From: an uncultured Clostridiaceae bacterium
GTDB lineage: Bacteria; Bacillota; Clostridia; Clostridiales; Clostridiaceae
Assembly (NCBI GenBank): GCA_963725425.1
Contig: CAVRYJ010000044.1
Span: 132,263-196,262, forward strand
Direction of reading: 5' to 3'
DNA length: 64,000 nt
In this document: piece by piece, positions 1-64,000 of the stretch
Layout of the letters: the number at the start of each line of letters is the position of its first letter
How positions within the stretch are numbered: the first letter of the stretch is position 1
The notes under the pieces: model-generated
The model's database searches: none
What the model was told of the DNA's origin: nothing
Seen by the model: only the letters and a program-made list of their open reading frames with translations
Program-made: the position numbers and the translations under genes

Positions 1-276
1 TATAAAACACTACAATATCATCAATAGAAGGCTTTTCAATCAAAAGCCCTTTACCTATCTCCCTTTCATCTCTAGAATGAATTATCCCTTGAAATCCAAT
101 ATTAGATTTTTTATATCCAATTAGCTTATCTCTAACTTGTTCCGTTAAATCTGCTATACCACCTTTAACCAATAAATATTCTTCCAAAATATTATCATTT
201 GTATCATTATATTAATATTTTCTAGGCTGAAAGTTCCAAAGCTTTTGTTTAATTCTTTTATTTCAAGTGCATACAT
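1..276 (-). pseudogene. Internally deleted ABC transporter ATP-binding gene (YtrB-like), runs off window start
   Basis: RBS AAGGAG then ATG at 276 gives MYALEIKELNKSFGTFSLENINI (ABC ATPase N-terminus), which jumps out of frame to NDNILEEYLLVKGG...LIEKPSIDDIVVF (typical C-terminus). Walker A/B region absent. Directly downstream of a YtrA-like GntR gene. Confidence 0.7.
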
Positions 277-281
277 AGATT

Positions 282-653
282 TCACTCCTTCATTAAATTT
301 TTTAAGATCACTACCAATTCCTCATTTGATATATTAGCTAATTTTCCATTTTCAATGGCACTAGTAAATGCTTCTTCGATACGTTTTAAATACTGCTCTC
401 TTACCATTTCATTATCTTTAGGAAGAACAAAAGTTCCTTTCCCTTGCATAGTAGCTACAAATCCCTCTGCCTCAAGGTCAGAATAGGCTCTTGTGGTTGT
501 AATGACACTTATTCCTAAATCTTTTGCAAGTTGACGAATGGATGGTAAAAAATCATTTTCATGAATTTCACCACACATTATCTGCTCCTTAATCTGTACT
601 TTAATCTGCTCATAAATAGGTAAATCAGATTTATTGGAGATTAATACTTTCAA
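282..653 (-). CDS. GntR family (YtrA-like) transcriptional regulator
   Basis: PIYEQIK...LPSIRQLAKDLGISVITTTRAYSDLEAEGFV...GKGTFV winged HTH; 123 aa; precedes an ABC ATPase gene. Confidence 0.93.
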   Translation of the reverse strand: MKVLISNKSDLPIYEQIKVQIKEQIMCGEIHENDFLPSIRQLAKDLGISVITTTRAYSDLEAEGFVATMQGKGTFVLPKDNEMVREQYLKRIEEAFTSAIENGKLANISNEELVVILKNLMKE

Positions 654-744
654 ATAATATGCCTCCTTTTTTAAATTGTATATATGTTATTATATACAGT
701 ATTATGTTTATAGTCAATATTTAGATTAATAGTATGAAATTTTG

Positions 745-786
745 GTTGATGGATATGGATGTTGATATTAAAAAAGCAGAAGAAAA
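745..786 (+). repeat. 42-bp exact copy of an internal segment (1432-1473) of the downstream rpn gene
   Basis: GTTGATGGATATGGATGTTGATATTAAAAAAGCAGAAGAAAA at both positions. Confidence 0.9.
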
Positions 787-841
787 GAGAAACATAGGTA
801 TAGAATAAGATGCAATTTTCTGATAAAATAGAGATAGGGAA

Positions 842-1744
842 GTGAACTATATGGAGAGATTGAAGCCACTCAACGATTTTATTTTTAAGAAAACCTTTGG
901 TGAGGAAGAAACAAAAGATAACCTAAAAGCATTACTTAATGCCATTTTAAGTAGAAAAGATAGAAATAAATTAGTAACTTTAGAAATAGTTGAAAATAAA
1001 GAGTTAACACATGAATTAATTGAAGATAAAACAGGCATAATAGATGTAAGAGCTAAAACAGAAGATGGCACCCAGCTTGAAATAGAAGTGCAGCTAACAA
1101 ATCAGCACAACATGGATAAAAGGACAATATGGTATTGGGGACAGATGTTCTCTGAGGGTATAAAAAAGGGTGACGACTATAAGAACCTAACTAAAGTCAT
1201 TACTATAAATATAGTAGACTTTGAATACATCAAAATCCCAGATAAATTTCATACCACTTTTCACTTGTGGGAAGATGAAGTAAAAGACTACATGTTAACA
1301 GATGTGCTAGAAGTTCACTTCATAGAAATGGAGAAATTCAGAAAATTAAAAAATAAAAACCTAAAGGAAGATAAGCTACAAAGATGGTTATCATTCTTTA
1401 GCGAAAATATAAGTAAAAAAGATCTAAAGGAGTTGATGGATATGGATGTTGATATTAAAAAAGCAGAAGAAAAAATAGAATATCTAAGTAGAGATCCTGA
1501 AACTTTGGCGGTTTACAAAGCTAGAGAAAGATCTCTTCATGAGAGAGCTAATATGATTAATGGCGCTAAAGAAGAAGGAATAGATATAGGAATAGATAAA
1601 GGCATAGGAATAGGTGAAGCTAGAAAAGCAATGGAAGCTGCTACGAACTTACTGAAACTTGGAGTAAATGAAGAAATAGTAGCAAAAGGAACAGGACTTA
1701 CAATAGAAAAAGTACTTGAACTAAAAAAAGAAATTATGAATTAG
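842..1744 (+). CDS. Rpn family recombination-promoting nuclease / PD-(D/E)XK putative transposase
   Basis: PLNDFIFKKTFG, IIDVRAKTEDGTQLEIEVQL, KVITINIVDF, LEVHFIEMEK motifs; C-terminal EGID-IGID-KGIG short repeats. Confidence 0.93.
   Translation: MNYMERLKPLNDFIFKKTFGEEETKDNLKALLNAILSRKDRNKLVTLEIVENKELTHELIEDKTGIIDVRAKTEDGTQLEIEVQLTNQHNMDKRTIWYWGQMFSEGIKKGDDYKNLTKVITINIVDFEYIKIPDKFHTTFHLWEDEVKDYMLTDVLEVHFIEMEKFRKLKNKNLKEDKLQRWLSFFSENISKKDLKELMDMDVDIKKAEEKIEYLSRDPETLAVYKARERSLHERANMINGAKEEGIDIGIDKGIGIGEARKAMEAATNLLKLGVNEEIVAKGTGLTIEKVLELKKEIMN
1427..1444 (+). promoter_or_regulatory. Intragenic Shine-Dalgarno and in-frame ATGs (candidate start of a small C-terminal Rpn protein)
   Basis: AAGGAG at 1427-1432, in-frame ATG at 1436 and 1442. 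Confidence 0.6.
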
Positions 1745-1772
1745 AATTAAAACCATGTATGTCATGAACAAC

Positions 1773-1860
1773 AAAGAAGCAGTTGTCAAGTAACAGGTTC
1801 CAGATACCAGTTGAAACAATCGCTGGTATTTGGAACTTGGTATCTGGCAACTGCTTCTTT
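1773..1860. repeat. Long imperfect hairpin downstream of rpn
   Basis: AAAGAAGCAGTTG...CAACTGCTTCTTT outer stem and TTCCAGATACCA...TGGTATTTGGAA inner stem. Confidence 0.75.
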
Positions 1861-1979
1861 GGTATTTGGACTCTGGCAACTGCTTCTCTAGCGGTTCTTT
1901 TTTCTGTTCATCCCAAAAGTGTTAACACCACCCCAGTGACGTTGGCACCGAAGCCAGCTTTTTCTTTATATAATCTATG

Positions 1980-2290
1980 ATTAATTAGTTAATCCATACT
2001 AGTATTTGAAGTTAGTATTATATACTAGTACTTAGTATTAATACTAAGTGTCGGTACTAAGGGTCAACTATAATAGTTAATACGGCATCTGAAAGACAAT
2101 GGAGAATGGAGAATGGACAACTATCCATTGACAATGAACAACTGCCAATGGATAGTTGTTCATTAAAGATAGTTTTCCTCACTATCCTAGTAAAATTAAA
2201 AACCTTAATTCTAGATTTTTTGTAGCTTTGCTACAAAAAATCAACCTTAACTGCCCATTGTGAATTTTCAATTTTCAATTGTCTATTGTC
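1980..2290 (+). repeat. ~300-bp dispersed repeat, copy 1 (TAGTAT-rich block plus heptamer-armed hairpin element)
   Basis: Collinear with 13745-14035 and 17570-17880: ATTAGTTAAT.CATACTAGTATT ... GGCAT.TG.AAGACAATGGA ... ATCAACC.TAACT. Confidence 0.85.
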
Positions 2291-2370
2291 CAAAACTTAC
2301 ATAAAATAATATATAATATGATATACTTATATTACTATCTTAACCCTAACACGCGCTTAAAGGAAAAAAT

Positions 2371-3264
2371 ATGAATACAGAAGCATTAGAATATTTTATC
2401 AAAGTTTATGAGAATAAAAGTGTTTCTTCGGCGGCCAAGGACTTATTTATTACTCCGCAAGGACTAAGCAAGGCTATAAAACAGCTGGAAATGGACTTAC
2501 AAGTAGAATTATTCTATAGAGGATCACGTGGAATGGAAGCTACGGAATATGGCGAGTTATTATATGCCCGAGCTAAACATATATGTTATCTCATGGAAGA
2601 CATAAAAAAAGAAATCAGCATTATGAACGGGGAAAAAAGCAGTTTAAGTGTTGTGGTTACTTATGCTACAACATCCTCATTGCCTCCGGATTTGTTGTTT
2701 GGATTTTCTGAAATTCATCCCAAGATCCAAATGAAACTAAGAGAATTCCCGGATGAATATCCTGTAGGTAAGTTGTTTGAAGAAGAAGTTGATGTTGGCT
2801 TAATTATGGGACATGAAGAAATTGAAAATTGTGAATATGATTTAATTTTACAAGGTGAAGTAGTGGTATTGGTTTCTAAAAAGCACCCCCTAGCGGTAAA
2901 GGATGAAATTTCCATAATAGAATTGGAAAACGAACCTTTGGTGTTAAAATCTGTGGAACCAGGTAAAGAACATAGTTTGGTGAATAAATGTCTCGAATAT
3001 GGATTTACTCCTCATGTTAAACATGAAGTTGGTAATATTATAACTGCACATAAACTATGTGAACTGAATGGACTAGTAACGGTTTCTGTAGATTTTGTTG
3101 AAGATGCACTTAAGGATGAAAGGTTAAAGATCATTAGGCTTAAGGAAAAAATTCCTCAGAATATTTATCTAATTACCAGGAAAAGATTTATTCAGTCTAA
3201 GGCAGTATCATTATTTCGAAGTTACATAAAACAATATATTGAAGAAAAAGAAAAGTCATTCTAA
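2371..3264 (+). CDS. LysR family transcriptional regulator
   Basis: LEYFIKVYENKSVSSAAKDLFITPQGLSKAIKQLE...LFYR N-terminal HTH; 297 aa. Confidence 0.93.
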   Translation: MNTEALEYFIKVYENKSVSSAAKDLFITPQGLSKAIKQLEMDLQVELFYRGSRGMEATEYGELLYARAKHICYLMEDIKKEISIMNGEKSSLSVVVTYATTSSLPPDLLFGFSEIHPKIQMKLREFPDEYPVGKLFEEEVDVGLIMGHEEIENCEYDLILQGEVVVLVSKKHPLAVKDEISIIELENEPLVLKSVEPGKEHSLVNKCLEYGFTPHVKHEVGNIITAHKLCELNGLVTVSVDFVEDALKDERLKIIRLKEKIPQNIYLITRKRFIQSKAVSLFRSYIKQYIEEKEKSF

Positions 3265-3292
3265 TGAGATAACCCTCATTAGAATGACTTTT
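3251..3292. terminator. Intrinsic terminator after lysR
   Basis: Perfect 18-bp stem AAAAGTCATTCTAATGAG/CTCATTAGAATGACTTTT followed by a T-run. Confidence 0.85.
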
Positions 3293-3298
3293 TTATAT

Positions 3299-3372
3299 GA
3301 TAAACTAAAAGTTTATCCCCTCTAACTTTTGGTTTATTGTTGTATATATGCCAACGTGTTAAATTTAATATT
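3299..3372 (+). promoter_or_regulatory. Candidate operator/promoter of the GH3 operon
   Basis: Palindrome ATAAACT-AAA-AGTTTAT followed by CCCCTCTAACTTTTTGGTTTATT and GTGTTAAATTTAATATTG; near-identical sequence upstream of the esterase gene (minus strand, ~13660-13732). Confidence 0.6.
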
Positions 3373-3474
3373 GTAAAGGAATACATTTGCAATATTATTA
3401 GGGGGATAAGCGCGGGATTAAGTTAGTGATAAGTAAAAAATCATTTAAAAATTACTTAAGGGGGATAAACAAAT

Positions 3475-6371
3475 ATGAAAGATAAAAAAATGAATAGGAA
3501 AAAGTCTCGTATTATAAAGTGCTCCGCATTGTCGGCTTTGCTTGTAATCGTTTTGGTGGGAAATATTGCATTGGCACACTTTTCAGCAATTATTACCTCA
3601 TATTTTTCAGCAATTAATGTAACTAGTAAACAGGCTCTTGCTGCTCGTAATCAGTCAAAATCACTTGATGAGCAGATTGAGAATGAGGGTATAGTTCTTC
3701 TTCAAAATAATGACAACACTCTGCCTATGAAAACATCCAATGCTAACAAGACTAAAGTAAATGTTTTTGGATGGAGCTTTACTAATCCAATCTATGGGGG
3801 TACTGGTTCTGGTTCAACAGATTCATCTACGGCAGTTACCCCAAAAGATGGCCTTGAAGCTTCGGGTTTTCAGGTAAATGAGAAATTGTATAACGATTAT
3901 GTATCACTAAATATGAAAAGACCAACTGTTGGAATGAATGGACAGGATTGGACCATTCCAGAACCTGATCCATCACAATTCTACACAGCTGACAAGATGA
4001 AACAAGCTAAGGATTATTCTGATACTGCAATTGTATTTATTGCCCGTTCAGGTGGTGAGGGTGCAGATCTCCCAACAAGCATGGACGGTAAGGATACATT
4101 TAATCCAAAGGGCACCCAAGGACCTACAGGTGTAAAATTTGGTAATAAGGATGACCTTAATGCAAGCAAGAATTATTTGGAACTTAGTAACAGAGAAAAA
4201 GGTATGATAGACGCTGTTACTAAGAATTTTAATAAAGTAATTCTTATTGTTAACAGTAGTAATCCATTCCAACTCAATTGGGTGAAAAATTACAGTCAGA
4301 TTAAAAGCGTCATAAATATCGGAGGACCAGGCCAAAATGGATTCAACTCCGTTGGAAAAGTTCTATCCGGTGCTGTTAATCCATCCGGGAGAACTGTAGA
4401 CCTCTATGCTACAGATCTTCTGGATGCACCTGCAGCTAAAAACTTCGGTAATTTTGATTACGTAATCAAAAATGCAGATGGTTCATATTCTCAAGCAACG
4501 GATTCAAAAAAGTCGGTTTAAATTATGTAGATTACTCAGAGGGCATTTATGTAGGATACCGTTATTATGAGACTGCTGCTGCAGAAGGCGCAATCAATTA
4601 TGGGCAAAAAGTACAATACCCCTTCGGTTATGGTTTGAGTTATACTAATTTCAAACAGGAAGTTGTTCCCAATAGTTTAACATGGAACGATAAAGATATT
4701 TCCGTTAAGGTAAAAGTAAAAAACACGGGAACAGTTGCTGGAAAAGATGTTGTTCAGCTTTATTACTCTGCACCTTACACTGGAAAGATAGAGAAGTCTT
4801 CAATAGTTCTTGGTGCTTTTGGGAAAACAGGTAATATAAAAGCAGGAGAATCTGAGACAGTTACACTTTCCCTTAAAGTAGAAGATATGGCATCTTACGA
4901 TTCTAATAAAATATACAGTGCCAAAGGTTCCTATGTTCTCGAACCAGGTCAATACAAACTTATGCTTATGAATAATTCTCATGAAAAAATAGCTGATGTA
5001 GCTTCAAAGAACCTTTCTCAGGTTGTCTATGATACTACAGCACGTTCTAGTGATAAGCAAACAGCTGTAAATCAGCTTGATAACAATGTTACCGGCAATG
5101 GAAGCATAGCTACATATCTTTCTAGAGCTAATGGTTTTGCAAATCTTAAGGACATTGACACTAACAAAACTTATACTATTAAGAATGCTGATGGTAGCAC
5201 AGCTACAGTAAAAGGCAAACTTGTAGATTCAAGCTTCGTTAACTATATCAACAGTAAAAGATACACTGTACCTGCTGACACCCATACATCTGCACCTACT
5301 ACAGGCGCAAAAAATGGAAAGAAGCTGAAAGATTACGCTGGGATTAAATACAATGATAAAAGATGGGACACTTTGCTTGACCAAATGTCTATAGACGATA
5401 TGGTTAATTTAGTAATACACGGAGGATATAGAACTGCTGAGATTCCGTCAGTGGGCAAGCCTGCTACTTTAGATTATGATGGACCTGCAGCTATAACTTC
5501 ATTTCTGTCTTCAACAGGAGTATCCGGTATAGCATTCCCTACGGAGGATTTAATAGCATCCACCTGGAATGTTAAACTTGGGGAAAAAATGGGACAGTAT
5601 GTGGCAGCTGAGGCTAAAGCCTATGGTGTTACGGGTTGGTATGCACCTGCCATGGACACTCATCGTACATCATTCGGTGGAAGAAACTTCGAGTATTATT
5701 CTGAAGATGGTTTCCTTGCTGGTGAGATGGGCTCTTCCGTTACTAAAGGATATCAAAGTCAAGGAGGATATGTTTATATAAAACAATTTGCATTAAACGA
5801 TCAGGAGACTAACCGTACTTTCGGAGTCCTCACATGGGCTAATGAACAGGATATTCGTGAGATTTACTTAAAGCCATTTGAAATATCTGTTAAAGAGGGC
5901 GGTGCTAAGGCAGTAATGTCTTCGTTTAATAGCATAGGTAATACTTGGACTGGAGCAAGTTCAGGTCTTCTTACACAAATTCTTCGTAATGAATGGGGTT
6001 TCAAAGGCATGGTAAATACTGATTTCTATATGAATGGAAATGGTATGTCTGCATACCCTTACATGAATTTTGAACTTGGTATAAGAAGCGGTAATGATAT
6101 TTATCTTACTGGTGTTGCACCACTAGGTATACCTTCCCCAAACACTAAGAGCAATGATACTTTGTGGGCCCTTAGAGAATCTAGCCACCATATTTTATAC
6201 AATGAGGCAAACAGCAGCAAGGCTATGAATGCTGAAATGAGTAGCGATACTCCAACTTGGGTTAAACTATCAGTTGCTGCTGATGTTGTTCTTGCTTTAG
6301 CTATAGCTGCAGGTTTCTTCTTTACCTTACGTAAAAAGAAAGGTGATCAAGACATAGATATAAAAATGTAA
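3475..6371 (+). CDS. Membrane-anchored GH3 beta-glucosidase with permuted domain order (frameshift in an A-run at ~4505)
   Basis: N-terminal hydrophobic anchor; GIVLLQN, RSGGEGADL, SGRTVD, then DYSEGIYVGYRYYET...YPFGYGLSYT; GGRNFEYYSEDG and KQFALNDQETNR in the C-terminal half; C-terminal TM. The two ORFs join if one A is added at ~4505. Confidence 0.88.
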
Positions 6372-6433
6372 ATTATTAATAATGCCTAAAAACAGACTGC
6401 CTTACGGCAGTCTATCTATATAGAGGTGAATAT

Positions 6434-8881
6434 ATGAAATACGCAGAAATAATAAGTCAGATGACCTTAGAAGAAAAGGCATCCTTAATGTCAGGGAAAG
6501 ATTTTTGGCAAACTCAGGACATACAGCGTCTTGAAATTAACAATATATTTCTTGCTGATGGGCCCCATGGTATCAGAAAACAGAAAGCAGCCGCAGATAA
6601 TTTGGGCTTAAACGCTAGTATTCCTGCAACTTGTTTCCCTACAGCTGCAACTATTGCAAACAGCTGGAACAGAGAATTAGGTGAAAAAATCGGAATATGT
6701 CTCGGGGAAGAAGCAGTATCACAGAAAGTCAACGTACTTCTTGGTCCTGGTAGCAATATGAAAAGAAATCCCTTATGCGGAAGAAATTTTGAATACTTTA
6801 GTGAAGATCCTTATCTAGCTGGAAAAATGGCAGCCAGCTACATCAAAGGTATCCAATCTATTGGTATCTCCGCCTGCGTAAAACATTTCTGCGTGAATAA
6901 TCAAGAAGAGAGAAGAATGGCTATTGATACCATTGTAGATGAAAGAACTTTGAGGGAAATCTATCTCACTGCATTTGAGATTGCAGTTAAAGAAGGTGCT
7001 ACAAAAACAATTATGTCCTCCTACAACATGCTTAACGGCACCTACACTAATGAAAATCTGCATTTGATGTGTGATATCCTGCGTAGTGAATGGAACTTTC
7101 ATGGCGTTGTAGTAACAGATTGGGGCGGTAGCAACAATCGCATACTAGGGCTAGTGGCAGGTAATGAACTGGAGATGCCTACCACATGCAGAGAGACAAA
7201 TGTAGATATTGTAGATGCTGTTACCAAGGGAGAAATTAAAGAAGATGTACTGGACCAATGTGTAGATAGACTTTTGGAACTGATTTTTACTACAGAAGAA
7301 GTGTATAAGAAACCCCGTAAGAAATTTGACCAAGACAAACACCAAAAGATTGCCCAGCTAGCGGCTGAGGAATCTATTGTGCTACTTAAGAATGAGGGGA
7401 ACATCCTTCCGTTAAAGCCTGGAACAAAAGTTGCAGTGATTGGTGATTTCGCAAAAAAACCTAGATATCAGGGCGCTGGGTCTTCCATAGTGAATCCAAC
7501 AAGACTTGATAATACACTAGACTGTTTGAAGGATGCAAATATTGTCAGCGTGGGTTATGCACCCGGCTTTCATCGGTTTGGAAAGAAAAGTAACAAACTT
7601 GTAAAAGAAGCTTCCTCCCTTGCAGAGAAAGCAGATGTAATACTCTTATATATTGGTCTGGATGAAGCTACTGAGGTAGAAGGCCTGGACAGGCAAGACA
7701 TGAAAGTTCCTCAAAACCAGATTGACCTGTTAGAAGCTGTGAGTAAAGTAAATCCCAATATCATTGTTGTTCTTTGTTGTGGTTCAGCTGTGGAGATGCC
7801 ATGGATTAGCAATATAAAGGGACTATTGCACCCATATTTAAGTGGTCAGGCAGGCGCAATGGCTATTCTTAGAGTTATTTGCGGAGATGTAAACCCTTCA
7901 GGTAAACTAGCTGAATCCTACCCAATACGTTATGAGGATGTCCCTTCCTTCAGCAACTTTCCAGGTAAGGAAGTCAGTGTTGAATACAGGGAAGGATTGT
8001 ATATTGGCTACCGTTATTATGATACTGCCAATGTAAAAGTGCGTTTTCCCTTTGGCTATGGCCTCAGTTATACTACCTTTGAATATACAGATTTAAATGT
8101 GGAAAGTGATAAAGTCACATTTTCACTAAAAAATACCGGAAATGCTGCTGGTGCGGAAGTCGTACAGTTATATATTGGAAAGTCCTCTCATATGATTTTT
8201 AGGCCTAAGAAGGAACTAAAAGGATTTAAAAAGATATTTCTCCAGCCAGGAGAAACACAAAGAGTTACCATTGCTTTCGATGATAAGTCCTTCCGTTATT
8301 ATAATGTAGTAACAGATTCCTGGGAAGAAGAGAGTGGAGAGTATAAAATTGCCATTGGATCTTCCAGCATGGACATTAAGCTACGCGGTGTGATTATGAG
8401 GGTTGGAACCATAGCAACCGCACCTTATGATAATGTAGCGCTGCCATCCTATTTTTCTGGTAAAGCAGCCCGTGTTGATGTGAAGGAGTTTGAAACATTA
8501 CTGGGCAAAAAAGTCCCGGAAGCTAAATGGGACAGAAGCAAACCTCTTGGATACAACGATACTATTGCACAGTGCCAGTACGCAAAGGGAGCATTTGCAA
8601 GATTTGCATTTCATCTAATTAGTTTTTCATATTGGTTTTTGAAAAAAATAGGGAAACGAAGCAATGCTAATATTATCATGATGTCTATATATCATATGCC
8701 ATTTCGTGGAATTGCCAGAATGACAGGTGGGGCTGTGAATATGCCAATGCTTGATGGAATACTCATCATAGTAAATGGTCATTTCTTCAAAGGCTTGAAT
8801 CATTTGTTAAAGGAAAGAAGTAAGATGGGTAAGGTGCGCAAAAGTGAAAGAATAATAGAAAAAGTGACAAAGGAGATGTAG
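6434..8881 (+). CDS. GH3 beta-glucosidase
   Basis: ADGPHGIRK, GRNFEYFSEDP, KHFCVNNQE, VVTDWGG (nucleophile Asp), FPFGYGLSYT, Fn3-like ELKGFKKI. Confidence 0.95.
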   Translation: MKYAEIISQMTLEEKASLMSGKDFWQTQDIQRLEINNIFLADGPHGIRKQKAAADNLGLNASIPATCFPTAATIANSWNRELGEKIGICLGEEAVSQKVNVLLGPGSNMKRNPLCGRNFEYFSEDPYLAGKMAASYIKGIQSIGISACVKHFCVNNQEERRMAIDTIVDERTLREIYLTAFEIAVKEGATKTIMSSYNMLNGTYTNENLHLMCDILRSEWNFHGVVVTDWGGSNNRILGLVAGNELEMPTTCRETNVDIVDAVTKGEIKEDVLDQCVDRLLELIFTTEEVYKKPRKKFDQDKHQKIAQLAAEESIVLLKNEGNILPLKPGTKVAVIGDFAKKPRYQGAGSSIVNPTRLDNTLDCLKDANIVSVGYAPGFHRFGKKSNKLVKEASSLAEKADVILLYIGLDEATEVEGLDRQDMKVPQNQIDLLEAVSKVNPNIIVVLCCGSAVEMPWISNIKGLLHPYLSGQAGAMAILRVICGDVNPSGKLAESYPIRYEDVPSFSNFPGKEVSVEYREGLYIGYRYYDTANVKVRFPFGYGLSYTTFEYTDLNVESDKVTFSLKNTGNAAGAEVVQLYIGKSSHMIFRPKKELKGFKKIFLQPGETQRVTIAFDDKSFRYYNVVTDSWEEESGEYKIAIGSSSMDIKLRGVIMRVGTIATAPYDNVALPSYFSGKAARVDVKEFETLLGKKVPEAKWDRSKPLGYNDTIAQCQYAKGAFARFAFHLISFSYWFLKKIGKRSNANIIMMSIYHMPFRGIARMTGGAVNMPMLDGILIIVNGHFFKGLNHLLKERSKMGKVRKSERIIEKVTKEM

Positions 8882-8883
8882 AA

Positions 8884-9522
8884 ATGAGCAATGAAAAAAT
8901 CAAAGATAATAGAATAGTTGCAGCCAATACAGGCCTTTGGGCAAAATACAAAGACAAACACCCAAATATTGCGCAATTCATAGTATTTTTTATGCTGAGT
9001 AATGGAATAACGATTTTACAAATGATTTTAATGCCTATGATTAAGGTTGGCTTTGGACATACATCATTTGTAGGTACAAATTTTCAAATTGGACAGATCG
9101 GGCATAATCTTAACGGAAGTGCCTATTATATATTCAATTACGCAGCAGGTTCAATTTCATCAGGTGGAGGTGGTGGACTTGCCTATTTCCTTGCAGTTCA
9201 AATATCCATGGCCATAGCACAGATTATTAATTTTTTTGTCCAGAGGAACATAACATTTAAGTCAAACAGCAATATTTGGAAGTCTGCTTTTTGGTATGTA
9301 ATTGCCTACATTATTATATCAATAGGTGCAGCCGCTCTTCAGGGACTTTACAAAGCTCCTATCTATAGCTTGTTCATGCACACATTGGGAATGGGTTCAG
9401 TTGGTGAGACAATATCAGATGCTATTACTATGATTATAAACGCTGCTATTTCATTCTGGGTATTTTTCCCCATATTTAAAATAATATTCAAAAGCGGCTC
9501 TGAAAAACAGCATATCCAATAA
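8884..9522 (+). CDS. GtrA-like membrane protein
   Basis: Four hydrophobic segments, QFIVFFMLSNGITILQ and INFFVQRNITFKSN; inside the GH3 operon. Confidence 0.6.
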   Translation: MSNEKIKDNRIVAANTGLWAKYKDKHPNIAQFIVFFMLSNGITILQMILMPMIKVGFGHTSFVGTNFQIGQIGHNLNGSAYYIFNYAAGSISSGGGGGLAYFLAVQISMAIAQIINFFVQRNITFKSNSNIWKSAFWYVIAYIIISIGAAALQGLYKAPIYSLFMHTLGMGSVGETISDAITMIINAAISFWVFFPIFKIIFKSGSEKQHIQ

Positions 9523-9682
9523 AGATAGTGTAAGTAGTAGATTATTATTTTGCATTTGAATTAAAGGTTTAACACTTGATGATATAGTTATTTTGCCTTA
9601 TAATGACTTTTAATGGCATTAATATATTTTACGTTGGTAATCGTTTATTGTACTGCCGAAAATACAAAATGAGGAATAGAAT

Positions 9683-12106
9683 ATGAAATATAAAGATTTA
9701 ATTAAAAAAATGACTTTAGAAGAAAAAGCATCTTTAATGTCAGGAAAAGATTTTTGGCAAACTCAGGATATAGAACGTCTTGGAGTCAATAGTATGTTTC
9801 TTGCCGATGGTCCCCATGGAATTAGAAAACAAGCGGTAGCCGCAGATCAGTTTGGACTTAATGTTGGTATTCCCGCAACTTGTTTTCCCACAGCCGCAAC
9901 TGTAGCTAACAGTTGGAATGAAGAACTGGGAGAAAAAATAGGAGAGTATCTTGGTGAAGAAGCTATTTCGCAAAAAGTTAATGTGCTGCTAGGACCTGGT
10001 GTTAATATGAAGAGAAATCCTTTATGTGGAACAAACTTTGAGTATTTCAGTGAAGATCCATATCTTGCCGGTAAAATGGTTGCTGGATATATTAGAGGAA
10101 TTCAGTCACATGGAATTTCAGCTTGTGTGAAACATTTTTGTGTAAATAATCAGGAAGAGAGACGTATGGCTATTGATACCATAGTGGATGAAAGAACTCT
10201 TAGAGAAATCTATCTCACTGCATTTGAGATTGCAGTTAAAGAAGGTAGGACTAAGGCCATAATGTCTTCATATAATATGCTTAATGGTACATATACTAAT
10301 GAAAATATGCATTTGATGAATACAATCCTGCGTGGTGAATGGAATTATAAAGGCTGCGTTATTACAGATTGGGGCGGAAGCAATGATCGTATTGCAGGAC
10401 TTATTGCTGGTAATGAGCTTGAAATGCCAACAACATCAGGTGAGACAGATGAAGAGATTATAAGCGCCATTAAAAGTGGAAAAATCAAAGAAGAAGTATT
10501 AGACCAATGTGTAGACAGATTACTTGAACTTATTTTTACAACAGAAGATGCATATAAGAAACCTCATACAGAGTTTGATGTGGAAAAGCATCATAGAGTA
10601 GCACAAAAAGTTGCAGAAGAGTCAATAGTGCTGCTTAAAAATGAAGAGAATATATTACCACTTAAATATGGTAAAAAAGTTGCAGTTATAGGCGAGTTTG
10701 CAGAAGAAGCACGATATCAGGGTGCGGGATCATCTATTGTAAACCCAACAATCTTGGATCATACATTATATTGTTTTGAGGAATCAGGAATTATCAGCAT
10801 TGGATATGAACCTGGTTTTGAACGGTATGGTAAAAAAAGTAAGAAAAAAGTAGATAAGGCATGTGCACTTGCAAAAGAAGCAGATGTCATTCTTTTATAT
10901 ATTGGTCTGGATGAAGTAAGCGAAGCTGAAGGACTTGATAGACAAAGTATGAGCATTCCAGAGAACCAAATAGATTTATTAAATGCTCTGCACAAAGTTA
11001 ATCCCAATATTATAGCCATTCTTTCTTGTGGCTCTGCAGTAGAAATGCCATGGATAAATAAGGTAAAAGCATTGTTGCATGGGTATTTAGGGGGACAGGC
11101 AGGAGCAAGGGCCATACTTAGGGTTTTGTCAGGTGATGTGAACCCTTCAGGAAAATTGGCAGAGACATACCCAATTCATTATGAGGATACACCTTCCTTT
11201 CACAATTTTCCTGGTAAAGAAGTTAGCGTAGAATATAGGGAAGGTATTTATATCGGCTATCGCTATTATGATACAGCAAATATAGATGTTCTTTTTCCAT
11301 TTGGATATGGCCTTAGTTATACAGCTTTTGAATATTCAGATATGAAAGTTAATAAGTATGAAGCAACATTTAAGTTAACAAATTCCGGAAAAGTTGCTGG
11401 AATGGAAATCGCACAGATGTACGTAGGCTGTAATTCCCATGATATTTTCAGACCCAAAAAGGAGTTAAAAGGATTTGTTAAGATATTTATAAATGCAGGT
11501 GATACAAAGACTGTAACAATATATTTTGATGACAAGACATTTCGGTATTTTAACGTTAAAACAAATAAATGGGAAATACAAGAAGCAGAATATACAATTA
11601 TGATTGCTGCATCAAGTGCAGACATAAGATTAGAAGATAATGTATTTATAAAAGGCACAGATGCACCACTGCCCTATGACAAGAACATACTTCCATCCTA
11701 TTATTCAGGTAAAGTAAACAACGTCAGCACAGAAGAATTCGAAAAATTAATTGGGTTTAATGTGCCTATCTCTAAATGGGATAGAACAAAACCACTTGGT
11801 TACAATGATACTATTGCACAGTGTCAGTATGCAAAGGGCGGATTTGCAAGATTTGTTTTTCATATGATTGTTTTTGCATATTGGTTTTTAAGAAAAATAG
11901 GAAAGAGAAGCGCTGCTAATATTATAATGATGTCTATATATCATATGCCATTTCGTGGAATCGCCAGAATGACAGGTGGTGCAGTGAATATGCCAATGCT
12001 TAATGGCATTTTGATGATAGTAAATGGCCATTTCTTTAAAGGCTTGAATCATTTGTTAAAGGAAAGACGTAAGATGATGAGAGAGAGAAAAGCGAAAAAA
12101 CAATAG
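9683..12106 (+). CDS. GH3 beta-glucosidase, close paralog of 6434-8881
   Basis: Collinear with the preceding GH3 over its whole length; same motifs (ITDWGG). Confidence 0.95.
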   Translation: MKYKDLIKKMTLEEKASLMSGKDFWQTQDIERLGVNSMFLADGPHGIRKQAVAADQFGLNVGIPATCFPTAATVANSWNEELGEKIGEYLGEEAISQKVNVLLGPGVNMKRNPLCGTNFEYFSEDPYLAGKMVAGYIRGIQSHGISACVKHFCVNNQEERRMAIDTIVDERTLREIYLTAFEIAVKEGRTKAIMSSYNMLNGTYTNENMHLMNTILRGEWNYKGCVITDWGGSNDRIAGLIAGNELEMPTTSGETDEEIISAIKSGKIKEEVLDQCVDRLLELIFTTEDAYKKPHTEFDVEKHHRVAQKVAEESIVLLKNEENILPLKYGKKVAVIGEFAEEARYQGAGSSIVNPTILDHTLYCFEESGIISIGYEPGFERYGKKSKKKVDKACALAKEADVILLYIGLDEVSEAEGLDRQSMSIPENQIDLLNALHKVNPNIIAILSCGSAVEMPWINKVKALLHGYLGGQAGARAILRVLSGDVNPSGKLAETYPIHYEDTPSFHNFPGKEVSVEYREGIYIGYRYYDTANIDVLFPFGYGLSYTAFEYSDMKVNKYEATFKLTNSGKVAGMEIAQMYVGCNSHDIFRPKKELKGFVKIFINAGDTKTVTIYFDDKTFRYFNVKTNKWEIQEAEYTIMIAASSADIRLEDNVFIKGTDAPLPYDKNILPSYYSGKVNNVSTEEFEKLIGFNVPISKWDRTKPLGYNDTIAQCQYAKGGFARFVFHMIVFAYWFLRKIGKRSAANIIMMSIYHMPFRGIARMTGGAVNMPMLNGILMIVNGHFFKGLNHLLKERRKMMRERKAKKQ

Positions 12107-12113
12107 AAGAATG

Positions 12114-12152
12114 AAACCCACCACATTGAAAAATTTTCAATGTGGTGGGTTT
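12114..12152. terminator. Bidirectional intrinsic terminator between convergent genes
   Basis: AAACCCACCACATTGAAAA / TTTTCAATGTGGTGGGTTT inverted repeat with a T-run. Confidence 0.9.
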
Positions 12153-12169
12153 TTTTATGTCTTTATTTA

Positions 12170-13522
12170 CTAATTTGTTTTTGTTGTTGTAGTTGCTAGG
12201 TTATTTAAACTTTGATCAGCTAGCCATTCCATAATTGTTGTTGTATTCCCATTAATTGCTGTTTTACACTGGTTATTATAGACATATATCCATGACCAAT
12301 GTCCCATATATTCATAGGGCGTGCCATCTGCTTTTTTGTATAAACCAGTAGTATCAACCACTTTATCAAAGAATGAGAAATGAACATTTTTTGCTCCAGC
12401 TTGAACTAAACGATTATAAGTTGGAATTACATAGCTAACCGGTGGTACTGTTGTATCTGTCTCGGCAGCAGTAAACCACATTGGCATGTTTGACATTTTT
12501 TCTATTTGATCATCAGTAATTAATTTATCATTTAAAGCCTCACAGGTTGGAAATGCAGCTGCAAAGTAATTTGAATAATCTCTAACCATAAGCATTGTCA
12601 TATATCCGCCGTTGGAATCTCCTCCAATATAGATTCTATTTGTATCAATGTTTTTATTATTAGCAACATAATTTTTTATCAATGACATAAGCGGTTTCTC
12701 ATATCTTGAAGTTCCATCTCCAAAATTTAAAAAACCATCCATCCAGAAAGTTGGAGCTTGAGGTGCTAAAACATAGGCTCCTCCAAAATATGCTTGAGTA
12801 TCTTTTGATGCAAAGCTATCTGCTTTGTTGCCGCAAATGGGTAGAAGACCATCTGTACCGCCTTCTCCTATACCGTGCAACCAGATAATTAATGGATGTT
12901 TTCCACTATTCATTGCTGGTGCATAGCTTGAATATGCTAGGGTAACATTATCATTGGTTTCTTTTCCAACTGTAAAATCATCTACAATCTTTTTAATTGA
13001 CCCTGTACATTTATTAACAATTAATCCTGAAATTAATCCAGATTCAGAAGCTATATCTTTTAGCTGAGTAATTGTATAATCGCAATTAACCCATCCATTA
13101 AGAGACGTTGCTATATCATAGTTGATTGGTGAACCTAATGATACATCTGGTCCAACTTGCATTTCAAGAACTACATACTGTCCACTGTTAGCAGCATTAC
13201 CATCTTTATCAGAAACGTAGGCTTTTATAACTTTACGATCACCTTCTGCATCTCCTAATACCTTGGTTTTAAATCTATTTTCAGTTCTTACTACATGTGC
13301 CTTAAAAGTATCTGTTGATACTGAATTTTGGTTCACTACCTTACCTAAATCAACAATTACCTTTGTAACAGCTGGACCCCAGTCAAATACTTCAGTAACA
13401 GTGCGGTAAGATGTCGTTTGTGTATCCGCAGCAAAAACACTTGTGTTTGAAGAAAATATCATAATAGGTGCTAGAATAAATGCCATTAATATCTTTCCAT
13501 ATCCTTGGATTTTTTTTGCCAT
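12170..13522 (-). CDS. Secreted alpha/beta-hydrolase (esterase / S9 peptidase-like) with N-terminal Ig-like domain
   Basis: Signal peptide ending VFA; EVFDWGPAVTKVIV N-domain; PLIIWLHGIGEGG, GDSNGG nucleophile elbow, GHWSW. Confidence 0.8.
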   Translation of the reverse strand: MAKKIQGYGKILMAFILAPIMIFSSNTSVFAADTQTTSYRTVTEVFDWGPAVTKVIVDLGKVVNQNSVSTDTFKAHVVRTENRFKTKVLGDAEGDRKVIKAYVSDKDGNAANSGQYVVLEMQVGPDVSLGSPINYDIATSLNGWVNCDYTITQLKDIASESGLISGLIVNKCTGSIKKIVDDFTVGKETNDNVTLAYSSYAPAMNSGKHPLIIWLHGIGEGGTDGLLPICGNKADSFASKDTQAYFGGAYVLAPQAPTFWMDGFLNFGDGTSRYEKPLMSLIKNYVANNKNIDTNRIYIGGDSNGGYMTMLMVRDYSNYFAAAFPTCEALNDKLITDDQIEKMSNMPMWFTAAETDTTVPPVSYVIPTYNRLVQAGAKNVHFSFFDKVVDTTGLYKKADGTPYEYMGHWSWIYVYNNQCKTAINGNTTTIMEWLADQSLNNLATTTTKTN

Positions 13523-13659
13523 TTTTTATACCCCCCATTGATAAACTTAATGTAGCAAAGATTTTTTATTTCTAAATAAATTAATCCTCAGTTTTACCCC
13601 CCTTTACGTTGTCAACGTTTACATACAACTTGTGATATTGTATAACCTTAACACCATTT

Positions 13660-13732
13660 CAATGTTAAATTTAACACAATTAACCAAAAACCTCAATAAA
13701 CTAAAAATTAGGGGGTATAAACTTTTAGTTTC
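13660..13732 (-). promoter_or_regulatory. Second copy of the GH3-operon operator/promoter, upstream of the esterase gene
   Basis: Minus strand reads ATGAAACTAAAAGTTTATACCCCCTAATTTTTAGTTTATT...GTGTTAAATTTAACATTG, matching 3299-3372. Confidence 0.6.
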
Positions 13733-13744
13733 ATAATGCATTCT

Positions 13745-14035
13745 ATGATTAATTAGTTAATTCATACTAGTATTTTATGTTGGTGTAATATACTAGTATT
13801 TAGTATTAGTACTAAGGGTCGGTAGTAAGGGTCAAATCTATAGTTAGGAAGGCATATGAAAGACAATGGACAATGGACAATGAGCAATTGAAAGCCGGCA
13901 AGGGGTAGTTGATGGTTAAGTTTTTTTATTTTCTCCATGTATTGAGAAAATAAAAAAACTTAATTTTAGATTTTTTGAATCCAAGCGTAAAAAAATCAAC
14001 CTTAACTGTCCATTGTTCATTGTCAATTGTCCACT
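13745..14035 (+). repeat. ~300-bp dispersed repeat, copy 2
   Basis: Collinear with 1980-2290. Confidence 0.85.
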
Positions 14036-14100
14036 TGTTTTAAATTGTACCCATTATGGCTATTTCTTAGCTGGCACTCAAAGGAGTAAAAAGCAAAATT

Positions 14101-14182
14101 ATAAACAGAATATTGTTCTGTTTATCTATTGACATTTCTCCATGCAGAACTATAATTATAAGCAGAACGATATTCTGTTTAT
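14101..14182 (+). promoter_or_regulatory. sigmaA promoter flanked by two candidate TetR operators
   Basis: TTGACA (14129) - 16 nt - TATAAT (14151); palindromes ATAAACAGAA-N5-TTCTGTTTAT (14101-14125) and AAGCAGAA-N5-TTCTGTTT (14160-14180). Confidence 0.8.
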
Positions 14183-14203
14183 AAAATGAAAGAAGGTGTT
14201 GAA

Positions 14204-14824
14204 ATGTCGAGGAAACGTGTTCTTACAGGTGGGAAAAGAGATGAGTTAATTTCTGTGTCTCTAAAACTATTTATGGAAAATGGCTATGAAAACACCTCAG
14301 TGCGTATGATCCTTAATGAGGTTAACGGTGAGGTTGGGATGTTCTACCACTATTTCAAATCCAAGGACGAACTGTTTGAAGCAGCAGTAGGGTTGTATTT
14401 CCGGCAGTACTCAGAATGTTTTGGAAATATTGTAACAGATTCAAGCTTGTCTCTGTCTGATCAGATGGACCAAATCTTCTGCCTTTTTAAAACTAATTCC
14501 GAGACGTATTTGCTGATGAACAAGAACGGCGGTGTTCATTGGACCGTAGAGCTTGCACTACGTGAAAAGACCTTGGACGAGCTCGAGCCATATATAGTAA
14601 TAATCCTACAAAATGCCCTAAACGCCGAAATAATGCAACAGCCTAACGTACCTTTAAATGTGCTTGCGGCATTTTTAGTACATGGAATTGCTGGCATAGT
14701 ACATCAGAAATCGGTTAAGGAAATCACACCCGAACTCTTCCTCAAAAAAAGGAAGGATATAATAAAGCTTCTGGCAAATACTCTGGGGATTTCTCCCGAA
14801 ACCATTGGAGGATATAATTTATGA
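14204..14824 (+). CDS. TetR/AcrR family transcriptional regulator
   Basis: LFMENGYENTSVRMILNEVNGEVGMFYHYFKSKDELF HTH; RBS GAAGGTG before ATG 14204. Confidence 0.92.
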   Translation: MSRKRVLTGGKRDELISVSLKLFMENGYENTSVRMILNEVNGEVGMFYHYFKSKDELFEAAVGLYFRQYSECFGNIVTDSSLSLSDQMDQIFCLFKTNSETYLLMNKNGGVHWTVELALREKTLDELEPYIVIILQNALNAEIMQQPNVPLNVLAAFLVHGIAGIVHQKSVKEITPELFLKKRKDIIKLLANTLGISPETIGGYNL

Positions 14825-15661
14825 AAAAGGTTATTTATTATTTCTCCGGAACAGGCAACAGCATGAGAGCTGCTTCCCGTATAGCTGCAGCTTTAACCGA
14901 TACTGAGATTATTTCCATGCGCTGTAATCCGTCACAAGTCCCTTCAGCAAAAGTCCATATCATAGGTTTTGTTTTCCCAGTATATCATTGGACCATGCCG
15001 GAAGCGGTAGTCAGGTTCATAATGGGTCTTCGGATAAACTCTGGCGCATATATCTTTGCCGTGTCCACCCCAGGTTTTATCAACGGTCATAGCTTCGAAG
15101 TACTAGAAGGGATACTGAAGGAGAAGAAATGCATCCCTTTCTTATGGTAAAATACTATATAGCGTTGCTAATCTTGTAGTTGTATATCCTCCAATGCCAT
15201 TTCCAATGCTGCGGGTTCCAAAGGCGGAGAAAAAGCTTACCGCAATTTCCACAGATATAGCGAGAATGAAAACATGCAAATACCCAAGTGCCTTTGCTTT
15301 GACGAGAATGCTGTATCCTTTCGTTATGCCCAAGTACAGAAGCTTGCTGCACGAGGCTGACAGAGGTTTTGTAGTTTCTGACAAATGCATTTCATGCGGC
15401 ACCTGCACAAGAGTTTGCCCATGTAAGAACATAGTAATGGAGAATGGCAGACCCACTTTTAGGCATCAATGCAATTTCTGTATGGCATGTGTGGCTTATT
15501 GTCCCAAGGGAGCATTCAATTATGTTGTTAACCCTGAGATGAAAAAAAAGTGCAACCATTTTTTTATTAGGATTTTGAAACTGCCAAGTAAGAGAAAGAG
15601 ATACCACAATCCATTTGTCACAGCCACTGATATGGCGATGGACAGGAAGTACATTAAGTAG
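14821..15661 (+). CDS. Flavodoxin plus 4Fe-4S ferredoxin fusion (EFR1-like), frameshift near 15135
   Basis: IYYFSGTGNS flavodoxin motif, FVFPVY; CISCGTCTRVCP and CNFCMACVAYCP ferredoxin motifs; the two ORFs join by one indel. Confidence 0.85.
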
Positions 15662-15879
15662 AATAATGCATAATCTTCTTTATATTAATAACTTTCAGAT
15701 ATAAGCCTTACTGTCAATTTTAAATTGTCCATTGATTGCTGATAACTAAGCGAGCTTTTCTCATTTTTGATATAACGGTCAAAACTCCCCAAAAGTATAT
15801 TATTCTATTTTTTGTACTAATATGGTAATATATTATTTGCAGAATATATTATTAAAATTAAGGGGGAAAATTAAATATC

Positions 15880-16748
15880 ATGATATCAAAGAAAATTTTA
15901 GCAACTATTTCATTAGTAGTTGCAATATCAGTAACAATAGTTACACCAGTATTTGCAACAAACAGTGATATCCATCTTTTAAGTGATACTTCAAAGCCTT
16001 CTTATACGAAATTACGGACAGATAACTTTGCAATACAAAAAAAATAGGCTTAAATTCACAGAACTATGGTTATGAACTGAATGGTAAAATTTATAAATTT
16101 AATGATGTATTAACTCTTTTTTATAAGTATAAAAATATTTTCACTGAACCTATGATACCCCTTCCAGCTTTGCCTTTATCCGTACGTTCAGTTTTCCCTA
16201 TCAATTCCATATACACAACAATAGGAAAACCCGCAGTATTACCAACAACTATAAGTGTTAAATTAAGTGATAGAACAACAGATGTAGCTAATATAACATG
16301 GGGAACAGTTGATGTAACAACAGTTGGATGTAAAAATATTTTGGGTACATTATCAGTTCCAAACGGAAAGACATGGAAATTAACAACTGCTCAACAGACA
16401 GTTAGTACAAAAGTTTATGTTGGTTCTTCAATAGTTGATGTAACATATAATAATGGAAGCATTGAGCTAAAAAAAGGTGATATTTTAGAATTAACTCTAC
16501 CTGAATGTGCTGATGGCGGTTACTTGTGGTCGTTTAAGTCAGCCTTAGATAGCAATATATTACAAATATTAGATGATACTTATATATTACCTAGTTCTGA
16601 TCCTAATATTCTTGGTGGTGTTGGGCAAAGACGTTGGATAATCCAAGCCGTAGACACTGGTAGTGCCACAATAAATTTACATGAATTCAGATTATTTGAA
16701 GCTAACTCTACTATTAATACCTTTAATTTAAAAATTACAATTAAATAA
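15880..16748 (+). CDS. Secreted constant-N-module protein with Ig-like and chagasin/I42 inhibitor-like C-terminus (frameshift in an A-run at ~16040)
   Basis: MISKKILATISLVVAISVTIVTPVFA signal and GLNSQNYGYE module; LELTLPECADGGYLWS...LGGVGQRRWIIQAVDTG resembles chagasin-type domains. Confidence 0.7.
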
Positions 16749-16807
16749 ATCTTTTTCTAAATGCATAAATAAATAGAATCAAAAAGAGAGAGTCGCTAGA
16801 TAGATCT

Positions 16808-17257
16808 ATGGCGGTTCTTTTTTGTTATTTAATAATGTGTTTGTTATATTGTCCTACTAAAGCAATTGCTGCAGAACCAAACAATAATGCTAAACAAGGC
16901 ATACTTTATGAATATACTCCCAAGGAAGGCTCTATAGAAGAACTATATAAAGATATAATAGCTACATTGATTGAGCCTTATATTGTGTGTGAAATACAAA
17001 CACATTATGGTCAACCACTTCTATATGATTTATTTGACATGAAATTTTAAAAAATAGAAAGACCACGTTATCGTTCATTCGACTTTACAATAAAACTTCA
17101 AATCAGACCCTTTGTTGGACCACATGATACCATAGGAATTGATGATATTACTATAAGAATAGGTCCAAGTAAAACCCAAGTTGAAGAATTTAAACATATT
17201 AAAAGCTTTCCAATTCCACCTAATTTAAAAGAGGATTATAAAGACTTAAAGTTATAA
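16808..17257 (+). CDS. DUF3888-like secreted protein (frameshift at ~17046)
   Basis: YKDIIATLIEPYI...YGQPLLYDLFDM, then in the other frame KIERPRYRSFDFTIKLQIRPFVGPHDTIGIDDITIRI. Confidence 0.6.
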
Positions 17258-17459
17258 GTAATGGAACCGCCTAGCATTAATACTAAGGGTCAACACTGAG
17301 GGTCAATTCTAATAGTTAATATTAAAGGTTGATATTAAGATATACATAGTTATCACTTGCGCAAACTTTTGGTTCCTGACCTACCTTAAAATACCATCAG
17401 AATCTTTGACTTGTTATTTTCTTGATTGTGACAAACAAAGAAGATTTAAATGAGCTCTC

Positions 17460-17880
17460 ATGGATATGAATGCTGATATTAAAAAAGCAGAAGAAAAAAT
17501 AGAATATCTACTTTGTCATTAACAACAGAGAAGCAGTTGCCAGTGAAACCAGCTTTTCCTTTATAATCTATAATTAGTTAATTCATACTAGTATTTGAAG
17601 TCAGTGTTATATATTAGTACTTAGAATCAATACTAAGTACTAATACTAAGTATCAGTATTTAGTATTGGTTCTAATAGTTAATACGGCATCTGTAAGACA
17701 ATGGAGAATGGACAATTGAAAATTGACAATTGACAATGAACAACTGGCAATGGATATTTGATAAGTAAAGGTAGTTCTTCTCCCTACTAGTAAAATTACA
17801 AAACTTCCCTTTAGATTTTTTGAAGCTTTGCTACAAAAAATCAACCATAACTATCCATTTTCAATTCTCCACTGTCCACT
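17460..17880 (+). repeat. Deleted remnant of the rpn 3' region plus ~300-bp dispersed repeat, copy 3
   Basis: Pieces match ~1437-1490, ~1764-1788 and ~1950-2290 in order, with internal deletions. Confidence 0.85.
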
Positions 17881-18007
17881 TTTTTGAATAATATTTATAA
17901 GTTTATTAACAACAACTCCTGTTGTTGTTTTAGATTGTTTTATAATCTTTTGTTTTAATCGTTTTAGGCGTGCTCCAAACCCTTGGTATGACTAGGTCTA
18001 AAACTTT

Positions 18008-18154
18008 AAAGGCAACCTATTTATGGTCAAAGGCAACCTGTTTATGGTATATTGGACTTTAAAGGCAACTCATATATGGTCAAAGGCAACTTATTTATGG
18101 TGAAAGGCAACTTGTTTATGGTATATTAATCTCTAAAGGCAACCTGTTTATGGT
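18008..18154 (+). repeat. Iteron array of origin 1: six 20-bp copies of AAAGGCAACYTRTTTATGGT
   Basis: Starts at 18008, 18029, 18061, 18082, 18103, 18135 (spacing 21/32/21/21/32); AT-rich tract upstream, rep gene downstream. Confidence 0.92.
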
Positions 18155-18227
18155 ATAGTAAATATTTATCTGAAAACATAGCTAGGCTAATGGTTTATGA
18201 ATATATAGCTTTGCTTTTAAAAAGTTA

Positions 18228-18257
18228 TTGACAACGTCTAAGCAAAAAAGTTATAGT
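18228..18257 (+). promoter_or_regulatory. Candidate rep1 promoter
   Basis: TTGACA-N18-TATAGT, RBS AGGGTG just downstream. Confidence 0.55.
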
Positions 18258-18277
18258 TACTACTAGGGTGATAGTAA

Positions 18278-19330
18278 ATGATAACGGATATGACAAATAC
18301 AAATGACAATTGGATATATCAAAGTAATAAATTGATCGAGGCATCTTATTCATTTACGGTATTAGAACAAAAATTAATTAGACTTTTGGCAAGTATGATA
18401 AACAAAGATGATGATGATTTTAAAGAATATAAATTTAAAGCAGTTGATTTAAGCAAGCTGTTTAAAATTAATCAAAAAAACATTTATATGGAATTAGATA
18501 AAATAACAGATAAATTAATGACACGATATATAAAAATAAAACATAATGACAGTCAAAAATTTAAAAAAAGACATTTGATAAAAATAGCAGATTTTGAAAA
18601 TGGAATATTAACAATGAAGATCGATGAGGACATGAAAGAATTTTATTTAAAATTAAATTGGTATACAAAATATCAACTTAAAAATATAATGCAATTTAAA
18701 AGCACTTATTCCTTTAGGTTATATGAATTGTTTAAGCAGTATGAGAATATAGGTCATAGATTAATGGGTATTGAAGATTTACGGCATATACTAGAGATTG
18801 ATAAGAACCAATATGCTAAGTATTCAAATTTAAAACAAAAAGTTATTAGCGTTGGTATTAACGAAATAAATATAAATACTGATTTACATATAGATTACGA
18901 AGAAATGAAAGAAGTTAGAAAAGTAACAACTATTAAATTTTACATAAGACCTACTACTAAAGCAAAAAATGAAATGATAACAGCAAAAGTTGTCCAAGCT
19001 CCAAATAAATCAGAACCATATATTGACAACGTTAAATTGATTATAAAAAATGTTATTGATGATGAAATTAGCGATAAAACAGCTAATGATATTTATCAAT
19101 GTGCCACTAAAAATAGAGTATATGGAAACATGCCCTTAGAATTAATAAATGAAGTTGCAGAGTATTCTAAAACTCAAGATATTAAAAACGGTTTTGTAGG
19201 ATGGGCAAAATCTATTATTTCAACCTATGAAAGACCTATAAAAACTCATAAAACATCTAATTTCAATGATTACCCTCAAAGAAGTTATGATTACGATGAA
19301 CTGGAGAAAAAGCTTTTGGGGATAGAATAA
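18278..19330 (+). CDS. Plasmid replication initiator, Rep_3 (RepB-like) family, copy 1
   Basis: QSNKLIEASYSFTVLEQKLI, KSTYSFRLYELFKQY, YSNLKQKVI...INEIN winged-helix motifs. Confidence 0.93.
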   Translation: MITDMTNTNDNWIYQSNKLIEASYSFTVLEQKLIRLLASMINKDDDDFKEYKFKAVDLSKLFKINQKNIYMELDKITDKLMTRYIKIKHNDSQKFKKRHLIKIADFENGILTMKIDEDMKEFYLKLNWYTKYQLKNIMQFKSTYSFRLYELFKQYENIGHRLMGIEDLRHILEIDKNQYAKYSNLKQKVISVGINEININTDLHIDYEEMKEVRKVTTIKFYIRPTTKAKNEMITAKVVQAPNKSEPYIDNVKLIIKNVIDDEISDKTANDIYQCATKNRVYGNMPLELINEVAEYSKTQDIKNGFVGWAKSIISTYERPIKTHKTSNFNDYPQRSYDYDELEKKLLGIE

Positions 19331-19336
19331 ACAATA

Positions 19337-19521
19337 AGGACAATTCACAATGGACAATGGAGAGTGGACAATGGAGAGTGGAAAGTTAAGGTTGATTTTA
19401 TGTAGCAAAGCTACATAAAATCTGAAATTAATTATTAGTTTTTCTGAGCAAAGCGAAGAAAACATCATTAACTGTCCATTGTCAATTTTCCATTGTCAAT
19501 TTTTATTTTTCCATTGTCCAC
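19337..19521. repeat. Heptamer-armed hairpin element between convergent rep1 and rep2
   Basis: (CAATGGA/GAGTGGA)n - GTAGCAAAGCTAC - CTGAGCAAAGCGAAG - (TCCATTG/TCAATTT)n. Confidence 0.85.
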
Positions 19522-19525
19522 TGCC

Positions 19526-20559
19526 TTACTTAATCCCTAAAAGCTTTTTCTCCAAAGCCTCATAATCATATTCCCTTTGCTCATAATCAGTGAATGCATT
19601 TTTAGCTGTATTACCTTTTGGTTCTTGAAAAACACCTGGTCTAACCATACTTATCATAGCCCCAACAATACTATCTAATTCCTTGTTTTTAAAGTGATTG
19701 TACACCTTTTTTATAAGTTCCATATTACCATTAGAGCTATCATATATGTTCTTGGCTTCAACTGATGTTATATCCTTTTCAGCCATGATTTTTTTAACTT
19801 TCTTTATGTACTTACCTTCATTGGGATCTTCCTTAATTACTTCTGACTCAATATGTAATGAACTTTTATCTTCTTCTTCAATAACATTCTTATTTGGCTG
19901 TATGTAAAACTTAATAGCTACTATTCTGCGGCTTTTTCTAACTTCAGTGAAATCAAAACGAATATCAGTTTTAGACTGTAATTCCTTTTGAGCTTGGGCT
20001 AATACTCTTAACTTAAAATCATAATATCTTGGATATTCCTTATCTCCAATATTAAGCATATGTTTCAAGTCCTTTAGTAGTATAGTTTCATATCCTTGGG
20101 CTTTAAACTCAAAACTTTTTAATATTTCATAAAGTCTTATAGCATATTTGCTTTTAAGACTTAAAACATTTACAAGTTTATAACTTACAAATAATTCATT
20201 TAATTTAAGCAGATATGGTTTTAGTTTGGGATCAAAACATAATTCCACTGTACCTGAACCAAGTTCATATTCAGCAGATGAAAGCCATGAAAGTTGTAAT
20301 ATTTTTTTATTATTTCTTATCTCAAATCCTTTTTTCGTTAACTTTCTTGTTATTTTAGGTATCTCTATATATTTTTTTTGTCTTTAATTCCCAGTAGCTC
20401 TATAAACTCTTTTATACTAAACCTGTAAGATTTAAATTCCTCATCCTCTGGTTGTACTAAAGATGCCAGAGTAATTACTATTCTTTGCTCTTCAAGTGAT
20501 AAATCATAAGAGGCTGTAATTAGAGCATTTGATTTAGTAACTAAATTGTTTTCGTCCAT
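19526..20559 (-). CDS. Rep_3 initiator, copy 2 (frameshift in an A8 run at ~20370)
   Basis: VTKSNALITASYDLSLEEQRIV, then in a shifted frame LSWLSSAEY, KSKYAIRLYEILKS, FKLRVLAQAQKEL. Confidence 0.9.
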
Positions 20560-20614
20560 ATGTCTTCACCCCAAAAAACATTATAAACTTTATATAACTT
20601 CAACGTCAACCTAT

Positions 20615-20805
20615 TGTCGTTATTACGGTAGGAATCTGTCGTCATTACGGTAGGAATCTGTCGCTCTTAGGGTAGGAATCTGTCGTCATTACGGTAGGAA
20701 TCTGTCGTTCTTATGGTAGGGATCTGTCGTTGTTACGGTAGGCAAGTGTCGTTGTCTCGGTAGCCATCTGTCGTTGTTACGGTAGGAATGTGTCGTTGTT
20801 AGGTC
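20615..20805. repeat. Iteron array of origin 2: eight full and one partial tandem 22-bp copies of TGTCGTYRTTACGGTAGGAATC
   Basis: Units start at 20615, 20637, 20659, 20681, 20703, 20725, 20747, 20769, 20791; no spacers; upstream of rep2. Confidence 0.92.
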
Positions 20806-21297
20806 TCGTAGACTAGCCTATAGCCGCCTTTTCAGTGGGGTCCAAAACATAAAACAAGTTAAACATATAAAACAAATAAAACAACAACTATGGTTGATGT
20901 TTTATTTGTTTTACTTTTAGAACATTTTCAGGTTGTTGTTGTATAAACAAAGTCTATAATTATGATATATATTAAATTAGATTTTCAATAAAAAATTAAA
21001 GTTCTTTTATAAGTTTACGTAAATAATAGAATAAATGGTATTATAAGTGTCCATTTAGAAAAGGAAGTTTTTATATGAATAAGTTTATATATATATACAT
21101 TTTAATAATTGTGTGTACTATTTTCTGGGCAATGGTATTGTATAAGTTTGTTATAGTGAGAAACATACTGCTTATTATTGCCATGGTATTATTGCTCAAT
21201 TTGATAATACAGTGGTGTTTAAAAGTCATAAGAAAAAATAATAAATAAGCTTTAATTAGGCACAAAGAAGAAAACTGCTTATTATTTTTTTGTTTTT

Positions 21298-22350
21298 CTA
21301 ATATCCCAGCAACTGTTTCTCAAGAGCGGCATAATCATATTCTCTTTGATCATAGTCTGTTAGCTTGTTCACCTTTTGCGTTTTTATAGGTTTCTCATAG
21401 TTTTTAACTGTGGTTTTCAGCCAAGCTATTAAACTTTTGTTAATGTTTTGAGTTTTGGAGTACTCTGCCACTTCTCTTATTAGTTCTAGTGGCTTTTTTC
21501 CACCATCATTGTGTTTGCCTGCACATATATAAATTTCATTTGCAGCTTTATTTGTGATGCTGACGTTTAATACATTTTTAATAATTGCTTTAACCTGAGA
21601 TACATTTTCATCTTGTTTTTTATTTTTTGGAAAATTGGAAACTGTAGTGGAATCTTTTTGTATTAGATTATTAGACTTTATAGTAAATTTAACCCACATT
21701 ACTTTACTATTCTTTTTTATTTCCTCATAGTCAAAACTAATGTCACTGCTATTATTTATCTCATCATAAGCTGATTTTAAAACGTTACGCTTAAATTCAT
21801 AATAAACATCATAGGTTTTAGGACATTCAAGTTTACTTCGTAAATCATCCAGCTTATCAAGTCTCCAGCCTGTATCCTCATATAATTTTAGATAGTAATA
21901 AAGCCGTTTACTGTATGTATTATGAAAATTGATAGGATATTTTATATTGTAAAAACAGGCTCTTTTAGTAGTTAAAAGCAATTGCTTCAATTCATAATCT
22001 AAACTAATCTTAATTTTGCTTTCCCCATCTAAATAGGAAATACTTGAAAACCAAGCAAAATATATTCTATTTTGTTTTTTTTCACTAATCTTTTGAGTTA
22101 TAGAAAAACCTTTTCCTTCAAATGTTTCTACAGCCTTTTTCAAATCCCTGTATATATTGCTTTTGTCTTTGATATTATATAATTTACCATACTTGGATAC
22201 TTCTATTTCATATTGATATTTGTCATCATCTTCAATAGACGCAAATACCATATCCATAATGTCGTTTTGTCTTTTAGTAAGGCTATATCTTGCTTCTATT
22301 ATGGCTTCCGGCCGTTTACAAATTAATTCTCCACCTTTTTTAATCTCCAT
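21298..22350 (-). CDS. Rep_3 initiator, copy 3
   Basis: RPEAIIEARYSLTKRQNDIM, FAWFSSISY, NTYSKRLYYYLK, FKRNVLKSAYDEIN. Confidence 0.9.
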   Translation of the reverse strand: MEIKKGGELICKRPEAIIEARYSLTKRQNDIMDMVFASIEDDDKYQYEIEVSKYGKLYNIKDKSNIYRDLKKAVETFEGKGFSITQKISEKKQNRIYFAWFSSISYLDGESKIKISLDYELKQLLLTTKRACFYNIKYPINFHNTYSKRLYYYLKLYEDTGWRLDKLDDLRSKLECPKTYDVYYEFKRNVLKSAYDEINNSSDISFDYEEIKKNSKVMWVKFTIKSNNLIQKDSTTVSNFPKNKKQDENVSQVKAIIKNVLNVSITNKAANEIYICAGKHNDGGKKPLELIREVAEYSKTQNINKSLIAWLKTTVKNYEKPIKTQKVNKLTDYDQREYDYAALEKQLLGY

Positions 22351-22499
22351 ATTAACTGATTTAATTGTTAAAAAATCAGTTTTTCACCCACCCTTATTTT
22401 AAATTATAATTATGCCGTTGAGAAAAAAACTCCACCTGAAACAAAGAACTCTGTTTATGAGTATATGGTGACGTAATACGTAAATTAAATATTCTTATT

Positions 22500-22590
22500 T
22501 ACGCAGACATTCCTTACGCAAGTCACCGACATTCTCTACGTACCTTCACCGACATAGCTTACGCAAATTACCGACATTATTTACGTAGCA
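22500..22590. repeat. Iteron array of origin 3: four 22-23-bp copies (CCGACATTCCTTACGCAA-like), orphan copy near 22888
   Basis: GACAT cores at 22506, 22528, 22551, 22573; CCGACATTCCTTACGTAA again beyond the heptamer element. Confidence 0.8.
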
Positions 22591-22679
22591 AAACCATCTA
22601 ATCCATTGATATAGCTTATCTGTAGAGATTCTACTATACTCTTACTATACGTTTTACTATAAAATACTATACTACAACT

Positions 22680-22880
22680 AGTGGAGAGTTGAGAATTGAG
22701 AGTGGAGAGTTAAAAGCAATGGACAGTTCACAATGGACAATTGACAATTGAGAGTTAAAAGCAATTTACAATTGTCAATTGACAATTGTAAATTGTCCTT
22801 TCTCCTTTAATCATTAGTTTTTCTGAGCAAAGCGAAGAAAAACTTCCTTAACTGTCCATTGTCCATTGTCAATTTTCAAC
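22680..22880. repeat. Heptamer-armed hairpin element
   Basis: GGAGAGT/GGACAAT/TGACAAT arrays, CTGAGCAAAGCGAAG core, TCCATTG arrays. Confidence 0.8.
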
Positions 22881-23124
22881 CATCTTCCCCGACATTCCTT
22901 ACGTAACTCCACCCACTATACATGTATGCTATTGTTTCAACTATTACCTGAAATTTTACTCATTTTATTCTATTTACCATAGGCTTACTTAAGAGTTATA
23001 ACGGATTAATGTAAATATGTCATAATTGGATTAAATATGTCACATTTATGGCATGTTTATTATTTCCATAAGATATAGTATAATTACATTAAAAAGTTCC
23101 AATCCATAACTAAGGGGGATTGCT

Positions 23125-24275
23125 ATGAAAAAGAAAGTGCTATCATTATTAACTGTTTCAATACTTTGTCCTTTACTCTTTGCTTCTTCAGTGACGTTTA
23201 ATGGACAAGTAACACACCACAATGTGAGTCAAGGACAAATGGTTAGTCAGGGGAGATTTAGGCCTAGAAAAGGCAATATGCAACGAACAGCATATGTACC
23301 TTCACAAATAAAAAATGCTTATGGAATAAGTAAACTTACGGCAACTGGGAAAAATGAAAAATTGCTATTGTTGTAGCCTATGGAAGTCCAACAATAAGCA
23401 CTGATTTAACTGCTTTTGATAACAAATATACTTTAAGTTCTGCAAATCTTCAAACTTTTTATCCTGAAGGCACAGTAACCGCTGACTTAGGCTGGGCAGA
23501 AGAAACTTCTCTCGACGTAGAATGGGCACACGCATTAGCCCCAGATGCTGCTATTGATCTAGTAGTTGCAAAATCTACATCTAACGATGATTTACTAGCT
23601 GCTGTAGATTACGCATCTAATTTAGGTGTACAAGTAGTCTCTATGAGCTGGGGAAATTCTGAATTTTCAGGTGAATTAAGTTTAGATTCGCATTTTATTC
23701 ATCAGGGTACTGTTTATGTAGCAGCCTCAGGTGATAATGGAGCTGGTGCTATATGGCCTGCAGCGTCTGCCAATGTTTTAGCTGTAGGAGGCACAACTCT
23801 TCCTTTGGATTCTAATGGAAATATTAAAGGAAGTGAAACTGCATGGTCCAGTTCTGGCGGCGGTATTAGTAGGTTTGAAACTGAACCAAGTTACCAAAAG
23901 ACTGCTAATATTAAATCAAATAATCATAGAGCAGTGCCAGATGTATCCTTTGATGCAGATCCCAGTACTGGGGTTATGGTAGATTATAATTTAACGTGGT
24001 ACGGAGTTGGTGGTACAAGTTTTTCAACTCCAGCCTGGGCAGCATTTGTTGCTTTAATTGACCAAGGACTCACAGTGCCCTTAACAAATACAACTTTACA
24101 AAGTGAAATGTATAGTTTGGCAAAACCTTCCACATATTCTTCGAACTTTAGGGATATTACTATCGGCAGCAATGGATGGTCACAAAAAGATATGGCTAAA
24201 ACAGGATACGATTTTGTAACAGGACTTGGGACTCCTTTGGAGAATAATTTGTTGAGTAGTTTAAGCACAAATTGA
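23125..24275 (+). CDS. Secreted S53 (sedolisin/kumamolisin-like) peptidase, frameshift in an A-run at ~23357
   Basis: Signal peptide; EETSLDVEWAHA (Glu/Asp), ASGDNG (oxyanion Asp), GGTSFSTP (Ser), GYDFVTGLGTP. Confidence 0.88.
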
Positions 24276-24437
24276 AAGAAAGTTGAGAGTGGAAAGTGGA
24301 GAGTGGAGAGTTAAGGAGGTTTTTCTGAGCTTCGCTCAGAAAAACTAATGATTGAATTTAAATCTTAGATTTTACATAGCTTTGCTACGTAAAATCAACC
24401 TTAATTTTCCACTCTCCACTCTCAATTATCAACTATC
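24275..24437. repeat. Heptamer-armed hairpin element between convergent peptidase and par operon
   Basis: GAGAGTG/GAAAGTG arrays, CTGAGCTTCGCTCAG, TAGCTTTGCTA, ATCAACCTTAA, TCCACTC arrays. Confidence 0.85.
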
Positions 24438-24440
24438 TTT

Positions 24441-24748
24441 TTAATCAGTAAATTCCAAATTATCTAAACACCACTTACACATGATATTCATTAATTCATT
24501 TCTTGAATAGCCACTTTTCTAGCAACTTTGTCAATTTCCTTTATAGTTTCATCTTCCATGTACACGTTAAAAGCTTTTTTATTGCTTTTATCATCCTTTT
24601 TCTTAGACAGTTTAAACTTGTCGTCTACTTTTACTCGTAGCCTTAGTATCAAGTTCATCGCCCTTGACTTTTTTTACTGTTATTAACAACAGTTTTATTG
24701 CTTGAAATTATGTTGCCTTTTAATACTATCCTTTAAATTATTATTCAT
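24441..24748 (-). CDS. Ribbon-helix-helix protein, probable centromere-binding partner of ParA (several indels in the 5' part)
   Basis: C-terminal frame reads KKAFNVYMEDETIKEIDKVARKSGYSRNELMNIMCKWCLDNLEFTD; directly downstream of parA; not in the ORF track. Confidence 0.7.
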
Positions 24749-24786
24749 TTTTTGCACCGCCTTATCATAATAAATTGTATTTTGTT

Positions 24787-25539
24787 CTATTTAATTCTGC
24801 TAATGATTTCGTAGTAAAGCTCTCTATAGGCTTTACTGTGAATTAAACTATAATCCTGTATTACCTTATGAAGAGCAGTGGCTTCTTTATACTTTACACT
24901 GTCATAAATTATAGTCTTTAACAAACTACCCTTTAACTCTTCCTCCACTACCTCATCAAATTGCTTATTAAATATAGTTCTTTTTTCAAATCTATTTCTT
25001 AAAATGCCTAATAACTCTAGATTATCATTTAAGTCACTATCTTTAATTTCATCGGTTATTTTCTTTACCATGTTTAAGCCTTGAAGAGCAGATACAGAAT
25101 TATCTATTATCTCCATATAATAATCACTTAATACTAAACTGTTTTGAACCGTAATACCCAAAAATGGACTATTGTCTATAAGTATAAAATCAAAATCATT
25201 GGCAAACTTAGCATATTTGTTTTTCAAAATACTCTCTCGGCTCATTTTATTATGTAGCTTGCTTTCAAGCATGGAGCTTTCTATAACATTTGGTATCATA
25301 TAAATATAATTATTGTATTGACTTATACAATCCTCAAAGGTAACTTTTGAGTTAGTATATAGATCATATAAAGTATATTCAGATTCTACATTTAAAATTT
25401 GCGTAACATTACTCTGACTATCATTGTCTATAATAAGTACTTTGTGTTTTTGAGCTGCAATAGCTCCAGCCAAATTTATTGTTGTTGTGGTTTTTCCAAC
25501 TCCACCTTTAACATTTAGTATAGTTATTATTTTACCCAT
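24787..25539 (-). CDS. parA: ParA/Soj family partition ATPase
   Basis: KGGVGKTTT deviant Walker A, LIIDNDSQSN, FILIDNSP. Confidence 0.93.
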   Translation of the reverse strand: MGKIITILNVKGGVGKTTTTINLAGAIAAQKHKVLIIDNDSQSNVTQILNVESEYTLYDLYTNSKVTFEDCISQYNNYIYMIPNVIESSMLESKLHNKMSRESILKNKYAKFANDFDFILIDNSPFLGITVQNSLVLSDYYMEIIDNSVSALQGLNMVKKITDEIKDSDLNDNLELLGILRNRFEKRTIFNKQFDEVVEEELKGSLLKTIIYDSVKYKEATALHKVIQDYSLIHSKAYRELYYEIISRIK

Positions 25540-25689
25540 ATTCTCACCTTACTTTTTATATAGAATTTTAAATTTATTGATTTAAGCATCTAAAATTAAC
25601 AGACCACAATACTCACTTGTTTTTTTTTATGATATTTTAATTGGCTACATTCATTGTATAATACGAAAGGTCAAATATCAACAGTAGTT

Positions 25690-26070
25690 AGCAAATAACA
25701 GTATAAATATTTAATGCTAGTATTTAATGTTTGTATAAAATATTAATATTATGTATAAATATTAACATAAATATTTAACATTAATATAAAATATCAATAT
25801 AAAATATTAATATTTTATATTGGAATTAAGTATCTATATTAGTATTGGTACTTAATAACAATATTCCACGTTAATGATTAATACTAATATTAAGGGTTAA
25901 CGTGTCATACTAATATTTAATATTAATACTTTATATTAATATATTTATATAATACTGAACACTGGCATCTAATATCAATACTAAATATAAATATTGTACA
26001 TTAGTATTATATGCTGGTATTTAGTATCATCATATAACGTTAGTATAATGTACTAGCCATGATGTGTTGT
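25690..26070. other. Very AT-rich tract of AATATT/TAGTAT/ATACTA motifs upstream of parA; candidate centromere (parS)
   Basis: Repeated AAATATT(T)AA, TATTAATATT, ATACTAATATT; position typical of type Ib par loci. Confidence 0.4.
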
Positions 26071-26682
26071 ATATTACTTATATGTAAAGTTTTAGATATT
26101 AATTAAATTTACTGTTAAATGCATCCTAGAAATATTTTTAACATAAATTATCCATTAATTTATATTAAAAAAATAGGAGCATATCTAAACTAGATATGCT
26201 CGAACAGAAAAGAATAAATCTAAAAATATAAAGAATACCACATCAGTTGGAAGCAATTATTACCGCATGTACTTACAAATGAGGTGATGAAAATGAAGAC
26301 AAATTTAAAGTTGCTTTTTGATTTTAAATATAAATAATGTGCAATATTTATATTTGATTAAAGTAGCAAAAAATATACAGAAATGTATTTTTTTCTGTTC
26401 TAGGATTATTATACCATACTTTCTGTTATAAAGTTAGTACCTTATTTATTTTATTTTTTTGGCATATAATGTTATTAACATTAATATAACTAAATTTAAA
26501 ATCTTTTTATAAAATTACTTACATAAGACTATAATATTACATAAATAAGAATAGTCAACATATTTATTCCTAGTTACATAAGTAAATTTGGTAATAGATC
26601 TTTTTAAAATAAGTAATACCAGCGGTTAAGGTGCTACTAAATAATTTAAAACAAAATATATTAAAAAATAATTATCCTTAAA

Positions 26683-27732
26683 TTATTTCCATCCTAATAA
26701 TTTTTTTTCTAAATCTTCATAGTCATATTCTCTTTGCTCATAATCCGTGAAGTCGTTTTTCTTTACATGGGGTTCTGGTTCATCAAAGGCTCCGGGTATC
26801 ACCATCTTTATCATGTAACCCACTACATTGTCAATATTATGCTCTAAAGCATAATTGTATACCCGTTTTATTTTGTCTAAATCACCTTCAGCACTATTTA
26901 ATATCTTTAGTGCCTCATAATTCGTTATTTGGTGCTTAGAAGCGATTTTAATTACCTGTAGTGTTTCACGTCTGGTATCATTATTTAAGCCCTCATTTAG
27001 GGTACTGTGGGCGTCAAAAGTTTCGTTTATGTGTTCTATCACTATGTTTTTTCCATTTTTCCTTATATTAAATTTAACACCAGATACTTTTCTAACATTT
27101 TTAAGTTCCATATAATCAACATTTAAATCCGTGTTTTCATTAATTTCTTTTATTGCAACGCTAATAACTTTTTGTTTTAAGTTGGCGTATTTAACGTACT
27201 GATTTTTTTTAATATCTAGTATAACCCTTAGCTCCTCAACGCTTATAGACCTTGCACCTATGGTCTCATATTGTTTAAACAGTTCATAGAGCCTGAAAGA
27301 ATAGGTACTCTTAAACTGCATAATATTTTTTAGCTGATATTTTGAATACCAATCTAAACTTAAATAGAAGGGTTTTAAATCTCTATGTATTTTTAGCTTT
27401 AAAACACCATTGTTATACTTTGCCGTGTCTACCCAATGATATTTTTCCCAGGCTCCTGTAGTCTTGTCTTTTATTTTTATAATTCTTTGCATCACAAGAT
27501 CCGTTATTTTATCAATATCTCTATAAAATCTGCTGTCACTAGTATTTAGTATTTTAATTAACTCTTTTGTTTTGAATTCATATTCCTTGAAATCATCATC
27601 GTCTTTTTTAATCATACTAGCTATTAGCCTAATTAATTTTTGCTCTGTCACTGTTAATGTATAACTAGATTCTATAAGCTTATTGCTTTGATATATCCAA
27701 TTCTCATTTATATTTGTAATCTCTGTAGACAA
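26683..27732 (-). CDS. Rep_3 initiator, copy 4 (TTG start)
   Basis: QSNKLIESSYTLTVTEQKLI, KSTYSFRLYELFKQY; RBS GGGGGTG; promoter TTGATA-N17-TATAAT upstream. Confidence 0.93.
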   Translation of the reverse strand: MSTEITNINENWIYQSNKLIESSYTLTVTEQKLIRLIASMIKKDDDDFKEYEFKTKELIKILNTSDSRFYRDIDKITDLVMQRIIKIKDKTTGAWEKYHWVDTAKYNNGVLKLKIHRDLKPFYLSLDWYSKYQLKNIMQFKSTYSFRLYELFKQYETIGARSISVEELRVILDIKKNQYVKYANLKQKVISVAIKEINENTDLNVDYMELKNVRKVSGVKFNIRKNGKNIVIEHINETFDAHSTLNEGLNNDTRRETLQVIKIASKHQITNYEALKILNSAEGDLDKIKRVYNYALEHNIDNVVGYMIKMVIPGAFDEPEPHVKKNDFTDYEQREYDYEDLEKKLLGWK

Positions 27733-27809
27733 GTAGCACCACCCCCATAAAAATTATTATAACTATATTTTTACCAGTTATCAATAACCAAAAAAATATA
27801 GTTATAGTT

Positions 27810-28044
27810 CACTATCAAAAGGTTATAGTTAAAAAATAGCCTACACTATCAAAAGGTTATAGTTAACTATCTTTAAGTTATAGTTAGCTATCAAAAGGTT
27901 ATAATTCACTATCTTTGAGGTATAGTTCACTATCTTTCAGTTATCTTTTACTATCTTTAAGTTATAGTTAAAAGTCCTTTTCACTATCTTTCAGTTATCT
28001 TTCACTATCATTAGGTTATCTTTCACTATCATTGGGTTATAGTT
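27810..28044. repeat. Iteron array of origin 4: ten 21-bp copies of CACTATCWWWRRGTTATMKTT
   Basis: Starts at 27810, 27844, 27865, 27886, 27907, 27928, 27949, 27982, 28003, 28024. Confidence 0.92.
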
Positions 28045-28249
28045 AGTGATGCTAAACCCAGTTATATCAAGGCTTTAGAGGGTGACTAAAACTCTTAAAT
28101 ATATATAAAACAGCAGAAACAAAAAATCTTATAAAACAACAACAAGATCTTAACCATACTTTTAGTTATACTCAATAGGGGTGTGGTTGGATGAATTTTA
28201 CATTGATGTTATAAAAAGGTAAAAAGTATATACACATTTAAAACGAAAG

Positions 28250-28662
28250 CAGTGGACAATGGACAATTGACAATAAAAAGAAGTGGAGAATGGAGAGTTG
28301 AGAATTGAAAGGTGAGGATGTTTTTCTTCGCTTTGCTCAGAAAAACTAACAATTAAATTTTAAATCTTAAATATTAGATTTTACGTAGCTTGCTACATAA
28401 AATCAACCATAACTCTCAACTTTCAACTTTCAATTTTCAATTCGCTACTCAAAAGAAGTTGAGAATTGAAAATGGAGAGTTGAGAGTGGAGGGTGTTTTT
28501 CTTCGCTTTGCTTAGAAAAACTAACAATTAAGTTTTAAATCTTAAATCTTAGATTTTACGTAGCTTTGCTACATAAAATCAACCTTAATTTTCAACTCTC
28601 CATTCTCCACTCTCCACTATCCTGTGCATTACTAATTGTCCATTGTGCATTGTCCATTGTCA
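28250..28662. repeat. Tandem heptamer-armed hairpin elements (two cores)
   Basis: Two copies of CTTCGCTTTGCTYAGAAAAACTAACAATTAA...GTAGCTT(T)GCTAC...ATCAACC.TAA with heptamer arms. Confidence 0.85.
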
Positions 28663-28859
28663 ATTGTTCTATATATGAAGGACTATAAATCAACCCAAGA
28701 ATTAAAAACAAAAAGAAAGAAACCACAACCCATAAACTGTAGTTTCTTGTATTTGAAAAAGAAAAAACCATTCTCAAAAATTAAAATTAAGCTAAGAACT
28801 TCTATATAAAAAAGAAAATAAGAACTAATGCTAATACTTTTCTACAAAAACAAAATATA

Positions 28860-29033
28860 TCAATCTACTTTTTCTTTTTGTTCTTTATCTATCTTATAGG
28901 AATATTTTTTTATAACGTACCTCATACCTTCCTCAATTAGGTCATTAGCATTTGCTTTCGCTTTAATAGCTAATATTTTAACTTCAATGTATAAATCTTC
29001 ATCAATAGTAGTATTAATATTTTTTCTTGTCAT
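28860..29033 (-). CDS. Small ribbon-helix-helix DNA-binding protein (57 aa)
   Basis: MTRKNINTTIDEDLYIEVKILAIKAKANANDLIEEGMRYVIKKY; not in the ORF track. Confidence 0.7.
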   Translation of the reverse strand: MTRKNINTTIDEDLYIEVKILAIKAKANANDLIEEGMRYVIKKYSYKIDKEQKEKVD

Positions 29034-29239
29034 AAAATAATCCGCTATACAAATTAAACCTTAGGCTTTAGTTTGTATATAACGGCATTCACCTTCCTTT
29101 CTTAGTTTAGTTTTAATTTTTGAGTAAGTTTATATTAAATCTTCTTATTTTTAAACTTTCTAAATCAATGGTATTGGTATAATTATCATATAAAAAAAGA
29201 ATATTTTAACTATATGATAATTTAAATATTAACACATAG

Positions 29240-29268
29240 TTGACAATGATACAATGTTTTGTTAAAAT
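29240..29268 (+). promoter_or_regulatory. Candidate sigmaA promoter of the S-layer-like gene
   Basis: TTGACA-N17-TAAAAT with an extended TG motif. Confidence 0.55.
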
Positions 29269-29642
29269 CATCTCATACAACCTATTGAGGAACAAAAAAC
29301 TTTTAAAGTATAAAATTCCTAATAAATAAAGCAAATTTATCTTAAAACTTGCCTATAAAAGTAATTTTATGCTATTATAAAAGAGGAATTTTGTTCTAAA
29401 CGTAGAATATTAAACAAGATAAACTTAAATATGTATTTTTTTATGTATTTTTTTGGAACAACGGAACAAATTGATTAATTAAAAAACACTGATGATTTAA
29501 AGTTCGAAAAGGTTTATTAAAATTTTTGCCTATTTAAAATTATGATGCGGATTTTGTTATTTAAGAATTCTTTTATAATTAAGCAACATATATTAGGTAG
29601 ACAATATTTTTTAAATATAAAAAGAATAAAGGAGATTGGAAA

Positions 29643-32600
29643 ATGAAGAAGAAAAGTTTAAGTATACTTATTGCAGTAGCATTAGCATCAACAACAATAT
29701 TACCAGCAGCTAGTGTTTTCGCAGACACTACTACACCAGTAACAACTACTACAGCACCAGTAGCAGTAACATCAGCACCAGCATCAACATATGGTGTTGA
29801 ATACGAGGGACAAGTTCAAAATATCGGATGGCAGACACCAGTTACTGAAACTGGAGATGCAACAGATATTACTTCAGCTCCAATAGCAGGAACTGTAGGA
29901 AAAGGTTTAAGAGTTGAAGCAGTGAAAATAGCAGGAACTAATTTACCAACAGGAGCTAGTATTACATACCAAGCTCAAGTACAGAATAAAGGATGGATGA
30001 CACCAGTTACATCAACTGGATCAGATATCACAGTAGCAGGAATGGCTGGAACTCAAAACCAAGGTCTTAGAGTTGAAGCATTTAAAATGACTTTAAGTGG
30101 TTTACCAGGATATGCAGTAGAATATCAAACACAAGTACAAAACAAAGGCTGGATGGATGCAGTTACAACTGCAAACGGAACTGATGTAACAGCAGCAGCA
30201 ATGGCTGGAACTCAAAACCAAGGACTTAGAATGGAAGCTTTAAAAATAGAAATCGTAAAAACAACTGCTGAAAAAACTGCAGAAGTAACTGCAATCAATT
30301 CAGTACAAACAGCAGAAGCTTCAGGACTCGCAGCAGATATAACAACAGCTACAACAGCTATAGCACAAGTACAAGATACTGTTGAAAATGCAGCATTAAC
30401 TGCTAGAATAGCAGCTATAAATATTTCAGTTTCTTCAGTAAAAGCAGCAAGCGCTTCAAGTTTTGCAGTAGCACTTAGTAGTGCACCTGCACAACAATCA
30501 AAAATTACATTTACAGTAATGAATGGTACAACTCCTGTAACTGTAGCACCAACATGGAGTGCTGATGGAAAAACAGCTACATTAACAGCTGGATCAAATC
30601 TTCCAGAAAATACTTATACTGTTGATGTAAAAAACGGAACAACTGATCTTGGAACTACAAGTGTAACTGTAACAGAACAAAAATTGCTAGTATTACAATA
30701 ACTTCAACTACATTAGCAGTTCAGACTGTTAACAATGTTCAGACTGGATTTGCAAGTTATAAAGTATTAGATCAATATGGAAATGATATTACAACTTCAG
30801 CTCTTGCTAATGATATAACATTCCAAAGTGGAGTTGGTACAGTTTCAGGAAGTAATGGTGAAATTACAATAACACCAAGTACTAATATGAATCTTATTAC
30901 ATTCCCAACAATTAATATAACTGCATATGATTCAACAAGTGCAACTAGTACAAGTGCTTCTTTAACTACATCTACACAAGAAGGAACATTAAGTAATTTT
31001 GTACTTGGAACAGCATTAACAAATGCTAATGGTAAAGTATTAACTGCAGGAGACACTACAGATATATTCTACCTTCCATTCACAGCTACAGATATAAGTG
31101 GTAATCCTACATCAAATTACAATTTGATTGTCAATGGTGTAGTTACAAACACAAGTACTAGTGGTCTTAAAAATTGCATAACTTCAACAGATACTGATGT
31201 AACTGCTCAAATTGTAAAAGATCCAAACAATTCAAACAATGCAGTAATTCAAGTAACTGATAATGGAAATAATGTTCCTCAAGATATGCCACTAGTACTT
31301 AGTGCTATGACATATACAGCAAAGACTTCATCATTGAATGTTACTTTGAAGAGAGAAGCAGAATTATCTAAATTTACTTTACAGGCTCCTTCAACAGAAG
31401 TAGCTGAAAATGATGCCTCAGCTATAATTCCATTTACAGCTGCAGATCAAGATGGAAATGTAATAACAGCATATAGCAGTATAGTTGGAAAAGTTACTTT
31501 AAGTTCTAATGCAACACTTATAGATAATGCTGATGGAACTGCTTCAGTTCAACTTAACGGACCATTTACAAGTACAGGAAATCAAATGGTAACAGCAACT
31601 TGCACAGGAGCAAGTACTGATGGATATAGTTCAGTAAATATAAATGTTCAGAATAACGCAGTAGCTAATGCATTAACTTTAAGTTCAACAATACTTATAA
31701 ATTCAATGCAACCAGGTGCAACACAGGCTGTAGATTTTGGATATAACAAAGGTGGTTTAACCGTTGCAGATCAATATGATAGAACTATGAACATGACAGG
31801 CGCTCCTGGTACTTACGAAGTTGTACCAAGTACTAGTAATAGTAATGTTGTTAGTGTTTCTGGTATTGCAGCCGGTGGAACAGGTATTACGGTTACTGGT
31901 GGAATAACAGGATCAGCAACAGTTACTTTCAACTTGATTAATACTACTGCTCCAAATACAATAATTGATTCAAAGTCAGAAATAATATCAGTTGTAGATG
32001 GTACTAACATCACAGGATATACAATAGGAGCAGTAACAAGTCCTATATATGTTGGAACTATTACCGCAGCAGATGGAACGAGCGCTCAACAAACAGGCGA
32101 TGATTATTTTGCTAATCCAGTTGTTTACGGAACAACATCAAATGGAACAAAAATAGCATTAGGTACTACTACTAAATCTTCAGTTACAGGTGTATCAAGT
32201 AATACAATAGTAGCAGCAAACGTTGATAATACTACAAACTTTAAACTTGAAGGTGATGTAGATCCATCTGATATATACGTTGGAGCAACAACAACAACAA
32301 ATAATGCAACAACAGCAAGCACTAATCTAAACGTAACAATTAATGGTGCTGATGGTCACATACATCAATTGAGTACACCTATTACATCTTCAACAGCAAC
32401 ACCAGTAGCTTCTTCAGTTGGTGTTAATGTAGCTACACAAAATGCTGGTGTTTCATTAGATAGTACTGGAACTAATGTAACAGTTAACTTATCAACAGCT
32501 AATTTAGCTAATATTGGATTAACAGCTGGTAGTTATTTGACTAAATTCACACCATCAGGTGCTGCAACTAAACAAGTAATTTACTTAGCTCCTAATGATC

Positions 32601-33436
32601 AATATGGAGAATCAGATACTAATTTATCAAGTCTTACACAAACTTCAGTTTCACCAGCAGGACAATTTAGTGTAAGTTCAACTGGATTAATATCAGGAAC
32701 TCCTGTATCCGGACAGACTGTTACACTTACAGGTGCAGCTGGTGCATATAGTAAGACAATTAATATAACATTCACAGGAACTGCACCAGTAGTAACACCT
32801 ACTGCCGTAGTATTAGGATCAGGATCAGTAACAGGAGCAGTAGCAGGAGATACAAAAATCACAGGATTAACTGCTAATACAGCATATAATGTATCAGTAG
32901 GAGGAGCAACAGCAACTTCAAAGACAACTGATGCAACTGGAGCAATCACAGGATTAATTGATGGTGATACTTATACAGTTACAGCTATAGCAGCACCTAC
33001 TGCCGTAATATTAGGATCAGGATCAGTAACAGGAGCAGTAGCAGGAGATAAAACAATCACAGGATTAACTGCTAATACAGCATATAATGTATCATTAGGT
33101 GGAGCAACAGCAACATCAATGACCACAGATGCAACTGGAGCAATCACAGGATTAATTGATGGTGATACTTATACAGTTACAGCTATAGTAGCACCAGCAG
33201 CTGGCACATTAAATGGAACAGTTGGTGCTCAAGATATATTTGGTAACTATTATGCAACAATAACAGTACCAGATTCATCAAAAGTTACAGCTGTTACAGA
33301 TCAAGGAACAGCTTTAGTACTAGGAGATACTTATTCTGCACCAACAGCAACTACTATAAAAGTACCTGTTACATCAAATGCAGATGTAGTTACAGTTACT
33401 ATTGGTGGAGTTGTTAACACTGTAGTATTGAAATAA
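29643..33436 (+). CDS. Large S-layer-like surface protein with N-terminal ChW repeats (frameshift in an A-run at ~30680)
   Basis: Signal peptide, strong RBS; YEGQVQNIGWQ, YQAQVQNKGWM, YQTQVQNKGWM ChW-type repeats; Thr/Ala/Val-rich beta domains; two 198-bp repeats near 32798-33190. Confidence 0.8.
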
Positions 33437-33472
33437 TTACAAATAAACTAAAAAAATCATTTAATATAATTA

Positions 33473-33513
33473 AAAGATTGGATGTTGTTCAATTTGAACA
33501 ACATCTAATCTTT
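33473..33513. terminator. Stem-loop after the S-layer-like gene
   Basis: AAAGATTGGATGTTGTTCAA / TTGAACAACATCTAATCTTT. Confidence 0.75.
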
Positions 33514-33544
33514 AAAAAAAGAAATACAGGAGGCTTTAAATATT

Positions 33545-35927
33545 ATGATATCAAAGAAGACTTTAGCAACTATTTCATTAGTTATTGCAATGTCAGCAAC
33601 TGTAGTTACACCAGTATTTGCAGCAGATAGTGATATTTATCTTTTACCAAATACTACAACACCTGCTTTTACTAAAGCAGCTACAACATCTCTAGTTAAT
33701 CAAAAAGCTATAGGATTGAACTCACAAAACTATGGTTATGAATATAAGGGTGAAATTTATAATTTTAATGATGTATCAACTCTTTTTAATACTGACTCAA
33801 GAAGTTTTACTCAAACTATGACAGATCTTCCAACTAAAGAAACTCCAGTAGGTCCAGTTACTCCAGCTACTGTTGTAGCTGTTAGTTCAGTAAGTGCTAT
33901 TAACGGTACGGTTACAGTAACATTAAGTGGTACACCTACAACAACACCAGTACTTAGTGATTTTACATTAACACAAGCAATAGGCTTAGGTAATGCTACA
34001 ACAGTAACACCTACAGCTATTAGTACTACTGGAAATGTTGTTACATTAACAGTACCAACAGTAGCAGGAACATCATCATCTCAAAGTATTGTTGATTCAG
34101 CAGCATACCAAAGTGGAACTGCAGTAAGTGCTACAGCTTACAATGTAGCAGCGGTTACTACAGTAGCATCAGAGCTTGCTAAGGTTACTAATGCATCAAT
34201 AGCAACAGTACCTTATGGAACAGATATTACAACAGCTGGAACTGCCCAAGCTACTGTAGAAGGATTAATTAAAATCTTCAGCTCTAGCAGATCTTGATGC
34301 AGGATATACAGTAACAATAGCACCAGGTTCAACTTATAGCCCAATAACAAATGCATGGACTGGTAAGCTAACAGTAACAGAAACTGCAACTGGTGCAACA
34401 GCTACAGATTCAACATACAGAGCTATCACAATAGTTACTGGAGTATCTACAGCAGGAGCAACATCAGAACTTGCTAATATTACAGCAGTAGCAGTACCAG
34501 CAACACCAGTGGTACCAGAAGTAACAACAGTACCTTATGGAACAGCAAACACTCAAACTGCTGTGGAATCAGCAATATTGGTATTAGCTAATTCAGAAGT
34601 TGATTCAGGATACACAGTAACAATAGCACCAGGTTCAACTTATAGCACTGCAACAAAAGTATGGAATGGAGAGTTCATAGTAACAAATAATACAACACCA
34701 GCAAATACAGCAACAGATGCAGCATACAGAACTGCAACAGTAGCTACTTCAGCATCTATAGCAGGAGCAACATCAGAGCTTGCTAAGGTTACTAATGCAT
34801 CAATAGCAACAGTACCTTATGGAACAGATATTACAACAGCTGGAACTGCCCAAGCTACTGTAGAAGGATTAATTAAATCTTCAGCTCTAGCAGATCTTGA
34901 TGCAGGATATACAGTAACAATAGCACCAGGTTCAACTTATAGTACTGCAACGAAGTTATGGACTGGTAAGTTAACAGTAACAGAAACTGCAACTGGTGCA
35001 ACAGTTACAGATTCAACATACAGAGCTATCACAATAGTTACTGGAGTATCTACAGCAGGAGCAACATCAGAACTTGCTAATATTACAGCAGTAGCAGTAC
35101 CAGCAACACCAGTGGTACCAGAAGTAACAACAGTACCTTATGGAACAGCAAACACTCAAACTGCTGTGGAATCAGCAATATTGGTATTAGCTAATTCAGA
35201 AGTTGATTCAGGATACACAGTAACAATAGCACCAGGTTCAACTTATAGCACTGCAACAAAAGTATGGAATGGAGAGTTCATAGTAACAAATAATACAACA
35301 CCAGCAAATACAGCAACAGATGCAGCATACAGAACTGCAACAGTAGCTACTTCAGTATCTACTGCAGGAGCAACATCAGAGCTTGCTAAGGTTACTAATG
35401 CATCAATAGCAACAGTACCTTATGGAACAAATATTACTACAGCTGGAACTGCCCAAGCTACTGTAGAAGGATTAATTAAATCTTCAGCTCTAGCAGACCT
35501 TGATGCAGGATATACAGTAACAATAGCACCAGGTTCAACTTATAGTACTGCAACGAAACTATGGACTGGTGAGCTAACAGTAACAGAAACTGCAACTGGT
35601 GCAACAGCTACAGATTCAACATATAGAACTATCACAATAGCTACTGGAGCAGATACAACAGGAGCAACATTAGCACTTGCTAATATTACTACTGCATCAG
35701 TACAAACATTACCTTCTGGAACAGCTAACACTCAAGCTGGAGTGGAATCAGCAATCCTTGTATTAGCTAATTCAGAAGTTGGTACAGGTTATACAGTAAC
35801 AATAGCACCAGGTTCATCTTATAATACTGTAACGAAAGCATGGAGTGGTAAGTTCATAGTAACTAATAATACAACTCCTTCAAATACTGTTACAGATGCA
35901 GCAAGAACTTTCATAGTAGCTCAATAA
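33545..35927 (+). CDS. Secreted constant-N-module protein with three 603-bp repeats; predicted 5' exon of the group II intron (extra A at ~34272)
   Basis: MISKKTLATISLV...VFAADSDIYLL...GLNSQNYGYEY module; repeat units start near 34167, 34771, 35374, and later units show the correct frame (AAA, not AAAA). Confidence 0.85.
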
Positions 35928-36685
35928 TAAAAGTGCGAAACGTTACTCAATAAATTCTGATTAGAATTTATTGAGTGGAGATTAAAGACTCATTTCATTT
36001 AGAGGAATGAGTCTTTTCTTTAACTCCTTTATAGAATTGACAGGTGAAAGCCCTGTCTAGGACAACAGCTAGTATGTCCTATGTCTAATCCTCCTGCACA
36101 CCACATAAATCTGCTTACTTTATGGATGTGAAGCCAGGTGAAGTCGTAATAGGTGTAAGGCCTGTGCGGGGCTCCTTAAAAGGTTGCTATGATCAATATA
36201 ATATAATCCATGTTTATGCGGTATAAAAGTAGTTCATGCTGTTAAAATAACCATACCTTGGGCTTGGCACGAAACAGTGGGAACTAGATGTCCTACTGAA
36301 TTAAGAATAATTAAGCTGTTAAACTTAATTTGTTTATATCGTTAGTGGAGATCTAAGGCAGTCAAAAATAGGGATAATAAAGGGGAACGTTTGATGCTGT
36401 GCATAAGGAGGATTAGCAGATCCAATGAAAGATGTACGGGCTCAGCGGGTTCATAGTAGCAATGATACTCAGCCGAAAGCTAGAGTTTGAAAAGACTCTG
36501 AAATACTCATATGGTAACATAGGGGAAGGATAAAACTGAGTTAGCCAAGGAACCCAGTCGGTGATAGTAATATTGGATTAAACCAATTTTGTTAAGTCGA
36601 TGGAACGCCGTATGCCATGAAAGTGGCACGTACGGTGTGGACCGATCGAAATCCAATCATTTAAATTGAGTGGATAGTGAGGGAT
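35925..36685 (+). ncRNA. ORF-less group II intron (bacterial class B / IIB-like ribozyme) with predicted 5' splice site 8 nt upstream of GUGCG
   Basis: GTGCG at 35933; D3-like AGCGGGTTCATAGTAG...GGAAGGATAAAACTG; short ORF-less D4; canonical 34-nt D5 ACGCCGTATGCCAT-GAAA-GTGGCACGTACGGTGT (36605-36638); loop TACCTTGGGCT (36254-36264) complementary to the predicted junction AGCTCAA|GGAA. Confidence 0.88.
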
Positions 36686-37618
36686 GGAACAGTAAAAGCA
36701 GAACAAGTAGCACCAACAGGATTAGGAAGTGTAGCACCAACCGCAGCACTAACAGATGGTATCATAACAGGTACAACAGTTGCTATGCAATATAAATTAT
36801 CATCCGCTACAAATTATACTGCTGTAACAGGAACATCAATCACAGGTTTAGTAGCAGGAACTTATGATGTAAGATATGCAGCTAAAACAGGCTATAATGC
36901 TGGAACTGATGCAACTGTAACAGTTGGAGCTTATGTATCACCAATAACTGTAACTAGTTCATTAGTTAAAACAACTCATGGAAGCGCAGCATCTCTTGGA
37001 GCAGACCAAGTTACTATATTACAGTTTAACGGTGATACAAACGTAGCTGCAGATGGAAGCATCACAGTTACATTTGCAGATGGAACTCAAACTGTTGCTA
37101 AAACAGTAGCAGTTAGCGCAGGCGATACTAATTCAATTGTTGCAGGTAAAATCATTGCTGCATTTGCAACTGGTTTAACTGGAGTAACAGCTACTCAAGA
37201 AAACAATATAGCTGAATTTACTGAAAATTCACCAGCAGCTAACAATAATAATATTATTATAACATTGGCGCCTGGTTCAGTTACTGGTATAGATGATGAA
37301 GGAGGATCACTCATCATGATACGAGGATCAGCAGCATCAACAGGAGCAGCAGAAGTTAATACTTTAACTGTTACCGCTGCAACTGTAAATGTAAATGGAA
37401 ACATCACAGTTACATTTGCAGATGGAACTCAAACTGTTGCTAAAACGGTAGCAGTTAGTGCAGGCGATAATGCTTCAACTGTTGCAACTAAAATCAATGA
37501 TGCATTTGCAACTGGTTTAACTGGAGTAACAGCTACAGCTGTAGGTAACACTGTAGTATTTACTGCAAATACCCCAGCTATTGATAAAAATGTTACAGTA
37601 CTGATCAGTGCACTTTAA
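36686..37618 (+). CDS. Start-less surface-protein segment; predicted 3' exon (DUF4073-like and other beta domains)
   Basis: No signal peptide and no convincing RBS/start; QVAPTGLGSVAPT...DGIITGTTVAMQYK...ITGLVAGTYDVRYAA; in frame with the upstream gene after the predicted splice. Confidence 0.7.
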   Translation, partial: GTVKAEQVAPTGLGSVAPTAALTDGIITGTTVAMQYKLSSATNYTAVTGTSITGLVAGTYDVRYAAKTGYNAGTDATVTVGAYVSPITVTSSLVKTTHGSAASLGADQVTILQFNGDTNVAADGSITVTFADGTQTVAKTVAVSAGDTNSIVAGKIIAAFATGLTGVTATQENNIAEFTENSPAANNNNIIITLAPGSVTGIDDEGGSLIMIRGSAASTGAAEVNTLTVTAATVNVNGNITVTFADGTQTVAKTVAVSAGDNASTVATKINDAFATGLTGVTATAVGNTVVFTANTPAIDKNVTVLISAL

Positions 37619-37679
37619 TAGCAAATTCGCTTCGCTCGTAAATACCCAGAGTTTCTGAGAAAAATGTGAATTAACAAAT

Positions 37680-38418
37680 AGAATAAGAAGATAGAATCGT
37701 CTGACGTGACGGTTCTTTTCTTTATCTAAAAATAACCACTCTGCCATCCTATTGCAACATCAAGTTAGAAACTATCAATAACTATTACTAACTACATCAC
37801 AAATCATATTATGTATACTAATCTAATATTTTAAATAATATAAATCAATATCTATTTAGTATGATGATTTACATTGTTTAGAATACTAAATAATGTATAA
37901 AAGGAGTATATCTATATTCTTCTCATAATTGTGTTTTCATATACAGTATAGAGCCTTTAATAATTGTTTCGTCTTTAAAAGAACTAAATAAATAAAAACG
38001 TCATCATGTCTTTTGATATGGTGGCTTTTGTTTAAGTAGGTTATTATAACACATATTAAACTATAATTCGACTATTTGTTGATGGAAACATAGGAATATA
38101 ATGTTAATATTTCATAAACATTTAATGACATTAAATAAATATTAGAAATACATGGAAAGAATAATAGAATTATATGACAATAAAATTAGAACAATGTACC
38201 AATAAAAAGATTAATTCACTCACAAAGCCTAAAAAGCTCATTTCACTGCAAAACTTCAAAGAAATTTACTGCAAAAGAATTCTCATATTCATCAGTAAAT
38301 CCTCATTCTATTCATTTCAATAGTTTCTAATAATTCGACACTGCATATTCTTCACTGCATAATCTAAATAATGCAGTAAACCTGTATAAGTCTAAGATAG
38401 ATTAAAATCTGTCTTAGG
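37680..38418 (+). repeat. ~730-bp non-coding direct repeat, copy 1 (begins with a REP-like hairpin)
   Basis: Collinear, imperfect match to 50200-50913. Confidence 0.9.
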
Positions 38419-38454
38419 CTATTTTGGGTATCTGTAACTAAAAGATAATGAAAT

Positions 38455-38650
38455 ATATATCTCATATTCCGCACAATGATTTTCATATTTACTATATTTG
38501 ATTTCTTGCTTTGAATATTCGTAATATAGCTAAAAATCATAGGATGAAAATGCTTTAATGTTCATAAATTGATACCATTTAAAGGCATAAACTGTATGAA
38601 ATCAGCAAATACATTGCATTATTATGCATTCAGCGGAATATGAGATATAT
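38455..38650. repeat. Perfect 18-bp inverted repeats enclosing 160 bp
   Basis: ATATATCTCATATTCCGC (38455-38472) and GCGGAATATGAGATATAT (38633-38650). Confidence 0.9.
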
Positions 38651-38693
38651 TATTTCTTTGAATAGAAAATAGAATTCAAGGGGGAATAATATC

Positions 38694-39053
38694 ATGATTA
38701 AGATATCACATACAAGAGAAGTTCAAGCTACAAACCACCTACCATTAGAGGTATCAGCAAAAGTACTAGAAATAGCTACAATTCTTGATGATAACTACGG
38801 AGTAACAAGGGATGAACACTATGATTTAGGCGGATACATTCTGATAGTAGAAGATGAAAAAGACGTGGATAGAATAAAGGAACTAATGGATTTTAAGTTT
38901 ACATTACCAGAGTATGTAGACTTAATAGCTTGTAAAAATGGTAAAGAAAACTACACTAACTCATTGATACTTCTCAGCAGTGATTTCAGTATTAGTCTAA
39001 TAATACCCATGAGCAGTACACCTAAAGAACTGCTAAAATATTTGAAGGAATAG
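38694..39053 (+). CDS. Hypothetical protein
   Basis: 119-aa ORF with RBS AAGGGGG, adjacent to the integrase gene. Confidence 0.65.
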   Translation: MIKISHTREVQATNHLPLEVSAKVLEIATILDDNYGVTRDEHYDLGGYILIVEDEKDVDRIKELMDFKFTLPEYVDLIACKNGKENYTNSLILLSSDFSISLIIPMSSTPKELLKYLKE

Positions 39054-39055
39054 CA

Positions 39056-39963
39056 ATGAGTGATATTAGTACTACAGAGATTGTGGCTGAAAAAATAGTA
39101 GTAGATTTTGAGCAAACATTATCAGAAGACGGAAAAGCTGCTAAGACATTGGAAAGCTATGTTGGAGACATTAGAGTATTTCTTGAATGGTTAGATTCTA
39201 AGGGAAACATCTTCACAGGTAATCTAAAAAGGTTTCATGTTACCACCTACAAGAACTATCTAGTTCAAGAAGGCTATGGGTAAATACAATCAATAAAAAG
39301 ATAAATAGCTTACACTCCTTCAATCAATTCCTAGTTGATAAGGAATATCTAAATGAGCAAGTAGTAGACCTAAGAAAAGATAAGGTGAAAGTAGCCGCAG
39401 GCAGTGAGGGAGAAGTGGAAGTGTTAACAGATGCTGAAACTGAAAAGCTGCTATTCTACATTCAATCACAAAAAGTAACTGCTAGAGATAGGCTAATAAT
39501 ACTAATGCTCTTGTATACTGGTGTAAGAGTTTCAGAACTTGTAAATGTAAAGCTAAAAGATATAGACCTTTTAGCCATGAATCTAACTATATCCTGTGGT
39601 AAAGGTGGAAAGCGAAGAGAAGTTCCACTAAAGGGTGAGGTCATAGATGCTATCAAAGAATACTTAGAAGATGAAAGAAAGAGAAATAAGTTTGCTGAAA
39701 GTGAATTCCTAATCCTAACTAGTAGAGCAGGAAACATGGACAGGGATGCTGTAAACAAGCTTCTAAACAAGATGGGTAAAACTCTGGAAATAAGACTCCA
39801 TCCACACAAGTTTAGACATACATTTTGTACAAGGTTGTTGAAAAGAGGAGCAGAACTAACCACTGTTGCTAAATTAGCAGGTCATTCATCAATTCAAACA
39901 ACTGCTAAATTCTACATTAACACATCACAAAAGGACAAGAGAGATGCAGTGGAAATGTTGTAG
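39056..39963 (+). CDS. Tyrosine recombinase/integrase (frameshift in a G-run at ~39280)
   Basis: N-terminal SAM-like part (KTLESYVGDIRVFLEWL); YTGVRVSEL, GKGGKRREVPL, HPHKFRHTF, LAGHSSIQTTAKFY catalytic residues. Confidence 0.9.
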
Positions 39964-40005
39964 TAGGTACATTGAAAGTATTCTATTCACTACTACTAAC
40001 CTAAA

Positions 40006-40056
40006 ATATCAGCACTACTAGCAATGTAATAATTAGGATATTCATAGTGCTGATAT
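40006..40056. other. Island palindromic site A
   Basis: ATATCAGCACTA-N27-TAGTGCTGATAT. Confidence 0.75.
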
Positions 40057-40264
40057 ATAAGTCTATAATATTAAAAATGAAACAATAGAATTTTCAAATA
40101 TATATCATACCTATAGAAGAACAATACATGATTGCTACTTCACTGTAACATGCATTATCTGTAATAAAGTATTAAAGGCATCTAATCTCAAAGAAAAATG
40201 AGGTTAGATGCTATTTTTATGTCTAAAAGAAAATAAATATTGTAGGAGAAAGGGAGTACACAGA

Positions 40265-40576
40265 ATGTTTGATAATAAAAGATACATGACCAAGGGAATA
40301 GATGAGGAAATACCGTTAGAAATCCAATTATATTTATGGAATTGCATAGATACATTAAAAGAGAAAGGACGTGAACTAGACTACTTGCAGGTATTTAAGC
40401 TAGAAAAGATAAAAATAACATTTGCTAATATGGAATATCAGATGATAGAGCATAGGCAGGAAGTACCACAATTCATGATGTCCTATAATATATTTCCTAC
40501 TGAAATGGTAGATGCAAATATATTTGTAATAGATGATGGTAGGTATTCTACCATGATGTTAAGTGCGGAATACTAA
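40265..40576 (+). CDS. DUF960-like protein
   Basis: MFDNKRYMTKGIDEEIPLEIQLYLW...DYLQVFKL...FVIDDGRYSTMMLSAEY. Confidence 0.7.
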   Translation: MFDNKRYMTKGIDEEIPLEIQLYLWNCIDTLKEKGRELDYLQVFKLEKIKITFANMEYQMIEHRQEVPQFMMSYNIFPTEMVDANIFVIDDGRYSTMMLSAEY

Positions 40577-40590
40577 AGGGGGTTGGTTCT

Positions 40591-40737
40591 ATGGGAGAGA
40601 TATTGGCATTAATAGCAAAGATAATATTAATCATAGCACGAGGAATGAGTGCTGTTGAAGCTACCATAAAAGTAGCAGAAGAAACAGGAATTAATTTTGA
40701 TACATTGTGGGACTTTCTACCTAACAAGTGGAAGTGA
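40591..40737 (+). CDS. Small hypothetical protein (48 aa)
   Basis: RBS AAAGGGGG; MGEILALIAKIILIIARGMSAVEATIKVAEETGINFDTLWDFLPNKWK. Confidence 0.55.
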   Translation: MGEILALIAKIILIIARGMSAVEATIKVAEETGINFDTLWDFLPNKWK

Positions 40738-40866
40738 TACCACATAGAGCAGCTTATTGTTTAGGCTGCTTTTTTTATCTTCTAAAAACTTAAAATACCT
40801 AATAATATTGATGATAAAAATCAGTGTGACAATAATGTCGATAGTGCCGATAAATACATCTATAAA

Positions 40867-42000
40867 TTGGTGAAAATACTGTATAATCTAAGTACGGAGG
40901 CGATTAAAGTGACAAATGGTGATATGAATTTTAATGAGTTTATAGCCTTATTAGGTTGGAGTAAGAATAAGTTTTATGATAATATTAAGAAAATTTGCAG
41001 TAAGGAAACATATGATATTGATATTGGTAAATTTAGAAAAGCTGGTGAAACTAAAGTAGAATATGATAGGAATGATAATGATTTTTGTTTTAAGAAAGAG
41101 TGGCAAGACATAGTGTATGTACTGTTTACTATGTTTGCAGATAATCCATTTTATAGAGCAAATAGTTCTGCTGATAGTATAACACTAGAGGAAATCATAA
41201 AATATAATAAAGACTGCTTGAAGTTGATTGCAGGAAAACTACCAGACTATCAAAGAAGGTTGATTCAATTGCATCCTACTTATGCTGCAACATTAATTGA
41301 AACTAAAGCAATGAAAAAGGTATCTCAGAAAGTACAATTTTTGCTATCATCATTAAGTAAAATGCCTGTAGAAGCAAGAACGGAAATATGGGTGAATTTT
41401 GATAAGCTGATAAACAACCAACTTATTCAGAGCTATTTGTCATCTATTAATACTAAAGAAAAGATTCAAGAAGATAAGGGGGATTTATTTAAAAACCAAT
41501 TATTTGGTGAATATGAACATATAAGTCTTGATAAATATGTAGCACAAGTTTTGAAAAAAGAAATGGATGCTGAATTTGTAAAGGAAAGAGATTCAATAAA
41601 TGAACTATATGTTCAATCTGATAAGGATTTAGATAAAAACTATATGGATATATGTGAAGATACTCCAGAAGAAATTGAAGCCATAGATAGAATGTATGAA
41701 GCTTCAGGGTTAGATGAACTACTACAGGGAACACGAGAAAAGATGATTGAAAATTTGATAAAAGAAAAGTTAACAGAAGCATCAAATATGATTGAAAATA
41801 GCACATCAGTGGATAGCACTATTGATGAGATTATTAATGACTTAGAAAAAGCAGATGGAGTAAATAACAAAAAACAAATAGAAAAGCTTAAAGAGGTCAA
41901 AGCAATTGTTAGCACAAATTCAAAAGAGATTGAAAAGTTTAGTAGTATAGCTGATAAGATTCTTTGCGAGCTAAATTACAATATAATAAATAGAAAATGA
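40867..42000 (+). CDS. Hypothetical acidic, helical protein
   Basis: 377-aa ORF; no family recognised. Confidence 0.65.
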   Translation: MVKILYNLSTEAIKVTNGDMNFNEFIALLGWSKNKFYDNIKKICSKETYDIDIGKFRKAGETKVEYDRNDNDFCFKKEWQDIVYVLFTMFADNPFYRANSSADSITLEEIIKYNKDCLKLIAGKLPDYQRRLIQLHPTYAATLIETKAMKKVSQKVQFLLSSLSKMPVEARTEIWVNFDKLINNQLIQSYLSSINTKEKIQEDKGDLFKNQLFGEYEHISLDKYVAQVLKKEMDAEFVKERDSINELYVQSDKDLDKNYMDICEDTPEEIEAIDRMYEASGLDELLQGTREKMIENLIKEKLTEASNMIENSTSVDSTIDEIINDLEKADGVNNKKQIEKLKEVKAIVSTNSKEIEKFSSIADKILCELNYNIINRK

Positions 42001-42198
42001 TGTTTGGTAAGGACTACGTATACTAGTAGTTCTTATTTTTTGCCATTGTAAAGAGCTATCCTATAAAAAAATTATATATAGTCCACCGAATGCTAAATTG
42101 TTTGCATGGAATTATAATATAGACATAGCAACGGTTACCAAGCTAAATTTGAAAAATGCTTATAACTGCAGTTATAAGTATAAGGAGAGTAACTTAAC

Positions 42199-44721
42199 AT
42201 GGTACAAACCAATATTAGTTCAATATTATTTTTAGAGAAATATATGGAAGTACTAAAAGAGAAGGGTACATTAGTTGAAATTAGAATTCTCAATACTAGC
42301 AAGGGTACTATAAGTGGGTACTACAATGACTATGAAAAACTTGCAAAGGATATTAAGCCATGCAGTGGCAAGTATAATATCTACTTCACTATAAACCCAG
42401 TTAAACAGGAACTTCTGGTAAGGGCAAAGAATCACCTAACAGCATATGCTAAAAATACAACTTCTGATGCAGATATTCTAAAAAGAGCTATCTTAATGAT
42501 AGACTTGGATGTTAAAAGACCTGCTGGTACATCATCATCAGATGAAGAACATGAAAAAGCTATAGAAAAGGCAGGAAAGGTTAAAGAATTCCTAACAGAA
42601 CAAGGTTGGTCTAATCCAGTAGTTGCAGATAGTGGCAATGGTGCTCACTTACTATACTCCATTGATATTCCTAATGATAGGGAAAGCACAGAACTTGTAA
42701 AAAATGTACTTAGAGCACTGGATGCAATGTTCACTGATGATGCGGTTGAGGTAGACAAGACAACTTACAATGCTTCTAGAATTTGCAAGGTATATGGTAC
42801 TGTAGCTTGCAAAGGTGATAACACAGAAGAAAGACCACATAGAATGTCGGGAATAATCAGTTATCCTAAAGAAATCCAAATAGTTACGAAAGAGCAACTA
42901 AAAAATATTGCATCTATGCTTCCTGTAGAAGAGAAAAAAAACACTGGAAATAAGAAGTCAAAATTAGACATTGAGAAATACATGGGGGAACATAATCTTA
43001 AAGTGTTTCAAGAAAAAAGTTTTGGCAATGGCAAAATATATGTATTAGAGCAATGCCCTTGGAGAGATGACCACACCGACAATGCTGCTTATATCATACA
43101 GTATGAAAATGGGGCTATAGCAGCGGGTTGCCATCATAACAGTTGCAGTGATGAAAATTGGCATACACTAAGAGATAGGTTAGAACCTGATTGGAAAAAG
43201 AAGTCTAAACCTTCTAAGGCTGATGCAGAAGATAAAGAAACACAGTCAGATGTTTTATTAAGGGTAGGAAAAGCTGCAATGCTGTTTTGTGATGATATTG
43301 AAGAAAAGTATGCAGCTGTTGATGTTAGGGGACATAAAGAAATTTATAAGATAAATAGCAAAAAATTCAAATTATGGCTAACAAAACAATACTATGACGA
43401 AACTGCTAAAGCTCCAGCAAGTGATGCTATGAACCAAGCATTAGGAGTATTTGAAATGAAAGCTATGTTTAGTGGTGAGATAAGGACTCTTTCAAGGAGA
43501 TGTGCAAAGTATGAAGGTAATTATTACTATGACCTTGCTGACATTAGTTGGGGTAATGTGGTAATAAGTAATGGTGGATGGAAGGTAATTCATGATGCTC
43601 CAATATTATTTTTAAGAAATAAGAATATGAAAGCACAGGTTGTACCAGTGGAATATAGTGACTTATCAATACTCAACAAGCATTACAGATACAAAAATAA
43701 GAATGATGAAATTCTACATATGGTAGACTTGGTAACAAAATTTATACCAGATATACCACATCCTATAGATGTAATACACGGAGAAAAAGGGTCGTCAAAG
43801 ACAACTTCCATGAAGAAAGACAGAAGTATAGTAGACCCTGCTGTAAGAGATGTTGTATCAATGCCCACAAGTAAGGAGGATTTAGCACTAATTCTTAGTA
43901 ACAACTATATGCCTTGTTTTGACAATCTATATAATATTACTCCTGAGAAAAGTGATATGCTCTGCATGGCTGCTACTGGTGGTGGCTTTAGCAAAAGAAC
44001 TTTATACACTGATGAAGATGAAACTATATTACATTTCAAAGACCCTATAAGCCTTAATGGTATAAATGTAGTAGCCACAAGAGCTGACCTTCTTGACCGT
44101 TCAATACTACTTGAGTTACAACGAATCCCAGAAAATGAACGTAGGGAAGAGAGCACTATTTTAGAAGAATTTGAGAAGGACAAGCCTAAAATACTTGGTG
44201 CAATATTTACTACTTTATCAAAGGCTATGATTATATATGCTGATGTAAAGCTAGACAGAATGGGTAGAATGGCTGATTTTACTAGATGGGGCTATGCCAT
44301 AGCAGAAGCAGCTGGGCTTGGAGGAGAAATATTCCTTAATGCCTATCTTAATAATCAAGGTAGAGCAAATGAGGAGGCAGTTGCATCAAGCCCTGTTGCA
44401 GCAGCAATAATGAAACTTATGAGTGATACAGTGAGATGGGAGGGTACATTTGTGAAACTACTTGTAGACCTAAACAGAATAGCTCAAATAGAGGGTATCG
44501 ACATCCACTCTAAACTATGGGCTAAAGAGCCTAATGTTCTTAGTAGAAGGATAAAGGAAATTAAGTCTAACTTAGAACAACTGGGAATTTGCTACACTGT
44601 TAGCCATCAAAGCATTGCAAAGAAAATAACCATAACTAATGAAAATGTGAATACAAATGTACCAATCATAAAACCTATAGAAAATGTTGATAATTTTTCT
44701 GAGGGGATGATTAATTTTTAG
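42199..44721 (+). CDS. Primase-helicase-like replication protein of an island or plasmid
   Basis: IDLDVKRP and DSGNGAHLLY (AEP/PrimPol-like), CPWRDDH...CHHNSC putative Zn site, HGEKGSSKTT P-loop, CFDNL, DLLDRSI. Confidence 0.75.
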   Translation: MVQTNISSILFLEKYMEVLKEKGTLVEIRILNTSKGTISGYYNDYEKLAKDIKPCSGKYNIYFTINPVKQELLVRAKNHLTAYAKNTTSDADILKRAILMIDLDVKRPAGTSSSDEEHEKAIEKAGKVKEFLTEQGWSNPVVADSGNGAHLLYSIDIPNDRESTELVKNVLRALDAMFTDDAVEVDKTTYNASRICKVYGTVACKGDNTEERPHRMSGIISYPKEIQIVTKEQLKNIASMLPVEEKKNTGNKKSKLDIEKYMGEHNLKVFQEKSFGNGKIYVLEQCPWRDDHTDNAAYIIQYENGAIAAGCHHNSCSDENWHTLRDRLEPDWKKKSKPSKADAEDKETQSDVLLRVGKAAMLFCDDIEEKYAAVDVRGHKEIYKINSKKFKLWLTKQYYDETAKAPASDAMNQALGVFEMKAMFSGEIRTLSRRCAKYEGNYYYDLADISWGNVVISNGGWKVIHDAPILFLRNKNMKAQVVPVEYSDLSILNKHYRYKNKNDEILHMVDLVTKFIPDIPHPIDVIHGEKGSSKTTSMKKDRSIVDPAVRDVVSMPTSKEDLALILSNNYMPCFDNLYNITPEKSDMLCMAATGGGFSKRTLYTDEDETILHFKDPISLNGINVVATRADLLDRSILLELQRIPENERREESTILEEFEKDKPKILGAIFTTLSKAMIIYADVKLDRMGRMADFTRWGYAIAEAAGLGGEIFLNAYLNNQGRANEEAVASSPVAAAIMKLMSDTVRWEGTFVKLLVDLNRIAQIEGIDIHSKLWAKEPNVLSRRIKEIKSNLEQLGICYTVSHQSIAKKITITNENVNTNVPIIKPIENVDNFSEGMINF

Positions 44722-44741
44722 ACACTAGATATACCCTAAAA

Positions 44742-44799
44742 TATCGACACTATAGACAATGTAAAATATAGGATTACAGTAATGTCTATAGTGCTGATA
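44742..44799. other. Island palindromic site C
   Basis: TATCGACACTATAGACA-N24-TGTCTATAGTGCTGATA. Confidence 0.75.
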
Positions 44800-44934
44800 A
44801 CTAAGGCTATATGGTGGGAGAGAATTATCCTAACTAATAAGAACCCAATGAAAATTTAATCAAAATAAATTAGTAATAAGTGATATTTGAAATATATATT
44901 ATCACTTTAGATAATAACATAGGAGGTCATTGAA

Positions 44935-45798
44935 ATGATATTAAAGGTAGGTAAGGAAAACTTTCTACAACATATGAATGCTATTGATAGGAGTCCCCAA
45001 ACAATAACTGGATATGGCAAAGATTTAAAGCAGTTTGAACAATTTCTATCAATAAAGTATAACGGTGAACCTTATATAGAAGATATTACCTCAAGTGATA
45101 TAGAAGATTTCCTCATGTATTTAAAAGAGGAACGAGACTATGCACCAGGGTCTAGGAGTAGAGATTTATATACTATACGTTCATTTTTCTCTTGGGCATA
45201 CAAGAAGGAAATAGTGATTAGGAATGTAGCTCTATCTGTTGAGAATATTAAGTTGCAGCAAAAGGAACGTATATATCTTAGAGATGAGGAGGTAGAAGAA
45301 TTGTTAGCAGCAATAGACCATCCACTAATTAATCTAACGGTAAGAACTCTATATAACACAGGTCTTAGAATATCAGAATGCTTATCATTAACCCTTAGCA
45401 CAGTTGACCTTCAGAACAAGGTTGTTCATGTCATAGCTGGCAAGGGTAATAAGGACAGATTAGTACCTATATCAGACAAACTGTACCCATACTTACAAAG
45501 ATATATTGAAAACGGTAGACAAGCTGTTGCTACAGACAATTTCTTTGCTACTGCTAAAACGGGCAAACTTTCAGCACAGTATGTGAATAGGGAACTTGCT
45601 GCTGCTACTAAAAAACTGGGATGGGACAAGAAAGTGACTTGTCATATACTAAGGCATAGCTTTGCATCAAGACTTGTAGAGCAAGACGTTAATCTAGTTC
45701 AAGTACAGAAGCTACTAGGTCATAGTAGTTTAAAGGTTACAAGTATATATACTCATTCTAATATAGACAAACTAAAATTAGCTGTTAACGCTATGTAA
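44935..45798 (+). CDS. XerC/D-like tyrosine recombinase
   Basis: NTGLRISE, GKGNKDRLVP, HILRHSFAS, LLGHSSLKVTSIY. Confidence 0.93.
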   Translation: MILKVGKENFLQHMNAIDRSPQTITGYGKDLKQFEQFLSIKYNGEPYIEDITSSDIEDFLMYLKEERDYAPGSRSRDLYTIRSFFSWAYKKEIVIRNVALSVENIKLQQKERIYLRDEEVEELLAAIDHPLINLTVRTLYNTGLRISECLSLTLSTVDLQNKVVHVIAGKGNKDRLVPISDKLYPYLQRYIENGRQAVATDNFFATAKTGKLSAQYVNRELAAATKKLGWDKKVTCHILRHSFASRLVEQDVNLVQVQKLLGHSSLKVTSIYTHSNIDKLKLAVNAM

Positions 45799-45806
45799 TG
45801 AACTGT

Positions 45807-45860
45807 AAATATCAGCACTGTGGCACTGTAAAATTCAGGATTACTATAGTGTTGATATTT
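45807..45860. other. Island palindromic site D
   Basis: AAATATCAGCACT-N28-AGTGTTGATATTT. Confidence 0.75.
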
Positions 45861-45871
45861 ATTGCAATATA

Positions 45872-46704
45872 ATGGAGGTGTTTGGCATGGAGATGCAGAA
45901 GAATGAAAATGAGCCAATATATGATGATAAGGTAAAAAATGTTATTAGACTTCTTACAGAAGGCATTAATAGAGAAGAAATAGCAAGTCAAATGGGGTAC
46001 TCTACCTTCAAGTCAATAGATATGTATTTTAGACGTAGGAACTTCCATTGGGATTCAGACAAACAGAACTATGAGCCAAGTCACAATAGTTTTGAAGATG
46101 TTAGCTTTGAAGACAGTATTGCTGCTACATCTAAAGTAGCACAGGTTATATCATTATTTTCTAAAGATGGAGCAGATTCTAAGGTTATAGCTAAAAGATT
46201 AGGGTTTTCAGAGCATAGAGAGATGGCTTCCTATATGGCAGGTAAGGGTTATCAGTGGTCAATTGAGAATATGAATTATACAAAGACATTAGGATTAGTT
46301 GAGGAATCAGTGGTTGTTTCTAAGACAGATTCACAAATTGATGCTAATTTAGAGGAAAATAAAGATAGTATTGTAGAAATGATACCAAATGTTAGGAGTG
46401 CTAATGCAGGACTAGTAGACTTGCAACAGTTTGTACCAATATTAATGATGCTACAGAAAAACAAGGATAGACTAGTTGACATGTTAATACCACAATCCGA
46501 TGAAAATAATATTCCAAGGTATGCGCTTCCAGGAGTATTTGTTACTAAATCAGTTCACATGATTAGTCCACTGGATATTATGGTTAGAGATTTCTCAAAG
46601 GAGAAAAATGTATCACAAAAGGATATTTTTGCTACTGCTCTGCTTGAGTTCTTTAAAGATATGGTTATGAAAGAGAAGTAGAACAAATGCTAGGTAGTAA
46701 ATGA
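45872..46704 (+). CDS. Hypothetical protein with duplicated HTH-like segments (probable indel near 46655)
   Basis: IASQMGYSTFKSIDMYFRR and IAKRLGFSEHREMASYM; alternative frame ends KRYGYEREVEQMLGSK. Confidence 0.6.
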
Positions 46705-46762
46705 TTAGTGAAATTATTTGTGATTTTGGATATAATATATGTATATGAGGATGTGAAATCTT

Positions 46763-47221
46763 ATGAATAGTAGAGAAAAATATGAATATTGGCTAGAAGC
46801 AGCACAGTATGACTTAGATTCCGCAAGAGTAATGATGGATGGTGGAAGGTATATGTATGTAGCCTTTATGAGTCAGCAGGCAGTAGAGAAAATCACAAAA
46901 GGACTCTATACCTTATATACAGAGAATGAACCACCAATGATTCATAATATTTGGAACATATTTAGACAGCTAAAAAAAGAAGCTAATCTTAGTGAGTATT
47001 TACCTGTTGATGAATTTGAAGAAAATTTACAAAAACATAAAAGATTTTTAGCAGAGTTATTGTCATACTATATATCTGGTAGATACCCTTCTTTCAAGGA
47101 GAAAATATCAAGTACTATTGATTCTGATAGGGCAAATAGAGTATTAAATAATACGGAGGCGGTGTTTTCATGGATAAAATCCCTGAATCAATACAAAAAT
47201 GATTCAAGATTATATCAGTGA
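46763..47221 (+). CDS. HEPN domain protein (toxin-antitoxin partner)
   Basis: WLEAAQYDLDSARVM, AFMSQQAVEKITKGL, YISGRYP. Confidence 0.85.
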   Translation: MNSREKYEYWLEAAQYDLDSARVMMDGGRYMYVAFMSQQAVEKITKGLYTLYTENEPPMIHNIWNIFRQLKKEANLSEYLPVDEFEENLQKHKRFLAELLSYYISGRYPSFKEKISSTIDSDRANRVLNNTEAVFSWIKSLNQYKNDSRLYQ

Positions 47222-47501
47222 TTTAGCTAAGAAAATTCCTATTCAAAAGGCTATATTGTTTGGTTCTTATGCAAAAGGTAATACTCATCAATATAGTGAT
47301 GTTGATATTGCTATATTTTCAGACTATTTTAAAGATATGCAGAGAGTTGATGGCATATATTTCTTACTATTATCTGCAATGGACTATGATATGGACATAG
47401 AACCACAGCCATTTACTATGGATGAATATGATGAGCCAGCAGGTTTAGTACAAGAGATTCTAAAGACCGGAATAGAACTAGAATTACCACAAGTAAGTTA
47501 G
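47170..47501 (+). CDS. Minimal nucleotidyltransferase (MNT), HEPN partner
   Basis: ILFGSYAKG...SDVDIAI; probable true start ATG 47170 after GGAGG, with a lost A at ~47195. Confidence 0.85.
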
Positions 47502-47526
47502 AGTAATCATCTTTTCATAGCCATAA

Positions 47527-47579
47527 TTATCGGCACTATTGACATGATAATTTTTACAGTGTTGACAGTGCTAATATTT
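47527..47579. other. Island palindromic site E (inverted relative to D)
   Basis: Reverse complement AAATATTAGCACTGTCAACACTGTAAAAATT...ATGTCAATAGTGCCGATAA matches the left part of D and the arm at 40835-40853. Confidence 0.7.
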
Positions 47580-47843
47580 TTGGTTATTCTAATGTATTTT
47601 TTTTACAATTGATTCTGCAATAGTAGCTTTAGTTACGTGGACTACTAGAACTACAGACATTTCAGTGTCATGAGCAACAAAAACATTCCATTACCTTTTT
47701 TCCAATCTATTTTGAACGTCTATCCTTTCCGTTACGTTAGTTCCATTATGTATTGAACAACAAATGGTAGAGCAACATCATGCGTAGAAGTATTGATTTC
47801 ACTAGGTTTGCTGGATATGAAGAAATAGGGATATTCTGGTTAG

Positions 47844-50156
47844 GGTTGTGCTATTAACGCTACTTCTGTAAAAGTAACATTTTCATCAGCAGTAACAACT
47901 GCTCCTACTGCAAGTGATTTTACAGTAGCAGAAAGCGGAAGCAATATTGCTGTAAGTAATGTAGCTGTTGCTAGTGATAATTTGAGTGCTACATTAACAT
48001 TAGCTACTCCATTAACAACAGGTTCTTTTACTGTTAATGGAACAAGTGCAGCTATTGATTTAAGTGCTCCAGTTGTTAAATCAGCAGTGTTTTCTGGAAT
48101 TGCAGCTGGAAGTACTATTACATTAACATATGACAAAACACTTAATTCAAGTATTGTTCCAGCAGCTGGTGATTTTAAAGTTGTTGACAATGGTACTGCA
48201 GTTTCATTATATGGATATGTTCAAGTTAATAGTAATACAGTAGTATTAACACTCTCTAGTGCTATTTCTAATGCTACTGACCCTATTACTGTAAGTTATA
48301 TTCCTGGAGCAAATGTACTACAAAGTAGTTTAGGTACAAATGCAGCTGAATTTGATTTGTTAAGTGCAACAGCAGAACCAGCTAGCGCTCTTGCTACAGT
48401 TAGTTCACCTAAGGCAGTAGCTGCCATTGGAGCAACTGCTACAATTAGTTGGACTAACCCAACAAGTGGTACGACTCCAGCATCATATAACCTAGAGGCT
48501 TCTGTTAATGGCGGAGCATATACAACAGTAGAATCAGGCATATTAAATTCTGCAACTACCGCTACTTATACTGGTTTAAGTGGACAGTCAGTAGCATTTA
48601 AAGTAGTTTCAGTTGGAACTGGAACACCCGCTCCAACTGTTGAATCAACAGCTACAACAGCTATTACATTAGATTCAGTTGCACCAGCTTTAACTTCAGC
48701 TGTTGTAAATGGCAATATTATTACTTTAACTTATAGCAAACCTGTACAGACAGCAACTACTGGTGCAAGTTTCATCAGTGAGTATGGATTAACTGGTACA
48801 GCTGCAACTATTAGTTCTGGTACTATTAGTGGAAATACAGTAACTCTTAAATTAAACCAAAGTGTTCTAAGCACAGATACCGTAAAAATACAGTATACAA
48901 ATGCAACAGCTGGTAACGCTGGCGAAGATATAAATGATGTAGTAGGAAATCAACTTGTGAATGATGCAACTGCAGGTGGTGTTACTAATGACACTATAGC
49001 AAATGCAGGAACTTTGTCTTTAGCAGGTTCAACTTCTACGTCAAGTGCTATTAGTGAAAAACTAACATTGGCTGACGCTACAGGAACTGGAGTTGATGTA
49101 AGTTCAGCAGCTATGGCTTCTATTCAAATGACAGCTCCAGATGGAACTGTTACTACGATAGCACCTACAGCTAACAACTATATTTTGTTTAATGCACAAA
49201 ATACAGCTGGTAATTACGTATTTAATATGACATCTCTTGCTGGGGTTAAATATCAAACGACACTTGCTTGGACAGCTCCAACGTCAGTAGTAGCAAATGC
49301 AACTGGAGTCGTAGATGCAACAAACGGTACAGAATTTGCTTTAGGAACACCAGCTCTTAGTTTAACAGCGAATACTTATGTTGTTGCACCTGATGGAACT
49401 GTATCAATAGCTACAGTCGATGCAAGCCATAATGTTGAATTGAATGGTACTTCTAATGGAACATATACAATTTATACAAGTACTGCAGGAAATGTTTGGT
49501 CTAAATCAACAGTTTCATATCCAAATAGCTTTACGCCTACTGTATCAAGTGCAACTGTAAATGGAACAACAATGGTTCTTAATTATAATGTTGCATTAAG
49601 TGGAACTCCAGCGGCTTCAGCATTCTCAGTTATGGATAACGGTACAAGTGATGCAGTAACCAATGTTGCAGTATCTGGAACTACTGTAACATTAACTTTA
49701 ACTAATGCGGTTCTTGCTAGTGACACAGGTACTGTTAGCTATACTGCACCGACTACTACTCCATTAGTAGGAGTTACAGGGAATGCTATTCAGGCTGCTT
49801 CATTCACAGGACAAAGTGTAACAGATAATACAACTGTTTCATCATTAGTAAGTGCAGCTGCTGCTACTGGAACAAGTAGTGTAGTGTTAACTTATTCTAG
49901 TGCTTTATCTGCAACTTCTGCAACTACACCTCCAGCAGCAACTAGTTATACTGTTACTGTTAATGGAGCTAATGATGCTGTAACAGGAGTAATTGTTAAT
50001 GCTGCTAATAAAACTGTAACATTAGCTTTATCTGCTAATGTTGCTGCAGGTCAGACAGTCGTTGTTAATTATAATAAGCCAACTACAAACTCTTTGACTG
50101 ATGCTATTGGTAATAACGTGGCAGGGTTCTCAAATCAGATTGTTGGAGTTCAATAG
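47844..50156 (+). CDS. Start-less surface-protein segment with SwmB-like repeats and an Fn3-like domain
   Basis: Open frame from 47844 (AINATSVKVTF...) without signal peptide or RBS; ITLTYDKTL...FKVVDNG...VVLTLSSAI repeats. Confidence 0.7.
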   Translation, partial: GCAINATSVKVTFSSAVTTAPTASDFTVAESGSNIAVSNVAVASDNLSATLTLATPLTTGSFTVNGTSAAIDLSAPVVKSAVFSGIAAGSTITLTYDKTLNSSIVPAAGDFKVVDNGTAVSLYGYVQVNSNTVVLTLSSAISNATDPITVSYIPGANVLQSSLGTNAAEFDLLSATAEPASALATVSSPKAVAAIGATATISWTNPTSGTTPASYNLEASVNGGAYTTVESGILNSATTATYTGLSGQSVAFKVVSVGTGTPAPTVESTATTAITLDSVAPALTSAVVNGNIITLTYSKPVQTATTGASFISEYGLTGTAATISSGTISGNTVTLKLNQSVLSTDTVKIQYTNATAGNAGEDINDVVGNQLVNDATAGGVTNDTIANAGTLSLAGSTSTSSAISEKLTLADATGTGVDVSSAAMASIQMTAPDGTVTTIAPTANNYILFNAQNTAGNYVFNMTSLAGVKYQTTLAWTAPTSVVANATGVVDATNGTEFALGTPALSLTANTYVVAPDGTVSIATVDASHNVELNGTSNGTYTIYTSTAGNVWSKSTVSYPNSFTPTVSSATVNGTTMVLNYNVALSGTPAASAFSVMDNGTSDAVTNVAVSGTTVTLTLTNAVLASDTGTVSYTAPTTTPLVGVTGNAIQAASFTGQSVTDNTTVSSLVSAAAATGTSSVVLTYSSALSATSATTPPAATSYTVTVNGANDAVTGVIVNAANKTVTLALSANVAAGQTVVVNYNKPTTNSLTDAIGNNVAGFSNQIVGVQ

Positions 50157-50199
50157 AAAACTCGCTTCACACACAATGAACTTCAATTGGCATGAACAA

Positions 50200-50913
50200 T
50201 AAATAAGAAGAGAGAATCGTCAGACGTGACGGTTCTTTTTCTTTATCTAAAAATAACCATCCTGTCACTATATTGAACATCAAGTTAGAGCCTATCACTA
50301 ACTACATCACAAATCATGTTGTGTATACTAATCTAATATTTTAAATAATATAAATCAATATCTATTTAATATGATGATTTACATTATTTAGAATACTAAA
50401 TTAATCATAAAGAGAATATATTCTATATTCTTTCCATAATTGTATTTTCATATACATCATAGAGCCTTTAATAATATTCTTCTATCAAAGAACTAAATAA
50501 ACAATAGAGTCATTTTGATATGGTGGCTTTTATTTAACTAGGTTCATTATAACACACATTAAACTATAATTCGACTATTTGTTGATGGTAACGTAGGAAT
50601 AAACTGTTAATATTTCATAAACATTTAATGATATTAAATATGTATTAGAAATACATGGAAATTAATATAGAATTGTATGACAATGGAAGAACAATGTACC
50701 AACAAAATAATTGATTCACTCACAAAGCCTAAAAAACTCATTTACCGAAAACTTCAAAGAAATTCACTGTAAAATAATTCTCATATTCATTAGTAAATCC
50801 TCATTCTATTCATTTCAATAGTTTCTAACAATTCTACAGTACGATTTTTCACTGCATAATCTAAATAATGCAGTGAACTTGTATAAGCCTAAGATGGGTT
50901 AAAATCTGTCTTA
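50200..50913 (+). repeat. ~730-bp non-coding direct repeat, copy 2
   Basis: Collinear with 37680-38418. Confidence 0.9.
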
Positions 50914-51056
50914 AACTATCGATAGTGCCAGTAGTGTTGATAAATAAGGCTATAAAAAGTGTAGAATAAAATGTAGTATTCTGATAAGATAAGGGTAAGG
51001 AATAGCGAATATAATAATAAATAAATGGCAAAGGTATATATGGGGGAAGTGAATAA

Positions 51057-51881
51057 ATGCCTAAGAGAAAAGCAAAGAATAAAGAAAATATAGTAGATGA
51101 TAACTTCATAATGTCTCCTAAATTTGATTTTGTGTTTAAGTATATATTTGGAAACGAAAAAAATAAAGATCTGCTAATAGCACTACTAAGTGCCGTACTT
51201 TGCGTTCCAGAAGAAGAATTCGAAGGAATACAAATAATAAATAGTGAACTGATAAAGGAATTCAAAGAAGATAAAAAAGGAATCCTAGACGTACGTGTAA
51301 AAACAAATAAAGGAAAACAGATAGATGTGGAGATACAAATACTACCAACAGACTATATGGCAGAACGTACTCTCTTCTACTGGAGTAAGATGTATACTAG
51401 TCAAATAAAGTCAGGAGAAACCTATGATAATTTAAAGAAATGTATAACTATAAATATTGTAGATTTTAGATGTACACCACTAAAGAAGTTGTATTCTAGC
51501 TATCATCTAACAGAAGATGAAGCAGGGGACAAATTAACAGATTTAATTGAGGTAAGATTCTTAGAGATACCAAAGCTATTTGATAAAGATATTGAAAGAG
51601 ATGAAAATGATCCCGTGGTACAGTGGATGGAATTCTTGGATGGAAAATCGAAAGCTGCATAAATAATATTTATGCAGGGCAGGATGAGGAATACATAGAG
51701 GGTGTTGGAAATGTTATCAGAAAAGAATAAGGACATAAAGAAAGCCTATGATTTGTTACAGATAATAAGCAAGGATGAAAAGGCTAAGATGATATATGAT
51801 GCTGAGCAGGCAGAAATTAGTGATGAGCGTACTAGAATTAAATCTGCTAAAGAAAAAGGAACAAACTCGCTTCGCTCGTAA
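51057..51881 (+). pseudogene. Second Rpn-family gene, split by an in-frame ~42-bp hairpin insertion and 3'-truncated by a REP-like repeat
   Basis: SPKFDFVFKYIFG, ILDVRVKT...IDVEIQ; stop at 51660 inside CTGCATAAATA-A-TATTTATGCAG; frame resumes VLEMLSEKNKDIKKAY (ATG 51711). Confidence 0.8.
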
Positions 51882-52100
51882 AGACCCCCGAGGGTCATGA
51901 ACAAAGTGTGAACAAAAAAATATAAGCAAAGAAGAGAGAATCGCCAGACGTGGTGGTTCTCTTTTTTCGTTAAATAATGATTTATCGAACAGAATTATGT
52001 TAATTGAAAAGAAATAAACCCCCGGGGGTAATGAACAAAGTATGAACAAACCAATAGTAGCAAAAAAAGAATCGTCAGATGTGACGATTCTTTTTTATTC
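51866..52100 (+). repeat. Two tandem REP-like units upstream of the Y1 transposase
   Basis: CCCCCGAGGGTCATGAAC / CCCCCGGGGGTAATGAAC, each followed by a hairpin AGAATCG(T/C)CA-GA.G-TG(ACGA/GTGG)TTCT (51932-51966; 52062-52096). Confidence 0.85.
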
Positions 52101-52165
52101 CTGAAAATAAGCACCCTATGGAATAAAATTAATAGTAATAGTCAATAATCTAGCTAAGAATTATT

Positions 52166-52765
52166 ATGGACGGTGAAAAATATATGTCGGTAAAAGCTAA
52201 AACATGGTATCCTGACACTTCTTATCATATAACTGCAAGAGGAAATCGAAGAAATGATATATTTAAAGATGAGGAAGATTTCCAAATATATCTTACATTA
52301 ATGGAAAATGCACTAGATTATTATGAAAATAAGTTCAATATAGTTTGTTACTGCCTTATGGATAATCACGTTCACCTAATGATCCAAACAAAAGACATGC
52401 ATTATAAATATTTTATCACAAGAGTTAATAGTATCTATGCAAAGTTTTTTAATCACAAATACAATTATATAGGACACTTATACCAAGATAGATACTTTTC
52501 AGAAATCATAGAAACTGATAGCCAATCACTAGAGACTAGTAGGTATATTCACCTTAATCCCATGCGTGCAAACATGGTAACAAAACCAGAGGCGTATAAA
52601 TGGAGTAGTTACTCTATGTACATTGGTAGTACTAAAGAGAAGCTAATAAATAGTAAAAGCATATTGAGTTATTTTAAAAATAGGCAAGATTATAAGACAT
52701 TTGTTGAACAAGGAATAAATCATAAGTATGATAAGGAGATGGGGGAAGTTGGCATCCGTAGTTAA
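52166..52765 (+). mobile_element. REP-associated tyrosine (Y1/HUH) transposase, RAYT/IS200-like
   Basis: YHITARGNRRNDIF, CYCLMDNHVHL (HUH), FQ/YQDRYFS, RYIHLNP, YKWSSY. Confidence 0.9.
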
Positions 52766-54284
52766 TTCATTTGCAATAACAGGAATAGACGGATATGTGG
52801 TAACTATAGAAACGGATACTATTTTTGGAAAGCCTTCCTTTGCTATAGTAGGATTAGGTGATGCCGCTATTAGGGAAGCCACTCAACGAATAGAATCAGC
52901 TATAATTAACTCTAATTTTGAATTTCCCAAAATGAAAATATTGATTAACCTAGCACCTAGTAATATAAAGAAAAGTGGCACGCATTTTGACTTACCTATG
53001 GCTATAGGACTGTTATTACAATCAAATCAGCTCGTAGTAGAAGAGATACATTCCTTCGGGTTAATAGGTGAACTATCTCTAAATGGTGAACTACGACCCT
53101 GTGCTGGTATTTTACCTATGGTTATTGAGGCTAAAAATAATGGGATCAAAAATATAATAGTTCCAAAACAAAATATGCAGGAAGCCGCACTAGTTAAAGA
53201 TATAAACATATTTGGTTTTAATACTCTAATAGAAGTAACAAATTTCCTTCAGCAAATTTCTTCATATAATGACCAAGATATAAGTAAAGGGCATTATATT
53301 CAAAGAAAGTATATGTTGGATTTTGAAGATGTTCAAGGTCAGGCAATGGCAATAAATTATGTAGTCATTGCCTGTTCTGGAGGACATAACTTGCTAATGT
53401 CTGGAATACCAGGCTGTGGTAAATCAATGATAGCTAAAAGAATCCCCACAATATTACCATCAATGACGGAAGAAGAAGCTTTGGAAGTTACTAAAATATA
53501 TAGTGTAGCAGGTTTATTAAGAAATAGTGGATCATTAATAACCGAAAGACCTTTTAGATCTCCTCATCATAATGCATCTACCAATTCACTAGTTGGTGGT
53601 GGAAATAATGCTTTGCCTGGGGAAATATCATTAGCTCACAATGGGGTGCTTTTTTTAGATGAAATTTCAGAGTTCAATAAGAAAGCCATTGATGCCTTAA
53701 GACAACCTCTTGAGGATGGAAAGGTAACAATATCAAGAGTTAATCACACTCATATATATCCCTGTAGTTTTATGCTTGTAGCCGCTATGAATCCTTGCCC
53801 TTGTGGATATTATGGAAATGCCAAATGTCATTGCTCAGACTATGAAGTTTTAAAATATAGACAGAAATTATCTGGACCAATTATGGATAGAATAGATATT
53901 CAAAACTTTGTATCACAGGTAGATATAATGAATTTATCTAGTTGCAGCAAGGGAACAAAATCAGAAGATTTAAGAAAAAAAGTTGAAGAATCTAGAAATA
54001 TTCGAAAAGTTAGATTTGAGAATTATAGTGGAATCAATTGCAATGCACAAATGACACCAGCTTTAATTGCAGAATTCTGTAAGATTGATGAGGAGTCCAA
54101 AAGGTTATTCAAATTAGCTTTTGATAAATTTAATTATAGTGCAAGAAGCTTTCATAAATTCTTGAAGATAGCTAGAACTATAGCTGATTTAGAAGGAGAA
54201 AATAATATAAATTATAGTCATGTAGCAAAAGCGTTAATGTGCAGAGAAATCGATAAAGATGAAACAACCATGGAGGTAGTTTAA
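52749..54284 (+). CDS. comM: ComM/YifB Mg-chelatase-like AAA+ ATPase
   Basis: INLAPSNIKKSGTHFDLPMA, GGHNLLMSGIPGCGKSM, PGEISLAHNGVLFLDE, LRQPLEDG, ARTIADL; TTG start overlaps the transposase stop. Confidence 0.93.
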   Translation: MASVVNSFAITGIDGYVVTIETDTIFGKPSFAIVGLGDAAIREATQRIESAIINSNFEFPKMKILINLAPSNIKKSGTHFDLPMAIGLLLQSNQLVVEEIHSFGLIGELSLNGELRPCAGILPMVIEAKNNGIKNIIVPKQNMQEAALVKDINIFGFNTLIEVTNFLQQISSYNDQDISKGHYIQRKYMLDFEDVQGQAMAINYVVIACSGGHNLLMSGIPGCGKSMIAKRIPTILPSMTEEEALEVTKIYSVAGLLRNSGSLITERPFRSPHHNASTNSLVGGGNNALPGEISLAHNGVLFLDEISEFNKKAIDALRQPLEDGKVTISRVNHTHIYPCSFMLVAAMNPCPCGYYGNAKCHCSDYEVLKYRQKLSGPIMDRIDIQNFVSQVDIMNLSSCSKGTKSEDLRKKVEESRNIRKVRFENYSGINCNAQMTPALIAEFCKIDEESKRLFKLAFDKFNYSARSFHKFLKIARTIADLEGENNINYSHVAKALMCREIDKDETTMEVV

Positions 54285-54285
54285 T

Positions 54286-55347
54286 ATGCTTCTGTATTGG
54301 ATTTGGCTTAGCGAAATAGATGGAATTGGTCCAATTTTAGCTAAAAAGTTATTGGATGTGTTTAGTAATCCTGAAGAAATATATAAAGCTAATTTACTGG
54401 ATCTAAAAGCCATAGATGGGCTTGGCTCTAATGTGGCAAATAGGATTTTCAATAATAAGAATACTGAAAAAGCTAAAGAATTACTAGAAAAATGTTATAA
54501 AAATAACATAGGCATTTTAACTTTAAATGATGAGTTATATGATAATAGATTCAAATACAAAGGTAGTCCCATAATTTTATATTATAAAGGAAATCTTAAC
54601 AAGAGTGAAAAACTTGTATCTGTTATAGGTACTAGAGCTTGTACTGAATATGGCAAACAAGTAACAAAAGACATAACAAAATATTTAATCCGGGAAGGAA
54701 ATACAATACTTAGCGGTATATCAAAAGGTATTGAGGCTATTGCTCAAACTACAGCATTAAAAAATAACGGAAGAACTATTGTCTTTATGCCATGCGGAAT
54801 TGATTATATTTATCCAAAAGAACATAGATCATTGATAGATGCTATATCTAATAATGGAGTATTAATATCACAATATCCACCAGGGGATACAATAAAGAAA
54901 AGCTATTTTTTCGAGACGAACAAAAGAATGATGGAATGGTCATATAATGTAATTATAGTGGAGGCTCCACAAAAAAGTGGTACATTAGCCACTGTAGAAT
55001 ATGCTAATAAAATATCTAAAAAAGTATACGCAGTACCACATAGTATATATTCAAAAGAAGGACAAGGCACTAATAATCTAATATATAACGAAAAAGCAGT
55101 GATGTTTTTACCTAAATTAAAGCCATTAAAACAAATGGATTTAGAAACACAAAATGTAGATTTAAATGAGGTGCAGATAAAAATATTAAAAGAATTAAAG
55201 GATAGAGAAATTAATGTTGAGGAATTAAAACAATCATTAAAAATTAATGAAGTTATGCTATTGAATGAACTGTTTATATTAGAACTTATGGGGAAATTGC
55301 AGATAAAAGGGGGTATGGTTTCGGCAAAGATTCCCGTAGGATGGTGA
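54286..55347 (+). CDS. dprA: DNA-processing protein DprA
   Basis: PIILYYKGNL, SVIGTRACTEYG, ILSGISKGIE, IIVEAPQKSGTLAT, VYAVPHSI; C-terminal winged helix. Confidence 0.9.
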   Translation: MLLYWIWLSEIDGIGPILAKKLLDVFSNPEEIYKANLLDLKAIDGLGSNVANRIFNNKNTEKAKELLEKCYKNNIGILTLNDELYDNRFKYKGSPIILYYKGNLNKSEKLVSVIGTRACTEYGKQVTKDITKYLIREGNTILSGISKGIEAIAQTTALKNNGRTIVFMPCGIDYIYPKEHRSLIDAISNNGVLISQYPPGDTIKKSYFFETNKRMMEWSYNVIIVEAPQKSGTLATVEYANKISKKVYAVPHSIYSKEGQGTNNLIYNEKAVMFLPKLKPLKQMDLETQNVDLNEVQIKILKELKDREINVEELKQSLKINEVMLLNELFILELMGKLQIKGGMVSAKIPVGW

Positions 55348-55370
55348 AAACCCCACGGGGGTTGTGAACA
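55347..55370 (+). repeat. Right-flank REP-like motif
   Basis: AAAACCCCACGGGGGTTGTGAAC, homologous to the motifs near 51884 and 52018. Confidence 0.7.
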
Positions 55371-55448
55371 TAAACAAAAATCGTGAGACTCAAATAATGC
55401 CTATAGATAAAACACTTTTTTCATGTGTTTACTCTATAGGCACCATTT

Positions 55449-55512
55449 TGATGTCTCAACTCTTTTTAATAAAGACACGCAATTTTTACTCAAACCATGA
55501 CACATCTTCCAA
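55449..55512 (+). pseudogene. Degenerate fragment of the constant N-module
   Basis: GATGTCTCAACTCTTTTTAATAAAGAC...ACTCAAAC.ATGACA.ATCTTCCAA matches ~62364-62427. Confidence 0.7.
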
Positions 55513-56167
55513 AGCGTCCAACCAAAGAAATTACAGTATCTCCTGTTGGACAGCGAGTGTACTAGTGAAGTTACTCATGCTTCATAAGTACTATCATCAG
55601 TATAGTCTATGTTAAGCAACAAGTCATTATGAGACTATTGGTACATATGGTTTATAGTGTGTCAATTGGTCTGATTAGGAGTTATTTGAAATTTAGATGA
55701 AACAGTTATAATTAATACCTATATATGAAACATAAATAAATTATATATATTATATCCTTTCAATAGAATAATTTCTATTGAAGGGTATTTTTTAATTTAA
55801 TAGAAATTAAACTTAATAAAGTATGCACAAGTTATATAAAAATTGTATTTATATGCATTTTTTTATAGTCAAAAGGGAATAAATTACTAAGCAAAATGAA
55901 ATTATATAAATAATTTGTCTGTTTTTGTTACTTTTTAGTGAAATAAGATAGAAGATAATATATAATGTATATAATACCTACTTTGAAAATAACTCTACGT
56001 ATTGGAAAATAGTAAATTGAAAAAAAAATTTTGAAGGCTCATATTGAGATAATTATATTTTAAATTTAATTTCAAATTATTTTTTCATGTTAATAACAAA
56101 TTTTTCATACTTTTTCTTAGTGGTGAACAAGGCTAAAAAAAAAATTACACAGGAGGAATTAAATATT

Positions 56168-58186
56168 ATGATTTCAAAGAAAACTTTAGCAACTATTTCA
56201 TTAGTGATTGCAATGTCAACTATTATGGTTAAACCGGTATTTGCAGCAGATAGTGATATTTATCTTTTAAGTAATACTTCAAAGCCTGCTTATACTAAAG
56301 CAGATACAGCTCATGCAGCTATACAAAAAACAATTGGATTAAATTCACAAAACTATGGTTATGAATATAATGGTAAAATATATAAACTTGATGATGTATC
56401 AGCACTTTTTAACAATGACGGGAAAAATTTTACTCAGACAATGAATGATCTTCCAACTGCAGAGACTGCAGTAGCTGAGACTACTACTGCTTTAAGTGTA
56501 AGTTCAGTGAACGCTATTAACGGTTCAGTAACAGTAACATTAAGTGGTACACCAGTAACAGCACCTACATTATCAGATTTTGCTGTAACACAACAAATAG
56601 GTACAGCAAATGCTACTACAGTAGTACCTACAGTTATTAATGTAGTGGGTACAACTGTAACATTAACTGTTCCTACATTAGCAGGAACAACAGCAGTTCA
56701 AAGTGTTGTTGATTCAGTATCTTACAAGGCTGGAGTTGCAGTAAAAGCGGCACCTTACACAGTAGCGATTGATCAATCACTAGTAGATCAAGAAGCAGCA
56801 AAAGTAATAAACACTCAAATAGAAGCATTACCAGCTACAGCATCATTAAAAATAACAGATGCAACAGCTGTAAATGCAGCAAACGATGCATTTACTGCAT
56901 TAACGTCTACTCAAAAAGCTGATGTTAAAACTACAGATATAGCAAAATTAAAAGCAGATGTAGCAACAATAAAAGCAGACGTAGCAATAAATGTATCTAC
57001 AGATGCAGCAGCAGCGGCAACAATAGATACTCAAATAGAAGCATTACCAGCTACAGCATCATTAGCTACAACAGATGCAACAGCAGTAAATGCGGTAGAC
57101 ACTGCATATAATGCATTAACAGCAGCAGGGCAAGCAGATGTAACACCTGCAGACGTAACAACGCTAAATGCAGATGTAGCACAGATTGTTACATTAAATG
57201 ATGCAGCAGCAGCATTAGCAGTGAATGCTCAGATAGAAGCATTACCAGCTACAGCATCATTAGCTACAACAGATACAACAGCAGTAAATACCGCAAACAC
57301 TGCATATAATGCATTAACAGCAACTCAAAAATCAGATGTAAAGCCTACGGATGTAACAATATTAACTACAGATATTGCAAAAATTGCTACACTAAATGAT
57401 GCAGCAGCAGCAATAGCAGTAAATGCTCAAATAGAAGCATTACCAGCTACTGCATCATTATCAGTAACAGATGCAACAGCAGTAAATGCAGCAAATGATG
57501 CATTTAATGGGTTAACATCTACTCAAAAATCAGATGTTAAAAGTTCTGATGTAGCAAAATTAAATGCTGAGTTAGCAATATTGGATGCAGATTTAGCAAC
57601 AGGTGTAGCAGATGTTGATACTCAAATAGAAGCATTACCATCTACAGAATCTTTAGCTTCTTCTGATGCAATAGCTGTAGCAGCAGCAAATAATGCATAT
57701 AATGCATTAACAACAGATCAAAAAGCAGATGTAACACCTGCAGATGTAACAACACTACAAGCAGATGTAGCACAGATTACTACATTAAATGACAATGCAG
57801 CGGCAACAGCAGTAGATGCTAAAATAGAAGAATTACCAGCTACAGCATCATTAATAGCAACAGATGCAACAGCAGTAAATGCAGCGAACGATGCATATAA
57901 TGGATTAACAGCAGCTCAAAAAGCAGATGTAACACCTGCAGATGTAACAACACTACAAGCAGATGTAGCACAGATTACTACATTAAATGACAATGCAGCG
58001 GCAACAGCAGTAGATGCTAAAATAGAAGCATTACCAGCTACAGCATCATTAATAGCAACAGATGCAACAGCAGTAAATGCAGCAAACGATGCATATAATG
58101 GATTAACAGCAGCTCAAAAAGCAGATGTAACACCTGCTGACGTAACAACACTACAAGCAGATGTAGCACAGATCGCTACATTATAA
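56168..58186 (+). CDS. Secreted constant-N-module protein with an Ig-like domain and seven ~66-aa helical repeats
   Basis: ATG 56168 after GGAGGA; repeats QIEALPATASL..TDATAVNAANDAYNALT..QKADV. Confidence 0.85.
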   Translation: MISKKTLATISLVIAMSTIMVKPVFAADSDIYLLSNTSKPAYTKADTAHAAIQKTIGLNSQNYGYEYNGKIYKLDDVSALFNNDGKNFTQTMNDLPTAETAVAETTTALSVSSVNAINGSVTVTLSGTPVTAPTLSDFAVTQQIGTANATTVVPTVINVVGTTVTLTVPTLAGTTAVQSVVDSVSYKAGVAVKAAPYTVAIDQSLVDQEAAKVINTQIEALPATASLKITDATAVNAANDAFTALTSTQKADVKTTDIAKLKADVATIKADVAINVSTDAAAAATIDTQIEALPATASLATTDATAVNAVDTAYNALTAAGQADVTPADVTTLNADVAQIVTLNDAAAALAVNAQIEALPATASLATTDTTAVNTANTAYNALTATQKSDVKPTDVTILTTDIAKIATLNDAAAAIAVNAQIEALPATASLSVTDATAVNAANDAFNGLTSTQKSDVKSSDVAKLNAELAILDADLATGVADVDTQIEALPSTESLASSDAIAVAAANNAYNALTTDQKADVTPADVTTLQADVAQITTLNDNAAATAVDAKIEELPATASLIATDATAVNAANDAYNGLTAAQKADVTPADVTTLQADVAQITTLNDNAAATAVDAKIEALPATASLIATDATAVNAANDAYNGLTAAQKADVTPADVTTLQADVAQIATL

Positions 58187-58497
58187 AGTTCCCCACGGGT
58201 CATGACAGAATAGAAGAAACAAGTAGCATAGAATAACAAGAGAGAATCGTCAGAAATGGCGGTTCTCTTTTATTTGTGCTTGAAATAATTACCGAGTTAA
58301 TATAAATTTATATTAAAAAGTTATATTAAAAAGACAGTCGAATTATGTTACTATTTTAATGAAATATTAAAATATATACTATATAATATATATATGGGAA
58401 ATAAATAAATATATTGTTAAAGCGTAAATGGTTTTTCTGTGTGGTTAATAAAGCTAATTATATAATTAAAAAACATACTCTGGGGGAAATAAATATC

Positions 58498-60315
58498 ATG
58501 AAATTTAAGAAAATTGCAGTAACTATCTCATTTGTGGCTACTATGTCCTTAGCTTTAGTTACACCAGTATTTGCAGCAAATAGTGATATTTATCTTTTAA
58601 GCAATACTTCTACTGCTGCATATACTAAAGCAGATACAGCACATGCAACTATACAAAGAACAATAGGATTAAATTCTCAGAACTATGGTTATGAATATAA
58701 TGGTGAAATTTACAAATTTGATGATATATCAACTCTTTTTAATAATGACGGAAAAAATTTCACACAAACTATGGCAGATCTTCCAACTGCAGAAATTCCA
58801 GTGGCAAAAGTTGGACAAGCTAACACAGTAATTCACCCCACATCATTATCAATAAGCAAGACTTCAGACATCATGACAGTAGGAAACACAGATACTTTAA
58901 CTTCAACTGTATCTCCAAGTAATGCTACAAATCAAGCAGTAACTTGGACATCCTCAGATAATGCTGTAGCTACAGTAGATGCAACAGGAAAATTAACTGC
59001 AATAGCCCCAGGAACAGTGACTATTACAGCAACAACTGATGGAAATAAAACTGCAAGTTGTGCTGTAACTGTAAATGATTCAATAGCACCTATTGGAAAC
59101 GAGCAAGCTCAAGCCACTGAAAAAGCAAATGTAATACTTGCAACAATAATCAAACCAGGCATGTCTGAAATGGATAAGGAACTAGCAATTAACGATTACA
59201 TAGTTGCCAATACTAATTATGATGTTGTGGCATTTGATAATAACAATATTCCTAGTGATGACTATACAGCATATGGAATTTTAATAAAGCATATAGGTGT
59301 TTGTGAAGGATACGCAGATGCTTTTAAACTTCTTTGTGATATAGAAGTGATTCCATGCCAGGTTGTAGATGATCCTATATTAAATCATGCATGGAATATT
59401 GTTCAGTTGGATGACGGAAATTACTATCAGGTCGATTGTACATGGGATGACCCTGTTGCTTCCGATGGTAAAAGTTCAGGTAACAACATGGACCATAGAT
59501 ATTTTAATATATCTGACAAACAGATGTTTGTAAATCATACAATTGACTCTCAGCAATGGGTGGCATCTGGATACCCAAAGTGCAATGTTGACAACAGTGA
59601 ATTTTACTCAAATGCTGGTGTAGATTTAGCTTCTAACGGTAATGTAATTTATGCAAATATATCTGGTAAACTCTCTAAAGTTGATTCTAATGGAAATATC
59701 ACCGTAATTTCTAATGACAGTGCTAAAAATATTAATTATTATAATGGTTATATATATTATATAAATAATGGCTGCATATATGGAATAAATCCTGATGGAC
59801 AGAATCATATTCAGGTGTTAAGTGGAAATATATCTAGCATGTATTTGTACAATGGAGCTTTATATTATCTGAATCCTAGTGATTGGACCATTCATAAATT
59901 AGTGCTGGATGGAATTTACAATGATAATAAAAGTATAACAAGTACTACATATTCCAATTATCTTATAAATAATGGATGTTTATACTATATGGCAGGTCAG
60001 TTTACCCTTCACAGCTTGGATCTATCTAACATGGTTGATAAGGAAATTTTAAATGTGGATTCTAAAGACATATATAATCAAAATAAATACAATAACTACG
60101 GAGTTTTGGGAAACTATATTTATTATGGAATTGAAAATTCCATGTACAGAATGGATTTAAACGGAAATAATAATCAGCTTTTATCAAATAACGTGAGCAA
60201 CGCATACAATGAAATACAGATATTTGATAATTACATTTATTATAATTCCATAAATGATGGTAACTGGTACAAAATGGATTTTGATGGAACAGCTGTTACT
60301 AAATTAAGTTTTTAG
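58498..60315 (+). CDS. Secreted constant-N-module protein with Big_2, transglutaminase-like and DUF5050-like propeller domains
   Basis: TLTSTVSPSNATNQAVTWTSSDNAVATVD; GVCEGYADAF / HAWNIVQL / VDCTWDD Cys-His-Asp triad; YIYY repeats. Confidence 0.88.
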   Translation: MKFKKIAVTISFVATMSLALVTPVFAANSDIYLLSNTSTAAYTKADTAHATIQRTIGLNSQNYGYEYNGEIYKFDDISTLFNNDGKNFTQTMADLPTAEIPVAKVGQANTVIHPTSLSISKTSDIMTVGNTDTLTSTVSPSNATNQAVTWTSSDNAVATVDATGKLTAIAPGTVTITATTDGNKTASCAVTVNDSIAPIGNEQAQATEKANVILATIIKPGMSEMDKELAINDYIVANTNYDVVAFDNNNIPSDDYTAYGILIKHIGVCEGYADAFKLLCDIEVIPCQVVDDPILNHAWNIVQLDDGNYYQVDCTWDDPVASDGKSSGNNMDHRYFNISDKQMFVNHTIDSQQWVASGYPKCNVDNSEFYSNAGVDLASNGNVIYANISGKLSKVDSNGNITVISNDSAKNINYYNGYIYYINNGCIYGINPDGQNHIQVLSGNISSMYLYNGALYYLNPSDWTIHKLVLDGIYNDNKSITSTTYSNYLINNGCLYYMAGQFTLHSLDLSNMVDKEILNVDSKDIYNQNKYNNYGVLGNYIYYGIENSMYRMDLNGNNNQLLSNNVSNAYNEIQIFDNYIYYNSINDGNWYKMDFDGTAVTKLSF

Positions 60316-60656
60316 TTAATGGAATATGAAGGTATAAGCTGTTCCACAAAGATCTTAGGATATTGTGGACAAACAAATATAAGTAACGAGAGAATCGTCA
60401 GGCTTGGCGGTTATCTTTTATGATGCCTAAAAATAATTATCCAGTTAATATAAACAGAGTTATTGGATAAATTTACATTAAGCACATTAAGAAAATTGTC
60501 TACTTTTGTTATTATTTTAGTGAAATATCCAAATGCATACTATATAATGTATATAATAAGTATTTCGGAAATAAATCTACATATTGGTAAATGATATATT
60601 GGACAACAATATTAATTATATAATTAAAAAAACATATACAGGGGGAATTAAATATT

Positions 60657-61697
60657 ATGATATCAAAAAAAATCCTAGCGACTATTTCATTAGTGACAGC
60701 AATGTCATGGACTTTAGTTACACCAGTATTAGCAGCAAATAGTGATATTTATCTTTTAAGTAATACGTCAACACCTGCTTATACTAAAGCAGATACAGTT
60801 CATGTAGCCACACAAAGAATAATAGGATTAAATTCACAGAACTATGGTTATGAATATAATGGTAATATTTATAAATTTGATGATGTATCAATTCTTTTTA
60901 ATAGTGACGGAAAAAATTATACTCAAACTATGAGTGATCTTCCAACTAAAGTAACTGCAGTTGCTGTAGTTTCTTCCAGTCAAATAGTAACTTTTAAAGA
61001 TGGGAATTTACAAAACGCCATAAGAAATGCTATAAATAAGCCAACAGGAACTCTATATAAAAGTGATGTTCAAAACATTAAAACTTTATTTGTAGGAGGC
61101 ATTGGTATAACTGATATTAGTGGAATTGAAAACTTAACAAATTTAAAGTCACTTGATTTACATAGTAATCAAATAAGTGATATAAGCAAATTAACAGGGT
61201 TAACAAATTTAGCATCACTTGTTTTAGGTGGTAATGTAATAAGTGATATAAGTGCACTAAAGGGATTAACAAATTTAACATCACTTAATCTAGATAATAA
61301 TGAAATTAGTGATATAAGTTCATTAAAAGGGTTAACTAATTTAACGTCTGTTGATCTAGGTACTAATTATATAAGTGATCTAAGTTCCCTAACAGGATTA
61401 ACTAATTTAACATCTATTAATCTAGGTAGTAATCATATAAGTAATCTAAGTTCCCTAACAGGATTAACTAATTTAATGTCTATGGATCTAAGTAGTAATT
61501 ATATAAGTGATCTAAGTTCCCTAACAGGATTAATTAATTTAACGTCTATTAATCTAGGTACTAACCATATAAGTGATATAAGTCCACTAACAGGATTAAC
61601 TAATTTGACGTCTCTTGGTCTAATTAGCAATCAAATAAGTTCCACAAATCAGCAAATATTGAAAAAATCTTTATCTAATTGTTCAATAACATTTTAG
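60657..61697 (+). CDS. Secreted constant-N-module protein with internalin-like leucine-rich repeats
   Basis: About nine 22-aa LRRs NLTSLxLxxNxISDISxLTGLT after VTFKDGNLQNAIRNAI. Confidence 0.9.
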   Translation: MISKKILATISLVTAMSWTLVTPVLAANSDIYLLSNTSTPAYTKADTVHVATQRIIGLNSQNYGYEYNGNIYKFDDVSILFNSDGKNYTQTMSDLPTKVTAVAVVSSSQIVTFKDGNLQNAIRNAINKPTGTLYKSDVQNIKTLFVGGIGITDISGIENLTNLKSLDLHSNQISDISKLTGLTNLASLVLGGNVISDISALKGLTNLTSLNLDNNEISDISSLKGLTNLTSVDLGTNYISDLSSLTGLTNLTSINLGSNHISNLSSLTGLTNLMSMDLSSNYISDLSSLTGLINLTSINLGTNHISDISPLTGLTNLTSLGLISNQISSTNQQILKKSLSNCSITF

Positions 61698-62136
61698 CAG
61701 AGACTATCCAATAGTTATCAAAATAACAGAATAATTAAATATAAATAATGAGATATTTTAATTGATTAATATTTTGTATAAAAAGGAAAACATACTTTGT
61801 CATTAATGAAGTATCAACGAACATGAAAATTAATAAAGAGAGAATCTTCTGAAATGTCGATTCTCTCTTATCCTGTCTAAAATTTCCACCTAAATATTGT
61901 TAATGATAAATTGGTTACAGGTTCATAAAGTGGAACAATATGTGTTGCAGCATCGTTAAAGAAAATTGTATTTTTAACGATAACATTAATATGTTTATAC
62001 TTCTTTTGATGAAACTGTTATAAAAGTATTTGCAGTAAAAACAGAAATTCTTTTAATTACTATTAGTGATGATGTTTACACTGTCACACCAAGCTAATTA
62101 TATAATTAAAAAAATATAATAGGAGGATTCAAAATT

Positions 62137-63195
62137 ATGTTATCAAAGAAAGCTCTAGCAACGATTTCATTGGTTATTGCAATATCAGTAACTTTAGTTA
62201 CACCAGTATTTGCAGCAGATAGTGATATTTATCTTTTAAGTGATACTTCAAAGCCTGCTTTTACTAAAGCAGATACAGCTCATATTTCTACGCAAAGAAC
62301 AATAGGGTTAAATTCAGGGAACTATGGTTATGAATACAATGGGAAAATTTATAAATTTGATGATGTCTCAACTCTTTTTAATAAAGACGGAAAAAATTTC
62401 ACTCAAACTATGACAGATCTTCCAACTGCAGCAAATTCGGTACATGATGTAAGTACTGCTTTAAGCGTAAGTTCAATTAGTGCAACCAGCACTTCCACTG
62501 TTACCGTTACTTTCAACAACACAGTTGCGGCTACAGATGAAGTAGCATTGGCCTATACATTTAATGGAGTAGCAGTTCCAGCCAGTAATATAACATATTC
62601 AGGGACAACAGCTACATTAACTGGATTAACTTTAGTAAGCTCAACTGATGGAAAAACACCAGCTTATCAATTAGAAGTAAAGTCAGGAACTACTGAATTA
62701 GTTAATCAAAGTGTAGTTTTAAAAAACTCACTTATTGCTTCAGTGTCAGCTGTTCCAGATGTTTCTGTAGTTCAAAATGCACAACCTGTATTGCCTAGAA
62801 CTGTTAATGTCACATATAAAGACGGGTCTTCAGCAGCAGTTCCTGTTACTTGGGGTTCTGTTATTACAAGTACCGCAGGAATAAAAAAGGTAGTAGGCAA
62901 AATAAGTGGCACAGCATTAACTGCAACAATTAATGTTAATGTAACTGCCATAGATTATATTGATGATAGTGGTATTTCCATGGTCGACTATCCTACTTTG
63001 GGTATATATTTAGTAAATGTCCAGGTGGACAGTAGTGTAGCTAGTCTATCACTTAATGGTACGACCATGTATTATGAGGGGAATGATACTTTTCAATTAT
63101 CTACTGTACTAACAAAAGGTTCAACAGTAACATTTAATGCATATGATGCTACAGGAAAGCTATTAGTATCCAAGCCATATACAGTTCAGCAATAA
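62137..63195 (+). CDS. Secreted constant-N-module protein with Ig-like (Big_4-like) domains
   Basis: LPRTVNVTYKDGSSAAVPVTW. Confidence 0.85.
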   Translation: MLSKKALATISLVIAISVTLVTPVFAADSDIYLLSDTSKPAFTKADTAHISTQRTIGLNSGNYGYEYNGKIYKFDDVSTLFNKDGKNFTQTMTDLPTAANSVHDVSTALSVSSISATSTSTVTVTFNNTVAATDEVALAYTFNGVAVPASNITYSGTTATLTGLTLVSSTDGKTPAYQLEVKSGTTELVNQSVVLKNSLIASVSAVPDVSVVQNAQPVLPRTVNVTYKDGSSAAVPVTWGSVITSTAGIKKVVGKISGTALTATINVNVTAIDYIDDSGISMVDYPTLGIYLVNVQVDSSVASLSLNGTTMYYEGNDTFQLSTVLTKGSTVTFNAYDATGKLLVSKPYTVQQ

Positions 63196-63228
63196 TATAT
63201 TATCTACTAATGAGGGGGAATAACTAAA

Positions 63229-64000
63229 ATGAATTTCAATATCTTTAAAAAAACCAGGGTGAGTTCAAAATCATTTAATATGTTTTTTTTGTTTAGTATC
63301 TTTTTTTGTCTAGTATTTTGTTTTTAAAGACCACAGCATATGGTGCTGTACCTTATACATATACAGCTACGGTAAACAGCACAACTGCTGCATCTCAAGC
63401 TACAACAAATTCTGTAGACATAACCTTCGATTATCCTGTAACTAACATGTACACAACAGGAATAACAGTATATCAAACTAGCGGAACTGCATCAATGAAA
63501 ACACCTAAAATACTGACATATGCAATAGATTCGACTAATTCTAATGTTTTACACTTAACAATTGGAGCTTTAGATCCTACTGTTATAAGTTATGCCATAA
63601 AAATACAAAAGGGTGCATTAACATTTGGTTCTATTGGTAGCAATCCAGTATATACTCAATTAACGGATTTTATACTACCTTTTTCTTCAACGGATTTTGC
63701 AAGTGGATTTCAATCCGTATTTATGAATAATTCTGCAAACAATTTAAATACAAATATTTTAAATTACAATTCACCAAGCGACATAAATCTTTATGTACCT
63801 AAAACATATATAACTTCAATTCAGACTACACATAAAGCGAATGGGTTGATTACACCTACAACAACGTTGCCCACAACTTATCCTAAATTAACAAGTATTA
63901 CTATTAAGACTGATCCTTCTGTAATAAGATTAAAAGTTTCAGTTACTACTAGTCCTGCTAATACTACGTCTACTACAACTGGGACTACTGCTACAATAGC
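63229..64000 (+). CDS. Secreted beta-rich protein, partial, with frameshifts in 5' T-runs
   Basis: RBS GAGGGGG; signal-like start; open frame TTAYGAVPYTYTATVNS... continues to the window end. Confidence 0.55.

Follow-up and report, generated by a model that had tools for sequence, protein, structure and literature searches.

Introduction

Protein display on the Gram-positive surface is understood through SLH, CWB2, LysM and choline-binding repeats, LPXTG signals and the still uncharacterised ChW repeat. Bacillus anthracis and B. cereus have an SLH family, which comprises Sap, EA1 and about 22 S-layer-associated proteins and in which a common N-terminal unit stands behind the signal peptide of many paralogues with unrelated cargo, occurs on large S-layer proteins and on smaller associated proteins, and is encoded in clusters with S-layer secretion genes of the slaP/secA2 type; in B. 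anthracis slaP, slaQ and secA2 support secretion of S-layer proteins (PMC9277125). The Cwp family of Clostridioides difficile and other clostridia likewise consists of paralogous surface proteins that share one anchoring unit, CWB2 (PF04122), and have swapped domains, and its genes cluster with S-layer and accessory Sec genes. ChW repeats (PF07538) form the N-terminal head of secreted modular proteins of the Clostridium acetobutylicum type; they are predicted to be surface-anchoring repeats of clostridia, and their ligand is unknown (PMC5817068). A further parallel is the dockerin-cohesin pair, where a small portable module is found on diverse cargo.

Here we describe a family of secreted proteins encoded in a stretch of 64,000 nucleotides (the window) from an uncultured Clostridiaceae bacterium, in which one N-terminal module is followed by different cargo. 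The family resembles the systems above in these respects; however, the module itself differs from each of them. SLH consists of three helical repeats of ~55 aa, whereas the module is a single, acidic domain of 72 aa with a predicted alpha/beta fold, has no PF00395 sequence or fold match, shows no csaB-type link that we could find and is confined to a few Clostridiaceae. CWB2 is a triplet, as against a single-copy module without PF04122 homology. ChW has a GW motif and three ~45-aa repeats where the module has one domain, and it is far commoner in the window's genome (69 repeats compared with 6 module copies). Dockerins have Ca-binding repeats and are usually C-terminal, whereas the module is N-terminal and has neither such repeats nor a Pfam match; a protein partner is possible for the module, although no cohesin-like partner was identified.

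Results

Six genes in the window share an N-terminal module

The initial annotation had listed six genes with a common N-terminus and swapped C-termini. All six were present at their claimed starts, five of them open and one, copy 1, frameshifted, and a genome-wide search of the 5.77-Mb assembly (93% complete) returned these six copies and no others. All are on the forward strand. Copy 1 (15880..16748) encodes a signal peptide, the module, a Big_4 domain and a chagasin-type Inhibitor_I42 domain (3.7e-16); a 1-nt frameshift lies in an A8 run (16037-16044), beyond which the frame is open from 16044 to 16748, and the genome search found its module as two pieces (E 8e-16 and 1.6e-5). In copy 2 (33545..35927) the signal peptide and module (33623-33844) precede an Ig-like domain and five 99-aa repeats (297-nt period, 5.2 copies); a single additional A near 34270 ends the open reading frame at 34297, but past it the frame runs on to 35927. 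Copy 3 (56168..58186; module 56246-56467) has the same start, an Ig-like domain and six Ala/Thr-rich 66-aa repeats (198-nt period, 6.2 copies), and is 58% identical to copy 2 over 250 aa, the Ig-like domain being common to both. After the signal peptide and module (58576-58797), copy 4 (58498..60315) continues with Big_2, Transglut_core and a DUF5050 beta-propeller-like region, and copy 5 (60657..61697; signal peptide, then module at 60735-60956) with an internalin-like LRR array (LRR_4/LRR_8; 66-nt unit, 7.7 copies). Copy 6 (62137..63195), with signal peptide and module (62215-62436), carries Ig-like and Big_4 domains. The claimed exchange of C-terminal regions was thus borne out by the chagasin inhibitor, the 99-aa and 66-aa repeats, the Big_2, transglutaminase and DUF5050 combination, the LRR array and Big_4.

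Orthologues of copy 6 with identical architecture are found in two other Clostridium genomes (5911-6999 of L010 and 13982-15076 of L015), in both of which the same gene, for a protein of ~1000 aa, lies 3' of the orthologue. In the window this position is taken by the start of a secreted 'AVPYTYT' protein of ~1000 aa with aBig_2 (63229..64000, forward strand), which extends past the window end and has a frameshift in a T-run within the signal peptide; the 'AVPYTYT' protein adjoins the Big_4 module gene on its 3' side in three genomes. A fragment noted at 55449 proved to be a real module remnant, in the form of a relic (55447..55515, forward strand) that DNA alignment to three intact copies identified as ~70 nt of the module 3' end (FDVSTLFNKD...TMTHLP), with an indel and without a start codon.

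Homology had also been claimed for the regions upstream of the genes. Alignment upheld this for copies 3, 4 and 5, with forward-strand blocks at 55915..56167, 58335..58497 and 60495..60656, but it was weak or absent for copies 1, 2 and 6. The promoter-like sites of the three blocks (55938-55966, 58359-58387 and 60520-60548) are at equivalent positions in the upstream alignment, and terminator-like hairpins (58238-58271 and 60393-60412) lie before the second and third blocks. The family probably grew by tandem duplication that included the promoter and 5' end, together with recombination at varying points 3' of the module. The organisation of the module genes is monocistronic: every gene has promoter-like and terminator-like sites to itself, and no small ORFs lie downstream; a polymorphic toxin system was rejected on this ground, and on those of the cargo (LRR, Ig-like, inhibitor I42, transglutaminase or repeats) and the Sec type I signal peptides.

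The module is a predicted autonomous domain with no detectable relative

The common N-terminus consists of a Sec type-I signal peptide (residues 1-26, ending in PVFA ahead of A[DN]SD) and a domain of 71-74 aa that ends in DLPT. The unit described earlier as a module of ~95 aa is therefore constant, as proposed, but that figure counts the signal peptide in. Over 102 columns, an alignment of five genes showed a mean column identity of 84%, 55 invariant positions and, relative to the first sequence, 66-73% identity. The module is recognised by [AK][DN][GS]D[IVL][YW] at the start of the mature protein and by a YGYE...Y beta-hairpin that is invariant, and in every true member found it lies straight behind the signal peptide. 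Among the four tandem genes the dN/dS of the module is 0.14-0.37 at a dS of 0.28-0.54, from which we conclude that it is kept by selection, not by recent gene conversion. It is mostly acidic (pI 4-6 in 24/29 sequences) and rich in aromatic residues.

Structure prediction of the module alone gave a confident result. AlphaFold2 with a 29-sequence alignment returned a compact alpha/beta domain (pLDDT 96.8, 96.8, 96.5, 96.4 and 95.4 for the five models, pTM 0.84), and the topology was the same in a prediction from eight sequences. The models indicate that the module, about 72 aa long, folds as an autonomous domain.

Searches of Pfam, NCBIfam and PDB sequences with the full proteins and their relatives, including a PDB profile search, gave no family match for the module, and 18 isolated modules searched against Pfam at E <= 10 gave noise only; noise-level matches in the family searches were to a xylanase (E 0.05), GATase_6 and Pas_Saposin. 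SLH (PF00395) matched neither 15 full-length members at E <= 0.01-0.1 nor the 18 isolated modules at E <= 10. CW_binding_2 (CWB2, PF04122) and ChW (PF07538) did not match the module proteins, either full-length or as isolated modules, and no GW motif was found in them. The same two profiles detected seven CWB2 repeats at two places elsewhere in the window's genome, which serves as a positive control for the CWB2 result, and 69 ChW repeats in the genome and three in the neighbouring gene 29643. Choline-binding repeats (CW_binding_1, PF01473), LysM, SH3b and GW were absent among the Pfam matches even at E <= 10, and none of the SLH, CWB1, CWB2, ChW and LysM families matched any of the 15 members for which Pfam or NCBIfam scans were run. 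A C-terminal membrane helix or LPXTG-type signal was found in none of 16 member proteins (six from the window and ten relatives from databases); LPxT[GAS] strings occur in them solely within internal repeat motifs ('EALPATASL'). A sortase motif at DLPT was likewise rejected, this being not LPXTG-like, not conserved in relatives and not followed by a C-terminal sorting signal.

For folds, a match was defined as a Foldseek E <= 0.001 or TM > 0.5. The pLDDT 96.8 model gave a best E of 2.9 against the PDB, with query TM 0.33-0.37, and the first model a best E of 3.4 against the PDB and 1.0 against BFVD. The view that the module is not SLH, CW_binding or ChW stands, and we conclude that it is a previously undescribed domain for which these searches detect no relative in sequence or structure.

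Distribution of the module

Nineteen module matches were found among 1.84 billion representative proteins, and about 8/395 Clostridiaceae genomes have the module, which is limited to a few psychrotolerant and environmental Clostridium lineages. There were no relatives in JGI metagenome contigs, IMG/VR viral contigs, INPHARED phages or PLSDB plasmids, and a word-indexed protein search returned only the window's own proteins (query P0010 only itself). Two proteins with repeated 'YEYNG' (P0020 and P0022) were removed from the members as false positives, as were matches in genomes G138 and G353 (L022 and L024), the sequence of which is unlike the module. At least ten cargo types are known, the relatives adding a serine protease and an ice-binding-like domain.

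In a C. estertheticum prophage, a gene for a signal peptide, module and LRR lies between the tail genes and the lysin, and the same strain also has a chromosomal module locus. Carriage of the window's genes as cargo of a mobile element was considered and rejected: the region has plasmid Rep genes and an integrase island, yet the module locus itself is chromosomal, because its dprA-linked position is common to a Clostridium MAG of another genus.

Module and ChW heads on homologous cargo

ChW is the dominant type of predicted surface-anchoring repeat in the window's genome. The context of the module genes includes an S-layer-like protein headed by three ChW repeats (29643..33436, forward strand, in two ORFs, 29643-30701 and 30887-33436), the cargo of which has a homologue on a module-headed protein of another genome. 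A cargo of roughly 350 aa on a module-headed protein of genome G303 is homologous (38-40% identity, E 2e-50 and 6e-47) to that of a protein of the window's genome headed by three ChW repeats, and in C. estertheticum that same cargo has a third, unrelated head. The module and the ChW triplet therefore appear, from these sequences, to be interchangeable heads on homologous cargo. As an argument for docking this depends on ChW, whose anchoring role is only predicted (PMC5817068).

Module genes in S-layer-like loci of other Clostridiaceae

In other Clostridiaceae, large proteins of the S-layer-like kind, 1078, 1151 and 1255 aa in length, have the module at their head, and within one locus small paralogues carry it too. 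The loci hold CWB2 proteins and an S-layer assembly gene of the SlaP type, and in genome G243 the CWB2 proteins adjoin module proteins. Such linkage suits a role in export or assembly equally as well as one in docking.

Discussion

The initial annotation proposed that the module docks on the cell wall or S-layer and serves as a platform for display, and we favour a reading of this kind, in which the module is a candidate new domain for non-covalent surface retention or docking, at a probability of about 0.5. After Sec export, cleavage of the signal peptide would leave the module at the mature N-terminus, where it would keep the protein attached to the envelope without a covalent bond, by binding a glycan associated with the wall or else a protein of the S-layer or of a scaffold. 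One common handle could thereby display a protease inhibitor, LRR, Ig-like arrays and a transglutaminase-like enzyme; the relatives would add a serine protease and an ice-binding-like domain to this list. What makes this plausible is the folded unit, its selection and fixed position, the ChW head swap, the S-layer loci, the prophage copy and the lack of a membrane or sortase anchor in all 16 proteins. Against it count the acidic nature of the module, unlike most modules that bind wall polymers, and its single copy, whereas SLH, CWB2 and ChW act as triplets; the proteins could also simply go into the medium.

Three other readings appear unlikely. In the first, a SlaP paralogue and accessory Sec recognise the module and route the proteins into S-layer secretion or assembly, without anchoring. 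SlaP is enriched in module-bearing genomes of the family sample (7/8, compared with 119/378 others; Fisher p = 0.002), and within about 2-21 kb of the module genes in 6/7 other genomes there is a second, distinct SlaP paralogue with two TIGR04398 domains and a score under the TIGR04399 cut-off. The invariable position behind the signal peptide and the part played by slaP, slaQ and secA2 in B. anthracis (PMC9277125) also suit such a handle. However, the window's genome keeps its six module genes, yet a tblastn search that included a positive control detected no SlaP homologue in it and only one SecA was found (assembly 93% complete), SlaP is absent from all seven sampled species of its genus, and the prophage copy has no SlaP linkage. 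SlaP homologues are moreover common in the family without the module (126/386 genomes have one), and a stably folded 72-aa domain would be an unusual export signal. Because neither SlaP nor a second SecA was found in the assembly of the window's genome, we regard accessory-Sec export as a weaker rival.

The second is that the module oligomerises or enters a lattice of module-headed S-layer proteins, with which small paralogues co-assemble. The occurrence of large and small module proteins in one locus is consistent with this, as are the acidic charge and aromatic residues, which suit protein-protein contacts. Against it, no large S-layer protein with the module at its head is obvious in the window's genome, the repeat proteins 33545 and 56168 aside; self-association also overlaps with docking and does not exclude it.

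The third is a more specific, doubtful form of docking, in which an undescribed system of protein-protein docking in clostridial S-layer loci has the module as its 'plug', a dockerin analogue with a new fold, and the 'socket' is among the co-inherited locus proteins. Prophages would then decorate the lysogen surface, and the linked SlaP paralogue would be a dedicated assembly factor. A candidate socket is an X2-like C-terminal domain of ~55 aa, which is found on a membrane-tethered protein of 250 aa and on ChW- or CWB2-anchored proteins; the 'AVPYTYT' protein is an alternative candidate.

We consider it still less probable that the proteins are freely secreted, the module binding an external target (substrate, other cells or host material) or just stabilising the N-terminus. 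They have no known anchor, and inhibitor and enzyme cargo could work at a distance, but the exchange with ChW on the same cargo and the S-layer context speak for retention, as does the LRR and Ig-array cargo, which typifies displayed proteins. A pro-domain or intramolecular chaperone, cleaved off after export, is very improbable: it would suit the N-terminal position and the DLPT kept at the module end in the window copies, but relatives have ALSTE, ALVIE or KVKSD there, no linked protease is conserved across loci, and a common folding chaperone is unlikely since the cargo folds (LRR, Ig, inhibitor, enzyme and repeats) are unrelated.

Surface retention or docking is thus the reading that we carry forward. 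To the known means of Gram-positive display it adds a compact, single-copy, N-terminal candidate anchoring module of about 72 aa, with a very confidently predicted fold; its narrow distribution limits the impact. The tight linkage to a second SlaP paralogue offers a route to what SlaP proteins recognise. If binding holds true, the module would define a new family for anchoring or docking, together with the ligand of that family, anaerobes would gain a very small display tag, and the module would help to explain how the surface is built in ChW-rich or CWB2-poor clostridia.

Six genes encode secreted proteins with a common N-terminal module

The initial annotation held that six genes (15880, 33545, 56168, 58498, 60657 and 62137, named by their starts) share a signal peptide and an N-terminal module, and translation from these starts bears this out, each giving MxSKKxLATISLV...PVFA followed by A[DN]SDIYLL...YGYEYxGxIYKFDDVSxLFN...FTQTMxDLPT. 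The length assigned to the module (~95 aa) needs correction, since the constant region comprises a 26-aa type-I signal peptide and a mature domain of 71-74 aa. No gaps are needed to align the five open copies (66-73% identity to the first sequence, 84% mean column identity, 55 invariant columns). Among the four tandem genes dN/dS was 0.14-0.37 at dS 0.28-0.54, and it was 0.47-0.93 for comparisons with the 33545 copy, which are noisier (71 codons).

The cargo, examined with Pfam, NCBIfam and Tandem Repeats Finder, differs from gene to gene as had been claimed: Big_4 and a chagasin-type Inhibitor_I42 domain (3.7e-16) in 15880; an Ig-like domain and 5.2 copies of a 99-aa repeat in 33545; the same Ig-like domain and 6.2 copies of an Ala/Thr-rich 66-aa repeat in 56168; Big_2, a transglutaminase core and DUF5050 in 58498; internalin-like LRRs (22-aa unit, 7.7 copies) in 60657; and Ig-like and Big_4 domains in 62137. 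Such cargo is typical of displayed proteins. A single point of divergence after DLPT was not recovered, however, as most pairs lost BLASTP homology at around residue 110 and the pair 33545 and 56168 at around residue 250; the 'swap' points therefore vary between genes.

The module fragment and the upstream homology noted earlier were also substantiated. Near 55449 there is a true ~70-nt relic of the module 3' end, and 56168, 58498 and 60657 have homologous upstream blocks, two of the three with terminator-like hairpins on their 5' side. The blocks carry equivalent promoter-like hexamers, and we conclude from this homology that whole 5' gene ends were duplicated.

Frameshifts and mobile elements

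Three frameshifts were inspected in surface-protein genes and all lie at homopolymer sites. The 15880 copy carries a 1-nt frameshift in an A8 run (16037-16044), after which the frame is open to 16748; the stop of the 33545 ORF at 34297 is due solely to an extra A near 34270 (A4 run), the frame continuing to 35927; and the ~1000-aa secreted-protein gene starting at 63229 is shifted within its signal peptide, in a T7 run at ~63296-63302. The S-layer-like gene with ChW repeats at 29643/30887 is likewise split, as is its downstream paralogue. Two explanations fit these frameshifts: assembly error of the long-read type, in an assembly of 46 contigs and 93% completeness, or phase variation of surface genes by strand slippage. 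Neither a start nor a signal peptide could be recognised in a 724-aa SWM_repeat/Big_5 surface-type ORF at 47982-50156, possibly one more surface gene that is truncated or frameshifted.

A group II intron domain V/VI was matched at 36603-36690 (Rfam RF00029, 46 bits, E 7.5e-6; intron span roughly 35930-36690), between the end of the 33545 open frame at 35927 and a surface-protein-like ORF (36677-37618). Adjoining the first module copy on this 273-kb contig, four RepB-like replication initiator genes and a ParA gene fall within ~10 kb (18278-27732). A small integrative element at 38694-47501, with genes for an integrase, an 840-aa primase-helicase, a second tyrosine recombinase and HEPN proteins, separates two groups of surface-protein genes. 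Identical 199-aa Y1 (IS200-like/REP-associated) transposase ORFs at 52166-52765 in the window and at 15779-16378 of locus L013 on the same contig (C44:211178-211777) flank the comM-dprA-module-gene-ChW region, and several PD-(D/E)XK Rpn-like genes are dispersed around them.

The module is a rare domain with a confidently predicted fold

No Pfam or NCBIfam model matched the module, whether in full module proteins, in relatives or in 18 isolated modules at E <= 10, in agreement with the initial failure to recognise it as SLH, CW_binding or ChW; a PDB sequence search likewise gave no match. AlphaFold2 returned one confident model from an 8-sequence alignment (pLDDT 90.6), and from 29 diverse sequences five out of five models had pLDDT 95.4-96.8 (pTM 0.84). 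The predicted fold is compact, in the order beta - alpha - beta-hairpin - alpha - alpha, with the invariant YGYE...Y on the hairpin; Foldseek found no match to it in BFVD, nor in the PDB, where the best candidate had E 2.9 and a TM below 0.4. The module is mostly acidic (pI 4-6) with 8-12% aromatic residues, and in all four sequence subtypes it begins directly behind the signal peptide. It appears to be undescribed and lacks a detectable relative in sequence or fold, and our literature search found no paper on it.

The module is very rare. When 1.84 billion representative proteins were searched with a profile, 19 matched, two of them spuriously, and a scan of 185,579 species genomes located it in two Clostridium MAGs. 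It was found in none of 60 relatives drawn from the genus, family and order, nor in JGI metagenomes, IMG/VR, INPHARED phages or PLSDB plasmids. Among 395 Clostridiaceae genomes there are about eight true carriers in four genera, after two weak false positives were discarded. Members from named species come from Clostridium estertheticum and C. ihumii, where they are annotated as 'hypothetical proteins', and expansions are lineage-specific, with six copies in the source genome and nine in another Clostridiaceae genome, G303.

Module genes lie in S-layer-type loci

In the window, comM-dprA is followed by four tandem module copies, the last of which (with Big_4) precedes the ~1000-aa gene and then a ChW-headed S-layer-like gene. 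A Clostridium MAG and C. estertheticum likewise show the dprA linkage and a Big_4 module gene that is followed by a ~1000-aa gene. The C. estertheticum locus encodes a module-headed 1078-aa S-layer-like protein, three smaller module proteins, a 250-aa membrane-tethered protein and a SlaP-type protein with two TIGR04398 domains that falls below the TIGR04399 equivalog cut-off. In Clostridiaceae genome G243, module-headed proteins of 224 and 1151 aa have CWB2 x3 proteins on one side and a SlaP paralogue on the other, and G303 repeats this theme; all-against-all locus comparison confirmed the recurrent neighbours.

A prophage of C. estertheticum GCA_020443435.1 carries a gene for signal peptide, module, Big_4 and LRR (L014 10001-11428), with tape-measure, Dit and tail genes on one side of it and an Amidase_3 lysin on the other; it resembles a gene for lysogenic conversion that exploits a putative host surface handle.

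A ~55-aa X2-like/Shr-HID-like beta domain (V.KVT.NG..L...D.Y......V.I......D.V.I) also recurs in module loci (L015 12844-13596 in C. estertheticum; L010 4880-5620 and L042 6571-7149, with the C-terminus of ORF 12398-16399, in other genomes; window ~33206-33337). It is C-terminal on membrane-tethered, ChW-anchored, CWB2-anchored and small module proteins, and is a candidate partner domain for the module.

Homologues of SlaP are widespread in the family (126/386 Clostridiaceae genomes), and an additional, distinct paralogue lies near module genes in 6/7 carrier cases (L015 18479-19285; L042 5654-6472; L043 10668-11462; L010 10112-10957). This second paralogue has two SLAP_DUP domains, does not reach the accessory-Sec SLAP equivalog cut-off and is absent throughout the sampled species of the source genome's genus. 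This linkage supports the module as an export handle for accessory Sec or SlaP, a reading that we regard as improbable and that is weakened by the source genome. In this exception among carriers, whose assembly is 93% complete, there is a single SecA and no SecA2, and tblastn, run with a positive control, found no SlaP.

The module and ChW repeats share one architectural position

A module-headed 653-aa protein of G303 has a ~350-aa cargo homologous both to the ChW x3-headed protein of the source genome (38% identity, E 2e-50) and to a 1158-aa protein of C. estertheticum (40% identity, E 6e-47). In the window, the single frame of ORF 29643-30701 encodes both the first cargo domain and its three ChW repeats, and the C. 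estertheticum orthologue of the ChW cargo (L015 2291-5767) bears a third N-terminal head (GTVVIGTKAFDIDYANDPANA...YYKDFNGNWVDN) with no Pfam match on record. As homologous cargo occurs under either head, the module and ChW x3 share one architectural slot. Surface anchoring is so far only a predicted role of the clostridial ChW repeat (PMC5817068), and the source genome has 69 ChW repeats versus 7 CWB2 repeats.

The module as a putative surface-retention domain

We found no C-terminal membrane helix or sortase signal in 16 module proteins, the latter leading us to reject a sortase reading, and no wall-binding domain in 15 scanned with Pfam or NCBIfam. Reading the module genes as polymorphic toxins was also rejected. 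With no other anchor, display-type cargo, an SLH-like position, the exchange with ChW and the S-layer loci, the module is best read, with a probability of about one half, as a new domain that would hold exported proteins on the cell surface non-covalently, by retention or docking. Being acidic and single-copy, it may have a protein partner or neutral glycan as its ligand rather than an anionic wall polymer. In Bacillus S-layer and S-layer-associated proteins, SLH occupies the position that the module has here, and the design itself, in which proteins with different cargo share an anchoring unit and their genes cluster with those of the S-layer, is well known from the SLH, CWB2 and ChW families.

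That the module is instead a self-assembly domain joining a lattice seems to us as improbable as an export handle. Free secretion of the module proteins is somewhat less probable again, and a pro-domain that is cleaved off is very unlikely. The domain family that the module defines is new, cleanly delimited and narrow in distribution, and its putative function can be tested.

Follow-up and report, generated by a model that had tools for sequence, protein, structure and literature searches.

Four Rep_3 replication modules and one partition locus clustered on a large, probably extrachromosomal replicon of a Clostridium-like bacterium

The window (the whole stretch of 64,000 nucleotides analysed, from the open-ended contig C44) contained, between 17.9 and 28.2 kb, four Rep_3 (WH1+WH2) initiator genes, three intact and one frameshifted, each with its own direct-repeat array just upstream. 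This region is probably the maintenance (replication and partition) part of a large, likely extrachromosomal replicon of a Clostridium-like bacterium, in which recombination brought together four theta replicons of the Rep_3 iteron type, each with a different ancestry, beside one type Ib-like ParA/RHH-ParB locus. The cluster is a compact example of the known multi-replicon plasmid.

Initiator genes and their iterons

The four divergent Rep_3 genes reported by the first-pass annotation were recovered: Pfam found Rep3_N and Rep3_C in all four (one of them broken), their products were pairwise 30-50% identical, and the genome possessed no other Rep_3 genes. In an ML tree, each Rep fell into a different well-supported clade with closer kin in other Clostridium genomes (the repC protein being sister to a C. 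akagii Rep), and the orthologues elsewhere bore matching lineage-specific iterons. Separate clades, with nearer relatives carrying the same iteron types, indicate that the cluster was built by recombination or cointegration, in line with the multireplicon cassette of cognate Rep_3/iteron pairs proposed at first pass. Local duplication as the source of the four genes was ruled out on the same grounds. The closest solved relatives of the Reps were RepE of F and RepA of pPS10. A C-terminal tail (DYxQRxYDYxxLEKKLLG) was common to all four Reps, clostridial DnaD/DnaB-type proteins (DnaB_2 domain) and phage replisome organisers.

The initial description of four "complete" replicons failed at repB, which was out of frame in two assemblies. 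Its ORF at 19526-20248 (minus strand) encoded Rep3_N and Rep3_C by Pfam with most of WH1 missing, and the N-terminus lay in another frame at 20368-20559 (minus strand), the two pieces being parted by a single frameshift in the run GACAAAAAAAATAT. This run was A8 in the window and A7 in the Logan contig L110, only A6 or A9 would restore the frame, and in the orthologues this position lacked any long stretch of A. The repB/oriB module may be inactive at present, or expressed only through a change in tract length. The Logan contigs, an independent public assembly of run ERR11630400, matched 7.7 kb of the cluster with zero substitutions, including the parA-repD-oriD and E1-oriA-repA-E2 joins; L111 (17481-19454) and L108 (21287-22454) covered repA and repC at 100% identity, and L109 covered 24982-28346, including repD.

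Each module follows the classical layout: rep is preceded by a promoter, then by 4-11 direct iterons of 21-23 bp and, farthest from the gene, by an A/T-rich repeat tract that is a candidate unwinding element. In a promoter scan of 12.5 kb, three of the four best sigma-70-like matches (11 of 12) lay directly upstream of repA, repB and repD, and no strong match was found upstream of repC. Arrays of the iteron class numbered only 23 across the 5.8-Mb genome, and 100 shuffled versions of the region yielded none. No two of the four arrays matched each other at up to five mismatches, and a genome-wide search restricted all four iteron types to the cluster. Orthologous reps in pCM008-C, pCF009-a and one MAG contig were preceded by nearly the same iteron as that of array A, and the D-lineage orthologues had iterons of the TATAACTAAAAGATAGTG type. 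Of the array dimensions first given (6x20, 8.5x22, 4x22-23 and 10x21), those of B and C stood, the latter with an orphan copy added, and D comprised 10-11 copies of 21 bp, while the unit of A is 21 bp rather than 20. Helical-turn spacing is a generic iteron property.

The AAACAAC-rich tracts noted near three arrays correspond to TTGTTTTA repeats at oriA (three exact copies, 17925-17957), oriB and oriD (one exact copy and degenerate ones at ~28104-28139). The motif was located distal to the iterons in a constant orientation relative to rep, and a motif scan counted 21 copies in the window against 11.8 expected. At oriC, a tract of TACTATAC x4 (22632-22674) takes its place. This origin may be impaired, because it has only four iterons, lacks a TTGTTTTA tract and has its orphan iteron split off from the array by a repeat element. 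The array C layout (22 bp x ~3.5) is that described for lactococcal-type replicons.

Coordinates of the features in the window (strand "." where none applies)
Feature	Position	Strand	Description
E1	17690..17880	.	heptamer-palindrome element, left cluster border, degenerate core
oriA distal A/T-rich tract	17900..17968	+	AACAACAAC/GTTGTTGTT hairpin, then three TTGTTTTA repeats; candidate DNA-unwinding element
Iteron array A	18008..18155	+	6 x 21 bp (AAAGGCAACCTGTTTATGGTA), 2+3+1 with 11-bp spacers
repA promoter-like	18228-18257	+	TTGACA-18-TATAGT (promoter scan)
repA	18278..19330	+	intact Rep_3 initiator, 350 aa; Pfam Rep3_N 1e-32, Rep3_C 8e-15
E2	19334..19523	.	heptamer-palindrome element between repA and repB 3' ends
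repB	19526..20559	-	Rep_3 gene, one frameshift in poly-A run ~20366-20373
repB promoter-like	20609-20580	-	TTGACG-18-TATAAT (promoter scan)
Iteron array B	20615..20801	-	8 full and one partial copy (8.5 x 22 bp), contiguous; TGTCGTTATTACGGTAGGAATC on + strand; TRF score 234
oriB distal A/T-rich tract	20846..20945	-	three exact TTGTTTTA repeats (20850-20884) in rep orientation, plus an inverted copy
repC	21298..22350	-	intact Rep_3 initiator, 350 aa; Pfam
Iteron array C	22506..22590	-	4 x 22-23 bp; GACATTCCTTACGCAAATCACC on + strand
E3	22680..22880	.	compound heptamer-palindrome element in or beside oriC
Orphan C-type iteron	22891..22912	-	4 mismatches to consensus; parted from array C by E3 (~200 bp inserted)
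E4	24275..24435	.	heptamer-palindrome element between S8 peptidase gene and parB
Candidate small ParB (ribbon-helix-helix)	24440..24790	-	downstream of parA; frame broken at least once, at an A run
parA	24787..25539	-	Walker-type partition ATPase, 250 aa; Pfam AAA_31 1e-38 and CbiA; NCBIfam ParA_partition and PrgP
A/T-rich field	25690..26040	.	TATTAATA/TAGTATT words upstream of parA, internal inverted repeats; candidate centromere/operator
repD	26683..27732	-	intact Rep_3 initiator, 349 aa; Pfam
repD promoter-like	27784-27756	-	TTGATA-17-TATAAT (promoter scan)
Iteron array D	27808..28042	-	10-11 x 21 bp; TTCACTATCTTTAAGTTATAG on + strand
oriD distal A-rich tract	28100..28150	-	ATAAAACAG, GAAACAAAA, ATAAAACAACAACAAG
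E5/E6	28246..28667	.	two tandem heptamer-palindrome elements inside an outer inverted TGGACAA pair, right cluster border

Partition locus and bracketing elements

A tblastn search of the genome identified the parA of the cluster as the sole plasmid-type ParA on the 273-kb contig, which bears out the single par locus seen at first pass. When translated across one shift, the candidate ParB matched RHH_1 (22.1 bits, E 1.5e-4); the frame of the neighbouring S8 peptidase gene was also broken in this assembly. Like the type Ib loci ParF/ParG of TP228 and delta/omega of pSM19035, the locus combines a small Walker ParA, a very small ribbon-helix-helix protein and a repeat field by the operon, but here its ParB is frame-broken and its candidate centromere words are unlike the known ones.

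A family of heptamer-palindrome repeat elements (~170 bp) brackets the modules. Neither transposase nor IS was found at the module junctions, where this element lies instead. As single-stranded DNA, E4 folded at -43.8 kcal/mol (z = -10.2). The element was absent from two plasmid stretches, 31 kb of pCM008-C and 18 kb of pCF009-a. Acinetobacter Rep_3 plasmids offer a parallel in their pdif modules, where one short site recurs at the edges of each small accessory or backbone unit (PMC13141974). Those boundaries are 28-bp XerC/D sites, however, and the ones here ~170-bp heptamer-array palindromes.

Relation to known replicons and plasmids

The WH1+WH2 initiators, the 21-23-bp direct iterons adjoining rep on its upstream side, the promoter by the last iteron and the distal A/T-rich repeat tract are shared with Rep_3 iteron-type theta replicons (RepE/F oriS, RepA/pPS10, pi/R6K, and Gram-positive replicons of the lactococcal pCI305/pUCL22 type). 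In contrast to these, the cluster possessed no DnaA box at one mismatch or fewer. Compared with RepE, its Reps are ~100 aa longer, with an extra C-terminal domain and a DnaD-like/phage replisome-organiser tail.

Tight clustering of replicons on multireplicon plasmids has ample precedent (10.64898/2026.05.05.722934; PMC8628078). Multireplicon plasmids make up more than 30% of PLSDB, with replicon pairs that tend to sit close together or opposite each other (10.64898/2026.05.05.722934), several replicons are more frequent on large plasmids (PMC8628078), and in A. baumannii the multi-rep plasmids are all of the Rep_3 type (PMC9927589). The present cluster, like such cointegrates (IncF FIA/FIB/FII, multi-Rep_3 Acinetobacter and S. 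aureus fusion plasmids), combines several replication modules of different ancestry in one molecule, but its four modules belong to the same family, lie within 10 kb and share one par locus.

Plasmids of the C. estertheticum complex (pCM008-C of C. tagluense, pCF009-a of C. estertheticum) and C. algoriphilum contigs carried the same Rep lineages, at 59-61% full-length identity and 68-75% in the WH domains, and lineage A iterons of the complex were nearly identical to array A. These related psychrotolerant Clostridium plasmids possessed two to four Rep_3 genes each, with three or four on the complete plasmids; the genes were usually dispersed, mostly 12-50 kb apart with a closest pair at 2.7 kb, against four in 10 kb here; two C. 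algoriphilum contigs had Rep_3 pairs spaced 2.7-4.7 kb. The unusual density claimed by the first-pass annotation therefore holds in degree (four in 10 kb) but not as a mark of novelty, multi-Rep_3 plasmids being usual in the C. estertheticum/tagluense/algoriphilum group. A new kind of system was rejected, as multireplicon plasmids are common and multi-Rep_3 plasmids usual in related Clostridium; this kind of arrangement is already known, and density alone, four modules in 10 kb, is its notable point.

Alternative readings and proposed function

Not all four modules need be active. A single one, most plausibly repD/oriD by parAB or else repA/oriA, might drive replication while the rest are decaying cointegration relics kept by linkage. 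The repB frameshift, the short and interrupted oriC and the mobile-looking repeat elements inserted throughout the cluster all favour this, as does an excess of frame breaks that fits partial decay (at least three in ~6.4 kb of the cluster against two in 28.3 kb of conserved chromosomal genes; p ~0.05). We nevertheless consider it unlikely, since repA, repC and repD encode full-length proteins in which the WH1/WH2 domains and the tail are conserved, the iteron arrays are regular, and near-consensus promoters are kept upstream of repA, repB and repD, though not of repC. Moreover, the same Rep lineages are found together again in other Clostridium plasmids, which argues for long-term retention. 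It is improbable that C44 is chromosomal and the cluster a hotspot of integrated plasmids with silenced origins. The contig is unclosed, so that its plasmid status is something we infer, its GC content is close to that of the chromosome, the repeat-element family is present on chromosomal contigs too, and genes on either side of the cluster share direction, those on the left not pointing away from it. Against this, no tRNA genes were found on its 273 kb whereas other large contigs carry some, dnaA, dnaN and soj sit on contig C41, C44 carries a par locus itself and shows 8-fold enrichment of the repeat elements, and its ATACTAGTAT palindrome is shared almost only with contig C5. Most likely, C44 (at least 273 kb) is a megaplasmid and the cluster its maintenance region. 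In favour of this, genes from the right edge of the cluster onward lie nearly all on the plus strand, with positive GC skew.

Very improbably, the cluster would be an assembly artefact in which the shared ~170-bp elements caused several small Rep_3 plasmids to be joined end to end as a single contig. A repeated element at every module junction, Logan contigs ending at repeats and indel errors in the assembly, dnaA included, speak for it; but copies only 63-88% identical to each other are too divergent to collapse, and the Logan contigs run unique sequence into the elements from both sides in the order of the window (L111 runs up to 19454 and L110 begins at 19433; L109 links parA, repD, oriD and E5). 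The cluster also lies mid-contig with unique flanks, and repB-oriB-repC has no element between its two modules. We give hardly any credence to a functional collection, in which the extra Rep/iteron sets form an incompatibility-based barrier to incoming plasmids of those types or exchangeable cassettes bounded by the elements. The iteron types match those found on plasmids that circulate among related Clostridium species, and the bracketing element is strongly over-represented, with six or seven of the 12 C44 copies in 4% of its length, around the modules; yet no recombinase adjoins the elements, which recur between genes throughout the genome and across the family as ordinary repeats.

For the favoured multi-replicon megaplasmid, each Rep monomer would bind its own iterons only and then melt the neighbouring A/T tract. 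It would recruit the host's helicase-loading machinery with no need of DnaA boxes, and the shared C-terminal tail is the likely contact. Redundancy might be a benefit of several replicons, as might the wider host range and the evasion of incompatibility put forward at first pass. Carrying several replicons is most likely a side effect of plasmids fusing and exchanging modules, tolerated, we propose, because there is no cross-reaction between the iteron specificities. As many as three origins (A, C and D) could fire independently, and the single par system would segregate the whole molecule.

Rep_3 genes, iteron arrays and putative origins

The four rep genes of the cluster (repA, repB, repC and repD) all scored above the curated cut-offs for the WH1 and WH2 models (PF01051 and PF21205), and a whole-genome scan found no Rep_3 gene outside the cluster in the assembly. 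The solved structures closest to their products were RepE of F and the WH1 domain of pPS10 RepA, and their nearest homologues were carried by plasmids of the Clostridium estertheticum, C. tagluense and C. algoriphilum group. The first-pass annotation had described four complete replicons. Four Rep_3 genes were indeed present, but repB was out of frame, the frameshift dividing its WH1 domain, which leaves three intact genes and one frameshifted gene.

Features of the replication cluster and of the surrounding window (window coordinates; rep genes from the ORF listing and Pfam)
Feature	Position	Strand	Description
repA	18278-19330	+	Intact, 350 aa, Rep3_N/WH1 + Rep3_C/WH2
repB	20559-19526	-	Frameshifted, two parts in different frames
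repC	21298-22350	-	Intact, 350 aa, Rep3_N/WH1 + Rep3_C/WH2
repD	26683-27732	-	Intact, 349 aa, Rep3_N/WH1 + Rep3_C/WH2
Rep C-termini with tail	19290-19330, 19526-19570, 21298-21340, 26683-26725		Conserved terminal motif
Iteron array A	18008-18155		6 x 21 bp, layout 2+3+1, spacers 11 bp
Iteron array B	20615-20801		22-bp units, contiguous, 8 full + one partial
Iteron array C	22506-22590		4 x 22-23 bp; orphan copy at 22891-22912
Iteron array D	27808-28042		10-11 x 21 bp
oriA TTGTTTTA tract	17925-17957		Three exact copies
oriB TTGTTTTA tract	20850-20884		Three exact copies
oriD TTGTTTTA tract			One exact copy + degenerate copies
parA	24787-25539	-	Walker-type ParA, 250 aa; AAA_31 (1e-38), CbiA
Heptamer-palindrome element, cluster	17690-17880, 19334-19523, 22680-22880, 24275-24435, 28246-28667		Intergenic repeat
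Heptamer-palindrome element, rest of window	2100-2297, 13862-14052		Intergenic repeat

A Rep_3 iteron-type theta replicon carries rep-adjacent, rep-specific direct repeats (iterons) of ~17-23 bp. The proposal that each Rep_3 gene had its own upstream array was borne out for all four by the ORF listing, Pfam and repeat analysis, the arrays lying 56-156 bp upstream of the start codons of their own rep genes; the unit of array A, previously given as 20 bp, measured 21 bp. The four iteron arrays are real and specific. No cross-match was found between the array consensuses at up to five mismatches, and genome-wide the four iteron types occurred in the cluster only, save for isolated, chance-like matches with 3-4 mismatches. 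Tandem arrays of the iteron class numbered only 23 in the whole genome and were absent from 100 shuffles of the region.

Tracts described earlier as AAACAAC-rich were recovered as TTGTTTTA repeats distal to arrays A, B and D, though exact copies numbered three at each of the first two candidate origins and only one at oriD. As seen from rep, these repeats lay beyond the iterons, in constant orientation relative to the gene, and the window held 21 copies of TTGTTTTA compared to 11.8 ± 3.0 expected. At oriC, the distal tract consisted of four copies of TACTATAC in place of the TTGTTTTA repeats. Such A/T-rich tracts beside the iterons are candidate unwinding regions. Among sigma-70-type promoters predicted over 12.5 kb, three of the four best matches (11 of 12) each fell exactly in the gap from the last iteron to the rep gene, for repA, repB and repD; the fourth was outside the cluster (29240-29268). 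An ORF for a very hydrophobic 57-aa product with no family match (21075-21248, +) was also present between oriB and the 3' end of repC.

The interval 17.2-29.7 kb contained no DnaA box (TTATCCACA, at most one mismatch). Origins of the Gram-negative Rep_3 prototypes typically carry such boxes; to our knowledge, they are no universal requirement of the Rep_3 iteron replicon family. In the mechanism proposed here, each Rep would bind its own iterons, open the A/T-rich repeat tract adjoining them and, without DnaA, recruit the helicase-loading machinery. The C-terminus of each of the four Reps was DYxQRxYDYxxLEKKLLG, a tail that in many Clostridia is also terminal in chromosomal DnaB_2-domain (DnaD/DnaB-type) proteins and in phage replisome organisers (Phage_rep_org_N + Phg_2220_C). 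Its occurrence in Reps, DnaB_2-domain proteins and phage replisome organisers alike suggests that they dock to one host partner through a common motif.

Ancestry of the modules and plasmid status

The Rep_3 genes were divergent, as first noted: their products were 30-50% identical in pairwise comparisons and, in a maximum-likelihood tree of the four Reps and 41 homologues, needed four distinct placements, in each case next to a supported sister from a different genome. RepA fell inside a clade of pCM008-C, pCF009-a and C. algoriphilum, RepB was sister to a Bacillota MAG (99/94), RepC to C. akagii (100/99), and RepD belonged to a four-row clade (100/100) with sequences of three further Clostridium genomes, of which two were MAGs. 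Rep orthologues kept the lineage-specific iterons: the A-type iteron AAAGGCAACCTATTTATGGT was found in three other genomes with the same 2+3 arrangement, and the D-type iteron TATAACTAAAAGATAGTG recurred with its orthologues. These separate placements, together with the retention of lineage-specific iterons by orthologues, indicate that the cluster was built by uniting different replicons rather than through duplication. The Rep proteins were moreover domain mosaics. RepA and RepD were alike in their WH domains (63%), as against 25% in the C-domain. The reverse held for RepA and RepC, at 61% in the C-domain (with 71% DNA identity over 178 nt) and 30% in the WH domains. RepB and RepD had the C-domain and tail in common. 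With modules of different ancestry on one contig, the earlier suggestion of a multireplicon cassette arising by cointegration is supported in outline.

All four rep modules lay within 10 kb of a single contig, C44 (272,868 bp), of the 5.77-Mb genome (46 contigs, ~31% G+C), and the local joins between them were confirmed by Logan contigs, from an independent public assembly. The window corresponds to positions 132263-196262 of C44, and by its protein matches the organism belongs among Clostridium species. C44 possessed the sole Rep_3 genes of the genome and its own par locus, and no tRNA genes; dnaA and dnaN were on contig C41. Rightward from the cluster edge, genes were almost uniformly on the + strand and GC skew was positive for >100 kb, which fits a plasmid. 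No overlap was found between the ends of C44, and the contig is not closed. On its gene content and skew, C44 is probably extrachromosomal, i.e. a plasmid. Elsewhere in the window, tandem paralogous genes of the GH3 beta-glucosidase type (6432-8785 and 9681-12034) shared 77-83% DNA identity, and the GH3 gene ahead of this pair (3475-6371) appeared split or domain-permuted.

Reading frames, partition locus and dispersed repeats

The first 64 codons of repB (20559-20368) and the other ~280 codons, ending at 19526, were in different frames, divided by one shift within a GAC-A8-TAT run. Four Logan contigs of run ERR11630400 matched the window (17481-19454, 19433-20656, 21287-22454 and 24982-28346) and, over 7.7 kb, differed from it by no substitution and two homopolymer lengths: T6 versus T7 at 26367, and A8 versus A7 in repB (20366-20373). 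As only A9 or A6 would restore the frame, repB is out of frame in both assemblies, and the Logan gene calls split it likewise (67 + 240 aa). No intact near-identical RepB was found in a collection of 5.8 billion proteins. The repB orthologues had an interrupted ACAAAAACAAAATAT at the poly-A site, so that the long A run is particular to this lineage.

Indel errors did exist in the assembly. The dnaA gene (C41, ~15.5-16.4 kb) was frameshifted at an A6 run, and 27 conserved genes (28.3 kb) compared with a complete same-genus genome showed a changed frame twice, each time at an A/T run (about 0.07 per kb). The S8 peptidase gene and parB were also frame-broken in this assembly, the rate of frame breaks being marginally higher in the cluster than in conserved chromosomal genes (p ~0.05). 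For repB, a plain assembly error is nonetheless the less likely explanation, given the out-of-frame Logan contig and the lack of any intact RepB; the gene is probably genuinely inactivated, or located on a length-variable tract. Its poly-A run could be slippage-prone; with A8, a -1 shift at the site A-AAA-AAT would lead back to the correct frame. The S8/sedolisin-like secreted peptidase gene itself (23125-24275, +), situated between oriC and par, had a frameshift at an A5 run near 23360.

The single par locus noticed at the outset was confirmed, parA being the sole plasmid-type ParA gene on C44; a Soj-like chromosomal gene was found beside dnaA on C41. The parA product was similar to NCBIfam ParA_partition and PrgP, under the equivalog cut-offs. 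The reading frame 3' of parA, a candidate ParB, matched RHH_1 (22.1 bits for a cut-off of 20.5; E 1.5e-4) only across one A-run shift, and a ~350-bp A/T-rich field of repeat words with inverted repeats (25690-26040), a candidate repeat-type centromere, was present upstream of parA. On these annotations the par locus is classed as type Ib-like, with caveats on the ParB frame. Exact ParA, ParB, S8 and small-ORF products had no match in other assemblies.

The modules were separated by a heptamer-palindrome element of ~170-190 bp, in which inverted heptamer arrays (TGGACAA/TGGAGAG/TTGAGAG) flank a ~95-bp core that contains two hairpins. About 40 copies were counted in the genome, 12 of them on C44 (an 8-fold enrichment) and 6-7 of these in the 11-kb cluster; all 27 strong copies were intergenic. 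When folded as single-stranded DNA, the element gave z = -10, and a known RNA family was discarded, as Rfam returned no match and only sub-threshold hairpin look-alikes. A role of the heptamer arrays as centromere, by analogy with the omega heptads of pSM19035, was likewise rejected: they form an intergenic repeat family that also occurs on chromosomal contigs, similar arms being present in 39 of the 149 genomes of the family. The element is therefore treated as a dispersed intergenic repeat that would have colonised the region, and it may insulate modules or promote rearrangement. These heptamer-array palindromes differ from the boundaries of pdif-type systems, which are 28-bp XerC/XerD sites in alternating orientation. 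No further replication module appeared in the ORF list by the copies at 214-227 kb of C44.

In addition, a ~340-bp composite repeat in three copies (1961-2297, 13729-14052 and 17550-17897) consisted of a ~110-nt leader, rich in TACTAGTATT, and then a heptamer element. Leader-like words also composed the field upstream of parA, leader matches were confined to C44 and the C5 contig, and these two contigs carried 15 copies of the palindrome ATACTAGTAT, out of 25 in the genome. These repeats are candidates for dispersed centromere sites, and C5 may be part of the same or of a second plasmid. On another contig, a four-helix-bundle gene of 23S-IVS type, the only one in the genome (C45, 233326-233990), seemed interrupted by a ~160-bp insert. 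Downstream of it were arrays of another heptamer word, CTAAAGT, so that a link between such genes and the heptamer-palindrome element found no support in this genome.

Comparison with known multireplicon plasmids

A Rep query against PLSDB matched 3,254 records at 3,544 places, i.e. mostly a single match per record, and among the 25 matches listed, the records with 3-5 places all belonged to the C. estertheticum/tagluense group. Plasmids pCM008-C and pCF009-a carry four intact and three Rep_3 genes, respectively, which are dispersed, unlike those of the present cluster. Two Rep_3 genes, 2.7-12 kb apart, were found in 4 of 35 comparison loci (flanks up to 10 kb), and more in none; one 62.7-kb MAG contig possessed four, and same-genus GTDB relatives had 0 or 1. 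The whole 10 kb had a single megablast match in PLSDB (544 bp, 76%), and no near relative of the entire cluster there. Multireplicon plasmids account for over 30% of non-redundant plasmids, with replicon pairs either close together or at opposite poles (10.64898/2026.05.05.722934). Several replication modules are commoner on larger plasmids (PMC8628078), and in Acinetobacter baumannii the multi-rep plasmids are all Rep_3 (PMC9927589).

The density of modules had been called unusual; the kind was already known, but four modules in 10 kb stand at the dense end of a habit of this lineage. The observation itself holds up and is statistically secure once two points are corrected: the A iteron is 21 bp long, and one rep gene is broken. 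It would go much further to see the cluster, in place of a chance product of fusion, as a maintained array of Rep_3/iteron cassettes caught between heptamer-palindrome elements, serving iteron-incompatibility exclusion of rival plasmids or switching, with the repB poly-A as an on/off switch; we consider this very improbable. The captured modules would then be plasmid types circulating among related clostridia. The system is a compact, probable example of a multireplicon plasmid, a kind already documented, and since such plasmids are well described, it adds an example and opens no new question.

The shared Rep tail points to a docking motif by which plasmid initiators, phage replisome organisers and host DnaD/DnaB-type proteins may all engage one helicase-loading step in Clostridia. 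If all three intact modules work, a single source would provide, besides a small par locus, three Gram-positive theta replicons that are compact and compatible with one another, parts useful for clostridial shuttle vectors, as well as a natural test case of several iteron replicons on one molecule without cross-talk.

Follow-up and report, generated by a model that had tools for sequence, protein, structure and literature searches.

A group II intron predicted to remove a stop codon and extend a surface protein in a Clostridiaceae bacterium

Introduction

In the stretch of DNA analysed here (64,000 nucleotides, the window), a gene for a surface protein ends ...GTA GCT CAA TAA TAA AA, and the next letters are GTGCG (35933), the boundary motif of a group II intron. 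Beyond the intron lies an open frame that has no signal peptide of its own. Does the first gene end at its stop codon, or does the intron carry the stop away and join the two frames? A first-pass annotation of the sequence proposed the second answer by analogy with C.te.I1, an intron of Clostridium tetani E88 (McNeil, Simon & Zimmerly 2014, PMC3919590; McNeil & Zimmerly 2014, PMC4024640). C.te.I1 appears to be the one member of its family described so far, and the breadth of the family appears undescribed. We put at roughly 80% the probability that 35925-36685 is, as its sequence suggests, a group IIB (class B) intron of the C.te.I1 kind, domesticated and without an ORF.

Results

A class B ribozyme lies between two surface-protein frames

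We compared the region with ~20 related introns from other Firmicutes, an Acholeplasma and metagenomes. This family was gathered with a pattern or model of domains 5 and 6 (D5/D6) only; 5′ features and ORF layout were not search criteria. The RNA features of the window intron are as follows.

35925-36685, plus strand: whole excised intron as predicted, 761 nt; a group IIB ribozyme of class B type, without an ORF and with Rfam matches
35925-35932, plus strand: spacer UAAUAAAA, 8 nt, the predicted intron start, with the TAA (35925-35927) at which the short isoform would end
35933-35937, plus strand: GUGCG boundary motif, aligned across all family members and not the predicted splice site here
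35944-36033, plus strand: stem I(i,ii) with two extra stem-loops, typical of class B, which align in all members
36240-36266, plus strand: enlarged EBS1 loop, 27 nt, closed by 36233-36239 and 36267-36273 (family alignment and consensus fold)
36605-36638, plus strand: D5, with the CGC triad of class B
36642-36685, plus strand: D6, ending GGGAU, with neither a bulged A nor a GNRA loop in the fold

D5 reads A-CGC-CGUAU, and the second stem-loop in stem I(i,ii), at ~35985-36017, is followed by UUUUCUUU; the insertion in this stem is a class B feature (PMC4024640). No ORF of 60 aa or more was listed within 35933-36685, and the consensus fold gives D4 as a short hairpin. The GUGCG at 35933, the D5 at 36605-36638, the absence of an ORF from D4 and the TAA exactly at -8 had all been noted in the first-pass annotation and were read directly from the letters. 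The covariance-model search that it suggested succeeded for D5/D6, where RF00029 matched 36603-36690 with 46 bits (gathering score 40), but for D1 the match of RF02004 (36019-36180, 33.6 bits) fell slightly below the cut-off of 34.5. The generic Rfam alignment stops at 36690 (AAC), while the family alignment and model R1 agree on 36685 (GGGAU), the 3′ boundary proposed earlier.

The window intron is 64-76% identical to its relatives. The family consensus comprises 196 pairs, 96 of them with compensatory changes, and the window intron forms 182 (92.9%). Covariation extends to D5/D6: the D5 helices pair in 100% of the cells of the family alignment, with compensatory changes at 2 pairs. The lower stem of D6 pairs poorly in the window, the unpaired cells being those of the window intron and of two relatives (L027 and L035), and the copies in C. 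simiarum and Hathewaya have the same D6 base as the window. The earlier caveat that the lower stem and branch A are not clearly canonical holds.

A blastn search found no second copy of the intron in its own genome, where the other weak D5/D6 matches were ordinary introns with reverse-transcriptase (RT) genes or orphan fragments. The 64-kb window holds no further D5/D6; with only one, there is a single 3′ exon here and no cassette array, which characterises the locus in C. tetani and not this type of ribozyme.

Covarying guide pairings support a 5′ splice site upstream of GUGCG

The positions that would select the splice sites are these.

35918-35924, plus strand: IBS1 AGCUCAA, the final 7 nt of the 5′ exon, pairing with 36258-36264 and covarying with EBS1 in 14 introns
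36254-36257, plus strand: delta region UACC, directly 5′ of EBS1, with C36257 opposite G36686 and C36256 opposite G36687 of the 3′ exon
36258-36264, plus strand: EBS1 UUGGGCU, which forms 7 of 7 pairs with IBS1 (one G-U) and covaries with it

Together, the delta region and EBS1 (TACCTTGGGCT, 36254-36264) pair at 10 of 11 positions with AGCTCAA/GGAA, where the slash marks the predicted exon junction. The first-pass annotation had drawn these letters as an 11-nt EBS1 loop. The pairing stands, but the CCA/UGG closure of that loop is local, and the family fold instead closes 27 nt with UUCAUGC/GCACGAA.

Across 14 introns, 92.2% of the cells of the IBS1/EBS1 and delta/3′-exon pairs were paired, compared with 16-49% in slid registers; in these registers, the EBS1 loop showed no complementarity to the 7 nt adjoining GUGCG. 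In the same 14 introns, double-sided changes occurred in 9 of the 11 guide pairs, and none of 500 shuffles reached the observed score. The column that joins delta to the first exon nucleotide was CG in 8 introns, UA in 5 and UG in 1, and was never unpaired. Introns from metagenomes yielded more EBS1/IBS1 pairs at the -8 register. These comparisons, together with the layout of the family, support both a predicted 5′ splice site that EBS1-IBS1 pairing places 8 nt before GUGCG, with removal of the stop, and a IIA-like recognition of the 3′ exon by the bases 5′ of EBS1, as had been claimed. Loss of EBS2 goes with the C.te.I1 type. In the window, CUAUGA (36192-36197) could pair over 6 nt with exon UCAUAG, but the family fold keeps these letters conserved and base-paired irrespective of the exon sequence, and the match was rejected as evidence for an EBS2.

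Splicing at A35924/G36686 would join ...GUAGCUCAA to GGAACAGUAAAAGC. The resulting CAA/GGA keeps both frames and reads FIVAQ/GTVKAEQ, in agreement with the proposed in-frame fusion. From the sequence, we infer that the intron splices in this strain.

A frameshift interrupts the 5′ exon gene as assembled

33545-35924, plus strand: 5′ exon, a surface-protein gene with signal peptide MISKKTLATISLVIAMSATVVTPVFA and tandem repeats of ~100 aa, ending ...FIVAQ
34268-34271, plus strand: run of four A's, a +1 frameshift as assembled; the other two repeat copies have AAA

The first tandem-repeat spacing is 604 rather than 603, and the 603-bp repeat copies are 96-98% identical. Since the frameshift splits 33545-35927 as assembled, the isoforms of ~793 and ~1103 aa named in the first-pass annotation are conditional: the exon junction is in frame, but the two products can be made only if the extra base stems from faulty assembly or is somehow bypassed. 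Two intron-free homologues, P0005 and P0008, stop at the same domain boundary as the 5′ exon and are followed by plain terminators.

The neighbouring surface gene in the assembly is likewise frameshifted, and a mobile intron present in five copies in the same assembly has no indels. These observations suggest that the locus may be in decay and that its frameshift may not be a sequencing error. If so, the intron could be a recently inactivated relic, a family member by descent whose 5′ exon gene is a pseudogene and from which no isoforms are made. The two frameshifts and the lack of general indel noise in the repeated mobile introns fit such a relic; however, the +1 change falls within a near-identical 603-bp tandem repeat, where assemblies often err, and all is intact past it: in a genome of 32% GC, the frame stays open for 552 codons up to the splice site, and the 3′ exon adds 310. 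The weak D6 lower stem and the integrase island directly downstream also suit decay, whereas a ribozyme that keeps 92.9% of its consensus pairs and an EBS1 that pairs with IBS1 at 7 of 7 positions do not. We regard a relic as unlikely.

The layout recurs across the family

The arrangement at the intron borders was the same throughout the family. In all related full introns, the 8 nt that precede GUGCG form a spacer with a stop codon, UAAUAAAA or a variant of it; this spacer reads UAA[U/C/A]AAAA or NAAUAAAA, the latter with its stop at -5 to -3, and in all full introns found a long in-frame upstream ORF reaches exactly -8. Downstream, D5/D6 copies with a readable flank are followed by a phase-0 ORF that is open from the junction for 92 to >1700 codons, except in one case (L077), where it ends at 15 codons; the other phases meet a stop within 0-45 codons. 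Because this layout recurs in ~20 independent introns and the pairings covary, it is more than chance. The in-frame fusion to a start-less ORF, proposed for the window, is in this way also supported across its relatives.

The organisation of the exons varies. C. simiarum has one full intron and three D5/D6-exon cassettes, which is the C. tetani layout, and relatives in C. niameyense also carry D5/D6-exon arrays. Other members form serial chains or have UUGCG as their boundary motif; a serial layout runs exon-intron-exon-intron-exon, and the stop that ends every exon would be removable. Nearer the window, the search of 7 genomes of the same genus found no close relative of its intron, and among 40 relatives searched at the DNA level only one partial homologue (L012) came up, beside generic D5 matches. 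The matches in G013, G020 and G010 were ordinary introns, one of them in dnaE with a LAGLIDADG gene.

Several family members have a similar IBS1 (AGCUAAC, GCUCAA), as homing would give. ORF-less introns of this type might thus be selfish elements that home behind the stops of surface genes, moved by the reverse transcriptases of other introns, with exon fusion no part of their function; the genome has at least eight intron copies with their own protein genes. However, these mobile introns have an AGC D5 and belong to another class, the subgroup of the window intron has no bulged A, which lariat formation and reverse splicing need, and the genome holds no second copy of it. Homing would also leave unexplained why the stop is always in frame and why the 3′ flanks are open in phase 0 without a start or signal peptide. 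We consider this explanation very improbable.

The downstream frame reads as a 3′ exon

36686-37618, plus strand: 3′ exon, 310 codons and a stop, without signal peptide (ORF list and translations)
37693-37716, plus strand: terminator-like hairpin after the 3′ exon, the likely end of the transcription unit

The N-terminal ~80-aa domain of the 3′ exon product is 55-63% identical to repeats of S-layer-homology proteins (blastp). A protein search across the predicted junction identified both exon products as cell-surface modules; among these low-complexity, modular proteins, it found no intron-less homologue that fixes the exact junction. The GTG at 36677 (giving 'MRD...') falls inside D6. That the two frames are independent genes, separated by an untranslated spacer or by an intron spliced canonically at GUGCG, with 36677-37618 translated from this GTG, is barely credible to us: the GTG has a weak purine-rich stretch upstream and gene callers annotate comparable 'MRD...' ORFs in relatives, but in several genomes the GTG and its preceding bases make up the 3′ strand of D6 (GGAUAGUGAGGGAU), which is conserved, the product would have no signal peptide despite its cell-surface domains, and the EBS1 loop does not match the 7 nt beside GUGCG.

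Directly downstream of the locus is an integrase island. A start-less surface ORF at ~47841-50156 was considered as a second 3′ exon and rejected; it has no D5/D6 nearby and is read as a 5′-truncated gene beside the island. The contig (273 kb) contains Rep_3 genes and no tRNA; a plasmid-like replicon is plausible.

Discussion

Judged on sequence, the window intron is a new member of the C.te.I1 kind. In the mechanism we propose, one transcript would carry the 5′ exon, the intron and the 3′ exon and end at the hairpin at 37693-37716. Left unspliced, it would be translated as far as the UAA at 35925, giving the short surface protein. For splicing, EBS1 in the 27-nt loop would pair with 35918-35924 and set the 5′ cut between A35924 and the 8-nt spacer that precedes GUGCG; the excised intron would take the stop codon with it. 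The two C's 5′ of EBS1 would pair with G36686 and G36687 in the IIA-like manner, and the exons would be joined as CAA/GGA. Translation of the spliced mRNA would then run on for 310 codons (FIVAQ/GTVKAEQ...), and the C-terminal module, which has no start or signal peptide of its own, would be exported by means of the signal peptide of the first exon. Since D6 has no bulged A, the first splicing step is probably hydrolytic, as in C.te.I1. The hydrolytic pathway, the ratio of the isoforms and the function of the extension are the parts of this model that we infer.

C.te.I1 is cited as the nearest bacterial counterpart of alternative splicing in eukaryotes. The window adds a second, independent locus, and this locus and ~20 relatives that share the stop-bearing spacer, the covarying guides and the strict frame rule indicate that the arrangement is selected and repeatable; together they supply natural compensatory 'mutants' for the shifted splice site. 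In genome annotation, hypothetical 'MRD...' proteins that have no start of their own and come after surface-protein genes should be taken as 3′ exons. We lean, with some reserve, towards a wider conclusion: stop-carrying domesticated introns may form a broad undescribed family, a general device for the optional C-terminal extension of surface proteins, with single exons, alternative 3′ cassettes or serial exon-intron chains. If this is true, Firmicutes would have made recurrent use of alternative splicing as a strategy. The range of such a family would take in Clostridium, Hathewaya, Tissierella, Thermoanaerobacterales, Anaerovoracaceae, Sporosarcina, Acholeplasma and metagenomes.

How does the window intron compare with known systems? 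Like ordinary mobile class B introns of Firmicutes, it has a D5 with the CGC triad, the double I(i,ii) insertion and the D1-D6 fold, and Rfam RF02004 and RF00029 match it as they do those introns. Unlike them, it has no reverse-transcriptase ORF, and its IBS1 stands apart from GUGYG. Its 27-nt EBS1 loop compares with 8-11 nt in ordinary class B introns (24 nt in C.te.I1; PMC4024640), from which it also differs in its degenerate branch site and single genome copy.

In fungal mitochondria, shifted 5′ splice sites are known from IIB1 rRNA introns (Li et al. 2011, as summarised in PMC4024640 and PMC4424553). According to these summaries, such introns splice upstream of GUGYG through an altered IBS1-EBS1 pairing, as predicted here; they retain neither the branch-site motif nor the RT ORF, and they use hydrolysis, as proposed for the window. 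They differ in being organellar and located in rRNA instead of coding exons, with shifts that vary from 1 to 33 nt and, as summarised, no stop codon removed. B.a.I2 of Bacillus anthracis, which in the account of PMC4424553 has alternative 3′ splice sites 4 nt apart, is likewise a bacterial group II intron in which the choice of splicing decides whether flanking ORFs are fused, as we predict for the window. As described there, however, it has its own protein gene and a canonical 5′ site, and the choice is between two 3′ sites and not between spliced and unspliced RNA.

With C.te.I1, we made the comparison from its published description, which includes the 8-nt shift, the stop in the spacer, a delta-IBS3 pairing extendable to 4 bp, and hydrolysis (PMC3919590, PMC4024640). 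The two differ in detail. C.te.I1 has four D5/D6-exon cassettes where the window has one 3′ exon; its stop ends 2 nt before GUGCG, whereas that of the window begins at -8; and its 3′ exons start AGCA, paired to UGCU, in place of GGAA paired to CC. D4 is tiny in the window and has a 311-nt loop in C.te.I1, and the host genome of the window has intron-encoded proteins, of another class, while C. tetani E88 has none. In architecture, the two agree. Both are ORF-less class B (IIB) ribozymes in surface-protein gene clusters, with an enlarged EBS1 loop (27 nt in the window), a stop codon within an 8-nt spacer, a D6 with no clear bulged A or GNRA loop, and an annotated start of the 3′ exon ORF within D5/D6. 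Both would also use a 5′ site 8 nt upstream of GUGCG chosen by EBS1-IBS1, and a IIA-like pairing between the bases 5′ of EBS1 and the start of the 3′ exon, features that are predicted for the window and described for C.te.I1.

Anatomy of the intron and its exons

The ORF-less group II intron lies between two surface-protein reading frames, with these features:

33545-35924, 5′ exon
35925-36685, intron
35925-35927, TAA stop codon
35933, start of GTGCG
36019-36180, D1 match
36254-36264, segment containing EBS1 (TACCTTGGGCT)
36603-36690, D5/D6 match
36686-37618, 3′ exon
37693-37716, terminator-like hairpin downstream of the 3′ exon

The 5′ boundary reads ...TTC ATA GTA GCT CAA TAA TAA AA followed by GTGCG, and, as the first-pass annotation had proposed, the spacer (UAAUAAAA) places the stop codon at −8, the position 8 nt before GUGCG. 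The D5 it reported was recovered with the Rfam D5/D6 model (46 bits; gathering score 40), and D1 (RF02004) reached 33.6 bits, slightly under the cut-off. The ORF listing contained no ORF of ≥60 aa between GUGCG and D6, in agreement with an ORF-less intron, and the window holds a single D5/D6 copy.

All 7 positions of IBS1 (35918-35924), the last 7 nt of the 5′ exon, are paired with EBS1 (36258-36264), one of them as G-U. The expected IIA-like 3′ exon pairing is also present, with C36257 and C36256, the delta bases just 5′ of EBS1, pairing with G36686 and G36687. The EBS1 loop, originally taken to be 11 nt, is 27 nt, closed by UUCAUGC/GCACGAA. The intron ends in GGGAU at 36685, where R1, a covariance model built from the family's D5/D6 copies, also stops; the generic Rfam alignment ends at 36690, which would put the junction out of frame. 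Joined at 36685, the junction CAA/GGA is in frame, as foreseen, and translates as FIVAQ followed by GTVKAEQVAPTGL.

At 35985-36030, a hairpin (-15 kcal/mol, z = -3.9) with UUUUCUUU after it forms the second class-B insertion and is part of the ribozyme fold. Several relatives also have a GC-rich hairpin and U-run at this site. The hairpin could end some transcripts and thereby set the ratio of short to long isoforms.

A family of related introns

L012, a partial homologue from a different family, showed 77% column identity over D2-D5, compensatory changes in D5, and a distinctive D6 start. The pattern GTACGGTGTRGACCNNNCGAAATCC, confined to D5/D6, found 13 loci among contigs (one genome per species), with Acholeplasma laidlawii, Tissierella simiarum, [Clostridium] ultunense, Sporosarcina obsidiansis, and Clostridium simiarum as named hosts and MAGs of Thermoanaerobacterales, Tissierellia, Anaerovoracaceae, Epulonipiscium, and Clostridia. 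The same pattern matched 16 metagenome stretches. With R1, about 9 of 397 Clostridiaceae genomes, including those of Hathewaya limosa, H. massiliensis, and C. niameyense, proved to contain further members. The window's intron has no paralogue in its own genome, and none of the 7 same-genus genomes searched holds a close relative.

All full introns have an 8-nt spacer before GUGCG (UAAUAAAA, UAACAAAA, or UAAAAAAA); the alternative, NAAUAAAA, with the stop at -5..-3, is the published C.te.I1 layout. In every full intron the upstream ORF is in frame exactly up to −8, running for up to 1497 codons or open to the locus edge, and has a signal peptide wherever its start is present. All D5/D6 copies terminate in GGAAU or GGGAU. 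From the next base, phase 0 is open for 92 to >1700 codons in all copies that allowed a reading, except one (the first of two on a short metagenome contig, L077, where it shuts after 15 codons), while the other two phases shut within 0-45 codons. In L012, coding sequence is visible from the junction onward, ahead of every start codon.

Outside Clostridia, in A. laidlawii (L023) and S. obsidiansis (L034), UUGCG replaces GUGCG after a stop-bearing spacer. This fits a boundary motif that is no longer the cleavage site and whose G is no longer the 5′ terminal base.

Guide pairings were examined in a 14-intron alignment of the 7 nt before −8, the spacer, GUGCG, 4+7 nt of the EBS1 loop, the intron end, and the first 4 exon nt. 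At the proposed positions, 92.2% of cells held standard pairs, compared with 16-49% when slid 1-3 columns; 9 of 11 pairs changed on both sides, and none of 500 shuffles reached the observed covariation. IBS1/EBS1 examples are AGCUCAA/UUGGGCU (window), AGCUGAA/UUCAGCU, AGCUAAC/GUUAGCU, AACUCCA/UGGAGUU, and AGCUAAA/UUUAGCU. Exon +1 paired with the base 5′ of EBS1 in all 14 (CG 8, UA 5, UG 1), often within a longer pairing (e.g., GCU:AGC, UGUC:GACA). A compensatory IBS1/EBS1 change separates two nearly identical metagenome introns, L084 and L085.

The consensus fold (RNAalifold, 10 full introns) contains 196 pairs, 96 with compensatory changes; the window's intron forms 92.9% and the others 89-99%. 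Since the window's intron is only 64-76% identical to other members yet forms the fold, this structure has persisted over a long period of divergence. The D6 bulged A is kept in most GGAAU-type members and absent from a GGGAU subgroup (window, C. simiarum, Hathewaya, C. niameyense, Tissierella).

Two loci have compound layouts. In a Thermoanaerobacterales MAG (L024; DAIORT010000005.1, oriented 2117-5634), two introns of the family follow one another: an exon, an intron, a 323-codon exon running from the first intron's 3′ end into the second intron's UAACAAAA spacer, that intron, and a 247-codon exon. This layout, not described before, would form a chain of optional extensions. On C. simiarum Scaffold4 (L035 and L066, 93037-97493), one full intron precedes three D5/D6 copies, with phase-0 ORFs of 185, 315, and 92 codons and exons starting AGCG, AGCA, and AGCA.

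Domain 1 of some members contains a "four-helix-bundle" ORF, of a kind known from 23S rRNA intervening sequences, between AAGGCAAUCAAAAA and AGGGAUAGG (L024 oriented ~2900-3400; L012 2-232; L031).

Replicon and host genome

The assembly comprises 5.77 Mb in 46 contigs (31-32% GC). The window covers 132,263-196,262 of a 273-kb contig that contains no tRNA genes and whose Rep genes are similar to a plasmid gene of Clostridium estertheticum. Among named organisms, Clostridium sp. DSM 17811 and C. frigoriphilum supply the best protein relatives. The contig could thus plausibly be a secondary replicon of a psychrophilic Clostridium, and the earlier suggestion of a plasmid-like replicon is likewise plausible.

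This genome also carries at least seven almost identical RT-bearing group II introns (AGC-type D5, 64.9-66.2 bits), scattered across contigs C6, C11, C31, C40, and C42, which suggests a recently active mobile intron. Because their AGC-type D5 is of a class other than that of the window's intron, a cognate maturase is not evident, and we infer self-splicing or host factors.

An integrase island begins downstream of the exons, at about 38.7 kb. Direct repeats of ~730 bp (37680-38420 and 50190-50920, 89-93% identical) flank this integrase/primase island, beside which lies a 5′-truncated surface-protein ORF (47841-50156) with no intron domain nearby.

Proposed splicing and present function

The proposed mechanism follows from the anatomy of the window's intron and the published C.te.I1 experiments. 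The features first reported are largely confirmed, and independent sequence comparison supports a reading in which a stop codon would be spliced out; we put the probability that this is a C.te.I1-type intron, built to join 35924 to 36686, at about 0.8. If so, expression as two isoforms in this strain is somewhat favored. No signal peptide is present in the ORF at 36677-37618 (313 aa from GTG).

What chiefly puts present-day function in doubt is a frameshift in the 5′ exon. The gene at 33545-35927, first described as a single ORF, is split as assembled: ORF 33545-34297 ends at 250 aa, with the frame picking up again one base over, because 34268-34271 reads AAAA; this run is AAA in two further copies of the 603-bp repeat concerned. 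In favor of intact function, the shift falls within 603-bp tandem repeats that are nearly identical to each other, and nothing downstream of it is disrupted. Also bearing on this doubt, the neighboring surface gene is split: a ChW-repeat gene (29643-30701) and a 929-codon open frame (30647-33436), a large repeat protein with no signal peptide of its own, look like one gene divided at an A5 run in GAACAAAAATTGC (30640-30720). Five copies of a mobile intron in the same assembly have no indels over 2.7 kb each; general homopolymer noise is therefore not evident.

Comparison with known introns

A class B group II intron with a LAGLIDADG gene in D4 splits dnaE in another Clostridiaceae genome (L021, G020:C1:510000-521000, and L022); a group I intron follows about 230 nt further on.

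C.te.I1 is an ORF-less class B intron within an S-layer gene array. An altered EBS1-IBS1 pairing sets its 5′ splice site 8 nt before GUGCG, with a stop codon between the real and canonical boundaries (McNeil et al., PMC3919590; PMC4024640). Its EBS1 loop is 24 nt, EBS2 is absent, the IIA-like delta-IBS3 pairing is extendable to 4 bp with 3′ exons starting AGCA, and D6 lacks a clear bulged A or GNRA loop; it self-splices hydrolytically, and the 8-nt spacer is essential (PMC3919590; PMC4024640). McNeil et al. knew of no close relatives, only "remnants" near S-layer genes, and a 2015 review called it the sole example of its type (PMC4424553). The full-text literature searched yielded no later description of a family. 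The window's locus appears to add to the C.te.I1 kind, and the wider family, which appears undescribed, is the more interesting result. In splice-site and pairing anatomy, the family matches C.te.I1 as known from its published description: several members likewise pair UGCU, just 5′ of EBS1, with AGCA or AGCG exons, and the C. simiarum array reproduces the C. tetani-type alternative 3′ splice-site layout in another species.

Follow-up and report, generated by a model that had tools for sequence, protein, structure and literature searches.

Recurrent palindromes of tandem 9-bp units, probably protein-binding sites, mark the gene-module junctions of a clostridial island

The window analyzed here, a stretch of 64,000 nucleotides from an uncultured Clostridiaceae bacterium, contains an island in which one palindromic sequence recurs from module to module. 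What is this sequence for? A first-pass annotation of the same DNA proposed that the palindromes are recombination sites, at which two tyrosine recombinases of the island excise or invert the intervening genes like cassettes. Our comparison with related islands points elsewhere: judging from sequence, the palindromes are probably protein-binding sites, composed of 9-base units, which mark the junctions of the island's gene modules.

Palindromic sites of the island

The repeated palindromes of the first-pass annotation are confirmed: the island contains four full sites (S1 to S4) and the partial copies H1, H2 and H3. The distances between stop codons and palindromes match as well (int1, 39963 to 40006; primase, 44721 to 44742; int2, 45798 to 45807; MNT, 47501 to 47527). 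S1 (39991..40070, plus strand; nhmmer 53.7 bits) is a full palindrome with arms at 40007/40045 and has orthologous copies in the loci L014o (Clostridium muellerianum), L021 and L022. It lies 43 nt past the stop of int1 (39056..39963, plus strand), a frameshifted pseudogene of a Xer-like tyrosine recombinase, whose Pfam and NCBIfam matches are split over two ORFs; alignment to the intact gene of L014o reveals a 1-nt deletion near 39279. The gene is also split in L022. S1 is followed by an intrinsic terminator (40177..40212, plus strand; a stem plus ATTTTTAT), a DUF960 gene (40265..40576, plus strand; Pfam PF06124, 8e-24) and a second intrinsic terminator (40746-40772); both terminators were predicted by a terminator scan, and hence the island also uses ordinary terminators.

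H1 (40793..40873, plus strand; 47.0 bits) is located upstream of the genes for p377 and the PrimPol-helicase. Its right arm is intact (TAATGTCGATAGTGCCGATA) and its left arm has decayed in the window, while the ortholog in C. muellerianum (L014o 6556-6653) is a full palindrome; the position is also occupied in L021, L022, L023, L025, L026, L027, L016o and L028. The full site S2 (44725..44821, plus strand; 82.0 bits) is found 21 nt past the stop of the PrimPol-helicase gene (42199..44721, plus strand) and upstream of int2 (44935..45798, plus strand). The latter encodes an intact Xer-like tyrosine recombinase of 287 aa (Phage_integrase, 3.8e-40), which resembles XerA and XerD, yet scores below the family cut-offs. 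Only 9 nt past the int2 stop follows S3 (45796..45878, plus strand; 52.5 bits), a full site with orthologs in L014o (12023-12117) and in Brevibacillus (L028). S3 directly adjoins the ribosome-binding site of the following gene and is therefore internal to a transcription unit.

The cargo between S3 and S4 (45887..47501, plus strand) comprises a putative HTH protein of 264 aa, a HEPN protein (46763-47221, plus strand; Pfam HEPN, 5e-24) and an MNT nucleotidyltransferase (47199-47501, plus strand; Pfam Polbeta/NTP_transf_2). S4 (47508..47590; 58.9 bits), a full site in inverted orientation on the minus strand, is placed 26 nt past the MNT stop and has an ortholog in L014o (13753-13839). Just past it, the degenerate half-site H3 (47615..47660, minus strand) is weak in the window and aligns with a clearer half-site of L014o (13879-13923). 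Finally, H2 (50919..50960, plus strand; 22.3 bits) consists of a right arm only (TAGTGCCAG TAGTGTTGA TA + AATAAGGCTATAAAA), and its start coincides with the exact end of the second 730-bp direct repeat (50919).

With up to one mismatch allowed, TAGTGCTGATA is found at 40007(-)/40045(+), 40842(+), 44789(+), 45810(-)/45847(+), 47528(-) and 50932(+), and at a single additional place in the 64-kb window (56397). Two mismatches are needed to recover the second arms of S2 (44742-) and S4 (47566+). The 12-mer ATAGTG[CT][CT]GATA has 19 exact occurrences in the 5.77 Mb genome, six of them within 7.5 kb of the island, where about 0.025 would be expected. The palindromes of this family are confined to the island in this 5.8-Mb genome, and the background level of the motif elsewhere excludes a genome-wide REP or MITE family. 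The hairpins flanking the neighboring RAYT gene (CCCCNGGGGG-type) are unrelated, so the sites are not REP elements of this RAYT either. Among 301 genomes of the family, the site occurs only in island-carrying genomes, apart from matches at the chance rate of a reversed-pattern control. Two genomes show the double-unit pattern without an island, consistent with that rate: the match in G208 falls inside what appears from sequence to be an EF-G-type coding region, and the one in G061 is a weak model match only.

Architecture of the site

The whole repeated element spans about 85 nt, with arms of 25-30 nt, and is larger than first described. The arms are each built from a tandem pair of 9-bp units with the consensus TAGTGCCGA and the core TGNCGNTA, so that a full site consists of 2+2 inverted units around an A/T-rich (A-rich), asymmetric center. 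This center is conserved (TGTAAAA..AGGATKAC), and so are both flanks (CCTAAAATA... and ...TAAGGCTATA). In about 39 sites we count 105 units; of 41 spacings between adjacent units, 34 are 9 bp. Not all copies are palindromic: S2 of L015o, L025 and L027 is made of three tandem units, i.e. direct repeats only, and H1 is reduced to the right arm in the window, L025, L027 and L016o.

Compensatory changes from arm to arm were looked for across the sites, and none were found. Within a site, the arms complement each other no better than they do the arms of other sites (identity 13.0/18 within sites versus 12.7/18 between sites; permutation p = 0.11), and deviations from the consensus affect one arm only in 108 cases and are mirrored in both arms in 22. 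The missing compensation and the copies with direct repeats only suggest double-stranded protein-binding sites rather than hairpins. The first-pass annotation had likewise preferred protein binding to plain terminators. Its appeal to a conserved primary sequence is borne out across genera, the motif being almost unchanged between islands whose proteins share only 45-50% identity; the tandem 9-bp arms, the half-sites and the canonical U-tract terminators elsewhere in the island argue in the same direction. Its second argument, the absence of U-tracts, holds for the sense strand of S1 to S3, but not for the inverted S4, where the sense-strand hairpin is followed by AUAUUUUUGG. Furthermore, many relatives have an A-run to the left of the site and a T-run to the right.

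The site family in related islands

Members of the site family are present at equivalent junctions in every related island examined, i.e. in C. muellerianum, metagenomic relatives and Brevibacillus, with four to six copies per island. The helicase gene has a site directly 3' in 16 out of 16 PrimPol loci, approximately 20-140 nt from its stop, and a second site lies upstream of the gene or genes preceding it. The module swaps seen between islands include that of PrimPol for Cch and that of the Xer-like integrase for a serine recombinase, and different cargo is found between two sites. Islands with a large serine recombinase and without a Xer-like integrase (L015, L023, L025-L027, G227) keep the sites. 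G227 has, in place of the PrimPol module, a Cch helicase with its own, different downstream repeats (CGGGAAA), and four S-type sites are still carried elsewhere in the island. The only island protein encoded in every site-bearing island whose fetched sequence covered its position is DUF960 (tblastn).

When islands are aligned, 11 of 66 ends of homology blocks fall no more than 40 nt from a site in both loci (about 3-9% expected), and the difference between L022 and L023 in the presence of Int1 breaks exactly at S1. The cassette-like modularity of the first-pass annotation thus stands as a pattern, with block ends at sites somewhat above chance. Conserved junction sequences alone, without site-specific recombination, would also produce such breakpoints, however.

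A predicted replication protein of the island

The 840-aa protein encoded upstream of S2 is the predicted replication protein of the island. Searches against Pfam, NCBIfam, PHROG and PDB sequences returned no match. Its AlphaFold model (pLDDT 86.8) combines a PrimPol (AEP) domain with an SF3/D5-type helicase and matches ASFV PrimPol, MPXV E5 and vaccinia D5 as well as the primase-helicase of SaPI5 (7OLA). A search for plasmid relatives yielded remote matches to the helicase domain only, none of them in Firmicutes. Between Clostridium and Brevibacillus, both the C-terminal, winged-helix-like region (LSRRLKEVKSNL) and the unit core TGNCGNTA are conserved; the former is a candidate DNA-binding domain. 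A DNA-binding domain common to the PrimPol protein and the Cch of G227 was considered and rejected, for hhalign aligns the Walker A segment only.

Which protein could bind the sites?

Replicating integrative islands are known chiefly from studies of SCC elements and SaPIs, and the SCC origin is still putative. The satellite phage P4 has two loci, ori and crr, with type I iterons that are bound by its alpha primase-helicase. We tentatively favor the explanation that the palindromes are iteron-type sites of the PrimPol-SF3 helicase, with S2 as origin and the other copies in auxiliary or regulatory roles. Such double-stranded elements would be part of the island's backbone, and the island, in this view a replicating and integrative one, resembles the staphylococcal SCC elements and SaPIs. 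The 9-bp units would most likely be bound by the island's own helicase, and we infer that binding would start replication; the 2+2 inverted layout is that on which two helicase rings are loaded in head-to-head orientation. S2, directly 3' of the helicase gene, would correspond to the SaPI ori and the cch2-ccrC region of SCCmec, and H1, upstream of the p377 and helicase genes, would provide a second locus for binding, in analogy to ori and crr of P4. The full sites S1, S3 and S4, together with the half-sites, would serve as auxiliary copies in the regulation or insulation of adjacent operons, and several of them could also terminate transcription in one or both directions.

This proposal is supported by the 9-bp phasing together with the missing arm compensation, by the one-armed and direct-repeat-only copies, by the site that follows the helicase gene in every PrimPol locus examined and the one upstream of its preceding gene or genes, by a fold that matches SaPI5 and carries a conserved C-terminal region, and by the restriction of the site to such islands. 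There is also a precedent: Cch2 binds iterons between helicase and recombinase genes (PMC7581432), and the SaPI ori is located just 3' of rep (as cited in PMC7581432). The sites resemble the SaPI ori and the putative SCCmec ori in that short repeats lie directly 3' of the gene of a self-loading helicase and 5' of a recombinase gene, and in that an A/T-rich region is flanked by two repeat sets, here 2+2 units around TGTAAAAAT.AGGAT. Further features in common with SCC elements are DUF960 and the large serine recombinases. In contrast to SaPI and SCCmec, the helicase is fused to a PrimPol domain and has no family model, and the putative binding sites are built of 9-bp units in a 2+2 inverted arrangement. 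Moreover, the expectation that an element has a single origin linked to its helicase does not hold here. The site recurs across the island, in a number of copies unusual for an origin, and persists in G227 without the PrimPol module. S3 and H1 of C. muellerianum lie within transcription units, just before ribosome-binding sites, and the flanking A- and T-runs of many relatives resemble bidirectional terminators; both observations, like the copy number and G227, count against the proposal. The likeness to P4 extends to a fused primase-SF3 helicase and to direct and inverted repeats at two loci flanking its own gene, with binding predicted in our case. P4, however, has two loci versus five or six here, and there is no sequence relationship between the two systems, in the sites or in the protein.

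The main rival, somewhat unlikely in our estimation, is a second explanation, by which the sites are operators or insulators of a global regulator other than the helicase, which could be encoded by the island or be a conserved factor of the host. A single protein on the 9-bp units of every module junction would then silence or coordinate all island operons, and several copies would double as terminators. Global operator sets of this kind are known from the KorB OB sites of IncP plasmids (KorB/KorA operators) and the omega heptads of inc18 plasmids, where one short palindromic or tandem motif recurs at numerous promoters and junctions of the element and is bound by one regulator. Sites are found at essentially every operon boundary regardless of gene content, and the recombinase gene, of whichever family, invariably has one shortly before it. 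Both features fit this picture; so do the near-constancy of the motif despite diverged island proteins, the A- and T-run flanks and the retention of sites in G227. Unlike in those plasmid sets, though, some of the island sites are inside operons. A search for a DNA-binding protein common to all islands found none: the HTH genes differ from lineage to lineage, and DUF960 is rejected as binding protein because its fold matches only the uncharacterized 2R41 and no DNA-binding fold. A promoter starting from a TATAAT-like box after the right arm is rejected as well, for the spacing to the -35 region is inconsistent, and S3 and H1 of L014o abut ribosome-binding sites and leave no room for one. A literature search for an inverted repeat in the ccrAB promoter produced nothing usable.

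Known host boxes do not fit either. The 0A box of Spo0A has the consensus TGNCGAA, and the CIRCE element of HrcA reads TTAGCACTC-N9-GAGTGCTAA. The units read TGYCGAT with 9-bp phasing, and position seven in the site alignment is T instead of A. A CIRCE-like half (AGCACT) is confined to the window's own variants, with a spacing of about N27 rather than N9. The resemblance to the DnaA box and to dif is only partial.

We consider it improbable that a large and so far undescribed family of SCC-like replicating islands in Firmicutes has the 9-bp-unit palindrome as its universal junction element, at which helicase, recombinase and cargo modules are swapped. Some factor would recognize the palindrome, and cassette exchange would not depend on the islands' own integrases.

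Quite improbable is the explanation that the sites are purely structural RNA or ssDNA hairpins, i.e. terminators, mRNA stabilizers or processing sites, whose similarity is due only to duplication and gene conversion. The folds are indeed stable (-16 to -38 kcal/mol, z-scores -2.5 to -5.5), the sites are found at the 3' ends of operons, and T-runs after the stem in relatives and the U-run after S4 recall terminators. Nevertheless, apart from the lack of compensatory changes, neither strand consistently folds better, which eliminates a strand-specific RNA hairpin with G-U asymmetry; an Rfam search with the sites gave no relevant match at E<=1; copies with a single arm or with direct repeats only are conserved in place between orthologous loci; a hairpin has no use for the 9-bp periodicity; and ordinary terminators adjoin S1 and H1.

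The original proposal, in which Int1 and Int2 excise, invert or exchange modules, is very improbable: although direct copies (S2/S3) bracket int2, an inverted pair (S3/S4) brackets the cargo, the center is asymmetric as in directional recombination sites, and the breakpoint pattern including the Int1 difference at S1 would agree with it, related islands without the two integrases also carry the sites at equivalent junctions, int1 is a pseudogene in the window, the hth-HEPN-MNT segment between S3 and S4 has one orientation in all three lineages carrying it, and the layout is not that of a Xer site. Imperfect palindromes with an asymmetric center that follow gene stops beside Xer-like recombinase genes do recall Xer/dif sites and integron attC. 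Yet tandem 9-bp units and outer arms 24-30 bp apart replace the inverted arms of about 11 bp around a 6-8 bp crossover spacer of a Xer/dif core, the attC boxes R''-L''...L'-R' (RYYYAAC / GTTRRRY) are absent from the site alignments, and Int2 reaches 143 bits versus the integron-integrase cut-off of 265.

Significance

The findings point to a broad, unannotated relative of SCC elements and SaPIs in clostridia and bacilli. Its cis-acting sites are easily recognized and return at each module junction; whichever factor binds them, they can serve as a practical marker to detect such islands and map their modules, and they provide concrete DNA probes for binding experiments. Should the helicase bind the sites, the island would have a defined origin and offer a clear example of an initiator that binds at multiple sites; should another factor bind them, they would mark a system of global control or module exchange.

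Palindromic sites and gene content of the island

A search of the 64-kb window with the arm sequence TAGTGCTGATA at no more than one mismatch recovered the palindrome arms where the first-pass annotation had placed them, i.e. at 40007(-)/40045(+), 40842(+), 44789(+), 45810(-)/45847(+), 47528(-) and 50932(+). In S2 and S4 the partner arm has two mismatches, and the whole window contains one further match at this threshold. The repeated unit itself is larger than had been described, about 85 nt according to the alignment: a left flank (CCTAAAATA), a left arm (TATCGGCAC TATCGGCAC TGT), a conserved, A-rich and asymmetric centre (TGTAAAAAT.AGGATGAC), a right arm (TAATGTCGR TAGTGCCGA TA) and a right flank (..TAAGGCTATA). 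A profile built on ten copies and then run against the window recovered the full sites S1 (39991-40070), S2 (44725-44821), S3 (45796-45878) and, on the minus strand, S4 (47508-47590), together with the partial copies H1 (40793-40873) and H2 (50919-50960), and had no other match in the window. The sites are island-specific rather than a dispersed genomic repeat, because 6 of the exactly 19 occurrences of the 12-mer ATAGTG[CT][CT]GATA in the 5.77-Mb assembly lie within 7.5 kb of this island, where about 0.025 would be expected.

The island genes are arranged in the order 119-aa ORF, int1, DUF960, 48-aa hydrophobic ORF, 377-aa ORF (p377), 840-aa protein (the putative helicase) and int2, followed by a 264-aa putative HTH protein, HEPN and MNT. 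int2 encodes an intact Xer-like integrase. int1 (39056-39963), also Xer-like, is a frameshifted pseudogene, one nucleotide having been deleted near 39279 in comparison with the intact orthologue of Clostridium muellerianum; int1 is also in two ORFs in the metagenomic locus L022. The 840-aa protein is encoded at 42199-44721. The 48-aa ORF (40591-40737), with a hydrophobic N-terminus, follows DUF960, and ORFs of 45-59 aa, alike in size and place, occupy its position in L021, L022, L023 and L028. Intrinsic terminators of the ordinary type, with U-tracts, are present at 40177-40212 and 40746-40772.

Distribution of the sites among related islands

The comparison comprises about 18 related loci, several of them from metagenomes. 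In C. muellerianum (L014), whose helicase is 76% identical and whose gene order is that of the window, S1, H1 (there a full palindrome), S2, S3 and the inverted S4 all have orthologous sites, and a half-site lies past S4. L021, L022, L023 and L026 carry sites after the first operon, after DUF960 plus the small ORF, and after the helicase gene. Their recombinases differ: a Xer-like int1 is found in L021 and L022, accompanied by int2 in L021 and, in place of int2, by a downstream phage-type integrase in L022; a large serine recombinase and no Xer-like gene is found in L023 and L026. In L015, L025 and L027 (helicase 60% identical, recombinase of the serine type), a full site stands between convergent genes, three direct tandem units follow the helicase gene and a further site lies just 5' of the recombinase gene; a one-armed copy follows DUF960 in L025 and L027, the two loci that cover this region. 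In L016-L020, which are more distant (about 50% helicase identity) and have a serine recombinase, a shorter version, GACATTATCG-N12-CGATAATGTCGATA, comes straight after the helicase gene; on the upstream side of the gene pair to which the helicase belongs there is a one-armed copy in L016o and a short palindrome in L018o. The architecture of the Brevibacillus locus L028 is that of the window (int1 ... helicase, int2, hth, HEPN-MNT), with palindromes at the positions of H1, S2, S3 and S4; their variant unit is TACTGACGCTA, at S2 TGTCGGCA, and all share the core TGNCGNTA.

G227:C30 has the backbone of L025 (RadC and DUF960 about 81% identical, serine recombinase 95%) and keeps four sites of the S type, with a Cch helicase (DUF927 + HTH_56) in place of the PrimPol module. 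At 10795-11060 of this locus (G227o), a terminator after Cch is followed by an AT-rich stretch with repeats of another type, CGGGAAA/TTTCCCG (loci L029/L032), a candidate Cch-specific origin. Among 301 family genomes, those with the double unit RTGYCRRTAGTGYCRATA are G227, five that are PrimPol-positive and two more; of the hits in these last two, one lies inside what its sequence suggests is an EF-G-type gene; the two non-island hits are consistent with chance, because a reversed-pattern control gives five.

Which protein binds the sites?

Judged from sequence and position, the sites may be bound by the helicase of the island, acting as its replication initiator, a reading that we favour tentatively. 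The nearest parallels are the origin of SaPI and the putative origin of SCCmec, and P4 ori/crr is a further precedent for initiator-bound repeats. In SaPI and SCCmec, a self-loading helicase gene is followed immediately by iterons, with the recombinase gene downstream of these, and the C-terminal domain of the helicase binds the iterons (PMC7581432). Four features of the present islands fit this model: the helicase gene is followed directly by S2 in all 16 loci, H1 is on the opposite side of the same p377-helicase gene pair, the two plus two inverted units round an A/T-rich centre would suit head-to-head loading of a helicase, and Clostridium and Brevibacillus share a conserved helicase C-terminal region (about residues 740-820) as well as the unit core. 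What speaks against an initiator is that each island has four to six copies, that some of these lie inside operons, and that the sites are kept in the Cch-type island G227.

The main rival, binding by another protein that acts as a global regulator or insulator, seems somewhat unlikely: no such protein was identified among the islands compared, and DUF960, the only protein found in every island with its position covered, has a fold that resembles no DNA-binding fold.

That the sites act in RNA only is improbable. We counted 105 units in about 39 sites, neighbouring units being spaced by 9 bp in 34 of 41 cases. Arms are no more complementary to their partner (13.0/18) than to the arms of other sites (12.7/18; permutation p = 0.11), and of the departures from the consensus 108 are confined to a single arm and 22 have a mirror change in the other. 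As RNA, the two strands show no consistent difference in folding, a search of the sites against Rfam matched no family, and orthologous positions retain one-armed and direct-repeat-only copies. Together, these patterns indicate that the sites are probably bound sequence-specifically as double-stranded DNA, with no hairpin selected for base pairing. The first-pass annotation had proposed protein-binding sites instead of terminators, citing absent U-tracts. Its binding part agrees with the arm statistics and the one-armed copies, but its statement on U-tracts does not hold throughout: a U-run is present on the sense strand of the inverted S4, and many copies in serine-recombinase islands are flanked by an A-run to the left and a T-run to the right, so that several copies could also terminate transcription.

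The original proposal, recombination sites of the two tyrosine recombinases, was not borne out and is very improbable: the sites occur independently of the recombinase family and of any Xer-like gene, this genome has only a broken int1, the geometry fits neither a Xer-type core nor an integron attC site, and the segment between the inverted S3 and S4 has one orientation in all three lineages carrying it. Weakly in its favour, 11 of 66 homology blocks between islands have their ends no more than 40 nt from a site in both loci, against an expected 3-9% or so, a descriptive statistic only; the island comparisons are not independent. Some of these cases stand out: L022 and L023 differ in the presence of Int1, with the break at the S1 edge, L025 and G227 carry different cargo between two sites, and p377 is replaced immediately 3' of H1. 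Cassette-like modularity at the sites is therefore seen as a breakpoint pattern but is no proof of recombination, because conserved junctions between variable modules would give this pattern with or without site-specific recombination.

Island ends and flanking sequences

Direct repeats of 730 bp with 90% identity flank the island (37670-38422 and 50192-50919), and H2 starts exactly where the second one ends; repeat 2 and H2 may be what is left of a second, tandemly inserted island. The final 80 nt or so of the repeats (38340-38422, 50840-50919) contain two hairpins, CACTGCATAAT..ATGCAGTG and AGCCTAAGAT..TCTTAGGCT. This sequence seems to be a left-terminal part of the island, because it is also found at the left flank of the L021 island (3961-4050), whose surroundings are an unrelated pilin locus. 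Downstream of the island, the 21-mer GGTTAGGGTTGTGCTATTAAC sits immediately 5' of start-less surface-protein ORFs (window 47838-47858, L014o ~14160-14181, L028 ~17680-17700); it is identical in the Clostridium of the window and Brevibacillus and near-identical in C. muellerianum, and at the right end of L021 the related GGTTAAGGTTG lies 5' of a pilin gene. The 21-mer could be the right-end attachment core or a splice/processing signal; it bears no resemblance to the 3' end of the group II intron close by (36603-36690). Whether in Clostridia or in Bacilli, the islands repeatedly adjoin group II introns or their genes and arrays of surface-protein (Big_5, S-layer-like) or pilin genes (L022 1663-3954; L028 1-777; window 35933-36690).

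A conserved element, TTTGAAATATATATTAT, is located 20-35 nt 5' of the recombinase start codon (window 44884-44900; G227o ~11438-11455; upstream of int2 in L014o). Its retention before Xer-like and large serine recombinases alike suggests that recombinase genes were swapped beneath a regulatory region belonging to the backbone.

The helicase family

The 840-aa protein has no match in Pfam, NCBIfam, PHROG or PDB sequences. The label "primase-helicase" given to it at first reading is correct at the fold level, because it contains AEP-like DxD, SGNGAH and Walker A motifs and its AlphaFold model (pLDDT 86.8) matches ASFV PrimPol, MPXV E5, vaccinia D5 and the SaPI5 primase-helicase. Homologues, annotated as hypothetical proteins, occur widely among Firmicutes; 844 of the 8000 candidates scored belong to the family at E<=1e-10. 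This large Firmicutes family of PrimPol + SF3 helicases has no Pfam, NCBIfam or PHROG model.

Follow-up and report, generated by a model that had tools for sequence, protein, structure and literature searches.

What hosts gain from RAYTs has been an open question since REPs were tied to these enzymes, and a three-gene unit of an uncultured Clostridiaceae bacterium, in which a Y1/HUH nuclease gene runs into comM and dprA, gives a testable clue. RAYTs are nucleases for single-stranded DNA, of a type by which short hairpin repeats are spread. The three-gene unit lies in a 64,000-nucleotide stretch of contig C44 (the window), and the question raised by this locus is whether it is a competence locus or, as the first-pass annotation had proposed, a self-contained module for the mobilisation or recombination of single-stranded DNA, possibly acting on REP-tagged surface-gene cassettes nearby. 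The latter interpretation was partly supported, namely as regards the accessory module and the REP-tagged surface cassettes. The literature searched contained no paper on a RAYT-comM-dprA link and none with both RAYT and DprA; the main HUH survey is silent on comM and dprA, as is the paper on the C. tetani intron on the Y1, comM and dprA genes.

Gene organization of the locus

The following genes were called at the locus:

51057 to 51881, + strand: split gene for an Rpn-family PD-(D/E)XK nuclease (PF12784, E=1.2e-54; TIGR01784)
52166 to 52765, + strand: RAYT-type Y1/HUH nuclease, probable start at 52184 (PF01797, E=2.4e-13)
52749 to 54284, + strand: comM2, accessory paralog of the ComM/YifB AAA+ helicase (TIGR00368, 570 bits)
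54286 to 55347, + strand: dprA2, accessory DprA paralog, apparently degenerate in this lineage (PF02481, E=2.7e-57, 194 bits)

The Rpn gene comprises a 201-aa ORF (51057-51662) and a 59-aa C-terminal ORF (51702-51881) in one frame; it is split likewise in genome G151, and an Rpn/YhgA-like gene directly adjoins the unit in at least five other loci. The overlap of the transposase stop with the TTG start of comM, which had been read from the sequence, amounts to 17 nt (stop codon 52763-52765, TTG at 52749), and dprA follows comM as closely as described (comM end 54284, dprA start 54286, 1 nt between them). RAYT, comM2 and dprA2 are predicted to form one unit of transcription and, probably, of translation. 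The usual chromosomal neighbours yraN, topA and codY are indeed absent from the window and were located on contig C6 together with a second dprA. A second Y1 copy with a dead 5' piece of comM is situated 27 kb downstream, beyond the window, and the seven differences between the two Y1 copies are all synonymous (7/7). ComEC is also encoded in this genome.

Assignment of the Y1 nuclease

The Y1 homologues share the ATG at 52184 as their start. The protein scored 50.7 with the Pfam model Y1_Tnp (cut-off 23) and 70.3 bits with the NCBIfam RAYT model NF047646, which is under the cut-off of 80. Its HUH motif is H68-V-H70 and the catalytic tyrosine is found in R-Y127-IHL-N131-P132 (Y---NP), both invariant across 16 homologues, and none of the 34 invariant residues is changed. 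The Y---NP motif is the class-2 Y1 signature (PMC6006769). A sequence search of the PDB with Y1 gave no match and a fold search was therefore needed; the best fold match of the structural model (pLDDT only 75) was the E. coli RAYT-REP complex 4ER8 (E=2e-6, TM 0.60/0.71), and the TnpA proteins of IS608 and ISDra2 were matched by the same model at E ~6e-4 and TM ~0.4. Motif and fold comparison thus place the enzyme in class 2 (RAYT type), not in class 1 (IS200 type). Judged by its HUH and Y---NP motifs, its predicted 4ER8-like fold and relatives bracketed by the same REP, the window Y1 is a RAYT.

The paralogous comM and dprA genes

ComM2 scored 569.6 bits with TIGR00368 (cut-off 362.4) and is full-length, with ChlI, Mg_chelatase and Mg_chelatase_C domains, a Lon-like N-domain, the motifs GIPGCGKS and LFLDE and the cysteines of CPCG...CHC. 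Read from the TTG at 52749, just before which stands AAGGAGA, it has the conserved N-terminus MASVVNSF, and only one of 82 invariant residues is changed. DprA2 has an N-terminal HHH_5 domain (30.3 bits) and a DNA_processg_A Rossmann domain (PF02481, 193.8 bits) and matches 3UQZ (E=1e-29), with a TIGR00732 score of 174.3 bits, under the cut-off of 191.15. It deviates at seven of 29 invariant positions, among them those of GID..AH (D to E, H to Q) and FPxRNR (R to T), whereas each of the other 20 DprAs deviates at 0-1. The nuclease and the helicase of the window look intact by their conserved residues; DprA2 appears degenerate by residue loss and may no longer work. This loss had been overlooked by the first-pass annotation. 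In general, purifying selection acts on Y1, comM and dprA, with dN/dS values of 0.08-0.09 (Y1, ComM) and 0.17-0.30 (DprA).

These are not the only comM and dprA genes of the genome. A canonical-type comM is located on contig C31 and a canonical dprA on C6 within rnhB-yraN-dprA-topA-codY, and the unit-linked proteins share ~45% (ComM) and ~34% (DprA) identity with them. Contamination by contig C44 was ruled out, since C44 shares IS copies with C6 (100% identical) and with C31, C41 and C11 (99.95%) and hence belongs to the same genome.

Nor is the adjacency of the three genes peculiar to this locus: among 149 Clostridiaceae genomes, ~14 carried the Y1-comM-dprA unit, which also occurs in two further families of Clostridia. 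In all 10 genomes read, an intact rnhB-yraN-comM-dprA-topA locus was present alongside the unit, with codY too wherever the fetched stretch extended to it. Phylogeny against these housekeeping copies resolved the unit-linked ComM and DprA each as a clade of its own, with support of 98/96 for the unit clade and 100/99 for the canonical clade in the ComM tree and of 100/100 for both clades in the DprA tree, where the window DprA2 forms a long branch (1.74). ComM2 sits in the unit-specific clade, outside the canonical clade and outside the yraN-comM-dprA context of a housekeeping comM ortholog.

Over the same genome pairs, mean pairwise identity was 69% for unit ComM versus 56% for canonical ComM and 85% versus 61% between G065 and G107, whereas the order was reversed in the same-genus pair (64% versus 73%). 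The discordance of the unit trees with the host tree indicates horizontal spread. The reading as an accessory module rather than a housekeeping competence locus is thus supported by the paralogy of the genes, by their separate clades and by a tree that is not vertical. The plasmid and phage collections searched with unit ComM returned only canonical-type matches of <46% identity, so that no vehicle was identified.

Linkage of the three genes

Overlapping frames or gaps of at most 2 nt were observed at 11 of 14 Y1-comM junctions. It could be argued that the three genes share no function, i.e., that a domesticated RAYT landed once before a duplicated comM-dprA pair, that the block has since been inherited and transferred whole, and that comM2 and dprA2 are spare recombination genes, e.g., for incoming conjugative or transforming DNA. 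In known natural transformation systems ComM and DprA function without any Y1, and the ComEC of this genome would fit such a role. Decayed units are also common: ComM is split or truncated in four genomes (G067, G068, G032, G145), DprA is truncated at loci L004 and L091, comM has been lost in G137, and solo Y1 genes are scattered across the Y1 tree. Since many units decay and solo Y1 genes are scattered, the three genes are dispensable and separable. A chance association is nevertheless at odds with overlapping frames that are kept among loci diverged to 55-65% identity, with sister pairs that are identical in the Y1, ComM and DprA trees, and with related pairings elsewhere, as the Y1 and ComM genes overlap in Halobacillus (Bacilli) and Y1 is paired with DprA in G137. 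On balance we regard a lack of shared function as unlikely. An SSB gene lies directly upstream of the unit in L011 and L009. The control genomes of B. subtilis and Lactococcus contained no ComM over the family cut-off.

REP hairpins and unit boundaries

The motif CCCC.GGGG.T..TGAAC occurs at 51885, 52019 and 55351, always on the + strand, with 0 occurrences expected (100 shuffles). The two upstream motifs each belong to a ~100-nt module with a strong terminator hairpin at its end. The modules and a degenerate relative are as follows:

51862 to 51967, + strand: REP-A module, with 5' flank AAACTCGCTTCGCTCGTAA, GC hairpin 51883-51896, ATGAACAAAGTGTGAACAAA, and terminator hairpin 51935-51962 plus T-run
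52016 to 52098, + strand: REP-B module, with hairpin 52018-52029, ATGAACAAAGTATGAACAAA, and terminator 52063-52096
55349 to 55442, + strand: REP-C, with hairpin 55349-55363 directly 3' of the dprA stop, TGTGAACATAAACAAA, and long imperfect hairpin 55398-55442
50157 to 50250, + strand: degenerate copy of the 3' module, following an ORF for a surface protein (SWM_repeat)

The REP-like motifs had been claimed for both sides of the unit, where they were indeed found, but they represent no genome-wide REP population: the strict motif searched across the genome was positive on contig C44 alone and so is not dispersed in this genome, and the 5-6 copies all fall within ~30 kb (a relaxed double-TGAAC search returned mostly noise). 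Copies of REP-A at C44:209572 and C44:213551 are 98-99% identical. This small REP family shows little sign of activity in this genome. A GT[AG]G or CGTC guide tetranucleotide was absent from the 5' foot of the hairpins, the feet being GTAAAGACCCCC, AAATAAACCCCC and GGTGAAAACCCC; in its place there is a longer conserved 5' flank, AAACTCGCTTCGCTCG. An Rfam scan of 49800-56200 gave only two weak chance matches to microRNA families, and the REP modules thus match no known RNA family.

The same REP is found at the C. tetani unit (two copies upstream, one downstream) and on both sides of a solo Y1 in G004, a genome with 24 copies; other solo Y1 genes have GC palindromes on their flanks. The suggestion of REP-tagged surface-gene cassettes nearby held, as degenerate copies of the 3' module lie downstream of four or more surface-protein ORFs; similar modules come after the ORFs ending at ~37618 and at 58186.

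Alternatively, the 3.4-kb REP-bounded segment (~52016-55385) might be an IS200/IS605-style transposon that Y1 moves whole as single-stranded DNA, with comM and dprA as cargo that aids integration. The same-strand hairpins at both ends resemble IS200/IS605, the C. tetani layout is alike, and REP-B is the left edge of the conserved or duplicated unit, the exact point from which both the second copy and metagenome locus L004 are homologous. Patchy distribution, varied contexts and the discordance between unit and host trees would also be expected of a transposon. However, each genome has at most one full copy (here one full plus one truncated), and near-identical dispersed copies are missing; the REP is likewise present 3' of many unrelated genes; the enzyme is of the RAYT and not the IS200 class; no target-site signature or target duplication was found, nor an empty site, the flanks being too variable; and the unit is absent from the plasmids and phages in the collections searched. 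We therefore consider a transposon of this type quite improbable.

Putative function of the unit

The locus is very probably an accessory operon of RAYT, comM and dprA between REPs, which is exchanged horizontally and whose comM and dprA are paralogs of the housekeeping genes. Much less securely, and as only slightly more likely than not, we favor the reading that it is a REPtron variant in which the paralogous comM and dprA are functionally coupled to the RAYT. As our best reading, a REPtron with a captured helicase and RecA loader would process REP-marked single-stranded DNA; this biochemical coupling is what we infer. The RAYT would nick and rejoin single-stranded DNA at REP hairpins, ComM2 would load at or near the nick and then unwind or branch-migrate, and DprA2 would coat the freed strand and load RecA, so that REP-marked segments might be recombined or the REP/RAYT unit itself propagated.

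A bolder version, which we hold to be improbable and offer as speculation, is that RAYT, ComM2 and DprA2, joined by SSB or Rpn in some lineages, make up a split machine of HUH nuclease, helicase and RecA loader. This machine would excise REP-bounded chromosomal single strands and feed them into RecA-dependent exchange ("self-transformation"), shuffling the REP-terminated surface-protein cassettes that usually adjoin the unit; if true, domesticated RAYTs would serve the cell in programmed surface variation. We regard as very unlikely a module for defence (or counter-defence) against phages or plasmids that works with a DprA-like protein in the manner of ShosTA and PsyrTA. DprA2 does match the ShosA (E=4.8e-53) and PsyrA models of PADLOC, and in the variable regions where the unit occurs there are Rpn nucleases and small toxin-antitoxin-like pairs. 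However, any DprA matches these models, no phosphoribosyltransferase toxin partner is adjacent, PADLOC gave no convincing match for Y1 or ComM, and it called no defence system on the locus.

In these units a RAYT clade is tied, in different genera, to a helicase and a RecA loader of its own that are distinct from the housekeeping copies, and the vague idea of "single-strand DNA editing" becomes a concrete question: is REP-nicked DNA passed from the nuclease to ComM2 and DprA2? As comM and dprA can be accessory and transferable, their presence alone is no proof of a competence locus. The unit tends to sit within clostridial arrays of surface-layer and cell-wall proteins, among them the C. tetani array with an alternatively spliced group II intron, and could for this reason bear on the variation of such arrays.

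Relation to described systems

REPtrons, in which a RAYT/TnpA-REP gene lies between REP hairpins (E. coli YafM, PDB 4ER8), are said to have been studied by Nunvar in 2010, Ton-Hoang in 2012 and Bertels in 2017. The unit resembles them in its class-2 Y1/HUH enzyme with Y---NP, its 4ER8-like fold, its low copy number and its own hairpin repeat on both sides, which has multiplied in one relative (G004). It differs in having comM and dprA inside the REP brackets as one operon, and in REPs that are direct rather than inverted, fused to terminators, without a GT[AG]G guide and, in this genome, tiny in population (compared via Quentin, 2018; PMC6006769). With IS200/IS605 elements it shares a Y1 enzyme and, near either end, sub-terminal hairpins that lie on one strand, whereas its enzyme is of class 2, TnpB and multiple identical copies are lacking, and its 3.4 kb carry cellular-type cargo. 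The combination of an HUH enzyme that nicks single-stranded DNA with a helicase recalls the Helitron Rep-Hel, the relaxase-helicase TraI and AAV Rep68 as a functional analogy only, since the unit consists of separate genes with a Y1 RAYT and a ComM/MCM-like AAA+ protein, and no rolling-circle origin or replicon is evident. Finally, the unit has in common with the housekeeping cluster of Clostridia (rnhB-yraN-comM-dprA-topA-codY) the order of comM and dprA, the protein families and their domain layouts, but it belongs to other clades, occupies another location, is patchy in distribution with a non-vertical tree, and carries Y1 in front in place of yraN.

Operon structure and flanking repeats

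The first-pass annotation had described a Y1 transposase gene, comM and dprA as one operon with REP-like motifs on both sides. The gene layout was as read and the motif was absent from shuffled sequences, so the observation was confirmed in its overlaps, spacing and motif positions. The window spans C44:132263-196262 of a Clostridiaceae genome of 5.77 Mb with roughly 31% G+C, and the genes of the unit are as follows.

52166-52765, + strand: Y1_Tnp ORF (homologues begin at the ATG at 52184; stop codon at 52763-52765)
52749-54284, + strand: ComM/YifB gene (TTG start, conserved N-terminus MASVVNSF)
54286-55347, + strand: dprA, directly behind comM, which ends at 54284

The comM start lies 8 nt after AAGGAGA, and the Y1 stop and comM start overlap by 17 nt. 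The motif occurs at 51885, 52019 and 55351, on the + strand in all three cases, with none expected from shuffles. Each of the two upstream copies lies inside a module of roughly 100 nt (REP-A and REP-B) composed of four pieces, namely a conserved 5' flank (AAACTCGCTTCGCTCGTAA), a GC hairpin of 4-6 bp, ATGAACAAAGTRTGAACAAA and a strong terminator hairpin; the folds of the two modules have z-scores of -2.5 and -6.0. The third copy abuts the dprA stop, and a long imperfect hairpin comes after it. Just to the right of the unit a 65-bp element (55449-55512) recurs at 33769, 58722 and 62361 with 78-86% identity, in or near the starts of surface-protein genes.

Identity of the Y1 protein

The window's Y1 belongs to the RAYTs and has REPs of its own. 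Its HUH motif (H68-V-H70) and the tyrosine in RYIHLNP are kept in 16 Y1 homologues, and the latter motif fits the Y---NP signature by which Quentin et al. (2018; PMC6006769) define class-2 (TnpA-REP-like) enzymes. The NCBIfam RAYT model matched the protein at 70 bits, below its cut-off of 80 bits. A self-mobile IS200/IS605-like element carrying the other two genes as cargo is a rival explanation; in the fold search the AlphaFold model of Y1 (pLDDT 75) was closest to the Escherichia coli RAYT-REP complex (4ER8; TM 0.60/0.71), and the IS608, ISDra2 and IS200 transposases were more distant.

Repeats also accompany solo Y1 genes of the same clade, with GC palindromes on both sides in C. peptidivorans and C. 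arbusti and further palindromes upstream in C. liquoris. The solo Y1 of genome G004 has GGGGTCATGAACAAATTGTGAACAAA on both sides in gene orientation, with 24 copies across that genome, and the same REP occurs twice upstream and once downstream of the C. tetani unit, in the layout seen in the window. Different palindromes are found at more distant Y1 loci, which co-evolution of enzyme and repeat would predict. The REP family of the window's genome is small (5-6 copies, all on C44). A further Y1 class, distinct from that of the unit and about 310 aa long, is found in many Clostridiaceae genomes; it scores 110-135 bits against the profile, and a genome may hold as many as 9 copies. These proteins probably belong to the long class-2.1-like type, which carries a C-terminal extension.

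Paralogy with the housekeeping genes

Searching the whole assembly by tblastn identified one further ComM, on contig C31 and with 45% identity to the window ComM, and one further DprA, on contig C6 (34% identity), the latter in the context ffh...trmD-rplS-rbgA-rnhB-yraN-dprA-topA-codY-rpsB-tsf. The comM and dprA genes of the window are extra copies. Contamination as the source of C44 was ruled out, since its IS copies are 100% identical to those on C6 and 99.95% identical to those on C31, C41 and C11, which places C44 in the same genome. In the housekeeping locus of this genome (C6:189395-191092) yraN and dprA have no comM between them; the canonical-type comM stands alone at C31:754309-755865. 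Among relatives, the order yraN-comM-dprA-topA is kept in 9 of 10, the exception being the genus-mate G151, where comM is inverted and stands on the opposite side of yraN.

Distribution of the unit

The synteny recurs in other genomes. In C. tetani, C. estertheticum and metagenome contigs, context look-ups placed Y1-comM-dprA at sites apart from yraN and topA. A Y1 profile search returned 78 loci. In about 15 Clostridiaceae loci among them, Y1 genes of at least 54% identity had comM directly behind and, in most cases, dprA as well; those of lower identity lacked comM behind, the exceptions being Halobacillus, where Y1 and ComM overlap as a pair, and one Oscillospiraceae MAG. Sampling 399 genomes across the class added units in two more families. 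C. algidicarnis and Clostridium sp. HCS.1 are examples of carriers whose unit is intact.

High-scoring Y1 genes of the unit's clade were present in 42 of the 149 Clostridiaceae genomes sampled and a second ComM in about 14 of the 149; this ComM adjoins such a Y1 wherever its position was listed or fetched (5.4 kb apart in G145). By this sample the synteny is present in about 9% of Clostridiaceae genomes and is not the rule in the family. All ten fetched genomes carry both the unit and a separate rnhB-yraN-comM-dprA-topA locus (comM inverted across yraN in G151), with codY beyond topA wherever the fetched stretch reached.

Phylogeny and transfer

Unit-linked and housekeeping copies formed separate, supported clades, in line with the first-pass suspicion that this is not the ordinary competence locus (ComM: 98/96 for the unit-linked and 100/99 for the canonical clade; DprA: 100/100 each). 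Mean pairwise ComM identity across the same ten genomes was 69% for the unit vs. 56% for the canonical copies; this was reversed in the same-genus pair (64% vs. 73%) and reached 85% vs. 61% in one cross-genus pair. In the ComM tree the window's unit is placed with a metagenome contig and the genus-mate's unit with C. tetani; to judge from this mismatch with the hosts, the unit has moved between lineages. Unit-type ComM was absent from the plasmid and phage collections searched.

Mere linkage of Y1, comM and dprA is a second rival explanation. Junctions overlap or are separated by at most 2 nt in 11/14 cases for Y1-comM and 9/14 for comM-dprA, and sister pairs common to the Y1, ComM and DprA trees argue that the three genes travel together. 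Solo genes are interspersed among linked ones in the Y1 tree (5 changes needed), which, with the single clades of unit-linked ComM and DprA, is consistent with a single origin and repeated later losses.

State of the genes and the second copy

Close pairs gave dN/dS values of 0.08-0.09 in both Y1 and ComM, and of 0.17-0.30 in DprA. The window keeps 34/34 invariant residues in Y1 and 81/82 in ComM. Its DprA departs from 20 other DprAs (unit-linked and canonical) at 7 of the 29 positions invariant among them; the changes include two in GID..AH (D to E, H to Q) and one in FPxRNR (R to T). Because this DprA also sits on a long branch and its nearest relative is truncated to 196 aa, it is probably degenerating in the window's lineage. 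Other units are decaying as well, with ComM split, truncated or interrupted by a stop in G068, G067, G032, G065 and G145, DprA fragmented at locus L091, and comM lost from the unit of G137. In the last (L107, contig C63, 4586-6169) dprA lies directly behind Y1, so the unit can lose its middle gene.

A partial second copy lies on the same contig.

C44:211027-212073: REP-B, Y1 and the first roughly 107 comM codons

Homology begins exactly at the REP, and the two Y1 genes differ at 7 sites, all synonymous. The comM piece is interrupted by a stop at about codon 61 and abuts the 5' flank of a REP-A module, itself broken by an IS3-family element that is flanked by a TAA target duplication. This element is present in two copies of 100% identity (C44:212074-213575 and C6:606420-607900, outside the window), and both sit 3-4 nt after a AAACTCGCTNCGCTC motif, with target duplications TAA and AAC, which suggests that it targets the REP 5' flank.

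Genomic surroundings

An Rpn/YhgA-type PD-(D/E)XK nuclease gene adjoins the unit in the window and at L004, L085, L087, L089, L091 and L019, and also lies beside the second C44 copy. In both the window (51057-51881) and G151 (L085:4044-4990) a break at one and the same point divides the Rpn-family gene into an N-terminal ORF (about 190-200 aa) and a short C-terminal one; this may be a retained two-ORF arrangement and not a random pseudogene. In one sublineage an SSB gene lies directly 5' of Y1 (L011:7633-7980, PF00436, E=1.5e-23; L009, by eye). ORFs of about 80 aa encoding coiled coils recur beside units (L001:10283-10534, L087:1162-1401, L094:13621-13887, L016:3164-3424), as do DUF4160/DUF2442-like pairs (L018, L086, L015).

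Most units neighbour genes for flagellin or for large proteins that are secreted or of S-layer type. Next to the C. tetani unit are, among others, genes for a secreted protein of 1,328 aa and for proteins with a transglutaminase core; genes of such kinds are reported for the 75-kb surface-layer protein array of C. tetani, in which the alternatively spliced intron C.te.I1 resides (PMC3919590). In the window's genome several surface-protein cassettes of the array end in a conserved 3' module, found behind at least four ORFs (ends at about 37618, 50156, 58186 and C44:198573).

37620-37720, 50157-50250, 58187-58275 and C44:198574-198690: degenerate REP and terminator (GAGAGAATCGYCAGA...GGTTCTCTTTT)

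Putative function

A defence module is the weakest explanation; PADLOC matched only the generic DprA-like ShosA and PsyrA without a toxin partner. The best-supported reading is a horizontally spreading REPtron that acquired a helicase and a RecA loader; a literature search found no paper tying RAYTs to comM or dprA. ComM drives branch migration and DprA loads RecA. By analogy with other pairs of HUH nuclease and helicase, and given these known roles, the unit would most likely process REP-nicked single-stranded DNA for recombination.
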